Source: Candidatus Egerieisoma sp. (GTDB taxonomy: Bacteria; Bacteroidota; Bacteroidia; Bacteroidales; UBA932). From it: 64,000 nt of DNA. The notes beneath the pieces were generated by a model. That model searched no databases, was not told where the DNA came from, and saw only the letters and a list, made by a program, of their open reading frames with translations. The DNA lies in assembly GCA_045613465.1 (NCBI GenBank), contig JAZLBB010000091.1, positions 23,021 through 87,020 of the forward strand. Reading direction: 5' to 3'. Position numbers and translations under genes: made by a program. The number at the start of each line of letters is the position of its first letter. The stretch's first letter is position 1. Positions 1 through 64,000 of the stretch are shown one piece after another.

Positions 1-750
1 TGCCTCACCTTGCATAAATGAACATGAAGTGCCGGATGTAATTACATTCTGTTTGTAAAGATAATATGTAAGGGCAGCATTGGCAGTACCTGTGGCTGAT
101 TCTTCCGGGATGTCGTATAATGGGGCAAAGTTTCTCACATGTGCTGTGTATCCATCTTTAGAGAGAGCAAAAGCATGCACACCCACAACTTCCTTTTCTT
201 TACTTAGAGCTGATAGAGCTGCCATATCTGGATTTATGGCATCCAGTTCATCTAGGTTTGCCACTGGCATAATGATATCGGGAAGACCTGTTGAGATTAC
301 TAGTACAGGTAAAGTTGTCTTTTGTGTTGTATGATCCTGAAACATAATCTTATGCAACCTTTCAATGTCTGATACTGTTTCAATTGTTTCTGGTTTTGCC
401 ATTTCCATCATTATTTTATCACCTGTAACAATTTGCAAATCACCGGCAAGGGTGTGGTTTGTACATATTGCCCCTTTTTCTATCATCCCCTCTTCCATTA
501 ACACAGAAAAGGATGCAATTGTAGCATGTCCGCAAAGATCAACCTCTGCTGCAGGTGTGAAATACCTTATTGTAAACTCTGCAGGGCCATTCTGTTGCAC
601 AAATGCTGTCTCTGAATATCTTAGTTCGGCAGCAATTTTAATCATTGTTTTATCATCCGGAAAACTTGCATTCTTTTCAAGCAGTACTACTCCTGCAGGA
701 TTTCCTCCAAATGGCTTTTGTGCAAATGCGTCAACTATATAGTATCTCAT
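1..750 (-). CDS. PhzF-family isomerase-like protein (3' end runs off the window)
   Basis: Reverse-strand translation from ATG at 750 reads MRYYIVDAFAQKPFGGNPAGVVLLEKN...DLCGHATIASF...ESATGTANAALTYYL, typical of the PhzF/YddE family. It is open to position 1. The + strand ORFs at 80-334 and 365-742 are shadow frames. Confidence 0.75.
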   Translation of the reverse strand, partial: MRYYIVDAFAQKPFGGNPAGVVLLEKNASFPDDKTMIKIAAELRYSETAFVQQNGPAEFTIRYFTPAAEVDLCGHATIASFSVLMEEGMIEKGAICTNHTLAGDLQIVTGDKIMMEMAKPETIETVSDIERLHKIMFQDHTTQKTTLPVLVISTGLPDIIMPVANLDELDAINPDMAALSALSKEKEVVGVHAFALSKDGYTAHVRNFAPLYDIPEESATGTANAALTYYLYKQNVITSGTSCSFMQGEA

Positions 751-826
751 AATGTTTCTTCTTATTATTTTCAAAGTTATATATTTCTTTTTAGTGTAAA
801 AAGATAAATTTTAACGTATTTTTATT

Positions 827-834
827 TATATTTG
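827..834 (+). promoter_or_regulatory. Bacteroidota-type -7 promoter box TATATTTG (TAnnTTTG)
   Basis: Exact match to the TAnnTTTG consensus, 29 nt upstream of the ATG at 863. Confidence 0.45.
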
Positions 835-862
835 TTATCAATTATAACGATAATTCTTAAAA

Positions 863-2932
863 ATGATTACTAAAGAGCTTATAAATCCCAGAAGCATTGT
901 TGTTGTAGGTGGATCTGATGATTCTGCAAAACCGGGTGGAAATGCACTTAAAAACTTGATAGAGACAGGTTTTAAAGGGGATTTGTATGTTGTTAATCCT
1001 AAAAACAACGTTGTTCAGGGTATTCCTGCATATAAAAGCGTAATGGATTTACCTCAGGTTGATTGTGCAATATTGGCTATACCTGCCCAGATGTGCCCTT
1101 CTACAGTTGAGATATTGTGTGCTGAAAAAGGTTGTAAAGCTGTAATTATTTTTTCTGCAGGTTTTCACGAAGATGGCCACCAAGGGGCTTTGCTTGAACA
1201 AGAGATTGTGGAAACAGTAAATAAATATGGTGCATCTTTAATTGGCCCGAATTGCATAGGAATCATTACCAACCATTATGCTGGAGTTTTTACCAAGCCT
1301 GTAAGTAACCTTTCCCCTAAAGGAATAGATATCATTTCAGGTTCTGGAGCTACAGTTGTTTTCATAATGGAAGAGGCTGCCAAACGTGGATTGAAATTCT
1401 CTCATGTCTTTTCTGTAGGAAACAGTGCTCAGATTGGAGTTGAGGATTGTTTGGAGTATTTGGATCTTAATTATATTCCTGGTGAAAGTTCACCTGTAAA
1501 ACTACTTTATATTGAGAGTATAAACAATCCTGAGAAACTTTACAGGCATGCCAGATCGCTGATAAAAAAGGGGGTAAAAATCTCAGCAATTAAAGCTGGC
1601 TATAGCGATGCCGGAAGTCGTGCTGCATCTTCTCATACAGGGGCTTTGGCCTCACCTGATTTGGCTGTTGATGCTTTGTTTGCCAAAGCAGGAATTGTGC
1701 GTGTGTACAACCGTACAGAGTTGATAGATATGGCATCAATATTTTCACTTCCTGCACCTGGCGGAAACAATATTGCAATTGTAACACATGCTGGAGGACC
1801 AGCTGTAATGCTTACTGATGTCCTTAGTAGCAATGGGATAAATATCCCTCATCTGCATGGTGATAAAGCTGATGAGCTTTTAGGTAAACTGTATCATGGA
1901 TCATCTGTTGCAAACCCAATTGATTTTCTTGCTACAGGAACAAAAGAGCAGCTGGGGCATATAATTGATGCATGCAACAATGATTTTAATCAGGTTGATG
2001 CAATAGCTGTAATTTTTGGAAGTCCTGGTCTTGTAGACGTTTCAGATGTGTACAGCTTTATTTTGGAGAAAATGAAAGACTCTCCTAAACCTATTTATCC
2101 TATTCTAACTTCTGTTGTAAACGCGCAAGAAGGTATAGAGATGTTCAGGAAAAATGGAGGAATCTGCTTTACAGATGAATGTGCATTTGGTAAGGCATTT
2201 GTTAATATGCAGAAAGCATTGGAGAGCTCATACGAAGATACCCTTTACCCTAATATAGAAGTTGAAACAATACGCAATATTATTGATTCTTCTCCCGATG
2301 GGTATCTTCAACCAATACAGGTGCAGCAGATTCTTGATGCGGCAGGAATAAATAGAGTTAAGGAGTTTACAGTTGTATCTGAGGATGAGGCTGTAAAAGC
2401 AGCACATATGGCTGGTTTTCCTGTAGCTATGAAAGTTGTGGGGCCTGTGCATAAATCTGATGTTGGTGGAGTTGTCCTTGGTGTTGCCGATGAGGATACT
2501 TTGAAGAAAGAATTCAATAGGATGATGGATATTCCTGAAACTGTCGGGATACTGGTGCAACCTATGATTTCAGGTACAGAGGTATTTATTGGCGCCAAAC
2601 GTGAAGGTGGATTTGGTGCTTTGGTCATGTGTGGCTTGGGTGGTATTTTTGTAGAGGCAATTAAGGATGTTTCTACAGGTTTGGCCCCTTTCTCTACAGA
2701 ATATGCCACTAAGATGATTAAAAAACTCCGTGGATACGGAATTATTAAAGGGTTGCGTGGTAAAGAGGGGGTAAATGAACTTATATTTGCAGAAATGGTT
2801 TCAAGAGTATCAACATTGTGCCATTTCTTCCCTCAAATTCAGGAGATGGATATTAACCCTCTATTGGGAAATAGTGTAAATTTGATTGCAGTTGATGCAA
2901 GAATAAGGATAGATAACGGAAATGAAAAATAA
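863..2932 (+). CDS. ADP-forming acetyl/acyl-CoA synthetase (fused CoA-binding/ligase and ATP-grasp domains)
   Basis: 689 aa. N-terminal CoA-binding fold (IVVVGGSDDSAKPGGNALKNL) and succinyl-CoA-synthetase-like middle region. C-terminal ATP-grasp (AGFPVAMKVVGPVHKSDVGGVVLGV). Confidence 0.8.
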   Translation: MITKELINPRSIVVVGGSDDSAKPGGNALKNLIETGFKGDLYVVNPKNNVVQGIPAYKSVMDLPQVDCAILAIPAQMCPSTVEILCAEKGCKAVIIFSAGFHEDGHQGALLEQEIVETVNKYGASLIGPNCIGIITNHYAGVFTKPVSNLSPKGIDIISGSGATVVFIMEEAAKRGLKFSHVFSVGNSAQIGVEDCLEYLDLNYIPGESSPVKLLYIESINNPEKLYRHARSLIKKGVKISAIKAGYSDAGSRAASSHTGALASPDLAVDALFAKAGIVRVYNRTELIDMASIFSLPAPGGNNIAIVTHAGGPAVMLTDVLSSNGINIPHLHGDKADELLGKLYHGSSVANPIDFLATGTKEQLGHIIDACNNDFNQVDAIAVIFGSPGLVDVSDVYSFILEKMKDSPKPIYPILTSVVNAQEGIEMFRKNGGICFTDECAFGKAFVNMQKALESSYEDTLYPNIEVETIRNIIDSSPDGYLQPIQVQQILDAAGINRVKEFTVVSEDEAVKAAHMAGFPVAMKVVGPVHKSDVGGVVLGVADEDTLKKEFNRMMDIPETVGILVQPMISGTEVFIGAKREGGFGALVMCGLGGIFVEAIKDVSTGLAPFSTEYATKMIKKLRGYGIIKGLRGKEGVNELIFAEMVSRVSTLCHFFPQIQEMDINPLLGNSVNLIAVDARIRIDNGNEK

Positions 2933-2984
2933 TTTTGCTAAATTAGCACAATGGTATAGAGATCTTACACCATCAGGAAAAAGC

Positions 2985-3086
2985 ATGGTTGTATTGTGCG
3001 TTTTGTTGATCATTGGCATTATAATACGTTGGGATGCCACAATAGAAGGTATAGCAAGAGGCTTTGGCTTCTTTTTAAATAAATAA
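2985..3086 (+). CDS. Possible 33-aa hydrophobic small protein (MVVLCVLLIIGIIIRWDATIEGIARGFGFFLNK)
   Basis: Short ATG ORF in the gap between the acyl-CoA synthetase and korD. One predicted TM helix. No other support. Confidence 0.2.
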   Translation: MVVLCVLLIIGIIIRWDATIEGIARGFGFFLNK

Positions 3087-3108
3087 TAAATAGTTAAATT
3101 CAAATATT

Positions 3109-3330
3109 ATGGCAGTTAAAGGAGCTATTGTAGTAGATACAGAAAAATGCAAAGGTTGCAGTGTCTGCATTGCAAACTGTCCTACTCAGACAATTGCATT
3201 GTCAAAACAGGTGAATGGCAAGGGTTATAACTATGCATATATGGAGAACCCTGATGCTTGTATCGGATGTTCTAACTGTGCAACAGTTTGTCCCGATGCA
3301 GTAATTACAGTTTATAGAGTAAAAATATAA
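3109..3330 (+). CDS. korD: 2-oxoacid:ferredoxin oxidoreductase delta subunit (2x[4Fe-4S] ferredoxin)
   Basis: 73 aa with two CxxCxxCxxxCP motifs (CKGCSVCIANCP, CIGCSNCATVCP). First gene of a 4-gene KOR/VOR-type cluster. Confidence 0.85.
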   Translation: MAVKGAIVVDTEKCKGCSVCIANCPTQTIALSKQVNGKGYNYAYMENPDACIGCSNCATVCPDAVITVYRVKI

Positions 3331-3341
3331 AAATTAAGGAT

Positions 3342-4421
3342 ATGGCTGAAAAGATACTAATGAAGGGTAACGAGGCTATTGCACACGGAGCTATCCGTTG
3401 TGGTGCAGATGGCTATTTCGGCTACCCTATCACTCCACAATCTGAGGTTATGGAGACACTTATGGAAGAGAAGCCTTGGGAAACAACCGGAATGGTAGTG
3501 TTACAGGCCGAAAGTGAAACCTCTTCCATCAATATGGTTTATGGAGGTGCTGCTACAGGCAAAAAGGTGATGACTTCATCAAGTAGCTTGGGTATAAGCC
3601 TTATGGCTGAAGGTTTGAGCTACCTTGCAGGTGCACAGTTGCCTTGTCTTGTTGTAAATGTAATGCGTGGAGGTCCGGGACTTGGAACAATACAGCCAAG
3701 TCAGTCTGATTATTTCCAGGCTGTTAAAGGTGGTGGACATGGAGATTACAAAATGATTGTCCTTGCTCCAGCATCGGCTCAGGATATGTATGATTTTGTA
3801 GGTTTGGGCTTCGATCTTGCATTTAAGTACCGTACTCCTGCCATGATCCTTTCTGATGGTGTTATAGGTCAGATGATGGAGAAAGTCGAGCTTGGTGAGA
3901 TGAAACCAAGAAGAACCCAACAGGAGGTTATAGAGCAATGCCCTTGGGCTCTTACAGGCAAGACATCTGACAGGAATAAAAATGTAATTACCTCATTGGC
4001 ACTTGATCCTCATGTTCAGGAACGGGTTAATATCGAACTTCAGGAAAAATATAAAGTAATTGAAGAAAATGAGGTGCGTTATTCAACATATATGACAGAG
4101 GATGCCGAGTATCTGTTTGTAGCTTATGGCAGTATGTCTCGAATTTGTGAGGCTGTTGTAGATCAGGCAAGAGAAGCTGGCTATAAGGTTGGTTTGCTAA
4201 GACCAATAACTTTGTTCCCTTACCCTACTAAACAGATTCAGGAACTTGTGCCTCAGTTGAAAGGTATCCTTACAGTTGAGATGAGTGCAGGTCAGATGGT
4301 AGAGGATGTGAGACTTGCTGTTAACGGTAAGGTCCCTGTTGAATTCTTTGGTAAGATGGGTGGAATTATCCCTGCACCAGAAGAAGTATTGGAAGTTTTT
4401 GTAAAATCATTCAATAAATAG
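3342..4421 (+). CDS. korA: 2-oxoacid:ferredoxin oxidoreductase alpha subunit
   Basis: 359 aa. N-terminus MKGNEAIAHGAIRCGADGYFGYPITPQSE is typical of the pyruvate/2-oxoglutarate:ferredoxin oxidoreductase core domain. Confidence 0.9.
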   Translation: MAEKILMKGNEAIAHGAIRCGADGYFGYPITPQSEVMETLMEEKPWETTGMVVLQAESETSSINMVYGGAATGKKVMTSSSSLGISLMAEGLSYLAGAQLPCLVVNVMRGGPGLGTIQPSQSDYFQAVKGGGHGDYKMIVLAPASAQDMYDFVGLGFDLAFKYRTPAMILSDGVIGQMMEKVELGEMKPRRTQQEVIEQCPWALTGKTSDRNKNVITSLALDPHVQERVNIELQEKYKVIEENEVRYSTYMTEDAEYLFVAYGSMSRICEAVVDQAREAGYKVGLLRPITLFPYPTKQIQELVPQLKGILTVEMSAGQMVEDVRLAVNGKVPVEFFGKMGGIIPAPEEVLEVFVKSFNK

Positions 4422-4427
4422 AGAGTT

Positions 4428-5189
4428 ATGGATATAAAGGATATTATCAGACCGGAGAATATGGTATATGCCAAAACTCCTATTCTTACAGATGCTGTAA
4501 TGCACTATTGTCCCGGATGTTCACATGGTGTAGTACACAAAGTTATTGCGGAGGTGATTGATGAGATGGGAATTCAGGATAAAGCAATGGGAGTTTCACC
4601 TGTAGGATGTGCAGTACTTGCATATAATTACATTGATATTGATTGGCAGCAGGCTGCACATGGTAGAGCACCTGCATTGGCAACTGCAGCAAAACGTCTT
4701 AATCCCGACAAATATGTATTCACTTATCAGGGAGATGGAGACCTTGCATCAATTGGAACAGCAGAGGTAATGCATGCATGCAACAGGGGTGAGAATATAG
4801 TTATCATTTTTATCAATAATGCAATTTATGGTATGACAGGAGGTCAGATGGCCCCTACTACACTGCTTGGTCAGAAAACTGCAACAACTCCATATGGAAG
4901 GGATGCCAAACTTAATGGTTATCCTTTAAAGATTACTGAGCTTCTTGCTCAGTTGGAGGGTACCTGTTATGTTACACGTCAGTCGGCTCAAAACCCTGCT
5001 GCTGTACGTAAACTTAAAAAAGCCATCAGAAAAGCTTTTGAAAACTCAATGATGGAGAAAGGAACCTCTTTTGTTGAGGTAGTGGGTACTTGTAATTCCG
5101 GATGGAAACTTACACCTGTACAGGCAAACAAGTGGATGGAAGAGAATATGTTCCCATTCTATCCTCTTGGAGATATGAAAGACAGGTAG
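4428..5189 (+). CDS. korB: 2-oxoacid:ferredoxin oxidoreductase beta subunit (TPP-binding)
   Basis: 253 aa. Contains CPGCSHG cysteines and the TPP motif YQGDGDLASIG...NNAIYGMTGGQ. Confidence 0.9.
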   Translation: MDIKDIIRPENMVYAKTPILTDAVMHYCPGCSHGVVHKVIAEVIDEMGIQDKAMGVSPVGCAVLAYNYIDIDWQQAAHGRAPALATAAKRLNPDKYVFTYQGDGDLASIGTAEVMHACNRGENIVIIFINNAIYGMTGGQMAPTTLLGQKTATTPYGRDAKLNGYPLKITELLAQLEGTCYVTRQSAQNPAAVRKLKKAIRKAFENSMMEKGTSFVEVVGTCNSGWKLTPVQANKWMEENMFPFYPLGDMKDR

Positions 5190-5216
5190 TGTTGTTAAAA
5201 TTAAAATTCTAGAGAA

Positions 5217-5768
5217 ATGAAAGAAGAATTGATTATAGCAGGTTTTGGCGGACAGGGAGTTTTATCAATGGGTAAAATTCTTGCCTATTCCGGAATTATG
5301 CAGGATATGGAGGTTAGCTGGATGCCTTCTTATGGTCCGGAGATGCGCGGTGGTACAGCCAATGTTACTGTAATATTAAGTGAAAAGAAGATTGGATCCC
5401 CTATTTTGGGTAAATGTGATACTCTTATTGTCCTTAACCAGCAGTCTATGGATAAATTTGAGAGTTATGTAAAACCTGGTGGATTGCTTATTTATGATCC
5501 TAATGGTATAACCAGACATCCTGAGAGAAAAGATATCAATATTTGTACTATAGAAGCTGCAGAAGAGAGTGCATTGATGGGCAATCTTAAAGCATTCAAT
5601 ATGATTGTGCTTGGAGCATTCCTTAAAAAGAAACCTGTAGTCAGCATGGAAAGTGTTGTTAAGGGACTTAAAAAGTCTCTTCCTGAAAGACACCACCATC
5701 TTATTCCAATGAATGAGAATGCAATTACAGTTGGAATGAATAAAGTAGTTGATGTCAATACTTTATAG
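5217..5768 (+). CDS. korC: 2-oxoacid:ferredoxin oxidoreductase gamma subunit
   Basis: 183 aa. IIAGFGGQGVLSMGKILA...SYGPEMRGGTAN signature of the gamma subunit. Confidence 0.9.
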   Translation: MKEELIIAGFGGQGVLSMGKILAYSGIMQDMEVSWMPSYGPEMRGGTANVTVILSEKKIGSPILGKCDTLIVLNQQSMDKFESYVKPGGLLIYDPNGITRHPERKDINICTIEAAEESALMGNLKAFNMIVLGAFLKKKPVVSMESVVKGLKKSLPERHHHLIPMNENAITVGMNKVVDVNTL

Positions 5769-5790
5769 GGTATAGCTTATATTTATTATT

Positions 5791-5829
5791 CAAGAGGATG
5801 GCCAAAAGTCATCCTCTTGTTTCTTTTTT
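5791..5829 (+). terminator. Rho-independent terminator after the kor cluster
   Basis: Perfect 10-bp stem caagaggatg/catcctcttg with a 9-nt loop, followed by tttcttttttg. Confidence 0.75.
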
Positions 5830-5842
5830 GTATAAATATTGT

Positions 5843-5850
5843 TATATTTG
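5843..5850 (+). promoter_or_regulatory. -7 box TATATTTG
   Basis: TAnnTTTG match 20 nt upstream of the ATG at 5870 and downstream of the terminator at 5791-5829. Confidence 0.45.
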
Positions 5851-5869
5851 TTCTCGCAATTGTTTTAAA

Positions 5870-6163
5870 ATGGGAACTGAAACTCAAATAGTGGTTGGAA
5901 AGCTCAAAGGACATATTGAGCAAATTATTTCCAAATATGAATTGGCGCTGTCTGAGAATATTTCATTGAAGGAACAGTTGCAGAAAGTTTTGGAAGAGTT
6001 AGAACTGAAGAATAGCAGAATAAAGGATTTGGAGCAGAAAGTTGAGCAGATGCAGTTAGCGGACGTTTTTACTGCATCTTCAGATGATGTGAAGGAGGCT
6101 AAAAAGAGGATTGGGAAGATTGTGAAGGAGATTGATAAGTGTATATCAATGTTAAATGACTGA
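5870..6163 (+). CDS. Coiled-coil protein upstream of zapA (possible ZapB-like division factor)
   Basis: Heptad-rich sequence (LKEQLQKVLEELELKNSRIKDLEQKVEQMQ). Start moved from 5798 to the ATG at 5870 because 5798-5829 lies inside the kor terminator. Separated from zapA by 2 nt. Confidence 0.6.
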   Translation: MGTETQIVVGKLKGHIEQIISKYELALSENISLKEQLQKVLEELELKNSRIKDLEQKVEQMQLADVFTASSDDVKEAKKRIGKIVKEIDKCISMLND

Positions 6164-6165
6164 TA

Positions 6166-6468
6166 ATGGAAGAAGAGAAACAGAGGATAAAGATTACAAT
6201 TGCTGAAAGGCAATATCCGCTGACAATCCACCCGTCGGAAGAAGAAAGTATGCGTATTGCTGTGGGAAAGATTAGAGATATGGTGGAGTTCTATAAAAGC
6301 AAGTTCAAGGACAGGGATGTTCAGGACGCATTATCAATGTCGGTACTGCAGTTTGCAGTTAAATTAGTTAAGTTAGAACAAAATAAGGAACTTGACAATT
6401 TAGTAGAAGACCTTAAGGTTTTGGATAGGCAATTGGATGAATATATTGCCTCTACAGACAAATATTGA
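6166..6468 (+). CDS. zapA: Cell division protein ZapA
   Basis: 100 aa. IKITIAERQYPLTIHPSEEESMRIAVGKIRDMV resembles the ZapA N-terminal domain, followed by a coiled-coil tail. Confidence 0.7.
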   Translation: MEEEKQRIKITIAERQYPLTIHPSEEESMRIAVGKIRDMVEFYKSKFKDRDVQDALSMSVLQFAVKLVKLEQNKELDNLVEDLKVLDRQLDEYIASTDKY

Positions 6469-6497
6469 CATACTTTAATCGGTTACATATATTTTAG

Positions 6498-6685
6498 CCG
6501 TTGGATCATAGCTCTTTGCGAAAATCAACACTATTTACAGAACCGAGTGACCAACAGACAAAAACAGGCCTAGGTGACCCTTCGGGGGATTCCGTTTATC
6601 GGGACGTTGGAAGTTTGCGACTACAATTGGAGCTCAAATCTTACTTTTTAAGATTTTTCTGAAAACAGCTGGTCCAGCGGCTTTT
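6498..6685 (+). ncRNA. Candidate structured small RNA between zapA and rny (6S/SsrS-like or 3'-UTR-derived sRNA)
   Basis: 283-bp non-coding gap. Near-consensus -7 box TATATTTT at 6487-6494. C(UUCG)G-type hairpin ccc-ttcg-ggg at 6578-6587. 8-bp end-to-end pairing of gccgttgg (6498-6505) with ccagcggc (6673-6680), followed by tttta. Internal terminator-like hairpin at 6636-6660. The boundaries are guesses. Confidence 0.35.
6636..6660 (+). terminator. Terminator-like hairpin inside the zapA-rny spacer
   Basis: 8-bp stem aaatctta/taagattt with loop ctttt, running into tttttct. Confidence 0.5.
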
Positions 6686-6751
6686 ATTGTGCTTAAACGT
6701 GAACTTAAACTTAAATACATTATAAATAATTTTAGATAAAAGAGAGTAGAG

Positions 6752-8296
6752 ATGGAAACTATGACAATTGTGATTTTATCACTTTGTGGAGCTATCGCGG
6801 GATTCTTTACAGCATATTTTGTCGTAAACAATGTTGTGTTGAAAAAGAAAAAGGCACAGATCCTCAAAGAAGCAGAGACTGAGGGAGAGAACATCAAGAA
6901 GGAGAAGATCTTTCAGGCTAAGGAGAAGTTCTTGCAGCTTAAAAGTGAGCACGAACAGTTTATAAATGAGAAGAACAACCAGATTCAACAGCTTGAAAAT
7001 AAAGTTAAGCAGAAAGAGATTGTTGTTAATCAGCAGAACCAGGATCTTGTTAAAAAACAGAAAGAGGTTGATTTGATTAAAGAAAACCTTAAAAACCAGG
7101 TTGAGATTGTCAACAAGAAGAGTGAGGAGTACGAGAAACTTAAACAGGAAGCTATTGAGAAGATTGAGAACATTGCAGGTCTTACTGCTGCTGAGGCTAA
7201 AGCTCAGCTTGTTGAGACCATGAAAGATGAGGCAAGAACTCAGGCCATGTCTTATATCAATGACGTTATGGATGAGGCAAGGCTAACTGCTTCTAAAGAG
7301 GCAAAAAGAATTGTAATCAATACCATTCAGAGAACTGCTCCTGAGACTGCAATTGAGAATGCGGTTACAGTATTCCATATTGAGTCGGATGAGATTAAAG
7401 GTAGAATCATCGGTAGAGAGGGAAGAAATATTCGTGCTTTGGAGGCCGCTACAGGCGTTGAGATTGTGGTTGATGATACCCCTGAGGCAATACTTCTTTC
7501 AGCTTTTGATCCTGTAAGAAGAGAGGTTGCAAGACTTGCTCTTCATCAGCTTGTAACAGACGGCCGTATCCACCCTGCAAGAATTGAGGAGGTTGTTGCT
7601 AAAGTTCAGAAACAGCTTGAGGAAGAGATTCTTGAGACAGGTAAGAGAACTTGTATTGATTTGGGTATTCATGGCCTTCATATTGAGCTTATCAAGCTTA
7701 TTGGTAGAATGAAATACCGTTCTTCTTATGGTCAGAACCTATTGCAGCATGCAAGAGAGGTTGCAAATATCTGTTCTATTATGGCATCTGAGCTGGGATT
7801 GAACCCTAAAGCTGCCAAGAGAGCTGGTTTATTGCATGATATTGGTAAAGTTTCAGATGAAGATCCTGAGCTTCCACATGCTATTCTTGGTATGAAACTG
7901 GCTGAGAAATATAAAGAGAAACCAGAGATTTGTAATGCAATTGGAGCTCACCACGAGGAGGTTGAGATGACTTCTCTCCTATCTCCACTTGTATTGGTAG
8001 GTGATGCCATCTCAGGTGCAAGACCGGGTGCAAGACGTGAGGTTATTGAGTCTTACATCAAGAGACTTCAGGATATGGAGAACATTGCACTATCTTATCC
8101 AGGAGTTACTAAGACTTATGCTATTCAAGCAGGTAGAGAGTTGAGAGTAATTGTTGGAAGTGAGCAGGTAACTGACCAGCAGGCTGAGCAGCTTTCAATT
8201 GAGATTGCCAAGAAGATTCAGGACGAGATGGTTTACCCTGGACAGGTTAAGATTACTGTTATCAGAGAAACCAGATCTGTGAGCTTTGCCAAATAA
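6752..8296 (+). CDS. rny: Ribonuclease Y
   Basis: 514 aa. N-terminal TM helix, long coiled coil, KH domain ([15 protein letters not shown]), HD domain (LLHDIGK...GAHH). Confidence 0.95.
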
Positions 8297-8316
8297 ACTC
8301 TTTGCAGATATACATT

Positions 8317-8352
8317 AAAGAAGGTGACTATAGTCACCTTCTTTTTCTTTTT
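8317..8352. terminator. Bidirectional terminator between convergent rny and the Omp85 gene
   Basis: Perfect 12-bp stem aaagaaggtgac/gtcaccttcttt with loop tata. T-run on the + strand and A-run upstream. Confidence 0.8.
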
Positions 8353-8371
8353 AATCTCTTTATATATTGTT

Positions 8372-10681
8372 TTAGAATGGATATCCAACTCCAAACTGCA
8401 ATCCGTAATTTCCTTTCTTGAGCATACTTTTTGGACCTTTCCAATCATTTTTTGAAGGTTCATAAAGTTTAATACCCATATCGAGACGTAATATTACAAA
8501 ACTTAAATCTAGTCTCAATCCGGCACCCCAGTCGGCAGCTATATGTTTATAGAAGTTGTTGAATTCAAACAGACCTTCACGAGTCTCTTCTGAATTTGAG
8601 TTATCTTTAATGTTCCATACGTTACCGGCATCCATAAACAGAGCTCCTTCAAAATTCCAGAATAATGGGAAACGGTACTCTATGTTTGCTTCCAGTCTCA
8701 TATCTCCTGTCTGGTTTGGAATTGTAAATGTTTTGTCAACTGGTGCGTATCCAGGACCCACTGTTCTTGCTTGCCAGCCTCTTAAACTGTAAGCACCACC
8801 GGCCCAGAAAAGTTTCTCAAATGGAAGTGATACAGAGTTGCCGTAACCAACTCCAAAACCTGCAAGAAATCTTGTTGCTATTGAGTGGTTTTCTTTCTTA
8901 CCAAGTTTCCATGTGTATACGGTTGTAACCTCAGTTCTGTAATATTGGGAGTATGGAGATTCCCAGATCAATCTTTCTCCATTTGCATTTTTAGGCATTG
9001 ATGAATTGAACAGACTCAATAAGTTTCCCGACAGGTCATTCTGCCACCTCATATAAAAGTAGCTGTGTCTTGGCCTCGGAGATGCATCTGTAGTATAGTA
9101 GAAATTTGTTCCTAATCCAAGATCAAAGTGGTCCTGATATGAATTTATTAGGAATGGGTCATTTAGACTTTCGTAAAAATCAGATTTAAGGTTATACAGT
9201 TTTACTATGCTCAATTGGATTGGAGATATCTTAAAGAAAAATTTATCTTTTCTGTTCCATACATAGCTATAACTTCCTGAAAGTATATTTCTGGTATATT
9301 CCGGTCTTTGCTGGAAGTTATATGATATTGCAAATTCTGTGCGTGGTATATTTGTGGATTTGAATATTTTGTCGGGAAGAAGAAGGAAATTTGGTGTGCT
9401 CAATGAAGTTGCAGCACCAAATTCACTTGCCCTTTTGTTACTGTTGAATCCAAATTGAAAATCTCCCATCAAACTTATACTGAACAGCTCAGCACCTCTG
9501 AAAAGGTTTTTGTGATAATAGGATACCGATGGCGATATACTGTATAACCCTGTTGAATTCAATGAGCTTTCCAAACCTAGTTTATATCCCTGCAGTTCGG
9601 ATGCAGTAAGTTTCATTGTACAGTTGACAGTGTTGGAGTCTATTGGGTCCATTTGTATGTTTACACTGCTGAAAAGATTTAGATTTGAGAATCGGGAGTA
9701 AGTTCTGGCTACTTCCTCCTCGCTATATCTTTCTCCAGGTTCAACAAAATTCATTCTGCTTAGAACTCTTTTTCTGAGTAACAGATTGTTTCTGTACTTG
9801 ATTTTAAGTCCTCTGTACATGGTGGAGTCTGTTGCTGTATACAGATTCATTGATGGTACAGCTATTACAGAGTCCCCTACAAATGAATATACAAGTGGAT
9901 TAGACGGCTTTCTTATAGGCTGTATGGTTACATCACCATATTTGAATATCCTATGAGGCTTTGCGTCTTTTGGCTGTTCATTTCTGGAGTAATTCTTTAT
10001 ATCTACCTTTAATGAGGCTTTCCCATTTCCCGATAGAGTATCAGCGGTAAAAAACAGATAGTTCTTGGTAAATCCAAAATATCCGTCATTTCTCAGTTGG
10101 GATGCTATTTCTTCTGATGTGCTGTTAAGATACTCTTCCGACAATGGAGTGTTCTTTTTAATTACATTCTGCAGCGAATCATTGTAGAATGACTGAGCAA
10201 GGTCCTTGCAATCAATATTGTATGATATTGAGTCAATAATATATTGTTTGCCTAAATTTATTTTATAGTAAACAGTTGTTTTTTTCCTTTTTGTAACAAT
10301 AGAGTCTCTTACACTGGAGTTGTAGTAACCTTGATAATTCAAGTGATTCAGAATGTTTGTACGGGAATCAGCTACAAGTGATTTCTCAAAAATTACAGGT
10401 TCCTGACCAAGTTTGTGTACAAATCTGTCCCAACCTTTATCTTTTCCGTTGCTCCAGTTCCAAATGCTCAAAAATGGATTCCATCCAAAGATGATGGATG
10501 TATTAGGCTTTTGTTTGATATATGGAGCAAGACCAGATGTTTGATATTCTTTTGAATTCAGAATCTTTATTTCATTATCCACCAAACGGGATTCTCCAGA
10601 GGGAATAACTTTTGTTGTGGAGCATCCAGCCAGTGTCATTATCAAGACCAGGAATATATATTTCTTCAGTTTTGGCAACAT
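8372..10681 (-). CDS. Omp85-superfamily outer-membrane protein, lipidated TamA-like (TamL-type)
   Basis: 769 aa. Lipobox LAGC at residues 17-20. C-terminal bacterial surface antigen beta-barrel ending ...GLQFGVGYPF. Confidence 0.75.
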   Translation of the reverse strand: MLPKLKKYIFLVLIMTLAGCSTTKVIPSGESRLVDNEIKILNSKEYQTSGLAPYIKQKPNTSIIFGWNPFLSIWNWSNGKDKGWDRFVHKLGQEPVIFEKSLVADSRTNILNHLNYQGYYNSSVRDSIVTKRKKTTVYYKINLGKQYIIDSISYNIDCKDLAQSFYNDSLQNVIKKNTPLSEEYLNSTSEEIASQLRNDGYFGFTKNYLFFTADTLSGNGKASLKVDIKNYSRNEQPKDAKPHRIFKYGDVTIQPIRKPSNPLVYSFVGDSVIAVPSMNLYTATDSTMYRGLKIKYRNNLLLRKRVLSRMNFVEPGERYSEEEVARTYSRFSNLNLFSSVNIQMDPIDSNTVNCTMKLTASELQGYKLGLESSLNSTGLYSISPSVSYYHKNLFRGAELFSISLMGDFQFGFNSNKRASEFGAATSLSTPNFLLLPDKIFKSTNIPRTEFAISYNFQQRPEYTRNILSGSYSYVWNRKDKFFFKISPIQLSIVKLYNLKSDFYESLNDPFLINSYQDHFDLGLGTNFYYTTDASPRPRHSYFYMRWQNDLSGNLLSLFNSSMPKNANGERLIWESPYSQYYRTEVTTVYTWKLGKKENHSIATRFLAGFGVGYGNSVSLPFEKLFWAGGAYSLRGWQARTVGPGYAPVDKTFTIPNQTGDMRLEANIEYRFPLFWNFEGALFMDAGNVWNIKDNSNSEETREGLFEFNNFYKHIAADWGAGLRLDLSFVILRLDMGIKLYEPSKNDWKGPKSMLKKGNYGLQFGVGYPF

Positions 10682-10697
10682 TACTATTTAATTTACA

Positions 10698-10705
10698 CAA
10701 ATTTA
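10698..10705 (-). promoter_or_regulatory. -7 box (TAAATTTG on the minus strand)
   Basis: CAAATTTA on the + strand, 17 nt upstream of the minus-strand ATG at 10681. Confidence 0.45.
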
Positions 10706-10738
10706 GTGTTTTTGTTTAAATCTCAGGATTTAAATAGA

Positions 10739-10746
10739 TATATTTG
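10739..10746 (+). promoter_or_regulatory. -7 box TATATTTG
   Basis: 18 nt upstream of the ATG at 10765. A TTTG (possible -33 element) lies at 10711-10714. Confidence 0.5.
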
Positions 10747-10764
10747 TAAAAACAAGAACTCATT

Positions 10765-11514
10765 ATGGCGGTACTTTCTGCAAATAAAATTAAATTCATA
10801 CGTTCGCTTTCACAGAAAAAATTCAGGGATGAGCATGGACTTTTCATAGCTGAAGGGGAAAAGATTGTAGAGGAGGCACTTAAATCGGGATATAATGTAA
10901 AAGAGGTATATCATGAGAAGGAAATTGGTCGTGAGGCAATGGAGAGAATTACCTGTCTGAATACCCCTTCACCAGTACTGGCGGTGATTGAGAAACCAAG
11001 TATTTCTCCCGACAGTATTCTCAAGTCCATTTCTGGAGAAGAAAGTTTATCGGGAAGAAAATCTTTGTTCCTGGCATTGGACGGAGTTAAGGATCCTGGA
11101 AACTTGGGGACTATTATCCGCATTGCAGACTGGTTTGGTATCGATGCCATATTTGCCAGCCCAGGTTCGGTTGAAGTGTACAATCCTAAAGTTGTTCAGG
11201 CAACGATGGGCGCAATTTTCCGCAAACAGGTTATCTATACAGATCTTCAAGAGGTTTGCCGGAAGTTTCTTGCGGCAGGGAAGCCTGTTTACGGCACCTT
11301 CCTTGATGGAAAGAATCTATATGAGAACCTTCATTCAGATAAAAAGCAAGGCCTCATAGTTATGGGAAGTGAATCTTTTGGGATCTCACCACAACTTGAA
11401 GCCCTGATTGACAACAAACTTCTTATTCCACCCTACCCTGCTGATTCTCAAACATCAGAATCGCTTAACGTAGCCATTGCCACAGCAATCATCTGTGCGG
11501 AATTTAGAAGATAA
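10765..11514 (+). CDS. TrmH/SpoU-family RNA 2'-O-methyltransferase
   Basis: 249 aa. SpoU motifs LALDGVKDPGNLGTIIRIADWFG and SLNVAIATAI. Confidence 0.85.
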   Translation: MAVLSANKIKFIRSLSQKKFRDEHGLFIAEGEKIVEEALKSGYNVKEVYHEKEIGREAMERITCLNTPSPVLAVIEKPSISPDSILKSISGEESLSGRKSLFLALDGVKDPGNLGTIIRIADWFGIDAIFASPGSVEVYNPKVVQATMGAIFRKQVIYTDLQEVCRKFLAAGKPVYGTFLDGKNLYENLHSDKKQGLIVMGSESFGISPQLEALIDNKLLIPPYPADSQTSESLNVAIATAIICAEFRR

Positions 11515-11564
11515 TTAAAAACTTATTACCGAAGGATAACCCCTCCTGGGGGCAGGCTTTATGT

Positions 11565-12308
11565 TTATTTAGTTATTCTCTGTCGTACAGCTTCGTAAAG
11601 GATTACAGAAGCTGCAGCTGAAACGTTCAATGATCCTATGCTTCCTGCCATTGGAATCTTAGCCTCAGCAGTAGCAAGTTTGCGTACTGCATCTGAGATA
11701 CCTTTATCCTCAGCACCCATTACAATTGCAGTTGGGCCGGTAAGGTCTACATCATATAGGTATCCTTCTGCTTTCTCTGTTGCTGTAACAAGCTGAACAT
11801 CGCTCTGAAGAAGGTAAAATACTGCTGTCTTAAGGTTTGGCACTTTACATACATCAATTCTCAATAGTGCACCGGCAGATGTCTTTATAGCATCTGGTGT
11901 AATTGACGCACCACCTTTTGCAGGGAGAATGATACAATCAACACCTGCACATTCAGCACTTCTGGCAATTGCTCCAAAGTTTCTTACGTCACTTACTCCG
12001 TCAAGCATCAGGAACAGTGGGTTATCTTTTTTTGCAAAGGCTTTTTCAACTGCCTCTTCAAGGCTGACGTACTCTACCGACGGTATCATTGCAATCACAC
12101 CCTGATGTCTGGCGCGGGTAATCTTGTCAAGCTTCTCGGCAGGAACAAACTGAAATGCTATTTGTTTCTCCTGTAGCAGTGAAAATAACTGCTGAAACTG
12201 CTCTCCAGTAAGTCCCTTTTTTAATAACACTTTCTCAATGTTCTTTCCTGCAGAGATTGCCTCAAAAACAGGATGCATTCCAAATAAGTAGTTGGTCTTC
12301 TGTTCCAT
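11565..12308 (-). CDS. rlmB: 23S rRNA (guanosine-2'-O)-methyltransferase RlmB-like
   Basis: 247 aa. SpoU substrate-binding N-domain plus LMLDGVSDVRNFGAIARSAECAG and SLNVSAAASVILYE. Confidence 0.8.
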   Translation of the reverse strand: MEQKTNYLFGMHPVFEAISAGKNIEKVLLKKGLTGEQFQQLFSLLQEKQIAFQFVPAEKLDKITRARHQGVIAMIPSVEYVSLEEAVEKAFAKKDNPLFLMLDGVSDVRNFGAIARSAECAGVDCIILPAKGGASITPDAIKTSAGALLRIDVCKVPNLKTAVFYLLQSDVQLVTATEKAEGYLYDVDLTGPTAIVMGAEDKGISDAVRKLATAEAKIPMAGSIGSLNVSAAASVILYEAVRQRITK

Positions 12309-12322
12309 ATCTTATAACTGTT

Positions 12323-14254
12323 TTATTCACTTAATTCAGCCCACTCTTCCATTTTCTGGTCAAGTTCATTTTTGGCTGTTTCATATTTTGCTGTAAGCTC
12401 AAGAATCTTGTCGGGAGCAGTAACATTTCCCAACTCCTCTTCCAACTGGGCTATTATCCCCTCCAACTCCTCAATTCTGGCTTCACATTGCTGTATTTTC
12501 TTTTTAAGTCTGCTCTTTTCCCTCTCTATCTCTTTCATTTGCTGATAAGTGAGTTGAGCATCAGCTTTTGTTGCTTGAGCTGCAGTTGCAGCTGGTGTTG
12601 CAGCTGTTGATACAGGTGCTTTTCTCTCCAGCTCACTTAGGTTTTCAAGTCTCTTTCTTGCAAGAAAGTCCTGTACTCCTCCAAGATGTTCCTTAACCTT
12701 ACCATCTTTGAATTCGTAGATTTTGTCTACCAGACCATCAAGGAAGTCGCGGTCATGTGACACAATAACAAGAGTACCATCATAAGCCTGTAGCGCTTGT
12801 TTGAGGATATCCTTAGAGATAAGGTCCATATGGTTCGTAGGCTCATCCAGTGCTAAAAGGTTGTGTGGCTTTAACATAAGTTTTGCCATTGCCAGACGTG
12901 CACGCTCACCTCCGCTAAGAACTGCAACTTTCTTGTCTATATCTTCTCCTCTGAACAGAAATGCACCAAGAATATCCCTCAATTTTGTGCGGATATCCCC
13001 TACAGCTATTTTGTCCAGTGTATCAAATACTGTGTCATTTTTGTCAAGGACATCCTCCTGGTTCTGGGCAAAGTAACCCATATCTACATTGTATCCAAGT
13101 CCTGCTTCTCCATCTATCGGGAAAAGCTCTTTGGTTATAATTCTCATAAGGGTTGTCTTTCCCTCTCCGTTCCTTCCTACAAAAGCAATCTTTTCTCCCC
13201 TCTCTATAGATATGTTTACACCATCAATAATCACTTTTTTGCCGTAACCTATTGTGGCGTTCTTTGCACTGAAAACAATCTGTCCACTACGTGGTGCAGG
13301 TGGGAATTTCACACTTAATGCACTTTTATCCTCTATGTCAACCTCTATTCTTTCAAGTTTGTCTAGCTGTTTTATTCTGCTTTGTACCTGATTGCTCTTT
13401 GTTGCCTTGTAGCGGAAACGCTCAATGAATTCCTCGGTCTTCTCAATCATTTTCTGCTGGTTTTCGTAGGCTGCAAGCTGCTGCTGCATCCTCTCTGCCC
13501 TGAGTTCTTTGTATTTTGAGTAAGGAACCTTATAATCATATATTTTACCAAGCATTATCTCTACTGTACGCTTGGTTATATTATCCAGAAATTTACGGTC
13601 GTGAGAGATAAGTACTATTGCACCCGGAAAATTCTTCAAGTAATCTTCAAACCATTCAATTGACTCAATATCCAGGTGGTTTGTAGGCTCATCCAAAAGT
13701 AGCACATCAGGTTTGCGTAGAAGTACCTTTGCCAACTCAATACGCATATTCCAACCCTGACTGAATGTTGATGTAGCTCTCTCAAGGTCTTCCCTTTTGA
13801 ATCCAAGGCCAACAAGAACTTTCTCGGCCTGTGAACGTACCGGTTCTGCCTCAAGTATTGCTACACGGTCATTATACTCGTTTAGCTTTACAATAAGGTT
13901 GTTATAACCTGATGAATCATAATCAGACCGCTCACCAAGTTCAATGTTTATTTTTTCTATTTTTTCATGCAGTGCAAACAGCTCGTTGAATGCAGTTAGG
14001 GCTTCGTCAATTACACTTTTGTCCTTTGCATGCTCCATTTGCTGAGGCAGGTATCCAATGGTGAGCCCGGGAGGAACCATAACCTTTCCCCCTGTAGGGG
14101 TGTTTATCCCCAAAATAAGTTTGAGCAAGGTAGATTTTCCTGCTCCATTCTTCCCGACAAGTCCAATCCTGTCGTTGTCTGTTATATGAAAATTGATATC
14201 ATTGAGCAATGTAAAACCGCCGAATGATACATTTACATTATTTATCGATATCAC
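12323..14254 (-). CDS. ABC-F family ATPase (two ABC domains, C-terminal coiled coil)
   Basis: 643 aa. Walker A motifs GLVGKNGAGKST and FVGRNGEGKTT. Signature LSGGERARL. No TM domain. Confidence 0.9.
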   Translation of the reverse strand: MISINNVNVSFGGFTLLNDINFHITDNDRIGLVGKNGAGKSTLLKLILGINTPTGGKVMVPPGLTIGYLPQQMEHAKDKSVIDEALTAFNELFALHEKIEKINIELGERSDYDSSGYNNLIVKLNEYNDRVAILEAEPVRSQAEKVLVGLGFKREDLERATSTFSQGWNMRIELAKVLLRKPDVLLLDEPTNHLDIESIEWFEDYLKNFPGAIVLISHDRKFLDNITKRTVEIMLGKIYDYKVPYSKYKELRAERMQQQLAAYENQQKMIEKTEEFIERFRYKATKSNQVQSRIKQLDKLERIEVDIEDKSALSVKFPPAPRSGQIVFSAKNATIGYGKKVIIDGVNISIERGEKIAFVGRNGEGKTTLMRIITKELFPIDGEAGLGYNVDMGYFAQNQEDVLDKNDTVFDTLDKIAVGDIRTKLRDILGAFLFRGEDIDKKVAVLSGGERARLAMAKLMLKPHNLLALDEPTNHMDLISKDILKQALQAYDGTLVIVSHDRDFLDGLVDKIYEFKDGKVKEHLGGVQDFLARKRLENLSELERKAPVSTAATPAATAAQATKADAQLTYQQMKEIEREKSRLKKKIQQCEARIEELEGIIAQLEEELGNVTAPDKILELTAKYETAKNELDQKMEEWAELSE

Positions 14255-15017
14255 GGCAAACCAAAATGCTTAGTTCATATAATCCGTAAAGGGGCAAACC
14301 TACTGCCATTAAAGTGAATGGATCACCGCTTGGAGTGATGAATGCTGCAAGTACAAGCATTATAACAAATGCATGTCTACGGTATTTTTTCAGGAAGCTC
14401 TTTGTAAGTATTCCTATTTTTGAGAGTATTACCGCCAAAGAAGGCATTTCAAATACCACACCCATTATAAGTATGAGCCAGGTGAACATAGAAATGTAAG
14501 ATTGCAGCGAAATTTGGTTTGCAACCTCCGCACTTACCTGATATGTACCTAAGAACCTGAGTGTTAGTGGAAAAATAAGGTAATAACCTACCAATACTCC
14601 CATTAAAAACAGAACACCTGCGAATGCAAATGCAACCCTTGCTGCCCTTTTTTCATTCTCATACAATGCCGGACTTACAAATTTCCATAATTGATATACA
14701 ATAAATGGAACTGAAAGCACAAGTGCAAAATAGAATGTGGTGCTAATATGTATGAAGAATTGTGCCGAAAGATCAATGTTAATAAGGCTGAGCTTGAATT
14801 CAGGTAGTGCAGGCATTCCTGCCAACGACAATATTTTATCAATGGCTTTATATAGTGCGAAATCTGAATTTATAGGTGCAAACACTATGGTATTGAACAC
14901 AAAATCCTTTGCCATAAATATTCCGGCCATTAAAGCCACAATAACTATAGCAGAACGGAACAGCACCTTGCGAAGTTCGTCAAGGTGCTCCCAAAATGTC
15001 ATTTCCTGCTCGCCCAA
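14238..15017 (-). CDS. tatC: Twin-arginine translocase subunit TatC
   Basis: 259 aa. FWEHLDELRK N-terminus and 6 predicted TM helices. Directly downstream of tatA. The alternative start at Met6 cannot be excluded. Confidence 0.9.
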   Translation of the reverse strand: MGEQEMTFWEHLDELRKVLFRSAIVIVALMAGIFMAKDFVFNTIVFAPINSDFALYKAIDKILSLAGMPALPEFKLSLINIDLSAQFFIHISTTFYFALVLSVPFIVYQLWKFVSPALYENEKRAARVAFAFAGVLFLMGVLVGYYLIFPLTLRFLGTYQVSAEVANQISLQSYISMFTWLILIMGVVFEMPSLAVILSKIGILTKSFLKKYRRHAFVIMLVLAAFITPSGDPFTLMAVGLPLYGLYELSILVCRDIDK

Positions 15018-15020
15018 TTA

Positions 15021-15230
15021 CTATTTCTCCTCTTTATTCTCTGTTTTTGTAACGTCGGCGTTAATCTCCTCCTCAATTCCTTTTACGCCATCTTTAAAGC
15101 TTCTTACACCTTTGCCTATACCTTTCATTAGCTCAGGAATTTTTTTACCTCCAAAAAGCAATAGTACTATTAGCGCAATTATTACAATCTCACCGGCGCC
15201 AAAGCTGCCGAACAATAGCAAATTTCTCAT
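15021..15230 (-). CDS. tatA: Twin-arginine translocase TatA/E
   Basis: 69 aa. One TM helix plus amphipathic helix ([26 protein letters not shown]). Confidence 0.9.
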
Positions 15231-15242
15231 TTCCTTTATGTG

Positions 15243-15680
15243 TTAAAAATATTTTTCCATTATTTGAGCAGCATAATCAGGAACCCTGCAAGGGCGTCTG
15301 GTGTCTGCTTTTATAAATCCAATAACCACCTCACCTTCTGCAACAACTGCACCAATCTCTTCTTGTGGAGTAAGTGGGTTTTGGGTACTCTCTTTAATTA
15401 TTGTTGTCTTTATTTTCATTTTAGCCATAGGCATATTCTCAACACTAGAGATTATCCTGATGGTATCTCCCATTCTCGATGGAGTTTTATATGTACAGAA
15501 TGTTGAAACTACAGGAAGCATTACTCCCCTCCTCTCTATTTCACTTATCGGGAGTCCTATCTCTTCCAACATCTTTATCCTTCCATATTCAAAATATCTG
15601 ATATAGTTGGAATGATGGACAATTCCCATAAGGTCTGTCTCATAATATCTTATATCCAGTGTACACTCAGTCTTGATCAT
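15243..15680 (-). CDS. Acyl-CoA thioesterase, YbgC/4HBT hotdog family
   Basis: 145 aa. IRYYETDLMGIVHHSNYIRYFE motif. Confidence 0.8.
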   Translation of the reverse strand: MIKTECTLDIRYYETDLMGIVHHSNYIRYFEYGRIKMLEEIGLPISEIERRGVMLPVVSTFCTYKTPSRMGDTIRIISSVENMPMAKMKIKTTIIKESTQNPLTPQEEIGAVVAEGEVVIGFIKADTRRPCRVPDYAAQIMEKYF

Positions 15681-15684
15681 AATT

Positions 15685-18264
15685 TCAATTTTTTCTTCTG
15701 GCTACTAATCTCTTAATTTCTCCTGCCCAAAGTACAATTGATGTTCCCGACAGAATAAGTATCCAGTCTCTCATTGATAAAGGTTCAGTCCTGAAAAATC
15801 CTCCACCAAACTGTACAATTATAATCTGCAATACTACAATAAGTGCTCCAATTGTAAGGAAACTTCTGTTCTCTTTTAGTTTGTGGAAGGCAGAATTGTT
15901 ACCTCCAAGGGTCCTTGCATTGAACATATTCCAGAACTGCATCATTACAAAGATAGTAAAGAATACTGAGAGTTCGTATACTGAAACTTCACCATCCCTG
16001 TTCATCCATACAAGAATTCCCAGAAGAATAGCCAGGAAGAATACTCCTGTTCCAAAAATATTGTACATCATTCTTTTGGTTATAATGAAGTCATTTATTC
16101 CCCTAGGCTTTTTGTTCATTACATCTTTGTAAGATGGCTCAGTGGCCAATGCGAGTGCAGCGAATGTATCCATTATAAGGTTTACCCACAACATCTGTGT
16201 TACTGTAAGAGGGAATTCAATACCTATAAACGGACCAATCAGCGCAGTAAAAAGTGCTACCACGTTTATTGTTAGCTGAAACTGTATAAACTTCTGAATG
16301 TTCAGGTATATTGAACGGCCCCATCTGACAGCAGTTGTAACGCTTGCAAATGAGTCGTCAAGAAGTATAATATCGCTGGCTTCCTTGGCTACTGCAGTAC
16401 CAGTACCCATTGCCAGACCTACATCTGCATAGTTAAGTGCTGGAGCGTCGTTTGTACCATCTCCCGTTACAGATACAACTTGTCCGCTCTCCTGAAGCAA
16501 TCTTACAAGGCGCATCTTGTCCGCAGGTCTTGCACGTGACATTACTTTAATGTTTAGTCCCGCTTCCATTGCAGCTTTGTCATTGAGTTTGGCAAAATCT
16601 GTTCCTGTAATATGATTCTTCTCTATTGTGTCAGTGCTGTTCCAAAGTCCAGCCTGTCGTGCTATTTCTATTGCCGTAAGGGATGTGTCGCCTGTTACTA
16701 TTTTTACTGCTATACCTGCTCCCAGGCACTGCTGCATTGCTGCAGGTACATCCTCCCTAATTGGGTCTGCAATTGCTACAAAACCTGTGTAGTTGAATTC
16801 GTTCCTTTCTACAAGGTTTATCATATCTTTATCCGCATCCAAAAGGGGGATATCTACTTTTGCAAATGCAAGTGAGCGCATTCCTTTCTGCTGGTATTCC
16901 TTTACTTTTTCAAGTTCTTTCTGTATTTCCAGATTGGCACATTTGGAAAATATTATCTCCGGTGCACCCTTAATCATAAGAGTCAGTTTGTCGGGATAAT
17001 TAAAATCAACAATTGTTGCCATGTATTTTCTTTCAGTGCTGAAAGGAAGTCTTTTGACCGTTTTATATTCACCCCTTATACTGTTGTAATCGTATCCGTT
17101 CGATGCAAGATATAGAAGCAATGCACCCTCTGTAGGATTACCAACAGGTGAAAGATTACCGTTGGCATCTTTTTCCAGTAATGCAGTAGAATTTAATGCA
17201 GCTTCACATGCAAAATCCTTATTGCATTCTCCTTCAAAATGCTGTACCTGCATTTTGTTTTGGGTAAGTGTACCTGTTTTGTCTGTACAGATAACTGTTG
17301 TAGCTCCCATAGTCTCGCAAGCATGCATTTTTCTAACAAGAGTGTTGCCTGCAGTCATTTTACGCATACTGTATGCAAGGCTTAAGGTTACACTCATTGC
17401 AAGTCCTTCAGGTACTGCCACTACAATTAGAGTAACGGCAATCATAAAGAAACTCAGCAGTAATGTAAGGTTTTCTACGTTAAAGGAAAAAGTGAGTACT
17501 CCAATTGCGTAGTCTCTAATTACAAGTGCAGCAAATGTTAAGCCTGCTACGGTAAAACCTATTTTACCAATTAGAGCGCTAAGCTTGTCCAATTGCTTGT
17601 TCAATGGTGTTTTTGCACCTGTAAGTTCTGCTGCCTGACGGGCAGTCTTACCTATCTCAGTAGAATCTCCAACAGATGTTACTTCTATTATTCCGTCCCC
17701 TTCAGAGACAGTTGTACCTCTGTAAACGTAATTTGGAGAATATGTTCCTGCAAATTCTGTTACAGGTAAATGCGTTTTTCTAGATGGTGCAGATTCTCCG
17801 TTAAGTGATGCTTCGTTTACACTCAATTCCATTGAATCTATCAGCTTGCCGTCTGCAGGTATTTCGTCACCTTGTGTAAGGACAACAATATCCCCAACTA
17901 CTATTTCATTCTTGGGAACCTGGGTGATTGTGCCATTTCTGTATACTTTTACAGGTGCTGAATCACTTATCTTGTTAAGGATATCAAATTCTTTTCCTGC
18001 TTTATGCTCATTTATAAATGCCAGAAAGGTAGCAAGAAATACTGCCAACAGAATACCAAGACTCTCAACTACAGATCCATGGAAATAGCCTGTGATAAAG
18101 GATAGTAATGTGGCAAAAAGTAGCAGCTTTATTATTGGATCGTTGAATTTCCCCAATAATAATACAACCCAACTCTCCCTTTTAGGGGGAGTCAGGTCAT
18201 TTGAGCCCCATTTGGCTCTATTTTCTGTTACTTGATTGTCTGTTAATCCTTTATAAGATTGCAT
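15685..18264 (-). CDS. Cation-transporting P-type ATPase (P2, Ca2+-ATPase-like)
   Basis: 859 aa. Contains ICTDKTGTLTQNKM, VTGDGTNDAPAL and PEGLA motifs. Confidence 0.9.
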   Translation of the reverse strand: MQSYKGLTDNQVTENRAKWGSNDLTPPKRESWVVLLLGKFNDPIIKLLLFATLLSFITGYFHGSVVESLGILLAVFLATFLAFINEHKAGKEFDILNKISDSAPVKVYRNGTITQVPKNEIVVGDIVVLTQGDEIPADGKLIDSMELSVNEASLNGESAPSRKTHLPVTEFAGTYSPNYVYRGTTVSEGDGIIEVTSVGDSTEIGKTARQAAELTGAKTPLNKQLDKLSALIGKIGFTVAGLTFAALVIRDYAIGVLTFSFNVENLTLLLSFFMIAVTLIVVAVPEGLAMSVTLSLAYSMRKMTAGNTLVRKMHACETMGATTVICTDKTGTLTQNKMQVQHFEGECNKDFACEAALNSTALLEKDANGNLSPVGNPTEGALLLYLASNGYDYNSIRGEYKTVKRLPFSTERKYMATIVDFNYPDKLTLMIKGAPEIIFSKCANLEIQKELEKVKEYQQKGMRSLAFAKVDIPLLDADKDMINLVERNEFNYTGFVAIADPIREDVPAAMQQCLGAGIAVKIVTGDTSLTAIEIARQAGLWNSTDTIEKNHITGTDFAKLNDKAAMEAGLNIKVMSRARPADKMRLVRLLQESGQVVSVTGDGTNDAPALNYADVGLAMGTGTAVAKEASDIILLDDSFASVTTAVRWGRSIYLNIQKFIQFQLTINVVALFTALIGPFIGIEFPLTVTQMLWVNLIMDTFAALALATEPSYKDVMNKKPRGINDFIITKRMMYNIFGTGVFFLAILLGILVWMNRDGEVSVYELSVFFTIFVMMQFWNMFNARTLGGNNSAFHKLKENRSFLTIGALIVVLQIIIVQFGGGFFRTEPLSMRDWILILSGTSIVLWAGEIKRLVARRKN

Positions 18265-18266
18265 CT

Positions 18267-21020
18267 TTATTTGTTTAGAAGTGCTGCAATTCTATTATGA
18301 AGGTTTTCAAGTTTGGTTGTAGCATCAGATTGTTTTTTCCTTTCCATAGCAACAACATTTTCTGGAGCGTTATTTACAAACTTCTCGTTAGAAAGCTTGC
18401 TGTTTACCTGTTTTAGGAATTTTTCGTAATACTCAATCTCTGCTTTCATCTTGGCAACCTCTTCCTCTACATTGATGTGTTCGTTTAGAGGAACAAAGAA
18501 CTCACTGGTCTTAACCATAAAGTTTACTCCTTGTGCCTGAGCATCAAATGCATCAACCACATTTACAGCTGTTATGTTTGCAAGTTTCTTTATTACTGCA
18601 TCCATTGAACTGTTGTATGGAGCTTTTGCAAATATTTCAAGTGCCTCTTTTGGTGATATCTGTTTGCTCTGTCTGATGTTTCTCACATTCATGACAATCT
18701 GAGAAGCATTTTCAAACTGCTCCAAAAGCTCTGCCTTATATGAGTCTCCTGCAGGAACGCTCTGGAACATGATTGTCTCACCCTCTTTACGAGCTTCAAG
18801 GTTCTGCCATAGTTCCTCAGTGATGAATGGCATGAACGGATGAAGAATTCTAAGCAACGAATCAAAGAATGATTTAGTTGCTTTGTATGTATCAATATCA
18901 ATACCTGCACCAAATGCTGGTTTTACCATTTCTAGATACCATGCACAGAAATCATCCCAGAACAGTTTGTAAACTTCCATCAATGCCTCAGATAGTCTGT
19001 ATTTGCCTAACAAGTCCTCTATCTCGGCACTTGTTTTTGCCAGTTTTGCTTCAAACCACTCAACTGCAACTTTAGAACTTTCAGGCTGCTGAACATTTTC
19101 GTCTGTGTTCCAACCGCTTACAAGTCGGAAAGCATTCCATATTTTATTATTGAAGTTTCTTCCCTGCTCACAAAGGGCCTCATCAAATAGTATGTCGTTA
19201 CCTGCAGGTGCAGACAACATCATACCCATACGTACTGCATCAGCGCCATATTTTGCAATCAGCTCAAGAGGATCTGGTGAGTTACCCAAAGATTTTGACA
19301 TTTTTCTGCCCAACTTGTCCCTTACTATACCTGTAAAGTAAACATTCTTGAACGGCATATCCCCTTTGTACTCATAGCCTGCCATAATCATTCTGGCAAC
19401 CCAGAAGAAAATAATATCCGGTCCGGTTACAAGGTCGCTTGTAGGATAGTAGTATTTTATCTCATCGTTGTCGGGATTATTGATTCCACCAAAAAGTGAA
19501 AGTGGCCACAACCATGATGAGAACCATGTATCCAATGCATCATCATCCTGTTTAAGCTCTTCAAGTGTTATATTCTCATAGCCAGGGAGTGCTTTTGCAA
19601 GTTCCAATGCTTTCTCAGCATTCTCTGCTACAACAAATTTCTCCTCTCCTTCTGCAGATGCAGGAAGGAAATAAGCTGGAATTCTATGTCCCCACCACAA
19701 CTGACGGCTGATACACCAGTCCTGGATGTTCTCAAGCCAATTGTTATAAGTTGTCTTGTATTTTGGAGGGTAGAATTTTAGTTCATCATTCATTACTGGT
19801 GGAAGAGCGATGTCAGCAAAGTGCTGCATTCTCAAGAACCACTGCATACAAAGGCGTGGTTCTACTGCAGTGTCTGAATTTCGCTCTGAGTATCCAACTT
19901 TATTCTGGTAGTCTTCCACTTTCTCCATTAGGCCTGCTGCCTCAAGATCTTTTACAATCTGTTTGCGGACAGCCATACGGTCCATACCTACATACATTCC
20001 TGCAGCCTCACTAAGTGTTGCATCTGCATTAAAAATGTCTATAGTCTCAAGATTGTGGGCCTTGCCAAGCATATAGTCGTTGGTATCGTGTGCAGGGGTA
20101 ACTTTAAGACAACCTGTACCAAACTCAATCTCTACGTATCTGTCCTCAATTACGGGGATTGCTCTGTTTACTAGAGGTACAATAACCTTTTTACCTTTCA
20201 ACCATGTGTTTTTAGGGTCTTTTGGATTGATACACATAGCTGTATCACCCATTATAGTTTCAGGTCGTGTGGTTGCTACTACAGCGTATCTTCTTCCCTG
20301 CTCATCTCTGTGTAGAATCTGGTGTTTTACAGTTGGATCAAACGGATCTGTTGGAGACAATGTAACTGCACCTGTCTCTTCTCCATCTGTTGATCCAGCG
20401 TTCTCCTCCACGTAATATCTCAAATAGTACAGTTTACTTTTCTCATCTCTGTAGATTACCTCCTCGTTGCTCAAAGCAGTTTGTGCTTTAGGATCCCAGT
20501 TTACCATTCTTAAACCACGGTAAATAAGACCTTTGTTATACAGATCAACGAATACTTTAATTACGCTATCACTTCTCTCCTTATCCATTGTAAAAGCAGT
20601 TCTGTCCCAATCGCAGCTTGCTCCAAGTTTTCGCAACTGCTTAAGGATAATACCGCCGTGCTCGTTTGTCCAGTCCCAAGCATGCTCTAGAAACTGCTCT
20701 CTGGTAAGGTCACTTTTTTTGATGCCCTGCTCAGACAGTCTCTTTACAACTTTAGCTTCTGTGGCAATTGATGCATGATCTGTACCTGGAACCCAGCAAG
20801 CATTTTTACCCTTCATTCTTGCTCTGCGGACCAAAATATCTTGAATTGTATTGTTCAACATATGGCCCATATGTAGTACTCCAGTTACATTTGGTGGTGG
20901 GATTACTATTGTATAAGCCTCTTTTTCATTTGGTTCCGAGTGGAAAAATTTATTTTCCAACCAATATGAGTACCACTTGTCCTCAATGTTTGCCGGATTA
21001 TATTTTGCTGGAATTTCCAT
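18267..21020 (-). CDS. valS: Valine--tRNA ligase
   Basis: 917 aa. HIGH-type motif [18 protein letters not shown] motif [10 protein letters not shown]-terminal coiled coil. Confidence 0.95.
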
Positions 21021-21064
21021 GATAATAATTACACTTTTAAATTTATGAAAAACAGTTAGGAACG

Positions 21065-21072
21065 CAAAGTTA
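21065..21072 (-). promoter_or_regulatory. -7 box (TAACTTTG on the minus strand)
   Basis: CAAAGTTA on the + strand, 45 nt upstream of the valS ATG at 21020. Confidence 0.4.
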
Positions 21073-21119
21073 ATTAAATAAAATGTGTTGCAAAATTCTA
21101 TTTTAAATAAAATTATTAG

Positions 21120-21127
21120 TACATTTG
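21120..21127 (+). promoter_or_regulatory. -7 box TACATTTG
   Basis: TAnnTTTG match 62 nt upstream of the etfB ATG at 21189. Confidence 0.4.
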
Positions 21128-21188
21128 CTTGTTAATACTATTTGTATAAAACTATAAACCTATACGAGAAAGCATAGATTACAGAGTT

Positions 21189-22064
21189 ATGACAAAAAAA
21201 ATAAAGATTGTTGTTTTGGCAAAACAAGTGCCAGACACCAGGAATGTCGGTAAAAATGCTATGACTCCGGAGGGAACTGTAAACAGAGCTGCCCTACCGG
21301 CTATTTTCAATCCAGAAGACATGAATGCCTTGGAACAGGCATTGTATATTAAAGATCAGAATCCGGGTTCTGAGGTTCTTCTGCTAACAATGGGACCTTT
21401 CAGAGCTGCTGATATTATCCGTGAGGGATTGTTCAGAGGTGCTGATGGTGGTGTATTGCTTACTGACAGAAAGTTTGCAGGTGCCGATACATTGGCAACA
21501 TCGTATGCCCTTTCACAAGCTATCAAAAAAATAAATCCAGATATTATTCTTGCAGGCAGACAGGCTATTGATGGTGATACTGCTCAGGTTGGTCCTCAGG
21601 TAGCTGAAAAACTTAATCTTCCGCAAGTTACTTACGCAGAGGAGATTCTTGAAATTTCAGATAGTAAAGTTGTCATTAAGAGAAGACTAGAGAGAGGTGT
21701 AGAGGTTGTATCATGTACTCTTCCATGTCTTGTAACTGTTCATGCAACTGCTGCACCATGCCGTCCAAGACATGCAAAACAGGTAATGAAATATAAATAT
21801 GCAAGAACTGTAACTGAGGATACAGCTGAGGGGGCAAACTACCTGCTATCTCTTTCAGATTATCCTTACTTGAAGATTACTGAGTGGGGTACTGCTGATG
21901 TAGGAGGTGAAGATTCAAGTTACGGTATGGCAGGCTCACCTACTAAAGTGAAAAAAGTTGAGAATATTGTATTTCAGGCTAAAGAGGCAAAGAAACTTAC
22001 AGCTTCAAATGAGGATATTGATTCTTTGATTTCAGAGCTTCTTGCAAATCATACAATTGGCTAA
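21189..22064 (+). CDS. etfB: Electron transfer flavoprotein beta subunit
   Basis: 291 aa. KIVVLAKQVPDT...NPEDMNALEQAL...GRQAIDGDTAQVGPQVAEKLNLPQVTY is typical of EtfB/FixA. Confidence 0.9.
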   Translation: MTKKIKIVVLAKQVPDTRNVGKNAMTPEGTVNRAALPAIFNPEDMNALEQALYIKDQNPGSEVLLLTMGPFRAADIIREGLFRGADGGVLLTDRKFAGADTLATSYALSQAIKKINPDIILAGRQAIDGDTAQVGPQVAEKLNLPQVTYAEEILEISDSKVVIKRRLERGVEVVSCTLPCLVTVHATAAPCRPRHAKQVMKYKYARTVTEDTAEGANYLLSLSDYPYLKITEWGTADVGGEDSSYGMAGSPTKVKKVENIVFQAKEAKKLTASNEDIDSLISELLANHTIG

Positions 22065-22092
22065 CAGAGTATTAATTTGAAAAGAAAACGAC

Positions 22093-23109
22093 ATGAACAA
22101 CATTATAGTTTTTTGTGAAACAGACAACGGAAAATTGTGCGATGTGAGCCTTGAGCTTATGACTAAGGCAAGATCTTTAGCACATACCCTCAATTGTGAC
22201 CTAGAGGCGCTACTTATAGGTTACAATGTAGAGAATCTTAAAGATGAACTTTATCTGTACGGTGCAAAAACTGTACACTTGGCTGATGATAAACAGCTTG
22301 AATTTTTTAGAACACTGCCATATGCTTCTATTGCAATTTCATTATTCAAACAGGAGCAGCCTCAGATTGCCCTATTTGGCGCTACATGTATAGGCCGTGA
22401 TTTGGCTCCAAGAATTTCAAGTGCGCTTCATAGTGGTCTTACTGCAGACTGTACATCTCTTGAAATTGGTGATCATCAGGATACGAAGGGTAATAAATGG
22501 GATAATCTTTTATATCAGATTCGTCCTGCATTCGGCGGTAACATCATTGCAACTATAGTAAATCCTGAGCATAGACCTCAAATGGCTACTGTACGTGAGG
22601 GTGTTATGAAAAAAGAGGCCCTTGAGCAACCAGTTGCTGGTTCTGTTAAAAAGATTGATGTAGCTTCTATTCTTACTGATGCTGATTATGCTGTTGAGAT
22701 TATTGAGAGACACATTGAGGAGAAAAAAATTGATATTAAAGGAGCTCAGATAATTGTAGCTGGAGGTTATGGAGTAGGAAGTAAAGAGGGTTTTGCCCTT
22801 GTTAATGAACTTGCTAAAGTTCTTGGTGCAGAGGTAGGTGCTTCTCGTGCTGCAGTTGATGCAGGATTTGTTGAGCATGAGAGACAGATTGGTCAGACAG
22901 GTGTGACTGTAAGACCTAAACTATTTATTTCTGTAGGTATTTCCGGCCAGATTCAGCATACAGCCGGTATGGATCAGTCGTCAATGATCATTTCTATCAA
23001 CAACGATCCTAACGCACCTATCCATCAGATTGCTGACTATTCAATCATTGGAGATCTTAATGAAGTATTACCTAAGATGATTGCATCTTACAAAAAACAT
23101 AGCAAATAA
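22093..23109 (+). CDS. etfA: Electron transfer flavoprotein alpha subunit
   Basis: 338 aa. C-terminal FAD-binding motif GISGQIQHTAGM and VGASRAAVDAG. Confidence 0.9.
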   Translation: MNNIIVFCETDNGKLCDVSLELMTKARSLAHTLNCDLEALLIGYNVENLKDELYLYGAKTVHLADDKQLEFFRTLPYASIAISLFKQEQPQIALFGATCIGRDLAPRISSALHSGLTADCTSLEIGDHQDTKGNKWDNLLYQIRPAFGGNIIATIVNPEHRPQMATVREGVMKKEALEQPVAGSVKKIDVASILTDADYAVEIIERHIEEKKIDIKGAQIIVAGGYGVGSKEGFALVNELAKVLGAEVGASRAAVDAGFVEHERQIGQTGVTVRPKLFISVGISGQIQHTAGMDQSSMIISINNDPNAPIHQIADYSIIGDLNEVLPKMIASYKKHSK

Positions 23110-23110
23110 T

Positions 23111-24841
23111 ATGGCAAATTTCTATAAAGACAATTCAGAGTTGAAATTCCAGTTCAGTCATCCCCTAATGGAGAAGATTGTAACATTGAAAGAGGATAAT
23201 TTCAAGGATTTCGGCAAATATGATTATGCTCCTGCCAATGTTGAAGATGCAATAGATTCTTACGACAAAGTAATGGAGATTATCGGCGAGATTTGTGGTG
23301 AAGTTCTTGCCCCTAATGCTGAGCAGGTTGACCATGATGGTCCTGTTTGTGCTAACGGAAGAATCACGTATGCAGCAGGCACTCAGCAGAACCATGAAGC
23401 ACTTACTCAAGCAGGTGTATACGGTTTGAGCCTTCCAAGAGAGTATGGTGGACTAAATTTCAGTATGGTCCCTTATGTAATGGCAGCAGAGCTCGTTTCA
23501 CGTGCGGATGCTGGTTTTGCAAATATTTGGGGATTGCAGGATTGTGCTGAGACAATTCATGAGTTTGCAAGCAAGGAGATTAAAGAGGAGTTCCTTCCAA
23601 GAATAAATAAAGGTGACACATGTTCTATGGACCTTACAGAACCTGATGCCGGATCAGACCTTCAGTCTGTAATGCTTAAAGCTACATGGAACGAGGAGAA
23701 GCAGATGTGGTACCTTAATGGTGTAAAACGTTTCATTACCAATGGAGACGCTGAAATCAAGCTTGTACTTGCACGTTCTGAGGAGGGTACAACTGATGGT
23801 CGTGGCCTTTCATATTTTGTTTATGATAAAGCATGGGGCGGTGTAACTGTCAGACGTATTGAGAATAAACTTGGCATTAAAGGTTCCCCTACTGCTGAGC
23901 TTGTATTCAAAAATGCTCCTGCTAAAATTGTAGGTGACAGAAAAATGGGTCTTATCAAATATGTGATGTCTTTGATGAACGGTGCCAGACTTGGTGTAGG
24001 GGCTCAGTCAGTAGGTTTGTCAGAGGCAGCATACAGAGAGGCTTTGAAATATGCACACGAGCGTGTTCAGTACAAAAAAGCTATTATCAACTTCCCTGCA
24101 GTTTATGAATTGTTGGCAGTTATGAAGGCAAAACTTCAGGCTTCTCGTGCAATCCTATACGAAACAACTAGATTTGTTGATATCTATAAAGCGTACAATG
24201 CAATTGCTGAGGAGAGAAAACTTACTCCTGAGGAGAGACAGGATTCCAAAAAATACAGCAAATATGCCGATATGTTCACTCCAGTACTTAAGATGATGTC
24301 ATCTGAGTATGCTAACCAGAATGCATATGATGCAATTCAGGTACACGGAGGTTCTGGTTTTATGAAAGAGTATCCTGTAGAGAGACTTTACAGAGATGCA
24401 AGAATCCTTACCATATACGAGGGAACTTCACAGCTTCAGACAGTAGCTGCTATCCGTTATGTAACTAACGGTTCATATCTTGCAAAAATCAAAGAGTATG
24501 AGGCAATTGAAGTTAAGCCGGAGTACGCCCAACTTAAAGCAAAACTTGTAGCAATGACAGCACAATATGAGGCTGCATGTGAGGCAGTACAGGGTAAAGG
24601 TGAGGAATATATTGATTTCCATGCCAGAAGACTTGTAGAGATGGCAGCTCACATCATTATGTCATACCTATTGATCATAGATGCACAAAGCAACGATGCA
24701 TTTGCAAGATCTGCCGAGGTTTATACAAATAAATCCGAGGCATGGAACAATGAGAGAGCATCATATATTGCATCTTTCAAACTTGAGGATCTTGCAGCAT
24801 TTGCTGCAATTAAAGATGAGTTCGTGGCAGAAGAGAACTAA
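23111..24841 (+). CDS. Long-form acyl-CoA dehydrogenase
   Basis: Start set at the ATG at 23111 (MANFYKDN...), 1 nt after the etfA stop. The track start at 23081 overlaps etfA. ACAD motifs TEPDAGSD, RFITNG, IYEGTSQLQ. Confidence 0.9.
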   Translation: MANFYKDNSELKFQFSHPLMEKIVTLKEDNFKDFGKYDYAPANVEDAIDSYDKVMEIIGEICGEVLAPNAEQVDHDGPVCANGRITYAAGTQQNHEALTQAGVYGLSLPREYGGLNFSMVPYVMAAELVSRADAGFANIWGLQDCAETIHEFASKEIKEEFLPRINKGDTCSMDLTEPDAGSDLQSVMLKATWNEEKQMWYLNGVKRFITNGDAEIKLVLARSEEGTTDGRGLSYFVYDKAWGGVTVRRIENKLGIKGSPTAELVFKNAPAKIVGDRKMGLIKYVMSLMNGARLGVGAQSVGLSEAAYREALKYAHERVQYKKAIINFPAVYELLAVMKAKLQASRAILYETTRFVDIYKAYNAIAEERKLTPEERQDSKKYSKYADMFTPVLKMMSSEYANQNAYDAIQVHGGSGFMKEYPVERLYRDARILTIYEGTSQLQTVAAIRYVTNGSYLAKIKEYEAIEVKPEYAQLKAKLVAMTAQYEAACEAVQGKGEEYIDFHARRLVEMAAHIIMSYLLIIDAQSNDAFARSAEVYTNKSEAWNNERASYIASFKLEDLAAFAAIKDEFVAEEN

Positions 24842-24863
24842 TTTCTTCCCGACAGATACTATA

Positions 24864-24892
24864 AAGGCCTCCCCTTCAGGAGGCTTTTTTTT
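24864..24892 (+). terminator. Rho-independent terminator after the etfBA-acd operon
   Basis: Stem gcctcc/ggaggc (extendable by A-U/G-U pairs) with loop ccttca, followed by T8. Confidence 0.75.
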
Positions 24893-25003
24893 GATATTTA
24901 ACTTTTTAACGTTCTCTTGATTATTACCAATAATTTTTTGGTCTCGTTTCTATATGTTGTCCAACATTTGTTCTCTTGAGATAAGTGTAGTCAATCTTTT
25001 ATT

Positions 25004-25011
25004 TATATTTG
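25004..25011 (+). promoter_or_regulatory. -7 box TATATTTG
   Basis: 18 nt upstream of the ATG at 25029. Confidence 0.5.
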
Positions 25012-25028
25012 CAGAAAAATATTAACGT

Positions 25029-25748
25029 ATGAAAAAACTGTTTTTAATATCTCTGTTTACTCTTTTGTCAACTGTAATGTTTGGTCAATTGAATCTTCAA
25101 TTGCACTCAGATTTAGGTAATACTTTTTATGGTAAAGAGCTCTCTAACCGTCCAAAAGTAACTGCAACAATAGAGAATTTTACTCCCGACAAATGGGGAA
25201 GCACATTTTTCTTTGTAGATGCAGATTTTGTGGACAACAAAATGGGCAGTGTGTATGCCGAACTTGCAAGGGAGTTTGTATTTCAGGATGTTCCTCTTGC
25301 ATTGCATATTGAGTATAACGGTGGTTTGTCGGGTGCCGGCAGCTATAATGACGCTTATCTTGTTGGTGCTGCATATAACTGGGCAAATAAGGATTTTTCC
25401 AAGACACTTTCATTCCAGGCAATGTATAAATATCTGGCCAACCAGCCAGTGGGTACCCATCACAGCTGGCAGATGACATGCGTTTGGGGGCTTCATTTTG
25501 CAGATGGTATGTTCTCATTCTCCGGTTTTGCTGATTTGTGGCATGATAATGCAGTGGATGGTAATTTTGTTTTCTGTAGCGAACCACAATTATGGTTGCA
25601 TCTGAATGCATTGAACGGTATTGATGATGAATGTAAAGTAAGTATTGGAACTGAGTTTGAAATTTCCAATAACCTTGTTTGGCCTTCAAACGGATTGAAT
25701 GATGAGTTCTATATTATCCCTACTTTGGCCGTTAAATGGACTTTCTAA
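25029..25748 (+). CDS. Outer-membrane beta-barrel protein, DUF5020/Tsx-like
   Basis: 239 aa. Signal peptide, N-terminal LQLHSDLGN...PDKWGSTFFFVDADF, aromatic-rich alternating strands, C-terminal ...LAVKWTF. Confidence 0.6.
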   Translation: MKKLFLISLFTLLSTVMFGQLNLQLHSDLGNTFYGKELSNRPKVTATIENFTPDKWGSTFFFVDADFVDNKMGSVYAELAREFVFQDVPLALHIEYNGGLSGAGSYNDAYLVGAAYNWANKDFSKTLSFQAMYKYLANQPVGTHHSWQMTCVWGLHFADGMFSFSGFADLWHDNAVDGNFVFCSEPQLWLHLNALNGIDDECKVSIGTEFEISNNLVWPSNGLNDEFYIIPTLAVKWTF

Positions 25749-25765
25749 ACCTGTCGGGACAAAAA

Positions 25766-26566
25766 ATGTATAGAATAAGTATTGTTGGGGCAGGAAATGT
25801 AGCATTCAGGATGGCTTTGTTCCTTCAGGGTGCAGGGCACAGTATTGAGTGTGTATGTGCCAGAGATTTGGAGAAAGGTGAAAAAATTGTGAGAGCGTTA
25901 AAACGCACCAGGAGTGAAGCGTTTGTTACTTCTGATTTCTCTCAAATCCCTGAGTGCGACATGGTTGTAATTGCTGTAAGTGATAATGCAATTGGACAGG
26001 TAGCTAAACAGCTTCCCAATAAGGACCAGTTTACAGTTCATACCAGTGGTGCAACAAATTCTGATGTTTTGGAGAATTCTGGTCTTACAAATTATGGTGT
26101 ACTTTATCCTCTGATGACTTTGAGTATGCATAAGGATATGGATATCAGATTGGTCCCTTTCCTTTTGGAGGCAAATTCCAGTTCTGGTATGAATATCCTT
26201 ACAGGGGTGGTCTCTTCTTTAAAAGCAGAATTTAAGATTTGTGACTCTGCAAAGAGGTTGCAGTTTCATACAGCAGCAATATTTGCTACTAATATTATAA
26301 ACTATTCACTCTCTTTGGCATATGATATTGCAAGTCCGGATTTTACTTTCTTGCTCCCAAGTGCAATAGAGAGTGTGAGAAAAGCGTTTCTGCACAATCC
26401 TATAGTTTCGCAGACAGGACCAGCCCGTAGAGGAGATACAAATACAATAGAGAAACACAGGCAAGTTCTTTCCCAAGACAAATACAGTGAACATCTTGAG
26501 GTATATAACTTCCTGACAGAGAAAATTTTTAAGAAATATAATCCCGACAGCAATGAGCAATTATAA
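25766..26566 (+). CDS. Rossmann-fold NAD(P)-binding protein, DUF2520-type (ProC-like N-domain)
   Basis: Start chosen at MYRISIVGAGNVAF (GxGxxA dinucleotide fold). The track start at 25736 overlaps the upstream gene. Confidence 0.6.
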   Translation: MYRISIVGAGNVAFRMALFLQGAGHSIECVCARDLEKGEKIVRALKRTRSEAFVTSDFSQIPECDMVVIAVSDNAIGQVAKQLPNKDQFTVHTSGATNSDVLENSGLTNYGVLYPLMTLSMHKDMDIRLVPFLLEANSSSGMNILTGVVSSLKAEFKICDSAKRLQFHTAAIFATNIINYSLSLAYDIASPDFTFLLPSAIESVRKAFLHNPIVSQTGPARRGDTNTIEKHRQVLSQDKYSEHLEVYNFLTEKIFKKYNPDSNEQL

Positions 26567-27107
26567 GACTAAACTTAAAGATATAAAAGGTTTTGCATTT
26601 GATGTAGATGGTGTGTTTACAGATGGAAGTGTTCTTGTGGCATCTGATGGTGACCTATTGCGTATTCATAATGCTAAAGATGGTTTTGGTGTAAGGTGGG
26701 CTTTTTTGTGCGGTTATCATATTGGGATAATTACTGGTGCTTATTCAGAATCTGTAAGGAAACGTTTTCAAGGCATTGGAATTGAGCACATATATTTGAA
26801 ATCGAGGGATAAACTTCCTGATTTTTATGATTTTTGCAATAAATGTGGAATTTCACCCAAAGAGGTTGCATTTGTAGGTGATGATATTCCTGATATCCCT
26901 ATTCTAAAGGAGTGCGGATTGGCTGTTTGCCCTTCAGATGCAGTTCAAGAGGTTAAGGATGTTTGTGATTTTGTTTCATCATATCCTGGAGGAAAAGGTT
27001 GTGTTAGGGATCTTATAGAGCAGGTTCTGAAAATTCAGGGCAAATGGGAGTTCAATGCTGAGCTTTATGCAGGTAAGTTTGGTCATGGTATGGATGATAA
27101 AAAGTAA
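26553..27107 (+). CDS. kdsC: KDO 8-phosphate phosphatase (HAD-IIIA)
   Basis: 184 aa. FAFDVDGVFTDG motif I and FVGDDIPDIP motif. Confidence 0.8.
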   Translation: MSNYKTKLKDIKGFAFDVDGVFTDGSVLVASDGDLLRIHNAKDGFGVRWAFLCGYHIGIITGAYSESVRKRFQGIGIEHIYLKSRDKLPDFYDFCNKCGISPKEVAFVGDDIPDIPILKECGLAVCPSDAVQEVKDVCDFVSSYPGGKGCVRDLIEQVLKIQGKWEFNAELYAGKFGHGMDDKK

Positions 27108-27116
27108 TTACAGAGT

Positions 27117-27701
27117 ATGTTACAACAGATTTTATCGGGAAGAAAACTGATTTTGGCCTCGGCCTCTCCACGAAGGAAAGAGCTTCTTGCAGGGTTGGGT
27201 GTTGATTTTATAATTGATACCGAAAATACTTTTGAGGAGGTTATTCCCGATTGCATGCCTTACCCGCAAGTTCCTGAGTATATGGCAAAGGGTAAGTCAC
27301 ATGGATTTCATAGAGAAATTGTAGATGGAGAAATTATCATTACTGCAGATACAATGGTACTTTGTGATGATGAAATTATGGGAAAGCCAAAAGATAGGGA
27401 TGATGCGGTAAGAATGACTTTAAAACTACAGGATAATACTCATACTGTATATACTGGAGTATGTATAAGATCATTGCAGAAGGAGGTAAGTTTTACTGTT
27501 GCAACAGATGTACATTTTGGTGTACTTTCTCCCGAAGAAGTTGATTATTATATTGATACTTATAAACCTTATGATAAAGCCGGCGCATATGGTGTTCAGG
27601 AATGGATAGGATATGCGGCTATAAAAGGGATTGAAGGCTCTTTCTATAATGTGATGGGATTGCCTGTACACAGATTATATCATGAATTGAAAGCTTTTTA
27701 A
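27117..27701 (+). CDS. maf: Maf-family nucleoside triphosphate pyrophosphatase
   Basis: 194 aa. LILASASPRRKELL and KAGAYGVQE signatures. Confidence 0.9.
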   Translation: MLQQILSGRKLILASASPRRKELLAGLGVDFIIDTENTFEEVIPDCMPYPQVPEYMAKGKSHGFHREIVDGEIIITADTMVLCDDEIMGKPKDRDDAVRMTLKLQDNTHTVYTGVCIRSLQKEVSFTVATDVHFGVLSPEEVDYYIDTYKPYDKAGAYGVQEWIGYAAIKGIEGSFYNVMGLPVHRLYHELKAF

Positions 27702-27729
27702 AATACCTTTTAATCTAATTCTCTTATAT

Positions 27730-28932
27730 ATGAAAACTAAATTTATTTGGTTTGTCTTCTCTTTAATTTTTGCTGTATCATTTTTTACGGCATGTAATCC
27801 TGCAGAAGATAAGGTTGTTGTAAGGCATAGGATTGTTACAAACAATAAGGTCTTACATATATATAAAGATACAATTCCCGGAGCAGAGCTGTTGTCAAAA
27901 CTAAATCCCGGACATGAAGTATTCTATCCTGAAAGGAAGTCAAATAATTGGATACGGGTAAATATACAGGAGCATGGTTCAAGATCTGGATATATAAGGC
28001 CTCATAATATGGTCTCAGATACTACAATCATTACACATTCCAGTGTATTGAGAGATAAGTATAATCAGCCTAAGGTTGCAGCTCTGGATGAAAAGTTTGA
28101 TTCCATTGCGATAGCTTATCTTAAACGTTTTCCTATTAAAAAGACTAATTTTTGGATTTTTGCTATAGTCATTGCTATTGGTATTGGAACATTCTATTCA
28201 ATTTCTGATACCGATATTCCAACGTTAGCCCAGATTCTTGCATTACTGATTTATTCTCCATTTGCCTTATGGGTAGCCTTCAATATACATCAGTACGGTT
28301 TATCCCAGATAGACGGTTTTCTGTTCAGGTTGATAATACTGCTGGCCGTATTGGCACTTACAGTGTTTATGATTACCGGTATAACAGCATCTGTTGGCAA
28401 ATTTATAGGGCACAAGTTTACTTTCAAGTTCTGTACAGGTACATCATTAGGTATTTATCTTGTCTATTTTGGTATTGCTTTTCTTCACAGATTGTCGGAT
28501 TTTTTCTATAAGGTTGCTATCTTCATTTATGCTCTTTTCTTCTTGTATTATGTCGTAGCACGTATTATACACATATTCAAGAATTTTGATTTTAAAATCA
28601 TATTTATCTTCTCTTTCTGTATTGAGCTTGTTGTATTCTTTATTTGTATTTTATTGGTGAATGTCATACTTATTCCAATGCAGTTGGTGTCATCAATCCT
28701 TATTACACATTTGTCGGGATTATTATTGATGGGCTGCATGTTTGTATCTTTCTTCAGTTTCCTTGCACTTCACAATTCTTCAGGAGATTCAGAAGAACCT
28801 TATATCATTGATCGTTTCTATGATGATTTTGGTATAGTAATGGATAGGAAAAGTGATGGATATTGGTATGATCAACAAGGATACAAGTATAAAGATAGGG
28901 ATGGTAATGAAAGAGTTAGTGGGAAATACTGA
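27730..28932 (+). CDS. Hypothetical lipoprotein-anchored polytopic membrane protein with SH3b-like N-domain
   Basis: 400 aa. Lipobox FFTAC. NWIRVNIQEHGSRSGYIRPHNM resembles SH3b. About 7-8 hydrophobic helices. Charged Tyr/Asp-rich tail. Confidence 0.6.
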   Translation: MKTKFIWFVFSLIFAVSFFTACNPAEDKVVVRHRIVTNNKVLHIYKDTIPGAELLSKLNPGHEVFYPERKSNNWIRVNIQEHGSRSGYIRPHNMVSDTTIITHSSVLRDKYNQPKVAALDEKFDSIAIAYLKRFPIKKTNFWIFAIVIAIGIGTFYSISDTDIPTLAQILALLIYSPFALWVAFNIHQYGLSQIDGFLFRLIILLAVLALTVFMITGITASVGKFIGHKFTFKFCTGTSLGIYLVYFGIAFLHRLSDFFYKVAIFIYALFFLYYVVARIIHIFKNFDFKIIFIFSFCIELVVFFICILLVNVILIPMQLVSSILITHLSGLLLMGCMFVSFFSFLALHNSSGDSEEPYIIDRFYDDFGIVMDRKSDGYWYDQQGYKYKDRDGNERVSGKY

Positions 28933-28933
28933 T

Positions 28934-28967
28934 AAAAAATGTAACCTCATGAGGTTACATTTTTTTT
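28934..28967. terminator. Bidirectional terminator between the membrane protein gene and recQ
   Basis: Perfect palindrome aaaaaatgtaacctca/tgaggttacatttttt. It overlaps the recQ stop codon. Confidence 0.75.
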
Positions 28968-30853
28968 AATATATCTCCATGTATGGCTATTGTACCATTG
29001 TCTATCATTTCCCTCAATACATTCAAATAGAAAGGGCTGTTGTCGGCTGCCTGGGTTTCAATTGCTGAAATTGTCATGGTCCCACCATTTGCATCAAGCA
29101 TTCTTATAATAGACTTTTCAGCTTCAGCTTTACGCTCTTTAATATTTCCTAAATTTTTCTTCTTAAGGCATACATCGCATATTGTACAATCACCTTCAAC
29201 TTTTTGACCAAAGTAATCTATAAGTGTTCGGCTTCTGCATTCTTCAGTACCTTTAACGTAAGATATTATGCTTTCTATTCTTTTTTGGAACAACTCTTTT
29301 CTTTCTTCATATCTCTTTGGGGAGATGTACAAGTTTGCTTCAACCAACCTCTCTGTATTCATTATTATCAGTGGCGTTCTTACTTTTGGAATATATTTTA
29401 TTATGTGGAGTCTGGAAAGTTGTATGAGTTTTTCCTTTACTCCTGCCACTGAGTCCATAGTGCATCTGGCAATATATTCCTCATCTATTGGAGTTATCCT
29501 TGAGAATAATGCAGTGTACAAACGTAGTATTGATTTTATGAATTTGTCAAGTTCAGGGTTGTCTATCTGTACTTTATACAATTCATCCCTACCTACTGTG
29601 AACATTATTTTTGATGGGTTGTCGAGTTCGTCGGTAAGTTCCCAATAACCTTCTTGTTGCAGATATTTTATAGCGTAATATGCAGAGACAGAATTGAGCG
29701 AAAATTTCTTTGAAAATTCTACAAGGTTGAATTTGCTTACGCTGTCTCTCCCCTCTTCGTAAGGTATATTCAGGTATATGAATACTTTCTGATATATCTC
29801 TTTGATGTATTGGATATCGGGATAAGAAATTGTGTGAATCTGACGCAGACGTGAAATGTCTGTACTGTTCCATAATAGGGTTGCATATGAGCGGTTTCCG
29901 TCCCTTCCTGCTCTACCGGCCTCCTGAAAGTATGCTTCAAGACTGTCGGGAAGATCATAATGAACTACAAACCTTACATCTGGCTTGTCTATCCCCATAC
30001 CAAATGCATTTGTTGCTACAATTACCCTTATTTCATCTTTTTTCCAGGCATCCTGTTTTGCATTTCTGAGTTCCTTGCTCAAACCTGCGTGGTAGAAGTC
30101 TGCTGATATACCGTTTTGACGTAGAAAAGAGGATATCTCTTCGCATCTTTTTCTTTCCCGTACATATACAATTCCAGTACCTTGTACTCCGTTGCATACT
30201 TTTAGCATGTTGCCAAACTTGTCATCAACATTTCTCACTACATATGAAAGGTTTTTTCTTTCAAATCCCGACGAAATTATATTTGGCTCATCAAAATTAA
30301 GTATCCTCATTATATCCTGAGCAACTGATTTTGTGGCAGTTGCTGTGAGTGCTATAGTTGGAATATTCCCGATGATTGATTTAATCTCCTTGATTTCCAG
30401 GTATGCTGGCCTAAAATCATATCCCCACTGTGAAATACAATGAGCTTCATCTACTACAAGGTAGTTTATCTGCATCCTTTTTACCCTCTCCTTGAATAAC
30501 GGAGTATGCAGCCTTTCTGGAGATACATAAAGGAATTTGAAATCTCCATAGATTGCATTGTCAAGAGCAATGTCTATTTGCTGGTATGTCATTCCCGAAT
30601 ATACTGCAAGGGCTTTTATTCCTTTGTTATTCAGGTTTTGTACCTGGTCTTTAATAAGAGCTATAAGTGGTGATACTACCAGACATATTCCATCTGTTGC
30701 AATAGCCGGAACCTGAAAGCATATTGATTTTCCCCCACCTGTAGGCATTAGTGCAAGAGTATCTTTCCCTTTTAGGGCAGAATTGATAATTTCCTCTTGC
30801 ATGGGCCTGAATGTATCGTATCCCCAATATTTCTTTAAAATCCGGTGTATCAT
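28955..30853 (-). CDS. recQ: ATP-dependent DNA helicase RecQ
   Basis: 632 aa. MPTGGGKS, VVDEAHCISQWGYDFRPAY, RecQ zinc-binding cysteines (CRSRTLIDYF...CTICDVC). Confidence 0.9.
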   Translation of the reverse strand: MIHRILKKYWGYDTFRPMQEEIINSALKGKDTLALMPTGGGKSICFQVPAIATDGICLVVSPLIALIKDQVQNLNNKGIKALAVYSGMTYQQIDIALDNAIYGDFKFLYVSPERLHTPLFKERVKRMQINYLVVDEAHCISQWGYDFRPAYLEIKEIKSIIGNIPTIALTATATKSVAQDIMRILNFDEPNIISSGFERKNLSYVVRNVDDKFGNMLKVCNGVQGTGIVYVRERKRCEEISSFLRQNGISADFYHAGLSKELRNAKQDAWKKDEIRVIVATNAFGMGIDKPDVRFVVHYDLPDSLEAYFQEAGRAGRDGNRSYATLLWNSTDISRLRQIHTISYPDIQYIKEIYQKVFIYLNIPYEEGRDSVSKFNLVEFSKKFSLNSVSAYYAIKYLQQEGYWELTDELDNPSKIMFTVGRDELYKVQIDNPELDKFIKSILRLYTALFSRITPIDEEYIARCTMDSVAGVKEKLIQLSRLHIIKYIPKVRTPLIIMNTERLVEANLYISPKRYEERKELFQKRIESIISYVKGTEECRSRTLIDYFGQKVEGDCTICDVCLKKKNLGNIKERKAEAEKSIIRMLDANGGTMTISAIETQAADNSPFYLNVLREMIDNGTIAIHGDILKKM

Positions 30854-30872
30854 TGCACTTTTTACTTATGTG

Positions 30873-30880
30873 CAAAATTA
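30873..30880 (-). promoter_or_regulatory. -7 box (TAATTTTG on the minus strand)
   Basis: CAAAATTA on the + strand, 20 nt upstream of the recQ ATG at 30853. Confidence 0.45.
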
Positions 30881-30938
30881 TAATATTTTTGGCAAAGATT
30901 TTGAATGTATTTATAGCGGCAAATACAGCTATTTTGAT

Positions 30939-30946
30939 TATATTTG
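30939..30946 (+). promoter_or_regulatory. -7 box TATATTTG
   Basis: 47 nt upstream of the pckA ATG at 30993. Confidence 0.45.
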
Positions 30947-30992
30947 CAGTTGGAAAATAATAATAAACTTATATAAAAATTAGTAGATAATT

Positions 30993-32597
30993 ATGTCAAC
31001 AATTGATTTGAGCAAGTACGGTATTACCGGCGCAACTGAGGTTCTTTACAACCCATCTTACGAGGTATTATACGCAGAGGAGACTAAACCAGGTCTTGAG
31101 GGATTTGAGATTGGTCAGCAGACTGAGCTTGGTGCTGTAAACGTTATGACAGGTGTTTATACAGGCCGTTCTCCTAAAGATAAATTCTTTGTGATGGATG
31201 AGACTTCTAAAGACACTATCTGGTGGACTTCTGAGGAGTACAAGAACGATAACAAACCTGTTACCAAAGAGACTTGGGCTGAGTTGAAGAAAATTGCTCA
31301 GGATGAGCTTTCAAATAAAAAACTATATGTAGTTGATACTTTCTGTGGTGCAAACGAGAATACTAGAATTAAAGTACGTTTCATTATGGAGGTTGCATGG
31401 CAGGCTCATTTTGTTAAAAATATGTTCATCCGCCCTACAGAGGAGGAGCTTGCAAACTATGGCGAGCCAGATTTTGTAGTACTAAACGCTTCTAAGGCTA
31501 AAGTTGAGAATTACAAAGAGCTTGGTCTTAATTCAGAGACTGCTGTAGTATTCAACCTAACTGAGAAAATGCAGGTTATCATCAATACTTGGTATGGTGG
31601 TGAGATGAAGAAAGGTATGTTCTCTTACATGAACTACTTGCTTCCTCTACAGGGTATTGCTTCTATGCACTGTTCTGCAAATACCAATAAAGCTGGTGAG
31701 ACTGCTATCTTCTTTGGTTTGTCAGGTACTGGTAAAACAACCCTTTCAACAGATCCAAAACGTGAACTTATCGGTGATGATGAGCACGGTTGGGATGATG
31801 ATGGTGTATTCAACTTTGAGGGTGGTTGCTATGCAAAAGTAATTAACCTTAGCAAAGAGGCTGAGCCAGATATTTACAATGCAATTAAGAGAGATGCTCT
31901 ATTGGAGAATGTTACAGTAGATGCTAATGGTAAGATTGATTTCTCAGACAAGAGTGTAACTGAGAATACTCGTGTTTCTTACCCTATCTACCATATCAAT
32001 AATATTGTTAAACCTGTATCTAAAGCTCCAGCTGCTAAGAAAGTAATTTTCCTTTCGGCTGATGCATTCGGTGTACTTCCTCCGGTTTCTATCCTTGACC
32101 CTGAGCAGACAAAATACTACTTCCTATCAGGTTTCACCGCTAAATTGGCTGGTACAGAGCGTGGCATTACTGAGCCTACTCCTACATTCTCAGCTTGTTT
32201 TGGTGCAGCATTCCTTTCACTTCACCCAACCAAATACGGTGAGGAGCTAGTTAAGAGAATGGAGAAATCAGGTGCTACTGCATACCTTGTTAATACTGGT
32301 TGGAACGGTACAGGAAAACGTATCTCAATTAAAGATACTCGTGGAATCATTGATGCTATCCTTGATGGTTCAATTGATAAAGCTGCTACTAAAGAGATTC
32401 CTTTCTTTGGTTTCAAAGTTCCTACAGAGCTTCCAGGTGTTGATACTAACATTCTTGATCCTCGTGACACTTATGCTAATGCTGCTGAGTGGGAGGAGAA
32501 AGCAAAAGATCTTGCTGGAAGATTTATCAAGAACTTTGCTAAATTTACGGGTAACGAGGCTGGTAAAGCTTTGGTTGCTGCAGGTCCTCAGCTATAA
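30993..32597 (+). CDS. pckA: Phosphoenolpyruvate carboxykinase (ATP)
   Basis: 534 aa. Kinase-1a motif [13 protein letters not shown] and IGDDEHGW. Confidence 0.95.
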
Positions 32598-32618
32598 TCT
32601 TAGGATTATATATAATAA

Positions 32619-32651
32619 AACCTGGAGTCAGATACGGCTCCAGGTTTTTTT
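32619..32651 (+). terminator. Rho-independent terminator after pckA
   Basis: 9-bp stem aacctggag/ctccaggtt with a 10-nt loop and a T7 run. Confidence 0.8.
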
Positions 32652-32680
32652 ATGTTGTGTGATGTTTGGTGGAAATTCCC

Positions 32681-33373
32681 CTACTCTATTTTTTTAAAGT
32701 TCTCTCTGGCATACTTTGTAGGTCTGTTGTCAAAGTGCCACCATTCTTCATCTATTGTAAGGAATCCGCTCTCAGTCATTACTTTTCTAAGCAGTAATCT
32801 GTTTTCAAGTTCTCTCTTGGTGATTTTTCCTTCGTCCAATAGTTGCTGCTCAATATTTACTCGGCTTTGGTCTGCGAAACAGTCGTATTCAGAACCCATC
32901 GGGATTGGATATCCTGTACAATCTATGATTGTTACATCTACAGCATTGCCAAAATTGTGATTTCCGCCACCTCTTGCAGGATTTGCTACAAAATCTTCTT
33001 TATCTGTACCCTCTACGCTGTCCCACATCTCCTGTTGTATGCTTATAGGACGTGCAGCATCATATACAATTAGGTTAAGGTCTGGTCTTATAGATTTAAG
33101 CAGTTTGTTTGCTTTTACAAGTTTCTCAGCAGTTTCTTTAAGCATAAATGCTTTGTTTACATTATGATATAATACTCTACCCATAAAGTTATAAGGTTTT
33201 GCATAAATCAGATCTACTGCAATTGTTGAGTCGAGATCATGGATATCTACAAGTCCCATTGCCCTCATTTGTGCTTCCTTGGCGGTATCAGAATTTTTAC
33301 TTACCTGTGTATTGCTGTTGCAACATGAGAAAATCACTAAAATTAGTGATAGTGCAAACAAAAAATTTTTCAT
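32681..33373 (-). CDS. M15-family D-Ala-D-Ala dipeptidase (VanX-like)
   Basis: 230 aa. Signal/lipoprotein N-terminus. Zn ligand motifs GGNHNFGNAVDVT and EWWHF. Confidence 0.75.
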   Translation of the reverse strand: MKNFLFALSLILVIFSCCNSNTQVSKNSDTAKEAQMRAMGLVDIHDLDSTIAVDLIYAKPYNFMGRVLYHNVNKAFMLKETAEKLVKANKLLKSIRPDLNLIVYDAARPISIQQEMWDSVEGTDKEDFVANPARGGGNHNFGNAVDVTIIDCTGYPIPMGSEYDCFADQSRVNIEQQLLDEGKITKRELENRLLLRKVMTESGFLTIDEEWWHFDNRPTKYARENFKKIE

Positions 33374-33467
33374 AATTTTGAATTGTTAAAATATGATAAT
33401 AATTATATAATCTTATTTTAAGCAAAAATAAACATAAATCATCAGATATTGTTAATGAAATAAAATT

Positions 33468-33971
33468 TTGAATATGAAAAAGGTAAATTTTAAAAAACAC
33501 CCGGTAACCCTTAAAGGAAACCTTCCAGATACAGGCAAAGCAGCTCCAGCATTCACTTTAGTAAAATCAGATCTTGCGACAATTACTTTGGATGATTTTA
33601 GAGGTAAAACACTTGTGCTAAATATTTTCCCAAGTCTGGATACTGGAGTGTGTGCAACTAGTGTGCGTAAATTTAATCAACTTGCAGCAAATATGAAAGA
33701 TACTCTAGTACTTGCAATATCTAGAGATCTGCCTTTTGCTCACTCACGTTTCTGCACCGTAGAGGGGATAAATAATGTTATTCCTTTATCAGATTTCAGA
33801 GGTACATCATTCTCTGAAGATTACGGTGTGCTTATGACTGATGGTCCTCTTCAGGGTCTTTTGGCGAGGGCTGTTGTAGTAATTGATCCAGAGTTAGTTG
33901 TACGATATGTACAACTGGTGCCCGAAATTACTCAGGAACCAGATTACGATGAAGTATTACGTCATTTGTAA
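33468..33971 (+). CDS. tpx: Thiol peroxidase
   Basis: 167 aa. FPSLDTGVCATSVRKFN (peroxidatic Cys) and FAHSRFC (resolving Cys). Start could be the ATG at 33474. Confidence 0.9.
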   Translation: MNMKKVNFKKHPVTLKGNLPDTGKAAPAFTLVKSDLATITLDDFRGKTLVLNIFPSLDTGVCATSVRKFNQLAANMKDTLVLAISRDLPFAHSRFCTVEGINNVIPLSDFRGTSFSEDYGVLMTDGPLQGLLARAVVVIDPELVVRYVQLVPEITQEPDYDEVLRHL

Positions 33972-34108
33972 TTTTTTTACGTTGTCTTTTTGTACATATT
34001 CTTGATTATCAAATAGATAAAAAATAGAGAATGTAATTTTTTTCATTCTCTATTTTTTAATTGCTTAATTTTAAGCAATTTGTACAAAAAGACAACGTAA
34101 AAATAAAT
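33972..34108. repeat. Palindromic intergenic element, copy 1 (23-bp perfect terminal inverted repeats)
   Basis: tttttacgttgtctttttgtaca at 33974-33996 is the exact reverse complement of tgtacaaaaagacaacgtaaaaa at 34081-34103. Two nested perfect hairpins lie inside (aaaatagagaatg/cattctctatttt and attgcttaa/ttaagcaat). A homologous copy is at 46905-47040. Confidence 0.8.
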
Positions 34109-34115
34109 AAATTTG
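34108..34115 (+). promoter_or_regulatory. -7 box TAAATTTG
   Basis: 16 nt upstream of the ATG at 34131 and immediately after the right arm of the palindromic element. Confidence 0.45.
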
Positions 34116-34130
34116 TGGAAACTCTTTTTT

Positions 34131-34976
34131 ATGAATTTTACTTTGGATAGCAATGCATCCCTTATTCTGGAGGGAGGTGGTTTGAGAGGTGTTTTTACAT
34201 GTGGTGTTTTGGATAATTTTATGGATAGAGGGATAAAGTTTCCTTTTACCATTGGGGTAAGTGCTGGGGCATGTAATGGACTTTCGTATATGTCGGGACA
34301 AAGAGGAAGGGCAAAATACAGTAATATTGATCTATTGGCCAAATATAATTATGTGGGTTTGAAGTATCTGTTTACACAGAGGAATATTATGAACTTTGAA
34401 CTTTTATTTGATAAGTTTCCTACAGAGATTATTCCTTATGATTATCCTGCTTATGCAGCCTCTCAGGGAAGATATGTAATGGTCACTACAAATTGCATTT
34501 CGGGTGAGGCTAATTATTTTGAAGAAAAACATGATAAGGACAAAATAATGGAAGTTGTAAGAGCTTCAAGCAGTTTGCCTTATGTTTGTCCAATATCATA
34601 TGTTGAAGGTGTGCCAATGCTTGATGGAGGTGTTGCTGATTCCATACCTGTTAAATATGCTTGGGATAATGGTTACACAAATAGTCTGGTCATTCTTACA
34701 AGAAATAGAGGGTATAGGAAGAACGAAAATACAGGCAGTACAATTCCTAATCTTTTTTATAGAAAATACCCAAATGCAGTAAAAGCAATAGTTGAAAGGA
34801 ACAGGAAATATAATGCCACCCTTGATATGATTGAGAAACTTGAGGAAGAAGGTAAAATCACCGTCCTGAGGCCTTTGGAACCATTACAGGTAAGTAGAAT
34901 GGAAAAAGATGTGAATAAGCTTAATTCATTATATAAAGAGGGTTATGAATTAGCAAATAAAATTATTTTTCTTTAA
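34131..34976 (+). CDS. Patatin-like phospholipase
   Basis: Start moved to the ATG at 34131 because the track TTG start at 34113 sits inside the -7 box. Motifs EGGGLRG (oxyanion hole), GVSAG (GxSxG), DGG. Confidence 0.85.
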   Translation: MNFTLDSNASLILEGGGLRGVFTCGVLDNFMDRGIKFPFTIGVSAGACNGLSYMSGQRGRAKYSNIDLLAKYNYVGLKYLFTQRNIMNFELLFDKFPTEIIPYDYPAYAASQGRYVMVTTNCISGEANYFEEKHDKDKIMEVVRASSSLPYVCPISYVEGVPMLDGGVADSIPVKYAWDNGYTNSLVILTRNRGYRKNENTGSTIPNLFYRKYPNAVKAIVERNRKYNATLDMIEKLEEEGKITVLRPLEPLQVSRMEKDVNKLNSLYKEGYELANKIIFL

Positions 34977-35012
34977 TTTTGTAAGGATTAACTGATAATT
35001 AAAATTATAGAT

Positions 35013-36170
35013 ATGTTAACTCAAATTATTAACGGTAAAATACATACGCCGCAAGGTTGGCTGAAGAACGGTTCTGTTATCATAAGTGACAATAAAATTC
35101 TTGAGGTATCAAACTGTGATCTTGCTGTAGTTGGTGCAAAAATTGTAGATGCTAAAGGAATGTATATTGTTCCAGGTGGAGTTGAAATTCATGTTCATGG
35201 AGGTGGAGGAAGAGACTTTATGGAAGGAACAGAAGATGCGTTCAGAACTGCAGTAGATGCACATATGCAGCATGGAACAACCAGTATTTTCCCTACCCTT
35301 TCATCTTCAAGTATCCCGATGATTCAAGCGGCTGCCCGTACTACGGAGAAACTTATGGCAGAGAAGGACAGCCCTGTGCTAGGACTTCATCTTGAGGGAC
35401 ATTATTTCAATATGAAGATGGCAGGTGGTCAGATTCCTGAGTATATCAAGAACCCTGATCCAAATGAGTATATTCCGTTATTGGAAGAGACTAACTGTAT
35501 CAAGAGATGGGATGCTTCACCAGAACTTCCGGGAGCCCTTCAGTTTGGTAAGTATGTATCAAGTAAAGGCATTCTTGTATCTGTAGCACACACTCAAGCT
35601 GAGTTTGAAGATATCAGAGCTGGTTTTGATGCTGGTTATACCCATGCAACGCATTTCTATAATGCTATGCCAGGTTTCCATAAGAAAAACGAGTATAAAT
35701 ATGAGGGTACTGTTGAGTCTATTTACCTTATGGATGATATGACTGTAGAGGCAATTGCAGATGGTATCCACGTACCTCCTACTATTCTTAGACTTATCTA
35801 TAAAGTTAAAGGTGTTGAGAAAACGGCACTTATTACAGATGCACTTGCATGTGCTGCCAGCGACAGCAAGGTTGCTTTCGATCCTCGTGTAATCATTGAG
35901 GATGGCGTTTGTAAGCTTGCAGACAGGTCTGCTCTTGCAGGAAGTATTGCTACAATGGACCGTCTTATCCAGACAATGACATTCAAAGCTGAAGTTCCTT
36001 TGTTTGATGTATGCAGAATGATTTCTGAAACTCCTGCAAAAATTATGGGCGTATACGACAGAAAAGGTTCATTAGAGAGAGGTAAAGATGCTGATATTCT
36101 TCTATTGGATAAAAATCTTGATGTACGTGCAGTTTGGGCAATGGGTAAATTGGTTAAAAACTTTGAGTAG
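35013..36170 (+). CDS. nagA: N-acetylglucosamine-6-phosphate deacetylase (all catalytic motifs intact)
   Basis: 385 aa. EIHVHGGGG (HxH), GLHLEGHYF (Glu), VAHTQAE (His), ATHFYNAM (His), ITDAL (Asp). Confidence 0.85.
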   Translation: MLTQIINGKIHTPQGWLKNGSVIISDNKILEVSNCDLAVVGAKIVDAKGMYIVPGGVEIHVHGGGGRDFMEGTEDAFRTAVDAHMQHGTTSIFPTLSSSSIPMIQAAARTTEKLMAEKDSPVLGLHLEGHYFNMKMAGGQIPEYIKNPDPNEYIPLLEETNCIKRWDASPELPGALQFGKYVSSKGILVSVAHTQAEFEDIRAGFDAGYTHATHFYNAMPGFHKKNEYKYEGTVESIYLMDDMTVEAIADGIHVPPTILRLIYKVKGVEKTALITDALACAASDSKVAFDPRVIIEDGVCKLADRSALAGSIATMDRLIQTMTFKAEVPLFDVCRMISETPAKIMGVYDRKGSLERGKDADILLLDKNLDVRAVWAMGKLVKNFE

Positions 36171-36176
36171 TAGTTT

Positions 36177-37319
36177 ATGTTAACACAGATAATCAACGGA
36201 AAAATCCTTACCCCAAGTGGCTGGGTAGAAGGTGGTTCCATTATATTGAACGACTCAAAAATCATGGAGATTGCGAATAGCGATCTTCCACGTGTGGGTG
36301 CAAAGATAGTAGATGTAAAAGGCGACTATATTTTGCCCGGTTTTGTTGCAATGAATATCCATGGTGGTGGCGGTTGTGCCTTTAAAGAGGGAACAATTGA
36401 TGCTTTCAAAACTGCCGTTGATGTACATCTAAAACATGGCGCAACAACAATCTTTCCTACAATTTACACAGCAAAGATTGAGAAGATATATAATTCTGCA
36501 GCTGTTTGCAATGAATTGATGAAGGAAGGAAACACTCCTATCAAAGGTCTGCACATAGCAGGTCCATACTTCAATCCAAACATGGTGAACAGTTTCCCCG
36601 GTGCTAAGGATCCCGACAAAGAAGAGTATTTGAAAATTCTTTCAGATATTCCTTCAATCAAAAGATGGGATGTGTCTCCAGAACTACCGGGTGCTTATGA
36701 AATGGCTAAAATCCTTAAGTGGAAGAACATTGTAGCTGGAATTACACACACTCAAGCTGAATTTGAAGTTGTTAAAGATGCCTACGATGCAGGATTTACT
36801 CATGTTTCACAGTTATATAACTCTATGCCTGGTTTCCATAAACGTGGAGAATATAAATATGAGGGTACTGTAGAGAGTGTTCTTTTACTCGACGATATGA
36901 GTGTGGAGGTTATTGCAGATGGAAAGCACCTACCTGGTACCATACTTAGACTTGTATATAAGCTAAAAGGTGTCAATAACATGTCTCTTGTTACATGTGC
37001 CCTTAAATATGCTGATTATGACGGAGAATTGGAGCCTGATTCAGACTTTATTATAGAAGATGGAGTTTGTAAACTGAAAGACCACTCATCTTTGGCAGGT
37101 AGCCTTGCTACAATGGATAAAGTTGTTAAAGTAGCAGTTGAGGCAGGTATCCCATTTGAAGATGCAGTTAGAATGGCTTCAGAATCTCCTGCAAAAGTTA
37201 TGGGTTGCTTCGACAGAGTTGGTTCGCTTGAAGATGGTAAGGATGCCGACATAGTTATAATGAACAAAGATTTGGAAATCACTGGAGTTTGGCAGCAAGG
37301 TGTTGAATACAATAAGTAA
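36177..37319 (+). CDS. NagA paralog with substituted active-site residues (probable pseudoenzyme or new function)
   Basis: 380 aa, colinear with the upstream NagA (identical MLTQIINGKI start). The motifs read AMNIHGGGG, GLHIAGPYF, HVSQLYNSM and VTCAL, so the first His of HxH, the Glu, one His and the catalytic Asp are replaced. Confidence 0.8.
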   Translation: MLTQIINGKILTPSGWVEGGSIILNDSKIMEIANSDLPRVGAKIVDVKGDYILPGFVAMNIHGGGGCAFKEGTIDAFKTAVDVHLKHGATTIFPTIYTAKIEKIYNSAAVCNELMKEGNTPIKGLHIAGPYFNPNMVNSFPGAKDPDKEEYLKILSDIPSIKRWDVSPELPGAYEMAKILKWKNIVAGITHTQAEFEVVKDAYDAGFTHVSQLYNSMPGFHKRGEYKYEGTVESVLLLDDMSVEVIADGKHLPGTILRLVYKLKGVNNMSLVTCALKYADYDGELEPDSDFIIEDGVCKLKDHSSLAGSLATMDKVVKVAVEAGIPFEDAVRMASESPAKVMGCFDRVGSLEDGKDADIVIMNKDLEITGVWQQGVEYNK

Positions 37320-38286
37320 AATCATACTATTTTCTTTTTTAGCGGTTTTAGCAATATCATGCAGTTCTCCAATGGAGAAAAGTGTTATTGAACCGCTCAA
37401 TTCTAGAGAACTTGATAGAGTTGCCGGTAAGGACAAGTCCTTTCTGGCAACTTATTCTATTGTAGAAGAGAAATGGAATTATATTTCATTACCCTCAGAT
37501 TCTGCAAGATGGAGTAAGATTACTTATTCACGTCTCCATGATTACATTAAAACAATTGAGAGTGCAGAACTTAACTCTCCCCTCTTTGCACAGCTTAGGG
37601 AGAAATGGGAAAAAATGTATGATGACCACATTGTACAGACAGATAATATAATTACAAATTGGAAAAATTATATCTCTTCAAACTCCCCTGATTCACTGTT
37701 GCATTTATCATTTGAAGGGATAGAACTGGAGAGAATACGCAATGCAAAAAATCAGATAGATACACTTCTTAAAGCAAAAATTAAACTCTCTCCAAACAAG
37801 ATTACTATAGATTCACTTTTGGTAAATTATTCTTTTTTTAAAATTCAAGATTCTATTTCTTCTCAAAATTTTATTATTACTCCAGATAATTTTATCAAAT
37901 ACAAGAAGAAACTCGGTAAATCAGTTATAACAAAAGTATTTCCAACTCTGGAGCATGAAATCAAAAAAGCTCTTATCTCAAATGATTCATCATATATCTT
38001 CAAATATGATATAGTATCATTGTACTCTAATGGTAAATGCTATAATTCTGATTCACTATTGAGAGATCTTCCAAAACCTGTCCTTGAATATATTATAGCA
38101 GAAAAGTCATTGGAGAGTACTTCTCCCCTTTTCAATCAGGAATTTTATAAGGAGAAAATAATTAAGGAACTTATAAACCCTAATTTTATATCTCAAAGGG
38201 CTTATATTAAGATAAATGCGGAGCATTATTATAGAGAACTGGATTCTTTGGTATTCAGTTACCTTAATCTAAATCCGTTAAAGTAG
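37300..38286 (+). CDS. Hypothetical lipoprotein
   Basis: 328 aa. Lipobox LAISC near the N-terminus. There is no in-frame ATG before the signal peptide, so a GTG (37300) or TTG (37303) start overlapping the upstream stop is implied. Confidence 0.6.
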   Translation: MLNTISKIILFSFLAVLAISCSSPMEKSVIEPLNSRELDRVAGKDKSFLATYSIVEEKWNYISLPSDSARWSKITYSRLHDYIKTIESAELNSPLFAQLREKWEKMYDDHIVQTDNIITNWKNYISSNSPDSLLHLSFEGIELERIRNAKNQIDTLLKAKIKLSPNKITIDSLLVNYSFFKIQDSISSQNFIITPDNFIKYKKKLGKSVITKVFPTLEHEIKKALISNDSSYIFKYDIVSLYSNGKCYNSDSLLRDLPKPVLEYIIAEKSLESTSPLFNQEFYKEKIIKELINPNFISQRAYIKINAEHYYRELDSLVFSYLNLNPLK

Positions 38287-38864
38287 TTCTCTGACTCGGT
38301 AATTACCATATCCAGAGGAACATCATATTTGTCTGTAGGTATAGAAGGGACCATTTGAAAGTCATAACCCAAACCTATTGTGGGACATTGAATATTTGGT
38401 AACAGTCTGTCATAAAATCCCTTTCCCCTACCCATTCTATTGCAGCAACTGTCAAATGCAACTCCTGGAATAATTGCAAGTTCTATCTCTGCTGGATCAA
38501 TTGTTTCTCCTGTATTTGGCTCTAAAATATCTCTATATCCCGATGATACCTTACCCGGTATAAATTCTTTCAGGATAAGGAACTCTCCCTCTACAACAGG
38601 CAATATTATTCTTTTGGTGCCTATTGCATCATTGTTGATTTCATTAGAAGAAAGTCCCGATAAAAGGTATATGAGTTTTTCTGTCAATACCTCGTCGGGA
38701 AGAGAATAGTATAGAAGAATAGTCTTGGCTGTTTTAATTTGTGGCAATTGGAGAAGTTTTGCAGCTATCTTGTCAGATGCCACCTCTTTTTCCTCTGTAG
38801 TCTGTTGTTTCTTGAGTGCCCTTATCTCAGCCCTTATCTCCTTTTTTTTCTCCTTTATGTCCAT
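38259..38864 (-). CDS. 5-formyltetrahydrofolate cyclo-ligase
   Basis: Start set at MDIKEKKKEIR (ATG at 38864). The track start at 39038 overlaps marC. Motifs ILLYYSLPDEV and GVAFDSCCNRMGRGKGFYDRLL. Confidence 0.85.
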   Translation of the reverse strand: MDIKEKKKEIRAEIRALKKQQTTEEKEVASDKIAAKLLQLPQIKTAKTILLYYSLPDEVLTEKLIYLLSGLSSNEINNDAIGTKRIILPVVEGEFLILKEFIPGKVSSGYRDILEPNTGETIDPAEIELAIIPGVAFDSCCNRMGRGKGFYDRLLPNIQCPTIGLGYDFQMVPSIPTDKYDVPLDMVITESENYFNGFRLR

Positions 38865-38878
38865 TAGAGGTATATTAT

Positions 38879-39517
38879 CTATCCTATGAATGAATTGATG
38901 AATGGTCTGATTCCAGCAAGGAAGAACTCTACAGCAATGACCATAATTATCAGACCCATAATACGTAACATTACATTTATACCAGTTTCTCCAAGATATT
39001 TTACTATTCTTGTAGAGAAAGCAAAAATAATGTAACATAATATTAGTACTACCATCACTGCTGCTACAAATGCTATTTTGTGAGGTATTGTAGAGGCATC
39101 TTCCATAAGAACAATTGCATTAGTAATAGCTCCAGGACCGCACAGCATAGGTATTGCCAATGGGGTTATTGCTATATCTTTTGCTGCTTTATTTATCTCA
39201 TCTTTACCACCCTTGATTGGTGAAAGTCTTGCATTAAGCATGTCAAAACCTACAACAAAGAAAATAGCACCTCCCACTATTCTAAAACTGTCTACAGATA
39301 TTCCAAAGAATTTGAACAGGAATTGTCCCGAAAATGCAAAGCCAAGGATAATCAGTAATGCTGCAAATACAGCACGGCTCGCAATCAGCAATTTTTCTTT
39401 TCTTCCAATTTCTGATGTAAGGCCCAAATATACAGGCAATATACTAATTGGATTTACAAGTGTGAAAAATGAAGTAAATACTAATAAACCGTAAGATATT
39501 ACTGAATTTTGATCCAT
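38879..39517 (-). CDS. MarC-family (UPF0056) membrane protein
   Basis: About 212 aa. FFTLVNPISILPVYL N-terminal motif and 6 TM helices. Start at 39517 or 39532. Confidence 0.8.
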   Translation of the reverse strand: MDQNSVISYGLLVFTSFFTLVNPISILPVYLGLTSEIGRKEKLLIASRAVFAALLIILGFAFSGQFLFKFFGISVDSFRIVGGAIFFVVGFDMLNARLSPIKGGKDEINKAAKDIAITPLAIPMLCGPGAITNAIVLMEDASTIPHKIAFVAAVMVVLILCYIIFAFSTRIVKYLGETGINVMLRIMGLIIMVIAVEFFLAGIRPFINSFIG

Positions 39518-39593
39518 AATATACGCTATCATTCAATTTGTGAAACAATATGCTTTCAACGCAAAAACTTTGCGCTATAAAGATAGTAATTAT

Positions 39594-39601
39594 TATATTT
39601 G
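39594..39601 (+). promoter_or_regulatory. -7 box TATATTTG
   Basis: 19 nt upstream of the ATG at 39620. The ORF-track TTG start at 39599 lies inside this box. Confidence 0.5.
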
Positions 39602-39619
39602 TATAAGAATTTTTTTATC

Positions 39620-40720
39620 ATGAGTATCCAATCAAATGCACTTCTCAGGCATAAAACAATTGACAGGTGCCTTAGGGATAAAAGCAGGAAATATACCCTT
39701 ATAGATCTTATAAATGCCTGCACAAATGCCATAAAATCTAAGTATGGCAAAAAAATAGCAGAAAAGTATAAAGTTTCTGTTAGGTCTCTCCAATTGGATC
39801 TTCAGATAATGAGAGACAAACAAAAAGGGTATGGAGCCCCTATTGTTGTATATCAGCAAAAATACTACAAGTATGATGATCCTGATTATACAATTGATAA
39901 TGCACACCTGGGAAAAGGTACTCTTGCTGAAATTGCCGAACTTGCTTCAGATTTAAAAGATTATTCTACATTCAAGGAGCTTGGATCTATAAGAAATCTT
40001 ACAGATCTTCTTTCCGATGGAATTGATGCTATAATTAACAGACAGAGCAACATTGTAGAAAATGAACCACGTAAAAATCCTTTGGGATTGGAGTATTTCA
40101 ATACAATCTATGATGCAATTGAAAACAGGAAAGCTCTTTGCATAGGGTATTGGTCTTCAAGATCAAACAATATTATGAGCATTATTTTTTACCCTTTCTA
40201 TTTAAAGGAGTATAAAGGGAGATGGTATGCTATGGGTTATAAAGATGGCCTTGCAGGGGTATATAAACTTCCATTGGATAGAATTAGAGACTATTCATAT
40301 TCTATACTTCCTTTTCCCGACGATTATTCTTTCAACCCAAAAGAATATTTCAACGATATTATTGGAGTAACCAAACTGAGTGGAGAGGTTAAAGAGATTA
40401 AATTTCTGGTACAGAACCGTCTGGCACCTTTTATAAAACTTAATCCTCTGCATCACTCACAAAAATTGGTATATCTTCATGAAAACGGAGATATGGAGTT
40501 TACCATAAACATTATACCTAATCGTGAATTCTATAATGTTATATTTGAATATCAGCCATATATAAGGATTATTTCACCACGTGAGATTGGTTTGCAGGCA
40601 AATGGTCGTGTAGAGGAGATATCTCAGATGTTACCTGATTATACCCTCTTAAAACAAAAGGATTCTGATATTGACAAAGGGATATTGGATGATGGAATGA
40701 ATTTGTTTTCTGAACTTTAA
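39620..40720 (+). CDS. WYL-domain transcriptional regulator (HTH-WYL-WCX architecture), first of a tandem pair
   Basis: 366 aa. N-terminal winged-helix-like region (LLRHKTIDRCLRD...YTLIDLI...VSVRSLQLDLQIM). WYL domain ALCIGYWSSRSNNIMSIIFYPFYLKEYKGRWYAMGY...YKLPLDRI. Confidence 0.75.
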   Translation: MSIQSNALLRHKTIDRCLRDKSRKYTLIDLINACTNAIKSKYGKKIAEKYKVSVRSLQLDLQIMRDKQKGYGAPIVVYQQKYYKYDDPDYTIDNAHLGKGTLAEIAELASDLKDYSTFKELGSIRNLTDLLSDGIDAIINRQSNIVENEPRKNPLGLEYFNTIYDAIENRKALCIGYWSSRSNNIMSIIFYPFYLKEYKGRWYAMGYKDGLAGVYKLPLDRIRDYSYSILPFPDDYSFNPKEYFNDIIGVTKLSGEVKEIKFLVQNRLAPFIKLNPLHHSQKLVYLHENGDMEFTINIIPNREFYNVIFEYQPYIRIISPREIGLQANGRVEEISQMLPDYTLLKQKDSDIDKGILDDGMNLFSEL

Positions 40721-40723
40721 ATT

Positions 40724-41626
40724 ATGGATCAGCCAAAGATAGAGCGGTTATTGCGTCTTATGATGATGCTTACTGCAAACAACAGATATTCGGTTGATGA
40801 ATTGGCCGACAGACTAGAAACTTCACCAAGGACAATTTATCGCTATATTGATACATTTAAAGAGGCTGGATTTTTAATTTCTAAAAAAGGTGACTGTTTT
40901 AGAATTGACAAGAAATCCAAATACTTTAAAGATATTTCACAATTGGTCCATTTTACTGAAGAGGAAGCATATATTCTCAATTCAGCAATAGAGAGTATTG
41001 ACCCTACCAATGCAATCAAACAGAATCTGAAAGCCAAACTGTGTAGTGTATACGATTTTAAAATGTTGGCTGAATGTGTAGTCAAAGGAGATAATGCACG
41101 CAATGTAAATTCAATTATTGAGGCAATTGAGAATAAAAAACAGATAATTCTTAAAGATTACACCTCTGCCCACAGTAAAAATGTTTCTGACCGTCTGGTA
41201 GAACCTCTAGCTTTTACAACCAATTATATCCAGGTGTGGGCTTATGAAATTTCGTCGGGAAAAAACAAATTGTTCAAATTATCCAGGATTGGTTCTGTTG
41301 ATGTTCTTGAAGATGATTGGAAGTATGAAAGTGAGCATTGTGTAGGTATGATGGATATTTTCAGGATTACCAGTTTTGAACAGATTCCTATTAAGTTGAA
41401 GTTGGGCATTAGAGCAGCTTCTCTTTTAATGGAGGAGTATCCCCTATCTCAAAAATATCTTATATCTGATGACAAAGATTCAAACTCGTATATCCTGAAT
41501 GTAAATGTATGTGGTTATGAAGGTGTTGGCAGGTTTGTTCTAGGATTGTTGGATGATATAGAAATTTTGGAGGGTGATGGATTGAAGGATTTCCTTAGAG
41601 AAAGAATGAAAATGGCAAGGTTTTAA
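40724..41626 (+). CDS. WYL-domain transcriptional regulator (HTH-WYL-WCX), second of the tandem pair
   Basis: 300 aa. HTH_11-like ERLLRLMMMLTANNRYSVDELADRLETSPRTIYRYIDTFKEAGF. WYL domain IILKDYTSAHSKNVSDRLVEPLAFTTNYIQVWAYE...FKLSRI. Starts 3 nt after the upstream stop. Confidence 0.8.
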   Translation: MDQPKIERLLRLMMMLTANNRYSVDELADRLETSPRTIYRYIDTFKEAGFLISKKGDCFRIDKKSKYFKDISQLVHFTEEEAYILNSAIESIDPTNAIKQNLKAKLCSVYDFKMLAECVVKGDNARNVNSIIEAIENKKQIILKDYTSAHSKNVSDRLVEPLAFTTNYIQVWAYEISSGKNKLFKLSRIGSVDVLEDDWKYESEHCVGMMDIFRITSFEQIPIKLKLGIRAASLLMEEYPLSQKYLISDDKDSNSYILNVNVCGYEGVGRFVLGLLDDIEILEGDGLKDFLRERMKMARF

Positions 41627-41637
41627 TCCTTGCCATT
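41611..41637. terminator. Bidirectional hairpin between the WYL pair and the convergent DMT transporter
   Basis: Perfect 10-bp stem aatggcaagg/ccttgccatt with a 7-nt loop. It contains the WYL gene stop codon. Confidence 0.65.
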
Positions 41638-41639
41638 CT

Positions 41640-42566
41640 TTATTTGATTATACTTCCCCAGCATAATAGTGCCAGTCCAATCAGTATCAGTATCAGATCA
41701 AATCCTTTTGCTTTAAGGTTTTTCTCTTTGAATAACAGTGCACCTCCTGTAAATGATACTATAACACTACCTCTTCTTATCATTGAGATTACTGCTATCA
41801 GGGCATCATCATATGATAGAGCATAGAAATATGCAAAATCGGCAATTGATACAAATACTGAAATTAGAGGTATCCACCATCTCCATTGTAGTTTGGCTGT
41901 TGTATATCTGTTCATTACAAGTAAAACAGTTCCCATTATCACTACTTGATAAATGTTAAACCAACTCTGTACAAATAGAGGTGGTAACTGTTTCATTATA
42001 AATTTGTCATATAATCCGCTTATAGCTCCTGTAATTACCGCACCAAATAGAATATATACCCACTTGTTGCTTTTAAAGTTAATTCCTTCTTTTCTTCCCG
42101 ACAGACTTAATAGAAAGAGAGAAAATAATGATATGATCACACCGCCCCATTGCAACAGGTTGAGTCTTTCTCCAAAAAGTATTACAGCACCTAGCAATAC
42201 CAGTACCGGTCTTGTGGCATTAACCGGACCTGCTATTGTAATAGGAAGATGTTTAAGGGCATAATATCCCATAATCCATGAACTAAGCACTATAAATGCT
42301 TTTAATACTACCAGCAAATGAGCCTTTAATGGTAATATTTGGGGACAATCTGAGTATATTGAGTTGATGGATGCGTTGAAGATACTCCCTCCTACCAAAT
42401 CCGGTGCAGTTGCAGATATTATAATGAATGGAAGGAATATCAGTGCACAGAATATAGTGTTGCAGAACAGTACTCCAAGGACAGCATTCCCGGTTAACGA
42501 TTTCTTTTTGGATATATCATAAAATCCAAGGAAGAATGCCGATACAAAAGCTAATAATACCCACAT
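41640..42566 (-). CDS. EamA/DMT-family transporter
   Basis: About 10 TM helices in two EamA-like halves. Start set to MWVLLAF (42566) because the upstream ATG at 42590 falls inside a -7 box. Confidence 0.65.
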   Translation of the reverse strand: MWVLLAFVSAFFLGFYDISKKKSLTGNAVLGVLFCNTIFCALIFLPFIIISATAPDLVGGSIFNASINSIYSDCPQILPLKAHLLVVLKAFIVLSSWIMGYYALKHLPITIAGPVNATRPVLVLLGAVILFGERLNLLQWGGVIISLFSLFLLSLSGRKEGINFKSNKWVYILFGAVITGAISGLYDKFIMKQLPPLFVQSWFNIYQVVIMGTVLLVMNRYTTAKLQWRWWIPLISVFVSIADFAYFYALSYDDALIAVISMIRRGSVIVSFTGGALLFKEKNLKAKGFDLILILIGLALLCWGSIIK

Positions 42567-42587
42567 TTTGTTTTGATTTAATTTGTG

Positions 42588-42595
42588 CAAAAATA
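42588..42595 (-). promoter_or_regulatory. -7 box (TATTTTTG on the minus strand)
   Basis: CAAAAATA on the + strand, 22 nt upstream of the ATG at 42566. Confidence 0.45.
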
Positions 42596-42607
42596 CAATT
42601 CATTTAT

Positions 42608-42615
42608 TAAATTTG
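42608..42615 (+). promoter_or_regulatory. -7 box TAAATTTG
   Basis: 27 nt upstream of the ATG at 42642. Confidence 0.45.
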
Positions 42616-42641
42616 TAAATGCATAATGTTAAGGAAACGAA

Positions 42642-43508
42642 ATGAGAAGCAGATCGAAATTGCCTATAGTGGCTCTAATTTATGATTTTGATGGTACACT
42701 TGCAGCTGGAAATATGCAAGAGTATTCTTTTATAGAGAGTGTGGGTGAGAAAAAAGAGGACTTTTGGGGACAGACAGCTGTTATGGCCCAAAATCAGGAT
42801 TCTGACAATGTATTGGTTTATATGCTACTTATGCTTGAGAAAGCTAAAGAGAGAGGTATTCCAATCAAGAGAGAGAGCCTTAAAAAATATGGTGAAGATG
42901 TAAAATTGTTCAACGGTGTTAAGGAGTGGTTCCGCAGAATCAGTGATTTTGGTATGGATCATGGCGTGATTGTGGAGCATTATATAAATTCATCGGGAAT
43001 GAAAGAGATGATTGAGGGGACCCCTATTGCCGATGAATTCAAGACAATTTTTGCAAGTTCGTATTACTATGATGAGAATGGTGATGCCCAGTGGCCTGCT
43101 GCTGCGGTAAATTATACCAATAAGACCCAGTTCCTGTATAAGATTAATAAAGGAATTTTTACAATCAGGGACTCAGTAAAAATAAACGAGTCAATGCCGG
43201 ATTCCAAAAAAAGGGTACCTTTTACAAATATGGTTTATTTTGGTGATGGAGAAACAGATGTTCCATGTATGAAGCTTATCAAACAGATGGGTGGAAATAC
43301 AATTGCTGTATATGAGCCTAAAAACGAGCGCAAACGAGATGTTGCCAAAAAGATTTTGAATCAGGACCGTTGTGATTATGTTTGTCCGGCTGACTATACA
43401 CCTGGCAAGGGACTTGATACTTTGGTAAAAGGTATAATATGTAAGATTAAAGCAGATGATGATCTGCAGAAACTTAAGAAAGAATTTAAGAGAAGGGGTT
43501 ACAGGTAA
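42642..43508 (+). CDS. HAD-superfamily hydrolase-like protein
   Basis: 288 aa. Motif I IYDFDGTLA and motif IV YFGDGETDVPCM. Specificity unknown. Confidence 0.6.
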   Translation: MRSRSKLPIVALIYDFDGTLAAGNMQEYSFIESVGEKKEDFWGQTAVMAQNQDSDNVLVYMLLMLEKAKERGIPIKRESLKKYGEDVKLFNGVKEWFRRISDFGMDHGVIVEHYINSSGMKEMIEGTPIADEFKTIFASSYYYDENGDAQWPAAAVNYTNKTQFLYKINKGIFTIRDSVKINESMPDSKKRVPFTNMVYFGDGETDVPCMKLIKQMGGNTIAVYEPKNERKRDVAKKILNQDRCDYVCPADYTPGKGLDTLVKGIICKIKADDDLQKLKKEFKRRGYR

Positions 43509-43512
43509 CCCC

Positions 43513-44853
43513 TTACTTTTTGCCTGTAAGTTTCCTTAGGTGATATATCATGATACTTGCAGAAATTACACAAGAGGTTAAATCTGCAAGTGGCATACTT
43601 GCCCAAATTCCGTTCAGATCAAATACTTTTGGAAGTATGAATATGAAAGGTAGCAGAAATATCAGTTGTCGTGTAAGGGAGAGAAATATTGCTGTACCAG
43701 CATATCCTATGCTTCTGAAGAAGTTTGATGTTACCATTTGGAATCCAACTATTGGATAGAACATGAATGATATTCTAAGCCCTTTTATGGCTTGTTCTAT
43801 TAGCTGTTCATCCGAAGTAAACATCATTACCAATGTTCTTGGAAAGAGTTCCGCTACAATGAATCCAGTTGTAGTTATTGCAATGGCGCAGATAGCGGTG
43901 TATTTTACCACTTTTTGCAATCTGCTATAAAGACCTGCTCCAAAATTATAACTTGCAATGGGTTGCATTCCCTGGTTAAGACCCATTACCATCATTATAA
44001 ACAGGAATGTGAGTTTATGAACTATACCGTATGCTGCTATTGCCAGGTCTCCTCCATAGGTTTTTAATCCTTGATTAAAAGCAATTACAATAAGGCAAGC
44101 TGTGGCATTCATAAAAAAAGGAGACATTCCTACAGATAATATTCTCTTTACTATATATCCGCTCAGTTTATATCCCCCCTTCTGAAAATGTACAACATGG
44201 TTTCTGTTGCTAAGAACATATATTATCCAAACTAACGATACACTTTGGGCTATAACTGTAGCTATTGCAGCTCCTTTTATACCCCATAGATAAATGAAAA
44301 TTGGATCTAATGCCGCATTTATCAATACTGTACAGATAGATGCATTCATGGCAGCTTTTGGGAGTCCTGTGGCCCTTAGAACCGCATTAAGTGCAAAATA
44401 TGTATGTGATATGATATTTCCATATAGCAGAACCTGCATGTATTCTCTTGCATAGGCAATTGTGTTTTCACTTGCACCAAAGAAGTATAGTATAGGGTCA
44501 AGAAACATAAGTACCCCAAACATATATAGCAGACCTATGATAAAGTTTAGGGTTACTACATTTCCCAATACTTTCTGGGCATTTGTGTAGTCTTTTTTTC
44601 CAAGGAAAATTCCTATATTGGCTGAGGCACCAACTGCAATCAATGAACTGAATGCAGTTCCAAGATTCATTAGTGGAAATGTGAGTGCTAGTCCTGCTAA
44701 AGCATACCCTCCTGCAAACTGTCCTATAAATATGCTGTCTACCAGATTGTACAATGATGAACAACTCATTGCTACAATTGATGGCACAGCATATTGTTTA
44801 AGCAGCTTGTGGATTTTTTCTGTTTCAAGTTCTATTGGTACGCCGGCTTGCAT
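43513..44853 (-). CDS. MATE-family efflux transporter (paralog 1)
   Basis: 446 aa, 12 TM. LLKQYAVPSIVAMSCSSLYNLVDSIFIG is a typical MATE N-terminus. Confidence 0.85.
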   Translation of the reverse strand: MQAGVPIELETEKIHKLLKQYAVPSIVAMSCSSLYNLVDSIFIGQFAGGYALAGLALTFPLMNLGTAFSSLIAVGASANIGIFLGKKDYTNAQKVLGNVVTLNFIIGLLYMFGVLMFLDPILYFFGASENTIAYAREYMQVLLYGNIISHTYFALNAVLRATGLPKAAMNASICTVLINAALDPIFIYLWGIKGAAIATVIAQSVSLVWIIYVLSNRNHVVHFQKGGYKLSGYIVKRILSVGMSPFFMNATACLIVIAFNQGLKTYGGDLAIAAYGIVHKLTFLFIMMVMGLNQGMQPIASYNFGAGLYSRLQKVVKYTAICAIAITTTGFIVAELFPRTLVMMFTSDEQLIEQAIKGLRISFMFYPIVGFQMVTSNFFRSIGYAGTAIFLSLTRQLIFLLPFIFILPKVFDLNGIWASMPLADLTSCVISASIMIYHLRKLTGKK

Positions 44854-44856
44854 CTT

Positions 44857-45513
44857 TTATTTGCTCCAACCTTTACTTCTGATTATATCTGATATAACTT
44901 TAACGCAACCTTCTATTCCCAAGAGTGATGAATTAAGGCAAACATCATATGATGCAGCAGCTCCCCATTGTTTGTATGTGAAGTAATTATAGTAGTTCTC
45001 CCTTTTTGAATCGCTCTTTTCAAGGAGTTCCTGCATCTGATCTTTTGAGTATTTTTCTGCGTTCTTAATCTTGTTATGCTCTAACAATCTTTCTATTCTG
45101 TCTTGTGCAGATGCTGTGATGAATACATTGAGACAGTTGCTTCTCTCCCTTAAAATATAATCAGCACAACGCCCCACAAATATTGCAGATCCTTCATTTG
45201 CAATTTTTATTATGCATTCACTTTGAATTCTGAACAACTCTTCTCTATTTATTCCCGATGTTGTTCCATACTCACTGTACAGTGATCCCATTACACCGCT
45301 AAAGAATCCTGAGATGAATTTTGAGCCTCTCTTTTCATCTATATTGGCAAACAGTTCCTTACAGAGTCCGCTCTCTTTTGCAGCTTCATCTATAAGTTGT
45401 TTGTCATATTGCGGAATACCAAACTCTTCTGCAAGTTTCTGTGCAATTTCCAATCCGCCAGAACCTTTCTCGCGGCCAATGGTAATGTAGAATTTAGTTT
45501 CCATAGTGTTCAT
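44857..45513 (-). CDS. Cytidylate kinase-like family protein (P-loop NTPase)
   Basis: 218 aa. ITIGREKGSGGLEIAQKLAEEFGIPQYD pattern. Lies between two MATE paralogs. Confidence 0.65.
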   Translation of the reverse strand: MNTMETKFYITIGREKGSGGLEIAQKLAEEFGIPQYDKQLIDEAAKESGLCKELFANIDEKRGSKFISGFFSGVMGSLYSEYGTTSGINREELFRIQSECIIKIANEGSAIFVGRCADYILRERSNCLNVFITASAQDRIERLLEHNKIKNAEKYSKDQMQELLEKSDSKRENYYNYFTYKQWGAAASYDVCLNSSLLGIEGCVKVISDIIRSKGWSK

Positions 45514-46864
45514 TGTTTTTAAAATTCTTTATTTGCTTGTATAGAAGAACAAATGCAATCAAACTTGAAAGTCCGTCTGCAACAGGCATACTTAGCCAGA
45601 TTCCATTTGTTCCCATTAGAGGAGGTAATATCAGCAGTCCTGGAAGAAGGAAGATGAGCTGTCTTGTCAATGACATGAATACAGATTTTCCAGCCATTCC
45701 TACGCTTTGGAAGAAGTTTCCAGCTACAATTTGAAAACCAATTATCGGGAAGCAGGCAAATACAATTCTCATTCCTATAATAGAATGCTGGATAAGTTCC
45801 TCATCTGTTGTAAATACCATAGAAATTGCCCTTGGGAATAGCTCAGCCATAAGGAATCCTGTTGTTGTAACGGCTGTTGCACAAATTATTGTAAGTTTAA
45901 GGGCTTCCAATGTCCTTTTGAACTGTTTTGCACCATAGTTAAATCCAACAATCGGCTGCATTCCCTGGTTGATTCCAAGTACTATCATTACAAATACAAA
46001 TGATACTCTATTTACTATTCCGTATGCTCCAATTGCAAGATCTCCACCGTGCTCTTGTAGACCCTGGTTGATTAAAATAACAATAAGGCAGGCTGCTGAA
46101 TTCATGAAAAATGGAGCCATACCAATTGAAATGACATCCTTTACAATTCGTGCTTTAAGTTTATAGATTCCTCTTCTGAAATGAATTACAAGATTCTTGT
46201 CTGAAAATACTTTAACTGTCCATCCCAGTGCCAATGTCTGAGATATAACTGTAGCTATTGCAGCACCTTTTATGCCCCATTCAAATACATATATGAATAG
46301 AGGATCCAGAATTGCATTTATAATAACTGTAAATATTGTCAGATACATAGCCTTTTTGGGAAGACCAGCAGATCGCATAACTGCATTTAGTCCCAAGTAC
46401 ATATGTGTAACAATATTTCCAAGCAGAATTATTGTCATATAATCTCTAGCATAGCCTATGGTATTTTCACTGGCTCCAAAGAAGTATAGTATAGGATCCA
46501 GGAACACTAGAAATACAATGCTGTATAATACTCCAATGATGGTATTAAGAGTGATTACGTTACCCAATACCTTTTGTGCCATCTCATAGTTCTTCTGCCC
46601 AAGAAGCATTGATATAGTTGCCGATGCTCCAACTCCTACGAGGGCTCCAAAAGCTGCACCGAGGTTCATCAATGGAAAAGTAAGGGCAAGACCTGCAATT
46701 GCAAATTTTCCAACACCATGCCCAATAAAAATACTGTCAACCATATTGTACAATGACGAAGCTGTCATTGCAATGATTGCCGGAACTGCGTATTGCCTCA
46801 GCAATTTAGAAATTTTTTCAGTTCCCAACTCTGTAGGAACACCTGCTACTGCCATAAATTTCAA
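45494..46864 (-). CDS. MATE-family efflux transporter (paralog 2)
   Basis: 456 aa, colinear with paralog 1 (LLRQYAVPAIIAMTASSLYNMVDSIFIG ... LDPILYFFGASENTIGYARDYM). Confidence 0.85.
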   Translation of the reverse strand: MKFMAVAGVPTELGTEKISKLLRQYAVPAIIAMTASSLYNMVDSIFIGHGVGKFAIAGLALTFPLMNLGAAFGALVGVGASATISMLLGQKNYEMAQKVLGNVITLNTIIGVLYSIVFLVFLDPILYFFGASENTIGYARDYMTIILLGNIVTHMYLGLNAVMRSAGLPKKAMYLTIFTVIINAILDPLFIYVFEWGIKGAAIATVISQTLALGWTVKVFSDKNLVIHFRRGIYKLKARIVKDVISIGMAPFFMNSAACLIVILINQGLQEHGGDLAIGAYGIVNRVSFVFVMIVLGINQGMQPIVGFNYGAKQFKRTLEALKLTIICATAVTTTGFLMAELFPRAISMVFTTDEELIQHSIIGMRIVFACFPIIGFQIVAGNFFQSVGMAGKSVFMSLTRQLIFLLPGLLILPPLMGTNGIWLSMPVADGLSSLIAFVLLYKQIKNFKNNEHYGN

Positions 46865-46878
46865 ATTTGTTTACCTTA

Positions 46879-46886
46879 CAAATTTA
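46879..46886 (-). promoter_or_regulatory. -7 box (TAAATTTG on the minus strand)
   Basis: CAAATTTA on the + strand, 15 nt upstream of the ATG at 46864. Confidence 0.45.
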
Positions 46887-46904
46887 AATATAATTTTTAA
46901 TATT

Positions 46905-47040
46905 TAGTTTACGTCGTCTTTTTGTACAAAATGCTGATTATCGATATGTTAATAAATTTAAAATACAGTAATTCTAATCTATTCATTTTATAACATGCAG
47001 ATTTACTTTATTTTATACAAAAAGACGACGTAAAAATAAG
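46905..47040. repeat. Palindromic intergenic element, copy 2
   Basis: tttacgtcgtctttttgtaca (46908-46928) pairs with tatacaaaaagacgacgtaaa (47014-47034), 1 mismatch in 21. The arms and the first ~35 internal nt (ctgattatcgata vs cttgattatcaaata) are homologous to copy 1. The ttacg...cgtaa span is 125 bp versus 124 bp in copy 1. Confidence 0.8.
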
Positions 47041-47063
47041 GGTGCTCTTATGGAACACCCTTA
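47031..47063 (-). terminator. Rho-independent terminator of hsp20
   Basis: 8-bp stem taagggtg/cacccтta-equivalent (47037-47044 with 47056-63). On the minus strand it is followed by ttttta, which is shared with the repeat arm. Confidence 0.6.
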
Positions 47064-47079
47064 CCGTTATATATATATA

Positions 47080-47505
47080 TTATTGTACCTCAATTTGCTT
47101 CTCAACAGGCTCCGATTTGTCGGGAGTTTTCTTAGGAATAATTACTTCCAAAACTCCATTGTTCACTTTTGCCTCAATTTTGTCTTTATCTACATTTTCC
47201 GGCAAAATCAAATTCTGTTGAAATTGAGAGTACGAAAATTCTTTACGCAGGTATCTTCCCTTTTTATCCTTTTCTTCATTCTTCTGTTCTTGTTTCACAG
47301 TTACAGTAAGAAGATTGTCATTGGTGATTTTAATTGTAAAATCATCTTTTGTAAGGCCGGGTGTCGCCATTTCAACTTTGAACTGTTCGTCTGTTTCAAT
47401 AATGTTCATTGGTGAAGATGAATGAAGTCTCTCTACCCAATCACTACCAATAAAATCATTGAATATTGACGGGAACCAGCTCTGATTCTTTTTTGTTGGT
47501 AACAT
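47080..47505 (-). CDS. Hsp20/alpha-crystallin small heat-shock protein
   Basis: 141 aa. Alpha-crystallin domain (FKVEMATPGLTKDDFTIKI...NGVLEVIIPK). Confidence 0.9.
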   Translation of the reverse strand: MLPTKKNQSWFPSIFNDFIGSDWVERLHSSSPMNIIETDEQFKVEMATPGLTKDDFTIKITNDNLLTVTVKQEQKNEEKDKKGRYLRKEFSYSQFQQNLILPENVDKDKIEAKVNNGVLEVIIPKKTPDKSEPVEKQIEVQ

Positions 47506-47617
47506 AACTATAACTATTTAAATTGTTTCATTTACAACAATCACAAATCACATTGGTTCAATAATTCACTTTAGTATTTTTGAGTATATTTATACACTTT
47601 TAAAGTTAATTTATTGG

Positions 47618-47625
47618 TATTTTTG
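47618..47625 (+). promoter_or_regulatory. -7 box TATTTTTG
   Basis: 16 nt upstream of the ATG at 47641. Confidence 0.5.
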
Positions 47626-47640
47626 CATAAATTTTCAGAT

Positions 47641-48129
47641 ATGAAGATAAACAAGACAAATGCTGCAAGGATTTTAGACCAGAAGAAAATTAAATATGAA
47701 CTTGTACCTTACGAGGTAGATGAGAACAATTTAGCAGCTACACATGTAGCGGAGCAGTTGGGTGAGGATATTGCACAGGTATTTAAAACTCTGGTACTTA
47801 GAGGTGATAAAAATGGCTTGTTTGTATGTGTAATCCCTGGAGATAAGGAGGTTGACCTTAAAAAGGCTGCAAGGGTATCAGCAAATAAGAAGGCAGAAAT
47901 GATTGCAATGAAGGAACTTTTGCCTCTTACTGGATATATCCGAGGAGGGTGTACCCCAATTGGAATGAAGAAACCCTACCCTACATGGATTCATTATACT
48001 GCTACAAATTTCCCTTTTATATACATTAGTGCAGGCCAGAGAGGACTTCAATTGAAACTTAATCCCGACGATCTTATAAATTCTTTTAATATTACTATAT
48101 CTGATCTGATTGCTGAACAGGAAGTATAA
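47641..48129 (+). CDS. ybaK: Cys-tRNA(Pro)/Cys-tRNA(Cys) deacylase YbaK
   Basis: Start at MKINKTNAARILD. The track start at 47614 precedes the -7 box. YbaK/EbsC pattern KTLVLRGDKNG...VDLKKAA...GGCTPIG. Confidence 0.85.
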   Translation: MKINKTNAARILDQKKIKYELVPYEVDENNLAATHVAEQLGEDIAQVFKTLVLRGDKNGLFVCVIPGDKEVDLKKAARVSANKKAEMIAMKELLPLTGYIRGGCTPIGMKKPYPTWIHYTATNFPFIYISAGQRGLQLKLNPDDLINSFNITISDLIAEQEV

Positions 48130-48212
48130 TTTATTATTTATACAAGAATGGATGTTCTGCCGGAGACTAGACAGTTCTTCGGATGAATATCACTGCTTAT
48201 ATAGTCAGTAAG

Positions 48213-49877
48213 TTATAATGTGAATTCAGCTATAGCAACTCCATATTTGTTAAAGTGCATTTCAAGCTGCTCAAATGGATTTAACTGACCATACGGAATC
48301 TGCCAGAATCTGAACATATCATCGGGAAGATTTACTTTAGCATTTTTATAAGATTGTGAGAAATCTACAGCAATAATTACAAGTTTTCCCTTTTCCTCTA
48401 AACTTTCTGTAAGTAGTTCATTCCCACCTCTATGGAAGTTTTCAGCAATATTCTCCGCGTAGTATTTGCGTGCAAATACAAAACACCTGTTGGTATCAAA
48501 TAGTGGGTTATTGTAATTTGCATATTGGAGGTCAAATGTATCTCCACAAGTAATTGCTTTATTGCTCATTGCAAATGAGAACAGTTCTTTATATACTTCA
48601 AGTAATTGGCTCTCATTCTCAAGCAGTTTGCCTGTATTCATCCTTACAACGCCAGGTGCTGAGCACCAATCAAAAATGGATGTTCTTCCATCTTTGCCGC
48701 TGAATCCCTCTTCAAGCATACCTTTTTCTCCTACTTCCTGTCCAAAATATAGCATGAATGGAGCTTTATTAAGCATTAGTGATACTACTAATGATGGTAT
48801 TCCTTTAAATGGATTTGCAAGATTGAATTCAGATGCAATTCTTTGTTCATCATGATTTTCAAGGAAATTAAGCATTTTGTTCTGCTTGTCATTTATGCTC
48901 TGCCAGCAACCTGTTATTTCGCTTGAACTTCTATGACCTTGTGAAATGTATTTTAAAGTGTCGTACAAACCTACTTTGTCGTACAGATAATCAAAACCAC
49001 CTCTGTACATGTAGTCGGAATACATTGCAGGATTATAAACTTCTGCAATGAACTGTAATTTAGGGTATTTCTGTTTTACCTCCTTGATACACCACTCCCA
49101 GAACTCTACTGGCACAAGTTCTGCCATATCGCATCTGAAGCCATCAACTCCTTTTGATGCCCAGAAGCAAAGAATATCGTGCATTATATACCAGGTTTTT
49201 GGGATTGGGTAGAAATGTCCTTTGCGGCCATTCATATAATCAACCCCATAGTTCAGTTTAACTGTTTCATACCAATCATTTTCAGTGGGATGTGCTGTAA
49301 AACAGTCATTACCTGTTGCTTTTGCTGGTCGCTCGTAATATGTACCTTTTGAGAACATTTCTCCTGGAAGGTAATAGTAATTATTGTCGGGAGAAAAAAT
49401 ATTCTCATTGTCTCCTATTCCAAAATCTTTTGCCCAATAAGGAATTGAGTCTGAATTGTATTCTCTTGCAAGGTGATTGGGTACAAAATCAAGAATGACG
49501 TTGAATCCTGCATTGTGAGTGCGTTGTACGAGATTTTCAAACTCACCCATTCTGTTCTCTACTGAATCTGCAAGATATGGGTTTACATCGTAGTAGTCTT
49601 TTATGGCATAAGGTGATCCTGCTTCTCCTTTTATAACTGATGGGTTGTCTCTTCTTATACCATATTCTTCAAAGGATTCTTTTGTTGCGTGTTCAATGAT
49701 ACCTGTATACCATATATGGGTTACACCAAGAGTGTGAAGATGTTCAAACACATTTTCATTGATGGATGAGAATTTTCCTGTTCCGTTTATCTGCAAGGGA
49801 CCGTCGGGGATACAATTATCGTTTGTATTTCCAAAGACTCTGGGCAATAATTGGTAAATTATAAATTTCTTCTCCAT
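48213..49877 (-). CDS. GH13 alpha-amylase-family glycoside hydrolase (cytoplasmic, no signal peptide)
   Basis: 554 aa. GH13 regions DFVPNH, GVDGFRCDMA, EVY..., FLENHD. Confidence 0.85.
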   Translation of the reverse strand: MEKKFIIYQLLPRVFGNTNDNCIPDGPLQINGTGKFSSINENVFEHLHTLGVTHIWYTGIIEHATKESFEEYGIRRDNPSVIKGEAGSPYAIKDYYDVNPYLADSVENRMGEFENLVQRTHNAGFNVILDFVPNHLAREYNSDSIPYWAKDFGIGDNENIFSPDNNYYYLPGEMFSKGTYYERPAKATGNDCFTAHPTENDWYETVKLNYGVDYMNGRKGHFYPIPKTWYIMHDILCFWASKGVDGFRCDMAELVPVEFWEWCIKEVKQKYPKLQFIAEVYNPAMYSDYMYRGGFDYLYDKVGLYDTLKYISQGHRSSSEITGCWQSINDKQNKMLNFLENHDEQRIASEFNLANPFKGIPSLVVSLMLNKAPFMLYFGQEVGEKGMLEEGFSGKDGRTSIFDWCSAPGVVRMNTGKLLENESQLLEVYKELFSFAMSNKAITCGDTFDLQYANYNNPLFDTNRCFVFARKYYAENIAENFHRGGNELLTESLEEKGKLVIIAVDFSQSYKNAKVNLPDDMFRFWQIPYGQLNPFEQLEMHFNKYGVAIAEFTL

Positions 49878-50053
49878 CAGAAAGTTCGGTTAGTACTATT
49901 TATACTTTGTTTTTTACTTGAATTTTTAGTGGATGTTATCCTAAATGCTTTATCAAAGTTAACTATAATTTTTGAGTTTACAATGTAAAATGCACCCTGT
50001 AGCCTGTCCTAATGATTATATGTTGATGTTTTGAGGCAATTTATAATCATAAA

Positions 50054-50086
50054 AAAGATGAGCTGCATATAAGGCAACTCATCTTT
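50054..50086 (-). terminator. Probable terminator of the PPi-PFK gene
   Basis: 9-bp stem aaagatgag/ctcatcttt plus 3 inner pairs. A short T-run follows on the minus strand. Confidence 0.45.
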
Positions 50087-50112
50087 AGAATATTTTAACT
50101 ATTGTGTAAGTC

Positions 50113-51345
50113 TTACCAGTTAAGAATTTTCTTGAAATCGTACTCCTCTGGATTTGGAACATATTTTTTTGCAGCCTCGTACTCATCTGGAGTGATGTAG
50201 TTAAGGATATGATCCAAAATCTGCTGTACTTTATCTGTGTGGATATTTACGCCACGAGGTGGAATCTTGCCAGTTGCAGGATCCTGCATATCTTTAAGGT
50301 AAAGTGATTTGATGTTACCGTTAAGATCTAGGTATACCATACATCCGGTTACACCCTCGGTGAACAATTTGTAAACACCCATACCCAACTGTGAACAGTA
50401 CATAAGGTCATAACCTACTGGAGTAACGCATCTTACCTCATAACCAATCTCAACTGGACGTGATTTTACTGAAATACCCAATGATTTAAGTTTGTTCTCA
50501 ACCATATCGTTGAACATCTGAGCTTTAGAAATTTTACCAAGCTCTGGATGGCCGTGGTCATCATATGTGAATTTAACTCCACAAGACAATAGCTCCTCGT
50601 GTGATAGCTCGTGGAATACACCCTCAGAAATCATGATTGCGCCGTGAGGAACACCCATGATTTTTCTCTTGATAATAGATGAAATTGCAAGGTTGATGAT
50701 CTTCTCAGCAGTGATTGTTGTTTTGTTGAACATCTCTGGGATAACGATCATAGGGTAATGGCATGAAGCACCAATACCTAGTGCAAGGTGACCTGCAGAT
50801 CTACCCATTGCAGAAACGATAAACCAGTTTGCACTTGTCCTTGCGTCCTCGTAAACAGTTGCAGCAATTTTGGTACCCTCAGCTTTAGCAGTATGATATC
50901 CAAAGGTTGGGATATTCTGTGGAAGAGGTAGGTCGTTGTCAATTGTTTTAGGAACGTGGATGTTTGCAATTGGATAGTTTTTCTCAGCAAGGAATTTAGC
51001 AATTCTGTTTGCAGTAGATGCAGTATCATCACCACCAACTGTAACAAGAAGTTTAATGTTGTTGCTAACAAAGAAATCAAGATTGAAATTCTCCTGGAAA
51101 TCTTTGTCTGATGGTTTGAAACGGCTCATTACAAGGTATGAACCACCTCTGTTGAACATCCAGTCTGCACATGTGAAGTCCAACTCTGTATAATTTGGGT
51201 CAGTAGAGAACAGACCTTTGTAACCACCGTGTAGTCCTAGAACTCTAAAATCGTTCTGAAGAAATGTTTTTGCGATACTACCTACAACAGTATTCATTCC
51301 TGGTGCAGGACCGCCACCTGTAAGGATAACAATTGATTGTTTCAT
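50113..51345 (-). CDS. pfp: Pyrophosphate-dependent 6-phosphofructokinase
   Basis: 410 aa PFK fold. GGDDT (Asp instead of the Gly of ATP-PFKs) and PKTIDND (Lys instead of Gly) are the classical PPi-specificity residues. Confidence 0.8.
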   Translation of the reverse strand: MKQSIVILTGGGPAPGMNTVVGSIAKTFLQNDFRVLGLHGGYKGLFSTDPNYTELDFTCADWMFNRGGSYLVMSRFKPSDKDFQENFNLDFFVSNNIKLLVTVGGDDTASTANRIAKFLAEKNYPIANIHVPKTIDNDLPLPQNIPTFGYHTAKAEGTKIAATVYEDARTSANWFIVSAMGRSAGHLALGIGASCHYPMIVIPEMFNKTTITAEKIINLAISSIIKRKIMGVPHGAIMISEGVFHELSHEELLSCGVKFTYDDHGHPELGKISKAQMFNDMVENKLKSLGISVKSRPVEIGYEVRCVTPVGYDLMYCSQLGMGVYKLFTEGVTGCMVYLDLNGNIKSLYLKDMQDPATGKIPPRGVNIHTDKVQQILDHILNYITPDEYEAAKKYVPNPEEYDFKKILNW

Positions 51346-51377
51346 GTTAAAATTATTTCTTGTTGTTATTCGGGCGG

Positions 51378-51385
51378 CAAATTTA
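51378..51385 (-). promoter_or_regulatory. -7 box (TAAATTTG on the minus strand)
   Basis: CAAATTTA on the + strand, 33 nt upstream of the ATG at 51345. Confidence 0.45.
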
Positions 51386-51397
51386 CATTTTTATTAA

Positions 51398-53458
<2,061 letters not shown>

Positions 53459-53461
53459 AAT

Positions 53462-54649
53462 ATGAGAAACGTCTATATCAATAAAAACATTTACTACTTG
53501 GGAGTCAATGACAGACGCAAACATTTGTTTGAGAATAACTGGCCACTCCCCTACGGAGTTTCATATAACTCATATCTTATTAAAGATGAAAAGAGCGTAC
53601 TTATAGATACCATTGAATATGGCAGTAATGACAATTATCTGAATAATATTGAGCGTATCCTTGATGGTGCCCCATTGGATTATCTTGTAGTAAACCATAT
53701 GGAACCTGACCATTCAAGTATGATAGAGTGTGTACTCAGAAGGTTTCCTCAAGTTAAGATTATCGGGAATGCCCAAACAACAAAAATAATAAAGCTTTAT
53801 TTTAATATTCCCGACGAATCATTAGTTACAGTAAAAGACGGGGAATCAATTTCTTTAGGAGAACATAACTTGTCATTCCATTTTATTCCGTGGGTACACT
53901 GGCCTGAAACCATGGTAACATATGAACAAACTACCCAGACACTGTTCTCATGTGATGCTTTTGGTGGATTTGGAACATTGGATGGAAGTATTTTTGATGA
54001 TGAGAATGATTTTGAGGGACACTATAAAGCTGAAATGTTAAGGTACTATTCAAATATTGTAGGTAAATACAGCAATATGGTACAGAGAGCTTTTGATAAA
54101 CTTGCAGGTGTCCCAATCAAGACTATTTGTCCTTCTCATGGCCTTGTATGGCGAGGGAATCCTGGTAGAGTCCTAGAATTGTACTCTAAATGGTGCAATT
54201 GGGAATCTGAAAAAGGTGTAGTGATTGTATATGCAAGTATGTATGGAAATACTGAGCAGATGGCAGATTTTATAGGACGTATTATTGGTGAAAAAGGTAT
54301 TCCTGTAAGAACTTATGATGTATCTAAAACTCATGTGTCATATATATTGAGCGATATATGGAAGTATAAAGGACTTGTGTTGGGTACATGTGCATACAAT
54401 ACACAAATGCATCCAATGATGGAGCACTTGTGTAATGAGATAAAGCTAATAGCTCCTAAAAACAAAATTCTCTCTATCTTTGGAAGTTCAACCTGGAATG
54501 GCGCAGGTGTAAAATCCCTATTGAAATATGCTCCAGAAATGGGTATGGAGGTTACAGGTACACCTCTTGAGATAATGGGTTCTGCTACATACCAGAAACT
54601 TGAGCAGAGTGCAGAAATCTTTGTTGAAGAATTTGTTAAATCACTTTAG
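53462..54649 (+). CDS. Flavodiiron protein (FprA-type A-type flavoprotein)
   Basis: 395 aa. Metallo-beta-lactamase-like di-iron motif NHMEPDHSS plus a C-terminal flavodoxin domain (VVIVYASMYGNTEQMA). Confidence 0.85.
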   Translation: MRNVYINKNIYYLGVNDRRKHLFENNWPLPYGVSYNSYLIKDEKSVLIDTIEYGSNDNYLNNIERILDGAPLDYLVVNHMEPDHSSMIECVLRRFPQVKIIGNAQTTKIIKLYFNIPDESLVTVKDGESISLGEHNLSFHFIPWVHWPETMVTYEQTTQTLFSCDAFGGFGTLDGSIFDDENDFEGHYKAEMLRYYSNIVGKYSNMVQRAFDKLAGVPIKTICPSHGLVWRGNPGRVLELYSKWCNWESEKGVVIVYASMYGNTEQMADFIGRIIGEKGIPVRTYDVSKTHVSYILSDIWKYKGLVLGTCAYNTQMHPMMEHLCNEIKLIAPKNKILSIFGSSTWNGAGVKSLLKYAPEMGMEVTGTPLEIMGSATYQKLEQSAEIFVEEFVKSL

Positions 54650-54659
54650 TTGTTACATT

Positions 54660-55025
54660 ATGGATGTAAATGATATATATGAAGTTACAATAACTGTACA
54701 AGATAATGATACAGCCATAGCACATAAATCTGGAGGCCTTCCTGTTTATGCCACTCCTGCTATGATTGCGTTAATGGAAAATGCTGCATTTACTTTACTG
54801 AAAAATTCAGATAAAGACAGTGTAGGCACAGAGATGAATGTAAAGCATACAAGAGCATGTCTTGTAGGATCTACGGTTACAGCTAAGGCTTCAGTTACTC
54901 AGATAAATGGCAATTGGGTTAATTTTGAGGTAACTGCTTATGATGATAAAGGTGAAATAGGATCTGGCGTTCATACACGTTACATTATAGATCCTGTTAA
55001 ATTTATGAGCAAACTAAATAAATAG
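54660..55025 (+). CDS. Hotdog-fold thioesterase-like protein
   Basis: Start at MDVNDIYE (ATG at 54660). The track start at 54600 overlaps the upstream gene. PVYATPAMIALMENAA pattern of small hotdog thioesterases. Confidence 0.6.
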   Translation: MDVNDIYEVTITVQDNDTAIAHKSGGLPVYATPAMIALMENAAFTLLKNSDKDSVGTEMNVKHTRACLVGSTVTAKASVTQINGNWVNFEVTAYDDKGEIGSGVHTRYIIDPVKFMSKLNK

Positions 55026-55027
55026 TT

Positions 55028-56023
55028 TTGAGAGATCTTATTGAGGAAATACTTGAGTTTTACAGATGGATTGTCAAATTCATTACGGTTGATATTTGGA
55101 ATCTCAACCTGGATGATTTTGGCCAGGCAAAGAGTAAACTTATAAAGTACCTTAAAGTGGCTATCATAACTGTTATGGAGGCTGGAAGGAACAGACTTGG
55201 TCTATATGCTTTTTCATTAAGTTTCTTTTCAACCATGGCAATGGTACCTTTTGCAGCAGTTGCATTTGCTGTAACAGACGGTTTTGGACTGAAAGAGTCA
55301 CTTCAAACAATGCTTTTAGAGTATTTCTCTCAAAATAAAGAGATTGTACAGCTAATTATTGGATTTGCTGAGAACATAGTTACTATAAGCCAACAGGATA
55401 TATTTGGAATTATCAGTTTGCTTTTCTTTATCAGTACGGTTGTATGGCTAATATTAAAAGTTGAAAAATGTTTCAATCTTATTTGGAAAGCTGAAAGAGG
55501 AAGGTCTATTGCCAAAAGGTTCTTGTACTATTTTGGTATATTGATAGTGGCTCCCCTCCTTCTTACAATGTTTCTTTCAGTAACATTAGTCTTTACCAAT
55601 ACTTTGAACTCAATTGGCTTTGATTTTGGTTATTTCAAATATACGGGATTTATTATAAGGTGGTTGGCGTTTTATGGAGTGATTACATTGTTCTTTACCA
55701 TACTGTACAAATATGTACCAAACGTTAAAGTGAAATTTTCAGCTGCTTTCTTTGCAGCGCTTATCTCAGCTTTAGCTTTTGTAGTATGGCAATATTTATA
55801 TATGGAAACGCAATTACTTGTATCAAGACTCAATACAGTATACGGTGCTTTTGCTGCTATACCTTTATTCCTAATATGGATGAATGTTAGTTGGACATTG
55901 ATACTGATTGGTGCAGAAATTTCTCATGCTTATCAGTATGAGAATATCTATACAACTGACGGTGATTTTGAAACGCTTGAGAAACAGGTAATTGAAAAAA
56001 TCAATTTAGATGAAAGGAATTAA
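55028..56023 (+). CDS. YihY/BrkB-family membrane protein
   Basis: 331 aa with a TTG start (no in-frame ATG upstream of the first TM). 6 TM helices. YAFSLSFFSTMAMVPF and PLFLIWMNVSW motifs. Confidence 0.7.
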   Translation: MRDLIEEILEFYRWIVKFITVDIWNLNLDDFGQAKSKLIKYLKVAIITVMEAGRNRLGLYAFSLSFFSTMAMVPFAAVAFAVTDGFGLKESLQTMLLEYFSQNKEIVQLIIGFAENIVTISQQDIFGIISLLFFISTVVWLILKVEKCFNLIWKAERGRSIAKRFLYYFGILIVAPLLLTMFLSVTLVFTNTLNSIGFDFGYFKYTGFIIRWLAFYGVITLFFTILYKYVPNVKVKFSAAFFAALISALAFVVWQYLYMETQLLVSRLNTVYGAFAAIPLFLIWMNVSWTLILIGAEISHAYQYENIYTTDGDFETLEKQVIEKINLDERN

Positions 56024-57437
56024 ACTAGATATGAAATTATCTGCAAATGCTGTCAATTTTATTGATGACAACAAGTTGCAGGGGCTTTTGAGTTCTTCTA
56101 AAGAAGATTTGCCTCGTGCCCGTGAGCTTTTTAAGAAAGCATTGGATAAGAAACCCCTTTCTGTAGAGGAGACAGCTGTACTCCTTGCTATTGAATCTAA
56201 GGAGGGATTGGATGAGTTGTTTGCAGCAGCAAGAGAACTTAAAAGGAAAGTTTATGGGAACAGAATTGTCCTTTTTGCACCTCTTTATGTTGGTAATCAT
56301 TGTGTAAATAACTGCAAATATTGTGGTTTTAGAAAGGATGCCAAAGGTATTGTAAGAAAGACTTTGAACAATAAAGAACTCGTTTCTGAAATAGAAAATC
56401 TTGAGAAATACGGACATAAAAGACTTATTCTCGTATTTGGTGAGTCTCCGGTATATACTCCAGAGTTTATAGCAGAGAGTGTCAGGACATGTTATAGCAT
56501 TAAAGTTGGAAATGGTGAGATCAGAAGGGTAAATATAAATGCTGCACCTTTAGATGTTGAAGGTTTTAGAATTGTAAAAGAGGCTGGAATTGGTACTTTC
56601 CAGATATTCCAGGAGACATATCATCAGGAGACTTATTCTAAATATCACCCGTCGGGAGACATAAAAGGTGATTATATGTGGCGTCTTAACTCTATGGACA
56701 GGGCTTTTGAGGCAGGTATTGATGATATGGGAATAGGTGCACTATTTGGACTATATAATTGGAAGTATGAGGTTTTGGGATTGGTTTCTCATGCCCTTCA
56801 CCTGCAAAACACTTGCGGTGTGGGCCCTCATACAATCAGTTTTCCAAGGATTAAACCAGCAGCCGATATGAATCTGGAACTTCCTTATGAGGTTTCAGAT
56901 GATGAATTCAAGAGACTTGTGGCAATCCTCAGATTGGCTGTACCTTATACAGGATTGATTATGACTGCAAGAGAAAGCAGTGCAATCAGAGATGAGGTAA
57001 TTGAGTTTGGAGTATCACAGATAGATGCAGGAACAAAGTTGGAAATTGGAGGATATCAGAACCAGAAGGGTGATGAGCAAGATATTACAAAAGAACAATT
57101 TGTGATTGGTGATACCCGTGAGTTAGATGATGTTATGTACTGGCTGCTCACAAGTGGTTATATTCCTAGTTTTTGTACAGCTTGTTACAGAATGGGTAGA
57201 ACAGGTGAGCATTTTATGGAATTTGCAATACCGGGATTTATCAAGAGATTCTGTACTCCAAATGCAATCATAACTCTAGCTGAGTATCTCGAAGATTATT
57301 CAAGTGAGAAAACAAAAGCTGCGGGATACGCACTTATAGAAAAAGAATTGGAAAAGCTTCCCGACAGTGTACAGAAGGAGAAGATTATAGCTAATTTAGA
57401 GGCTGTAAAAAAAGGGACAAGGGATTTAAGGTTTTAG
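56010..57437 (+). CDS. hydG: [FeFe]-hydrogenase maturase HydG (radical SAM tyrosine lyase)
   Basis: 475 aa. Radical-SAM CVNNCKYCGF. C-terminal CTACYRMGRTGEHFMEFAIPGFIKRFC (CX2CX22C) distinguishes HydG from ThiH. An alternative start at 56031 avoids the overlap with yihY. Confidence 0.8.
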   Translation: MKGIKLDMKLSANAVNFIDDNKLQGLLSSSKEDLPRARELFKKALDKKPLSVEETAVLLAIESKEGLDELFAAARELKRKVYGNRIVLFAPLYVGNHCVNNCKYCGFRKDAKGIVRKTLNNKELVSEIENLEKYGHKRLILVFGESPVYTPEFIAESVRTCYSIKVGNGEIRRVNINAAPLDVEGFRIVKEAGIGTFQIFQETYHQETYSKYHPSGDIKGDYMWRLNSMDRAFEAGIDDMGIGALFGLYNWKYEVLGLVSHALHLQNTCGVGPHTISFPRIKPAADMNLELPYEVSDDEFKRLVAILRLAVPYTGLIMTARESSAIRDEVIEFGVSQIDAGTKLEIGGYQNQKGDEQDITKEQFVIGDTRELDDVMYWLLTSGYIPSFCTACYRMGRTGEHFMEFAIPGFIKRFCTPNAIITLAEYLEDYSSEKTKAAGYALIEKELEKLPDSVQKEKIIANLEAVKKGTRDLRF

Positions 57438-57438
57438 T

Positions 57439-59721
57439 ATGTTTACAAAAGAGGACAATGAATTGATTCAAAGGGAATTTGAGTCATTAAGGATTGCAAG
57501 TCTCAAGAGATGTGCAAATCAGGAGGAATACGAAGATGTTATTAGGGCGTTTGAGTTTGCAAATGAGGCCCACAAGGGTGTACGAAGACGTTCTGGTGAA
57601 CCATATATCATTCATCCTATTGCAGTTGCAAAAATCGTAGTAGAAGAAATTGGTCTTGGCTACAAATCTATTGTTACTGCTTTGTTGCATGATATTGTAG
57701 AAGACACAGAGTATACTGTAGAGGATCTTTCAAGACTGTTTGGTCCTAAAGTTGCCTCACTAGTAGACGGACTTACAAAAATCAAGTCTGCTATGGATTC
57801 TAAACATAATTCTAACCAGAATGATGAGAAATCCATGCAGGCAGAGAACTTTAAAAGAATCCTCCTAACACTTAATGATGATGTCCGTGTAGTCCTCATA
57901 AAACTTGCTGACAGGCTTCATAATCTTAGAACCATAGGTTCAATGCCAGAAAGGAAGAAAGACAAGATTCTCAGTGAGAGTATGTATATTTTTATTCCTC
58001 TTGCTCATAAGCTTGGTCTGTACAGCATGAAATCTGAAATGGAAAATATATGGCTTCATTATAGGGAGCCTGACTATTTCAGCAACATTACTAAAAAGAT
58101 TGATGATCTTATTGATGAGAGAGGTGATGCAATTGACCAGTTTATTGCACCTATTTCTCAGGCTCTCCATCATGAAGGATATAAGTTTTCTATCATTAAA
58201 AGAACAAAGACCCCCTACTCCATCTGGAAAAAAATGGAGACAAAAGGTATCCCTTTTGAACAGATTTATGATTTGTTTGCAGTAAGGATTATTTTTGAAC
58301 CAAAAGAGGGAATATCTGAGAGAAAACAATGTTGGGATATTTATTCTATCATATCTGAACATTACAGATCTAAGATGGATAGGATCAGGGACTGGGTGAG
58401 TGCTCCTAAATCCAATGGATATGAAGCACTTCACTGTACCCTTATGAGTCAGAACGGAAACTGGGTAGAAGTTCAGATCCGTTCTGATAGAATGAATCAG
58501 ATTGCCGAAAAAGGTGTTGCAGCCCATTGGAGCTATAAAGGTGTTAACAAAAGTGAAACTGAGTTGGACAACTGGCTTGCAATGGTAAGGGGAGTTCTAG
58601 AGAATCCTGATGTAAGTGCTTTGGAATTCCTTGATAAATTCCATGAAGGTTTGCTTGCTTCTGAAATTTATGTCTTTACACCTAAAGGTGATTCAAAATC
58701 TTTACCTAAAGGCTCTACAGCTTTGGATTTTGCCTATTATATTCACAGTAAGATTGGAAATAGGGCAATTGCAGCTAAAGTAAATCACAGGCTTGTACCA
58801 CTATCTCAAGAACTTAAAAATGGAGATCAGATAGAAATCATTACTGCTGAGGCCCAAAAACCACAGCGCGAATGGTTGAATTATGTTCATACTCCTAAAG
58901 CTAAAGATCTTATCTATGAAGCCCTTAAAGCCGAGATAGATGATGTTATGACAACTGGTCAGCGCATTCTTGAAGAGGAGCTGTCTAAACTTGGAGTAAA
59001 AGTACAACACCGTGTAATTAAAAAACTTTTGTTGGAATACAAACTCAACAATAAAGATGAGATGTATACCAAGATTGCAACAGGTGTAATTAAACTTGAT
59101 GATCTTGATAAAATTCTTAGAAAGAATAACGAGAACAAATTTGTAAAATATTGGAAACTTCAATTCTTCTCTTCACAAGATGAGACAGAAGAGGATGATG
59201 ATTTTGAGGATAATAATGTTCCAGTTAATAAGAAACCGGCAATTGACAAGAAAAAAGATTATCTGCTTAAAGAAAATGTAGACAAGACTCTTACTTATCA
59301 GGTTGCAGATTGTTGTAACCCTATTCCAGGTGATGCAATTGTAGGTTTCGTTGATGAGAATAATAATGTGATAGTTCATAAAAAGGTTTGTAATAAAGCT
59401 ATTTCTCTTGCCACAGTACAGGGTGAGAAAATAATTAATGCAAAATGGACCAAACATACATTCCTTTCATTCCTTGCAAGAATAACTCTTAGAGGTATTG
59501 ACAGAATGGGTATTGTTACTGAGATTACCCAGTTCATTACATTGGATTTGAGTGTAAACATCAGAAAGATTCATTTTGAGACACACGATGGAATTTTTGA
59601 CGGCTATATTGATCTTTATGTGCATGATGCTCAAGACCTGGAAATGATTATGACCAGACTCCTTAAGGTTAAAGGTGTAGAAAGTGTAACCCGAACAGAT
59701 GTTAAAACAGAAGTTAATTAA
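57439..59721 (+). CDS. Bifunctional (p)ppGpp synthetase/hydrolase, RelA/SpoT family
   Basis: 760 aa. HD hydrolase domain (HPIAVA...LLHDIVEDT), synthetase domain (YEALHCTL...EVQIRS), TGS and C-terminal ACT-like domains. Confidence 0.95.
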   Translation: MFTKEDNELIQREFESLRIASLKRCANQEEYEDVIRAFEFANEAHKGVRRRSGEPYIIHPIAVAKIVVEEIGLGYKSIVTALLHDIVEDTEYTVEDLSRLFGPKVASLVDGLTKIKSAMDSKHNSNQNDEKSMQAENFKRILLTLNDDVRVVLIKLADRLHNLRTIGSMPERKKDKILSESMYIFIPLAHKLGLYSMKSEMENIWLHYREPDYFSNITKKIDDLIDERGDAIDQFIAPISQALHHEGYKFSIIKRTKTPYSIWKKMETKGIPFEQIYDLFAVRIIFEPKEGISERKQCWDIYSIISEHYRSKMDRIRDWVSAPKSNGYEALHCTLMSQNGNWVEVQIRSDRMNQIAEKGVAAHWSYKGVNKSETELDNWLAMVRGVLENPDVSALEFLDKFHEGLLASEIYVFTPKGDSKSLPKGSTALDFAYYIHSKIGNRAIAAKVNHRLVPLSQELKNGDQIEIITAEAQKPQREWLNYVHTPKAKDLIYEALKAEIDDVMTTGQRILEEELSKLGVKVQHRVIKKLLLEYKLNNKDEMYTKIATGVIKLDDLDKILRKNNENKFVKYWKLQFFSSQDETEEDDDFEDNNVPVNKKPAIDKKKDYLLKENVDKTLTYQVADCCNPIPGDAIVGFVDENNNVIVHKKVCNKAISLATVQGEKIINAKWTKHTFLSFLARITLRGIDRMGIVTEITQFITLDLSVNIRKIHFETHDGIFDGYIDLYVHDAQDLEMIMTRLLKVKGVESVTRTDVKTEVN

Positions 59722-61539
59722 ATGAAAATAATAAAACAAAACATATACGGTATAATAACATGTTTACTTGTTGCAATATATTCGTTGCATACAAGTTCTT
59801 GTGCAAGTACCAAAGCTGCCCCTAGTGGTGGTCCAAAGGATACAATTCCCCCAGTTGTAGAAATGGTAAGTCCTCTTGACAATTCTACAGATTTTCCGGT
59901 GGAAGATGGTTCAATTACTGTAACTTTTAACGAGTATGTTCAAGTTAAGGATGCTAATAAGAATATATTCCTTTCCCCACCACTGAAAAAATCAGTTAAA
60001 ACAAGGATTAAAGGTAAAAGTGTGATATTTACTTTCCAAGAGCCGTTGGATTCCAACACAACATACAGTCTTAACTGTGGAAATGCAATAATAGATAATA
60101 ATGAAGGCAATCCGTTTTATGGACTTTCTTATAGTTTCTCAACTGGTAAAGAGGTTGATTCAATGATGATTAGTGGTACTGTAGTAGATGCAGTTACACT
60201 CTTCCCCATTGAAAATGCCACAGTTGCACTTTATGAGTATATTAAAGATTCTACCGTACTTAATGATAATCCTGATGCTATTGCCAGAACAGACAAATGG
60301 GGATATTTTACTGTAAAGAATCTTAAAGCAGTACCTTATTATATGTTTGCATATACTGATGGAAATACAAATTACAGGTATGATCAAGGTACTGAGCAGA
60401 TTGCTTTTGCCGATGAACCTTTTATCCCTGTAAAGGTTATGAGAAAAGATGCAGTTGAACTCAAATACTTCGATCCTAAAGATACTCTTGAATGTCTGGC
60501 CCGACCTTCAGAAATTACTTTAGCCCTTTTCTCAGAAAAAAATACTATCCAATTTATCAGAGACTATAAAAGATTCAGTAAAAGGGGTGCTTATATCAAA
60601 TTTAATGCTTCCGATGTTCAGATTGATTCATTTGCAATTCCAGGAATTAAGGATGAGAGAATTATAAAACAGTTCAATTATCAGAAAGACAGTCTTTCAA
60701 TTTGGATTAAAGATGAAGGAAAGATAAATGATACTTTAAAGCTTGCCATCAAGTATCATAAGAGCGATTCAACTGGCAATTTGGTTCCTACTGTAGAGAA
60801 CCTTAGACTGATTGCTCCATTTGAAAATAAAAATGCCAGAAACAAGAAACAGAAAAATGAGGATACAAAACGAAAAGACCTGTTGGAATTCCAGATAGAT
60901 GCCGATAAAACTATGGTTGAACAAAATGGAATAGCTCTTTCGTTCCCTGCACCTCTTGTTACTTTTGATACATCTTCTATTACATTTAAAATGCGTAATC
61001 CCAAGATGATAGAAAGTGATGTAGTATATACCGTTTCACCGGATTCAGTAATTTCAAACAAATACATCTTTAAGCCAGTCCAACAATTTATCAAGGGCAA
61101 TGATTATGAACTGAAGTTCCCTATGGCAGTTTTCAAAGATGTAAATGGTTTTACAAATGATTCTATAGATGTAAAATTTAATTTGCCAAATGATGAAACT
61201 CTAAGTTCCATAACACTTGAATTAAAAAATGTAAATGCAAGATATATAGTTGAGCTTATCAATTCCCAAAGGTCTAAAACATTTAGATCGTTTATTGTAG
61301 AGAAAGATTGTGAACTTCTTTTCCCTTATTTGAAACCTGGGGATTATTCTATTAGAATTACAGAGGATATCAATCTTAATGGAATGTTGGATACCGGAGA
61401 TCTTTTGAAACGCAGACAACCTGAAAAAGTACTGCTTTATAAATTGGGAGACGGTAAAGATATTCTTCAAATTAAAGAGAGAACAGATCTTGTTCAGGAG
61501 ATTGATATTGCTCAAATTTTTTGTAGGGAGACTAAATAA
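59722..61539 (+). CDS. Ig-like-domain lipoprotein (function unknown)
   Basis: 605 aa. Lipobox-like HTSSC and DTIPPVV Ig-like N-domain. Starts immediately after the relA/spoT stop. Confidence 0.6.
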   Translation: MKIIKQNIYGIITCLLVAIYSLHTSSCASTKAAPSGGPKDTIPPVVEMVSPLDNSTDFPVEDGSITVTFNEYVQVKDANKNIFLSPPLKKSVKTRIKGKSVIFTFQEPLDSNTTYSLNCGNAIIDNNEGNPFYGLSYSFSTGKEVDSMMISGTVVDAVTLFPIENATVALYEYIKDSTVLNDNPDAIARTDKWGYFTVKNLKAVPYYMFAYTDGNTNYRYDQGTEQIAFADEPFIPVKVMRKDAVELKYFDPKDTLECLARPSEITLALFSEKNTIQFIRDYKRFSKRGAYIKFNASDVQIDSFAIPGIKDERIIKQFNYQKDSLSIWIKDEGKINDTLKLAIKYHKSDSTGNLVPTVENLRLIAPFENKNARNKKQKNEDTKRKDLLEFQIDADKTMVEQNGIALSFPAPLVTFDTSSITFKMRNPKMIESDVVYTVSPDSVISNKYIFKPVQQFIKGNDYELKFPMAVFKDVNGFTNDSIDVKFNLPNDETLSSITLELKNVNARYIVELINSQRSKTFRSFIVEKDCELLFPYLKPGDYSIRITEDINLNGMLDTGDLLKRRQPEKVLLYKLGDGKDILQIKERTDLVQEIDIAQIFCRETK

Positions 61540-62297
61540 TGAAAAGAATATTTGCTCTGTTATTTATAATTGCAGTAACAATATTATTTGGTTCAAATAT
61601 TAGTTACGCACAAAATGAAGTTGAAAATGAAGAGGCTTATTTAAAAGAATTTGATCTTCATTCTTTTAAAGATGCCGGCACTAAGGTTAAGGACAGTACT
61701 TATCTATATCAGCATCTTTTGGGTGTCAGATGGGGATATGGCATGTCTAACGTTATGTTCAGCCAGTCAAGTAACCATAAAGGTATTACAACATCAAAAT
61801 CTGTTGGAATATATTATACATATCTCCACTCTATGTTGGGCAATCTTCCTTTTTTTGGAATTCAATTGGGAGTTGAATCAACAGAAATGGGTTATACACA
61901 TGTTACTGAGATTTCAGAAGAAGTATTTCAAGAAGATGAGCAAAGATATTCAGCACTGGATTTTCAAATGCTTGCAATTTTTAGAGCTGATATAAAGAGA
62001 TTCAGATTCTCTTTAGGTGCAGGTGGATACGGATCGTATATTTATGATACGGAACTTCCAGGAGGTATACCATCTACTACAAAAAAATCAGGTTTTGGCT
62101 TGGTTGGTCAAGGTGGAATTGCTCTAAAATTGCTTCCTTTTGAAATTCATTTAGATGCAAGTTATAAATATGGACTTACAAGTTTCCTAGATCCGCAGAT
62201 ATACTCTACAGAATATTGGCTATATACTCACCCAACTCAATTGCAGTTTTCAGTTGGTCTCCACTATAACTTTGGAGGAAAATATAAGAGGAAATAA
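61539..62297 (+). CDS. Outer-membrane beta-barrel protein (porin-family-like)
   Basis: 252 aa. Signal peptide ...SYAQ, alternating aromatic strands. The TAATG overlap with the upstream gene suggests translational coupling. Confidence 0.55.
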   Translation: MKRIFALLFIIAVTILFGSNISYAQNEVENEEAYLKEFDLHSFKDAGTKVKDSTYLYQHLLGVRWGYGMSNVMFSQSSNHKGITTSKSVGIYYTYLHSMLGNLPFFGIQLGVESTEMGYTHVTEISEEVFQEDEQRYSALDFQMLAIFRADIKRFRFSLGAGGYGSYIYDTELPGGIPSTTKKSGFGLVGQGGIALKLLPFEIHLDASYKYGLTSFLDPQIYSTEYWLYTHPTQLQFSVGLHYNFGGKYKRK

Positions 62298-62328
62298 GTT
62301 ATTCTAACTTTCAATTATTTTTATAGTT

Positions 62329-63660
62329 ATGCTATCACATATTGTAAATGCCGGTAATGTTAAAATTGGCTCTACAGAACCAATTATAGTTCAAACTATG
62401 TGCAATACACATACTCAAGATATAAATCCTTCTGTAGAACAGTGTATTGAGATGGTTAATGCTGGAGCACAAATTATCAGACTGACTACACAAGGAATGA
62501 AAGAAGTGGAGGCATTATGTGAGATAAAAGCAATACTTAGGAATAAAGGTATAAACGTTCCATTGGTTGCAGATGTTCATTTCAGTTCTGATGTAGCTAT
62601 TGCTGTTGCTAAAATTGCAGATAAAGTGAGAATAAATCCCGGCAATTTTGCAAAAGAGCATTCTGTAGCTCAAAGTCAGTTTAAAAAGTTTCTTGATGTT
62701 TGTAAAGAATATGGAACAGCAGTTAGAATAGGTGTAAATCACGGTTCTCTTGGTGAAAGAATAATAGAGAAGTATGGTGATACTCCTCTTGGAATGAAAG
62801 AAGCAGCTATGGAGTGGATAAGGATGTGTGAAGATAATGGGTTTTATAATATTGTCATTTCATTAAAAGCCAGCAATACTATTGTTATGGCTACTGCATA
62901 CAGACTTCTTTATGAGCAGATGCTCAAAGATTCAAGAGTTTATCCATTACATTTAGGTGTAACAGAAGCAGGCAATGGCGATACTGGCAGAATAAAATCT
63001 GCTGTAGGAATAGCAGCATTATTAAAAGATAAGATTGGTAACACAATAAGAGTTTCACTTACAGAAAATCCTGTCAATGAGATACCTGTAGCTAAGATAA
63101 TAGCGGATTATTTTGATTTGGGAGGTTATTCAATTAGTATAAGCAAAATAAATGACTCAATGAAGAATGGTGTTCCAGAACAACATTATGATTGCAGTAC
63201 ATGGGATGAGTTCATTATTAAAGCTTCTTGCGATTTTGGACCATTATTGCTTGACAAAGTAATAGATGACTTCAATATTTCTGCTAATATAAATGGAGAA
63301 CCTGTATCAAATGATAAAATAGAAGATTTTAAAGATAATCTTCAACAAGCTGCAAGGAGAAAATTTACAAAACCAGAATATATAGCTTGTCCGGGATGTG
63401 GAAGGACCCTTTATAACCTTGAAGAGACTTTTAATGAGGTAAAGAAAAGAACTGCACACTTAAAAGGTGTCAGAATTGCAATTATGGGTTGTATTGTTAA
63501 TGGTCCTGGTGAAATGGCTGATGCAGATTTTGGTTATGTGGGTGAAGGAAAAGGGAAGGTTTGTATTTACAAAGGTAAGGAGCCTGTCCTCCGTTCAGTC
63601 CCTCAAGAAGAGGCAATAGATGCTCTTCTTGAGGTTATAGAGCAGAATATTCAGTTATAA
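62329..63660 (+). CDS. ispG: 4-hydroxy-3-methylbut-2-enyl diphosphate synthase
   Basis: 443 aa. TIM-barrel part (VQTMCNTHT, RINPGN, IGVNHGSL, HLGVTEAG). Cluster ligands CPGCGRT and GCIVNGPGE. About 70 extra residues lie between the two domains. Confidence 0.9.
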   Translation: MLSHIVNAGNVKIGSTEPIIVQTMCNTHTQDINPSVEQCIEMVNAGAQIIRLTTQGMKEVEALCEIKAILRNKGINVPLVADVHFSSDVAIAVAKIADKVRINPGNFAKEHSVAQSQFKKFLDVCKEYGTAVRIGVNHGSLGERIIEKYGDTPLGMKEAAMEWIRMCEDNGFYNIVISLKASNTIVMATAYRLLYEQMLKDSRVYPLHLGVTEAGNGDTGRIKSAVGIAALLKDKIGNTIRVSLTENPVNEIPVAKIIADYFDLGGYSISISKINDSMKNGVPEQHYDCSTWDEFIIKASCDFGPLLLDKVIDDFNISANINGEPVSNDKIEDFKDNLQQAARRKFTKPEYIACPGCGRTLYNLEETFNEVKKRTAHLKGVRIAIMGCIVNGPGEMADADFGYVGEGKGKVCIYKGKEPVLRSVPQEEAIDALLEVIEQNIQL

Positions 63661-64000
63661 GTTTCCAATCTGCTATATCTTGGGTTTGTGAAACTTTTTT
63701 CCCAGATAAGAAGAATTGATATATAAGTTCCCTCACATCAGAGTGTTTGCTTATAATCAGTTCTTCTAATTTATTTACAGGATATCCTGTTGCATCACAT
63801 AAAATATCTCCTCCCCCATTTGCCCTATATGAAACCATTGCTACTTTATATGTATCAGTTAAAGAGAATTCCTTTCCATTTATAAATGAATGAATTGTAA
63901 TTCTATGCCCCGACGGTTTCTTACAATCCACCGAATACCTTAATCCTCCTGCACAGTCGAATTTGACTGGTGAACCTTTGAATTGTCCATATTTATCGTA
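63635..64000 (-). CDS. C-terminal part of a 5'-nucleotidase/metallophosphatase-like protein (5' end outside the window)
   Basis: The reverse frame is open to the window edge (...YDKYGQFKGSPVKFDCAGGLRYSVDCKKPSGHRITIHS...MVSYRANGGGD), resembling the 5'-nucleotidase C-terminal domain. Overlaps the ispG 3' end by 26 nt. Confidence 0.45.
   Translation of the reverse strand, partial: YDKYGQFKGSPVKFDCAGGLRYSVDCKKPSGHRITIHSFINGKEFSLTDTYKVAMVSYRANGGGDILCDATGYPVNKLEELIISKHSDVRELIYQFFLSGKKVSQTQDIADWKLITEYSAL

Follow-up and report, generated by a model that had tools for sequence, protein, structure and literature searches.

In the DUS of Neisseriaceae and the USS of Pasteurellaceae, the repeated words are 9–12 bp long and 100–500 fold enriched. 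About half of them are located in terminators and only 35–65% in ORFs, and they have roughly doubled the frequency of the peptides they encode. In the literature consulted (PMC3630211 among it), strand-symmetric, non-palindromic words at ~1 per kb, shared within a family and split into dialects, are otherwise described only for DUS and USS. The preliminary description of the present DNA knew of no such signal in Bacteroidales. Our literature search agreed with this, as neither sequence-specific uptake nor the word TCCCGAY was found described in Bacteroidota.

Our analysis covered a window of 64 kb from an uncultured gut Bacteroidales lineage, Candidatus Egerieisoma sp., together with the loci of its relatives. 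TCCCGAY(RR) was found about once per kb in the window and in the loci of close relatives, 10–25 times above chance. The 29 copies of TCCCGAC or GTCGGGA reported before were all present, 15 as TCCCGAC and 14 as GTCGGGA on the plus strand. Their coordinates were correct except for one (the copy placed at 49387 starts at 49386), and the next base (A in 22, G in 7) and the 9-mer counts (10, 11 and 6) were reproduced. Dinucleotide-preserving shuffles gave an expectation of 1.36 ± 1.13 copies with a maximum of 5, and Markov models of order 1 to 3 gave 1.3–2.8. Inside CDS, 28 copies were observed against 1.7 ± 1.2 in synonymous-codon shuffles. The counts exceeded all three nulls, and the enrichment is therefore ~10–20 fold, equal to or above the roughly 10-fold value claimed.

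The unit proposed earlier, TCCCGAC(A/G), is enriched but holds only half of the signal. TCCCGAT was missed, although it is enriched too (25 copies versus 3.6 expected), and the word should be written TCCCGAY. The real unit is TCCCGA, with 58 copies listed in the window versus ~8–12 expected. It was followed by Y in 54 of the 58 copies, then by R in 54 and by R again in 50, and it was preceded by T at −3 in 38. TCCCGAYR alone had 51 copies against 1.95 ± 1.31 expected. Taken with its weaker flanks, the motif spans roughly 16 bp (about W T n H K n H TCCCGA Y R R). Among all hexamers of the window TCCCGA was far ahead (z = 13; runner-up z = 6.7). Its copies also lie outside the span given before (2543–57365), the first at position 277.

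The sites are given here with their strand in the window. On the sense strand of genes, TCCCGATAT was found at 277..283 (-, ORF at the left edge) and 29816..29822 (-, RecQ), and TCCCGATGG at 2293..2299 (+, acetate-CoA ligase-like), 32898..32904 (-, peptidase M15) and 52259..52265 (+, LigA). TCCCGACAG was present in this sense at 11007..11013 (+, SpoU methylase), 26542..26548 (+, DUF2520), 29945..29951 (-, RecQ) and 57359..57365 (+, HydG). TCCCGACAA was located at 4703..4709 (+, 2-oxoacid:Fd oxidoreductase beta), 9371..9377 (-, TamL), 12410..12416 (-, ABC-F ATPase), 16990..16996 (-, Ca P-type ATPase), 19470..19476 (-, ValS; kept in 3/3 relatives), 25184..25190 (+, DUF5020), 36611..36617 (+, amidohydrolase), 47119..47125 (-, Hsp20) and 49386..49392 (-, alpha-amylase). 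The other sense copies were TCCCGATAA at 15547..15553 (-, thioesterase) and 45744..45750 (-, MATE transporter); TCCCGATTC at 9691..9697 (-, TamL); TCCCGATAG at 13116..13122 (-, ABC-F ATPase); TCCCGATTG at 27245..27251 (+, Maf); TCCCGAAGA at 27530..27536 (+, Maf), which is core only, with no Y; TCCCGACGA at 38694..38700 (-, 5-FTHF cyclo-ligase), 40315..40321 (+, WYL protein), 48063..48069 (+, YbaK-like editing protein) and 53809..53815 (+, flavodiiron protein); and TCCCGATGA at 35314..35320 (+, amidohydrolase) and 48321..48327 (-, alpha-amylase).

On the antisense strand of genes, TCCCGACAG was found at 2543..2549 (-, acetate-CoA ligase-like), 9026..9032 (+, TamL), 15745..15751 (+, Ca P-type ATPase), 25753..25759 (-, DUF2520) and 42096..42102 (+, EamA transporter), and TCCCGACAA at 14152..14158 (+, ABC-F ATPase) and 28713..28719 (-, hypothetical protein). 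TCCCGATAA was located at 11049..11055 (-, SpoU methylase), 27134..27140 (-, Maf), 38655..38661 (+, 5-FTHF cyclo-ligase), 52778..52784 (-, LigA) and 53762..53768 (-, flavodiiron protein). TCCCGATAG was present at 10028..10034 (+, TamL), TCCCGATTT at 10884..10890 (-, SpoU methylase), TCCCGACGA at 30266..30272 (+, RecQ) and 41254..41260 (-, HTH protein), and TCCCGATGA at 30367..30373 (+, RecQ; a window-specific gain), 38538..38544 (+, 5-FTHF cyclo-ligase) and 42992..42998 (-, hypothetical protein). TCCCGACAT at 34292..34298 (-, patatin), TCCCGATGT at 45253..45259 (+, cytidylate kinase-like) and TCCCGACGG at 56651..56657 (-, HydG) also belong here, as do three copies with the core only, TCCCGAATA at 30593..30599 (+, RecQ), TCCCGAAAA at 39326..39332 (+, MarC) and TCCCGAAGC at 52063..52069 (-, LigA). 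Intergenic copies were TCCCGATGC at 3291..3297 (+), TCCCGATAA at 6598..6604 (-, the zapA-rny spacer) and TCCCGACAG at 24847..24853 (+). The last of these lies between the stop codon of the acyl-CoA dehydrogenase gene and a terminator hairpin and is invariant in 6 genomes, whereas the adjacent hairpin varies among them.

Within the window, 95% of the copies were inside ORFs, and 32 unrelated genes carried the word, with flanks that had no mutual similarity; this excludes confinement to a few paralogous protein motifs. The ratio of sense to antisense copies was the value predicted from coding constraints. When the CDS were shuffled with protein sequence and codon usage preserved, 3.7 copies resulted against 48 observed. 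The preliminary description had named comparable counts in codon-pair-preserving shuffles as a refuting outcome; synonymous and codon-permutation shuffles did not reproduce the counts (4–10 copies against 48–55 observed), and the ratio of observed to expected in the loci examined was 10–25, above the limit of about 2 named there. Five of the six strand and frame classes were enriched, each 4–20 fold. The non-coding DNA of the clade held 13 copies in 11.5 kb, ~10 times the expectation, and the density there was 1.5 times that in coding DNA (1.13 versus 0.75 per kb). In genes, the word is mostly written through synonymous choice at existing, conserved Pro-Asp (nnT CCC GAY) or Ser-Gly (TCG GGA) pairs, and no inflation of Pro-Asp or Ser-Gly frequencies was found. 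The earlier frame tally for TCCCGAC stood for Pro-Asp (17) and Val-Gly (2), and differed trivially for Ser-Gly (9, not 8) and for non-coding copies (one, at 24847, not two). Copies were sparser in the most conserved genes (0.40 versus 1.01 per kb).

The same word was the top 7-mer in the loci of eight relatives from different assemblies (L081 and L083–L089). These relatives are 81–88% identical to the window in RecQ, 77–83% in LigA and 74–83% at the nucleotide level. Another locus, L090, has the dialect TCCCGAT(A), with 17 TCCCGAT against 1 TCCCGAC. In L091, Candidatus Caccoplasma and ~75–80 other Bacteroidales loci examined, the word was weak or missing. Density was ~0.8–1 copy per kb in all parts of the chromosome examined. 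The Jaccard index of sites was 0.12–0.55 across all 8 positive relatives, versus 0.04–0.21 for composition-matched hexamers, and the retention of TCCCGAY sites was 2–3 times that of matched control words. The CCC codon was kept in 61% of cases inside the word versus 28% outside, and the TCG codon in 70% versus 15%. About half of the sites still differ between genomes, and lineage-specific gains are present.

The shuffle, frame-class, non-coding and persistence results together show that the force behind TCCCGAY acts on duplex DNA. The earlier view that selection acts on the DNA word rather than on protein or codon usage is supported by the shuffles, the strand and frame classes, the non-coding copies and the flanking third-codon bases. 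A coding artefact, whether a codon-pair preference, paralogous amino-acid motifs or a dispersed repeat element, could draw on the fact that 43 of the 58 copies are read either as CCC-GAY (Pro-Asp) or as TCG-GGA (Ser-Gly). But these codon pairs are reverse complements of each other, and CCC and TCG are rare codons in the window (9% of Pro and 6% of Ser). With the codon pair fixed, the preceding third-codon base still fits the motif, being T before CCC-GAY in 22 of 23 cases and R before TCG-GGA in 17 of 20. In view of this base, the shuffles, the remaining frame classes and the non-coding copies, we regard a coding artefact as effectively refuted, with a negligible chance of being right, even if the two GC-richer Bacteroidales loci L033 and L047 have an excess of CCCCGAC that is biased to the sense strand and seems to be driven by codons. 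A Chi-like word for the AddAB/RecBCD helicase-nuclease, or a replication-oriented signal such as KOPS, is also very unlikely. The 5–25 fold enrichment and the density of roughly 1 per kb recall the Chi words of Firmicutes, and the complement of the present word, RTCGGGA, is a G-rich 7-mer. Like Chi and KOPS/AIMS, TCCCGAY is several-fold over-represented, specific to its clade and stable across core genes. However, the known signals of this kind are strongly co-oriented with replication and skewed to the leading strand, whereas TCCCGA had no polarity in the window (28 plus, 30 minus) or in any relative (5:6 to 9:13). The window has a GC skew of +0.06 and a cumulative skew that rises throughout, which together with gene orientation points to one replichore; the local comparison with GC skew that was suggested before showed no polarity.

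A context-specific mutation or repair bias, in which near-cognate sequences are converted to TCCCGAY or the word is shielded so that copies accumulate neutrally, seems unlikely. The agent could be sequence-specific mismatch correction, Vsr-like or other, or local hypomutability. A strand-symmetric, ubiquitous process would leave both orientations equal and enrich the word in every frame and in non-coding DNA; a lower exit rate would also yield the 2–3 fold extra conservation observed; and the genome has other strong context effects (CpG observed/expected 0.42; TCGA 46 versus 189). As with the VSP words of E. coli Dcm/Vsr (CCWGG), a coding-independent process at the DNA level has raised the frequency of TCCCGAY. 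Yet VSP words are modestly enriched and have a markedly depleted T-containing neighbour, whereas here the enrichment is 10–25 fold and clear depletion was seen for none of the one-step neighbours (TCCTGA 64 versus 38–50, TCCCAA 41 versus 41). TCTCGA (6) and TTCCGA (8), at ~0.5–0.8 of expectation, are far too few for the needed flux, and the 18 one-mismatch neighbours together gave 276 against ~276 expected, with no aggregate excess. At orthologous sites lacking the word all substitution types were found, transversions included; the C at position 4 was replaced by A 6 times, by G 3 times and by T 3 times, and half of the alternative states differ at two or more positions. Very-short-patch repair (T:G to C:G), the one repair process known to generate words, makes C/T changes only and cannot give this pattern. 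Site conservation was far under that predicted from a 10-fold lower exit rate. The neighbour counts and substitution types speak against the repair-generated word of known Vsr-type form that was raised earlier. The results as a whole disfavour codon artefacts, motifs of paralogous proteins, polar signals such as Chi and KOPS, and repair of deamination in a single step as causes of the word. Possible, if rather doubtful, is a selected genomic signpost like HIP1. In this reading a conserved chromosomal protein, for example an orphan DNA methyltransferase or a protein associated with the nucleoid or with repair, would bind or modify the word, and a required density of sites would be selected with no link to uptake. 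Density is ~900 per Mb, near the reported HIP range of 1000–2000 per Mb and, as in HIP1 and other cyanobacterial HIPs, of the order of 10^3 per Mb. As in HIP1, the word occupies all frames and non-coding DNA, its sites and their codons exceed controls in conservation (the test used to argue for selection on HIP1), and its variants between lineages recall alternative HIPs; it also has no terminator concentration. Single-strand-modifying methyltransferases typically target asymmetric 6–7 bp words with one degenerate base, a form that TCCCGAY shares. Against this, HIPs are palindromes of eight bases with a link to orphan methyltransferases (GATC/CGATCG) while TCCCGAY is asymmetric, its enrichment is below the 15–300 fold reported for HIP1, and no methyltransferase gene was found in the window or the relatives' loci examined. 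Spacing is Poisson-like at the visible scale (coefficient of variation 0.94), 64 kb being too short for a 10–90 kb periodicity, and the mechanism of enrichment is unexplained even for HIP1 itself.

We tentatively propose that TCCCGAY is a putative lineage-specific tag which a conserved, sequence-specific protein of this Bacteroidales clade recognises on double-stranded DNA, and which is kept by a USS/DUS-type transmission bias. Such a bias is, we infer, the most likely force creating and retaining the copies. Fragments carrying the word would be preferentially taken up, or otherwise preferentially recombined in, so that alleles gaining a copy would spread and those losing one would give way to others. 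As a tag for natural transformation, the word would mark DNA of the same kind. No competence, pilus or receptor gene was found in the window or the relatives' loci examined. If TCCCGAY is an uptake tag, its ~7 firm bases at 10–25 fold would give only ~10-fold discrimination between self and foreign DNA.

A DNA-uptake-type tag is, by these statistics, the best analogy for TCCCGAY. Unlike DUS and USS, TCCCGAY comes from a phylum with no known sequence-specific uptake. Its core is 7 bp rather than 9–12 bp and its enrichment 10–25 fold rather than 100–500 fold. It also differs in showing no concentration in terminators or intergenic DNA and no inverted-repeat terminator pairs in the window, in being almost wholly synonymous with no inflation of the encoded dipeptides, and in having no enriched one-mismatch variants. 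The likeness to a USS/DUS signature that had been noted holds, as a resemblance, for density, strand symmetry, clade-wide sharing and dialects, and not for terminator and intergenic concentration. Like DUS and USS, TCCCGAY is short, non-palindromic and present about once per kb, equal in both orientations, read in several frames in genes and found also in non-coding DNA. As in those systems, its core is strong and its flanks are weaker, it is common to related species with dialects at single positions (C versus T at base 7), and its sites are partly conserved, partly turning over and thinner in the most conserved genes.

Every one of the 29 occurrences of TCCCGAC (or of GTCGGGA, its complement) listed in a preliminary description of the window was found, 15 on the plus strand and 14 on the minus strand, and their coordinates were right except for one copy, which starts at 49386 rather than 49387. 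The base following TCCCGAC was A in 22 copies and G in 7, as had been described, and the counts of the three dominant 9-mers were correct too. Dinucleotide-preserving shuffles of the window contained 1.36 ± 1.13 copies of TCCCGAC (maximum 5), and the expectation under Markov models of order 1 to 3 is 1.3–2.8. The TCCCGAC signal is real, but it is half of the whole, the enrichment of TCCCGAT having been missed. Our exhaustive k-mer scan showed that TCCCGA is the most over-represented hexamer in the window (58 copies vs 8–12 expected, z = 13; 6.7 for the next hexamer), with C as the seventh base in 29 copies and T in 25, each enriched. There are 54 copies of TCCCGAY in 64 kb, or 0.84/kb; this is the density of a word of the DUS/USS type (uptake sequences of Neisseriaceae and Pasteurellaceae), which is about 1 per kb and far above the composition expectation.

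Alignment of the 58 copies revealed a pyrimidine (Y) at +7 and a purine (R) at +8 in 54 copies each, a further R at +9 in 50, and T at −3 in 38. TCCCGAYR is present in 51 copies in the window (1.95 ± 1.31 expected), while CCCGAY shows no enrichment there when the base before it is A, C or G (4 vs 9.6 expected). A logo from 131 distinct sites pooled over six genomes contains information from about −7 to +8, with the consensus W T n H K n H TCCCGA Y R R. A footprint of this length would have the size of a protein-binding site. The periodicity of T at −3 and −6 may be partly third-codon composition. In all, about 260 kb of the clade was covered, the relatives contributing about 200 kb and the window the rest.

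The window is ordinary chromosomal DNA of a Bacteroidales bacterium, and its genes include those of ValS, RNase Y, TamL, RecQ, PckA, LigA, HydG, RelA/SpoT, ETF and transporters; no mobile-element, restriction or competence gene was found in it. The copies are spread over 32 of about 55 genes and three intergenic spacers, and 55 of the 58 lie in ORFs. We permuted synonymous codons within each gene, which leaves protein sequence and codon usage unchanged. Such shuffles gave 9.8 ± 2.9 copies of TCCCGA in coding sequence, where 55 are observed, and 3.7 ± 1.7 copies of TCCCGAYR, where 48 are observed; permutation of whole codons gave fewer copies still. Five of the six strand and frame classes were enriched 4–20 fold over the synonymous shuffles. 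The commonest were nnT|CCC|GAY, with 23 copies encoding Pro-Asp, and TCG|GGA, which lies on the opposite strand and encodes Ser-Gly in 20 copies; the cores of these two classes are reverse complements of one another. Both use codons that are rare in the window, CCC being 9% of Pro codons and TCG 6% of Ser codons. The neighboring third-codon base follows the motif as well: it is T in 22 of the 23 cases of CCC-GAY (p = 6e-9) and R in 17 of the 20 cases of TCG-GGA (p = 1e-3). Across the clade, non-coding DNA contains 13 copies in 11.5 kb (1.13/kb), 1.5 times the coding density of 0.75/kb; the expectation from composition is about 0.1/kb (about 6.4 per 64 kb).

The shuffles, the frame classes, the non-coding copies and the flanking base all support the earlier proposal that selection acts on the DNA word, and rule out a codon, dipeptide or paralogue artefact. 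Comparable counts in codon shuffles, a low ratio of observed to expected copies and confinement to a few paralogous motifs, any of which had been named beforehand as speaking against the proposal, were not seen. A dispersed repeat or MITE was ruled out by the flanks, which have no similarity beyond about −7 to +8. Coding artefacts, paralogous motifs and dispersed repeats are thus effectively excluded. An RNA-level signal was also rejected, since the sense:antisense ratio is what coding constraints alone predict and no tRNA or Rfam match was found in the window.

The 58 copies are divided almost evenly between the strands, 28 on the plus and 30 on the minus, and the split in the relatives ranges from 5:6 to 9:13. 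Occurrence in both orientations and in several frames is as in DUS/USS. GC skew is positive across the whole window and two-thirds of the genes are on the plus strand, and the window most likely lies within one replichore. The even orientation therefore argues against a polar signal of the Chi/KOPS type, and no skew with replication direction was found in the window or the relatives. Inter-site distances in the window are Poisson-like, with a coefficient of variation of 0.94, and neither regular spacing nor paired sites were found there. Three close pairs of opposite orientation, 40–46 bp apart, compare with about 2.5 expected under random spacing by our own estimate. There is a weak tendency of adjacent copies to alternate in orientation (37:20 in the window, p = 0.03; 57:41 in the relatives, p = 0.13).

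Two long stretches of the window are free of copies. One is the last 6.6 kb (57366–64000), with RelA/SpoT, a Big_5 protein, a hypothetical gene and IspG, and the matching region does carry copies in two relatives (L089 and L090). The other is 5.4 kb long (19477–24846) and contains the 5′ end of ValS, ETF and acyl-CoA dehydrogenase, the proteins of which are 94–97% identical across the relatives. A preference for less conserved genes was borne out only in part: density is lower in the more conserved genes (0.40/kb vs 1.01/kb), but the trend is non-monotonic and the Spearman correlation is not significant.

In a scan based on ValS, with each GTDB species represented by one genome, 80 Bacteroidales loci were recovered. 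Closest to the window was a 3-kb contig of ‘Rikenellaceae bacterium HGM05513’ (92% identity), followed by Candidatus Caccoplasma and unnamed Bacteroidales (77%). No comparable enrichment was found in the 80 ValS loci, with observed/expected of about 1 for TCCCGA; this ratio was 2–3 in Caccoplasma-like loci, compared with 6.9 in the window. We also took RecQ and LigA homologues from other assemblies with 10-kb flanks, the relatives' loci being from the MAGs GCA_045650045.1, GCA_054292945.1, GCA_045645465.1, GCA_045592425.1, GCA_036639755.1 and GCA_036645115.1. TCCCGAC was the top over-represented 7-mer in every relative with a RecQ identity of 81–88% or a LigA identity of 77–83% (loci L081 and L083–L089). 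These loci are 74–83% identical to the window in nucleotides and 49–60% identical at third positions. They contain 8–15 TCCCGAC per 22 kb (0.4–1.0 expected; 6 vs 0.3 in L081, which is 12.5 kb long) and 15–22 TCCCGA per 22 kb, and the word is also present in blocks of genes without synteny to the window.

The seventh base varies within the clade. C is dominant in L085, L086, L088 and L089, and the window, L083 and L084 use both C and T. The more distant L090 (LigA 71%) has TCCCGAT(A), with 17 TCCCGAT vs 1 TCCCGAC, both sense and antisense copies being enriched. L091 (LigA 69%) showed no clear enrichment. Sharing by a clade and dialects that differ at a single position were thus found, as in DUS/USS, and Bacteroidales at a greater distance lack the word. 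The positive close relatives, the dialects and the boundary at L091 indicate a trait that is stable over a roughly genus-level clade, diversified inside it and fading outside. CCCCGAC, with an excess of about 4-fold in two other Bacteroidales loci, L033 and L047 (15–17 vs 3.6–4.7), was ruled out as a further dialect: its copies follow gene orientation (xxC CCC GAC), so that the excess looks sense-strand and codon-driven.

Codon-level alignments of orthologues showed that the word mostly lies on a Pro-Asp or Ser-Gly dipeptide kept in all genomes, and that it is created by synonymous choice, e.g. CCC GAC rather than CCA GAT, or TCG GGA rather than TCA GGA. A few copies rewrite amino acids, and these are within variable regions. 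Pro-Asp and Ser-Gly are no more frequent than in other Bacteroidales, and a reshaping of the proteome of the USS kind was not found. We then applied the conservation test used for HIP1, the cyanobacterial highly iterated palindrome, with all other hexamers containing four G/C as controls. In all eight word-positive relatives, which are not mutually independent, the Jaccard index of sites shared with the window was higher for TCCCGA (0.12–0.55) than for the controls (0.04–0.21). In the same non-independent comparison, CCC was retained in 61% of cases inside the word vs 28% outside, and TCG in 70% vs 15%. Sites and codons are thus more conserved than control words, as in HIP1-type words. In the region 24842–24900, a non-coding copy, at 24847, follows the acyl-CoA dehydrogenase stop codon and comes before an intrinsic terminator, adjoining the hairpin and not inside it. 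Its core, TCTTCCCGACA, and the upstream TCT are invariant in six genomes, in which the hairpin varies in sequence and keeps its self-complementarity.

Sites also turn over. At a divergence of about 18%, two genomes differ in roughly half of their sites, and each genome compared has lineage-specific gains. Of the states that replace the word, 19 are a single change away from it and 47 at least two. Among the single changes were those at the fourth base (C/A 6, C/G 3, C/T 3) and at the first (T/C 4). None of the one-step neighbors in the window is depleted enough to supply the excess: all 18 together occur 276 times vs about 276 expected, by our own sum. TCCTGA (64 vs 38–50) and TCCCAA (41 vs 41) are not depleted, and TCTCGA (6) and TTCCGA (8) are at about 0.5–0.8 of expectation.

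Several other words and features were identified in these sequences. CCCCTA, at 21 sites from 1314 to 59819 of the window, is strongly strand-skewed, with 18 on the plus and 3 on the minus strand, including plus copies within minus-strand genes. Its abundance is mildly raised (7–19 expected, depending on the model), and the skew is given without multiple-testing correction; this word, whose complement TAGGGG is G-rich, could be replication-oriented. In the window, the palindrome CAATTG is in excess (152 vs 89–99), and GCAATTG is the top 7-mer in L091 (24 vs 7.2). CCTAAAG is enriched on both strands in L083, L086 and L087 (9–12 per 19–22 kb vs 1.1–1.6) and is possibly a second iterated word of this sub-lineage. 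Among other Bacteroidales loci from the ValS-based scan, over-represented 7-mers were AGTGAAG in L037 (18 vs 2.3), CGTATGC (12 vs 1.9) and CTGTTCC (13 vs 2.2) in L003, AGTGTTA in L024 and CTAACTC in L039. The zapA-rny spacer of the window (6469–6751, 283 bp) has a near-consensus sigma-70-like promoter, TTGACA-17-TATATT, at 6465–6493, and contains one copy of TCCCGAY. All Rfam families were below threshold in it. In some bacteria, this is the position of 6S RNA.

The word is genuine, previously undescribed, lineage-specific and hyper-abundant. Full-text searches of the literature found no TCCCGAC, GTCGGGA or degenerate forms in a relevant context. Among known repair processes, only very-short-patch correction of T:G to C:G generates words. 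Depletion of the C to T neighbors and gains by T to C only were not found, and the change spectrum, the undepleted neighbors and the effect size do not fit such repair. A restriction target does not fit either, as the word is in excess and remains stable among genomes with 49–60% third-position identity; an avoided or neutral word, with specificity varying among strains, was not seen. The usual avoidance was found in the same window for TCGA (46 vs 189 expected), TCGCGA (0 vs 1–3) and GATC (260 vs 444). CpG observed/expected is 0.42 in the window, and the deficits of CpG, TCGA, TCGCGA and GATC look like footprints of restriction avoidance or methylation. These signals make the survival of TCCCGAY, which contains CpG, more striking. 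What remains is a directional force, which would be exerted by a conserved factor, specific to the clade, that recognizes the sequence in duplex DNA.

By analogy, an uptake-type tag is the leading, though tentative, reading, because uptake is the only process known to create and retain copies of an asymmetric word across a chromosome. A site selected in the manner of HIP1 ranks second and is somewhat less probable; neither reading is more likely than not. Abundance, occurrence in all frames and excess conservation are common to TCCCGAY and HIP1-type words; the latter are palindromes tied to orphan methyltransferases, whereas TCCCGAY is not self-complementary (RTCGGGA). No methyltransferase, competence or receptor gene was found in the window or the relatives' loci sampled.

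If the word is an uptake or self-recognition tag, there would be sequence-selective natural transformation among abundant gut anaerobes, and species-selective transformation would reach a dominant gut phylum. The tag would be a compact one of 7 bp, accommodated in genes through synonymous changes, with TCCCGAC and TCCCGAT as evolved dialects. Models of gene flow, species cohesion and the spread of resistance genes in the gut would change, and adding the tag to donor DNA would open a way to manipulate uncultured Bacteroidales genetically. If it is not a tag, it would be a second, independent hyper-abundant conserved word after cyanobacterial HIP1, this one asymmetric and with sharp phylogenetic limits. 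Since positive genomes, a dialect lineage and negative sisters are at hand, the responsible gene should be findable by phyletic comparison. At present, the word can be used as a taxon-specific marker for binning and for detection of foreign DNA in these MAGs.

A 2025 survey treated DUS and USS within Neisseriaceae and Pasteurellaceae only, and our full-text searches turned up no uptake sequence reported from Bacteroidota. It is possible, if on balance unlikely, that TCCCGAY is a true DNA-uptake or self-recognition sequence of a genus-level group of uncultured Bacteroidales from gut and rumen, which would be the first outside these two families and the first in Bacteroidota. DUS and USS differ from it in being longer and far more enriched (the fold enrichment here is 10–25) and in having reshaped the proteome. 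They also concentrate in terminators and intergenic DNA, often in inverted-repeat pairs, about half of them being in terminators and 35–65% in ORFs; this concentration was not found for TCCCGAY. The label of uptake sequence in the preliminary description is a reasonable leading hypothesis, its resemblance holding for density, orientation and dialects and failing for terminators. With DUS and USS, TCCCGAY shares an asymmetric word, strand symmetry, density, a core with flanks, distribution within a clade, and dialects.
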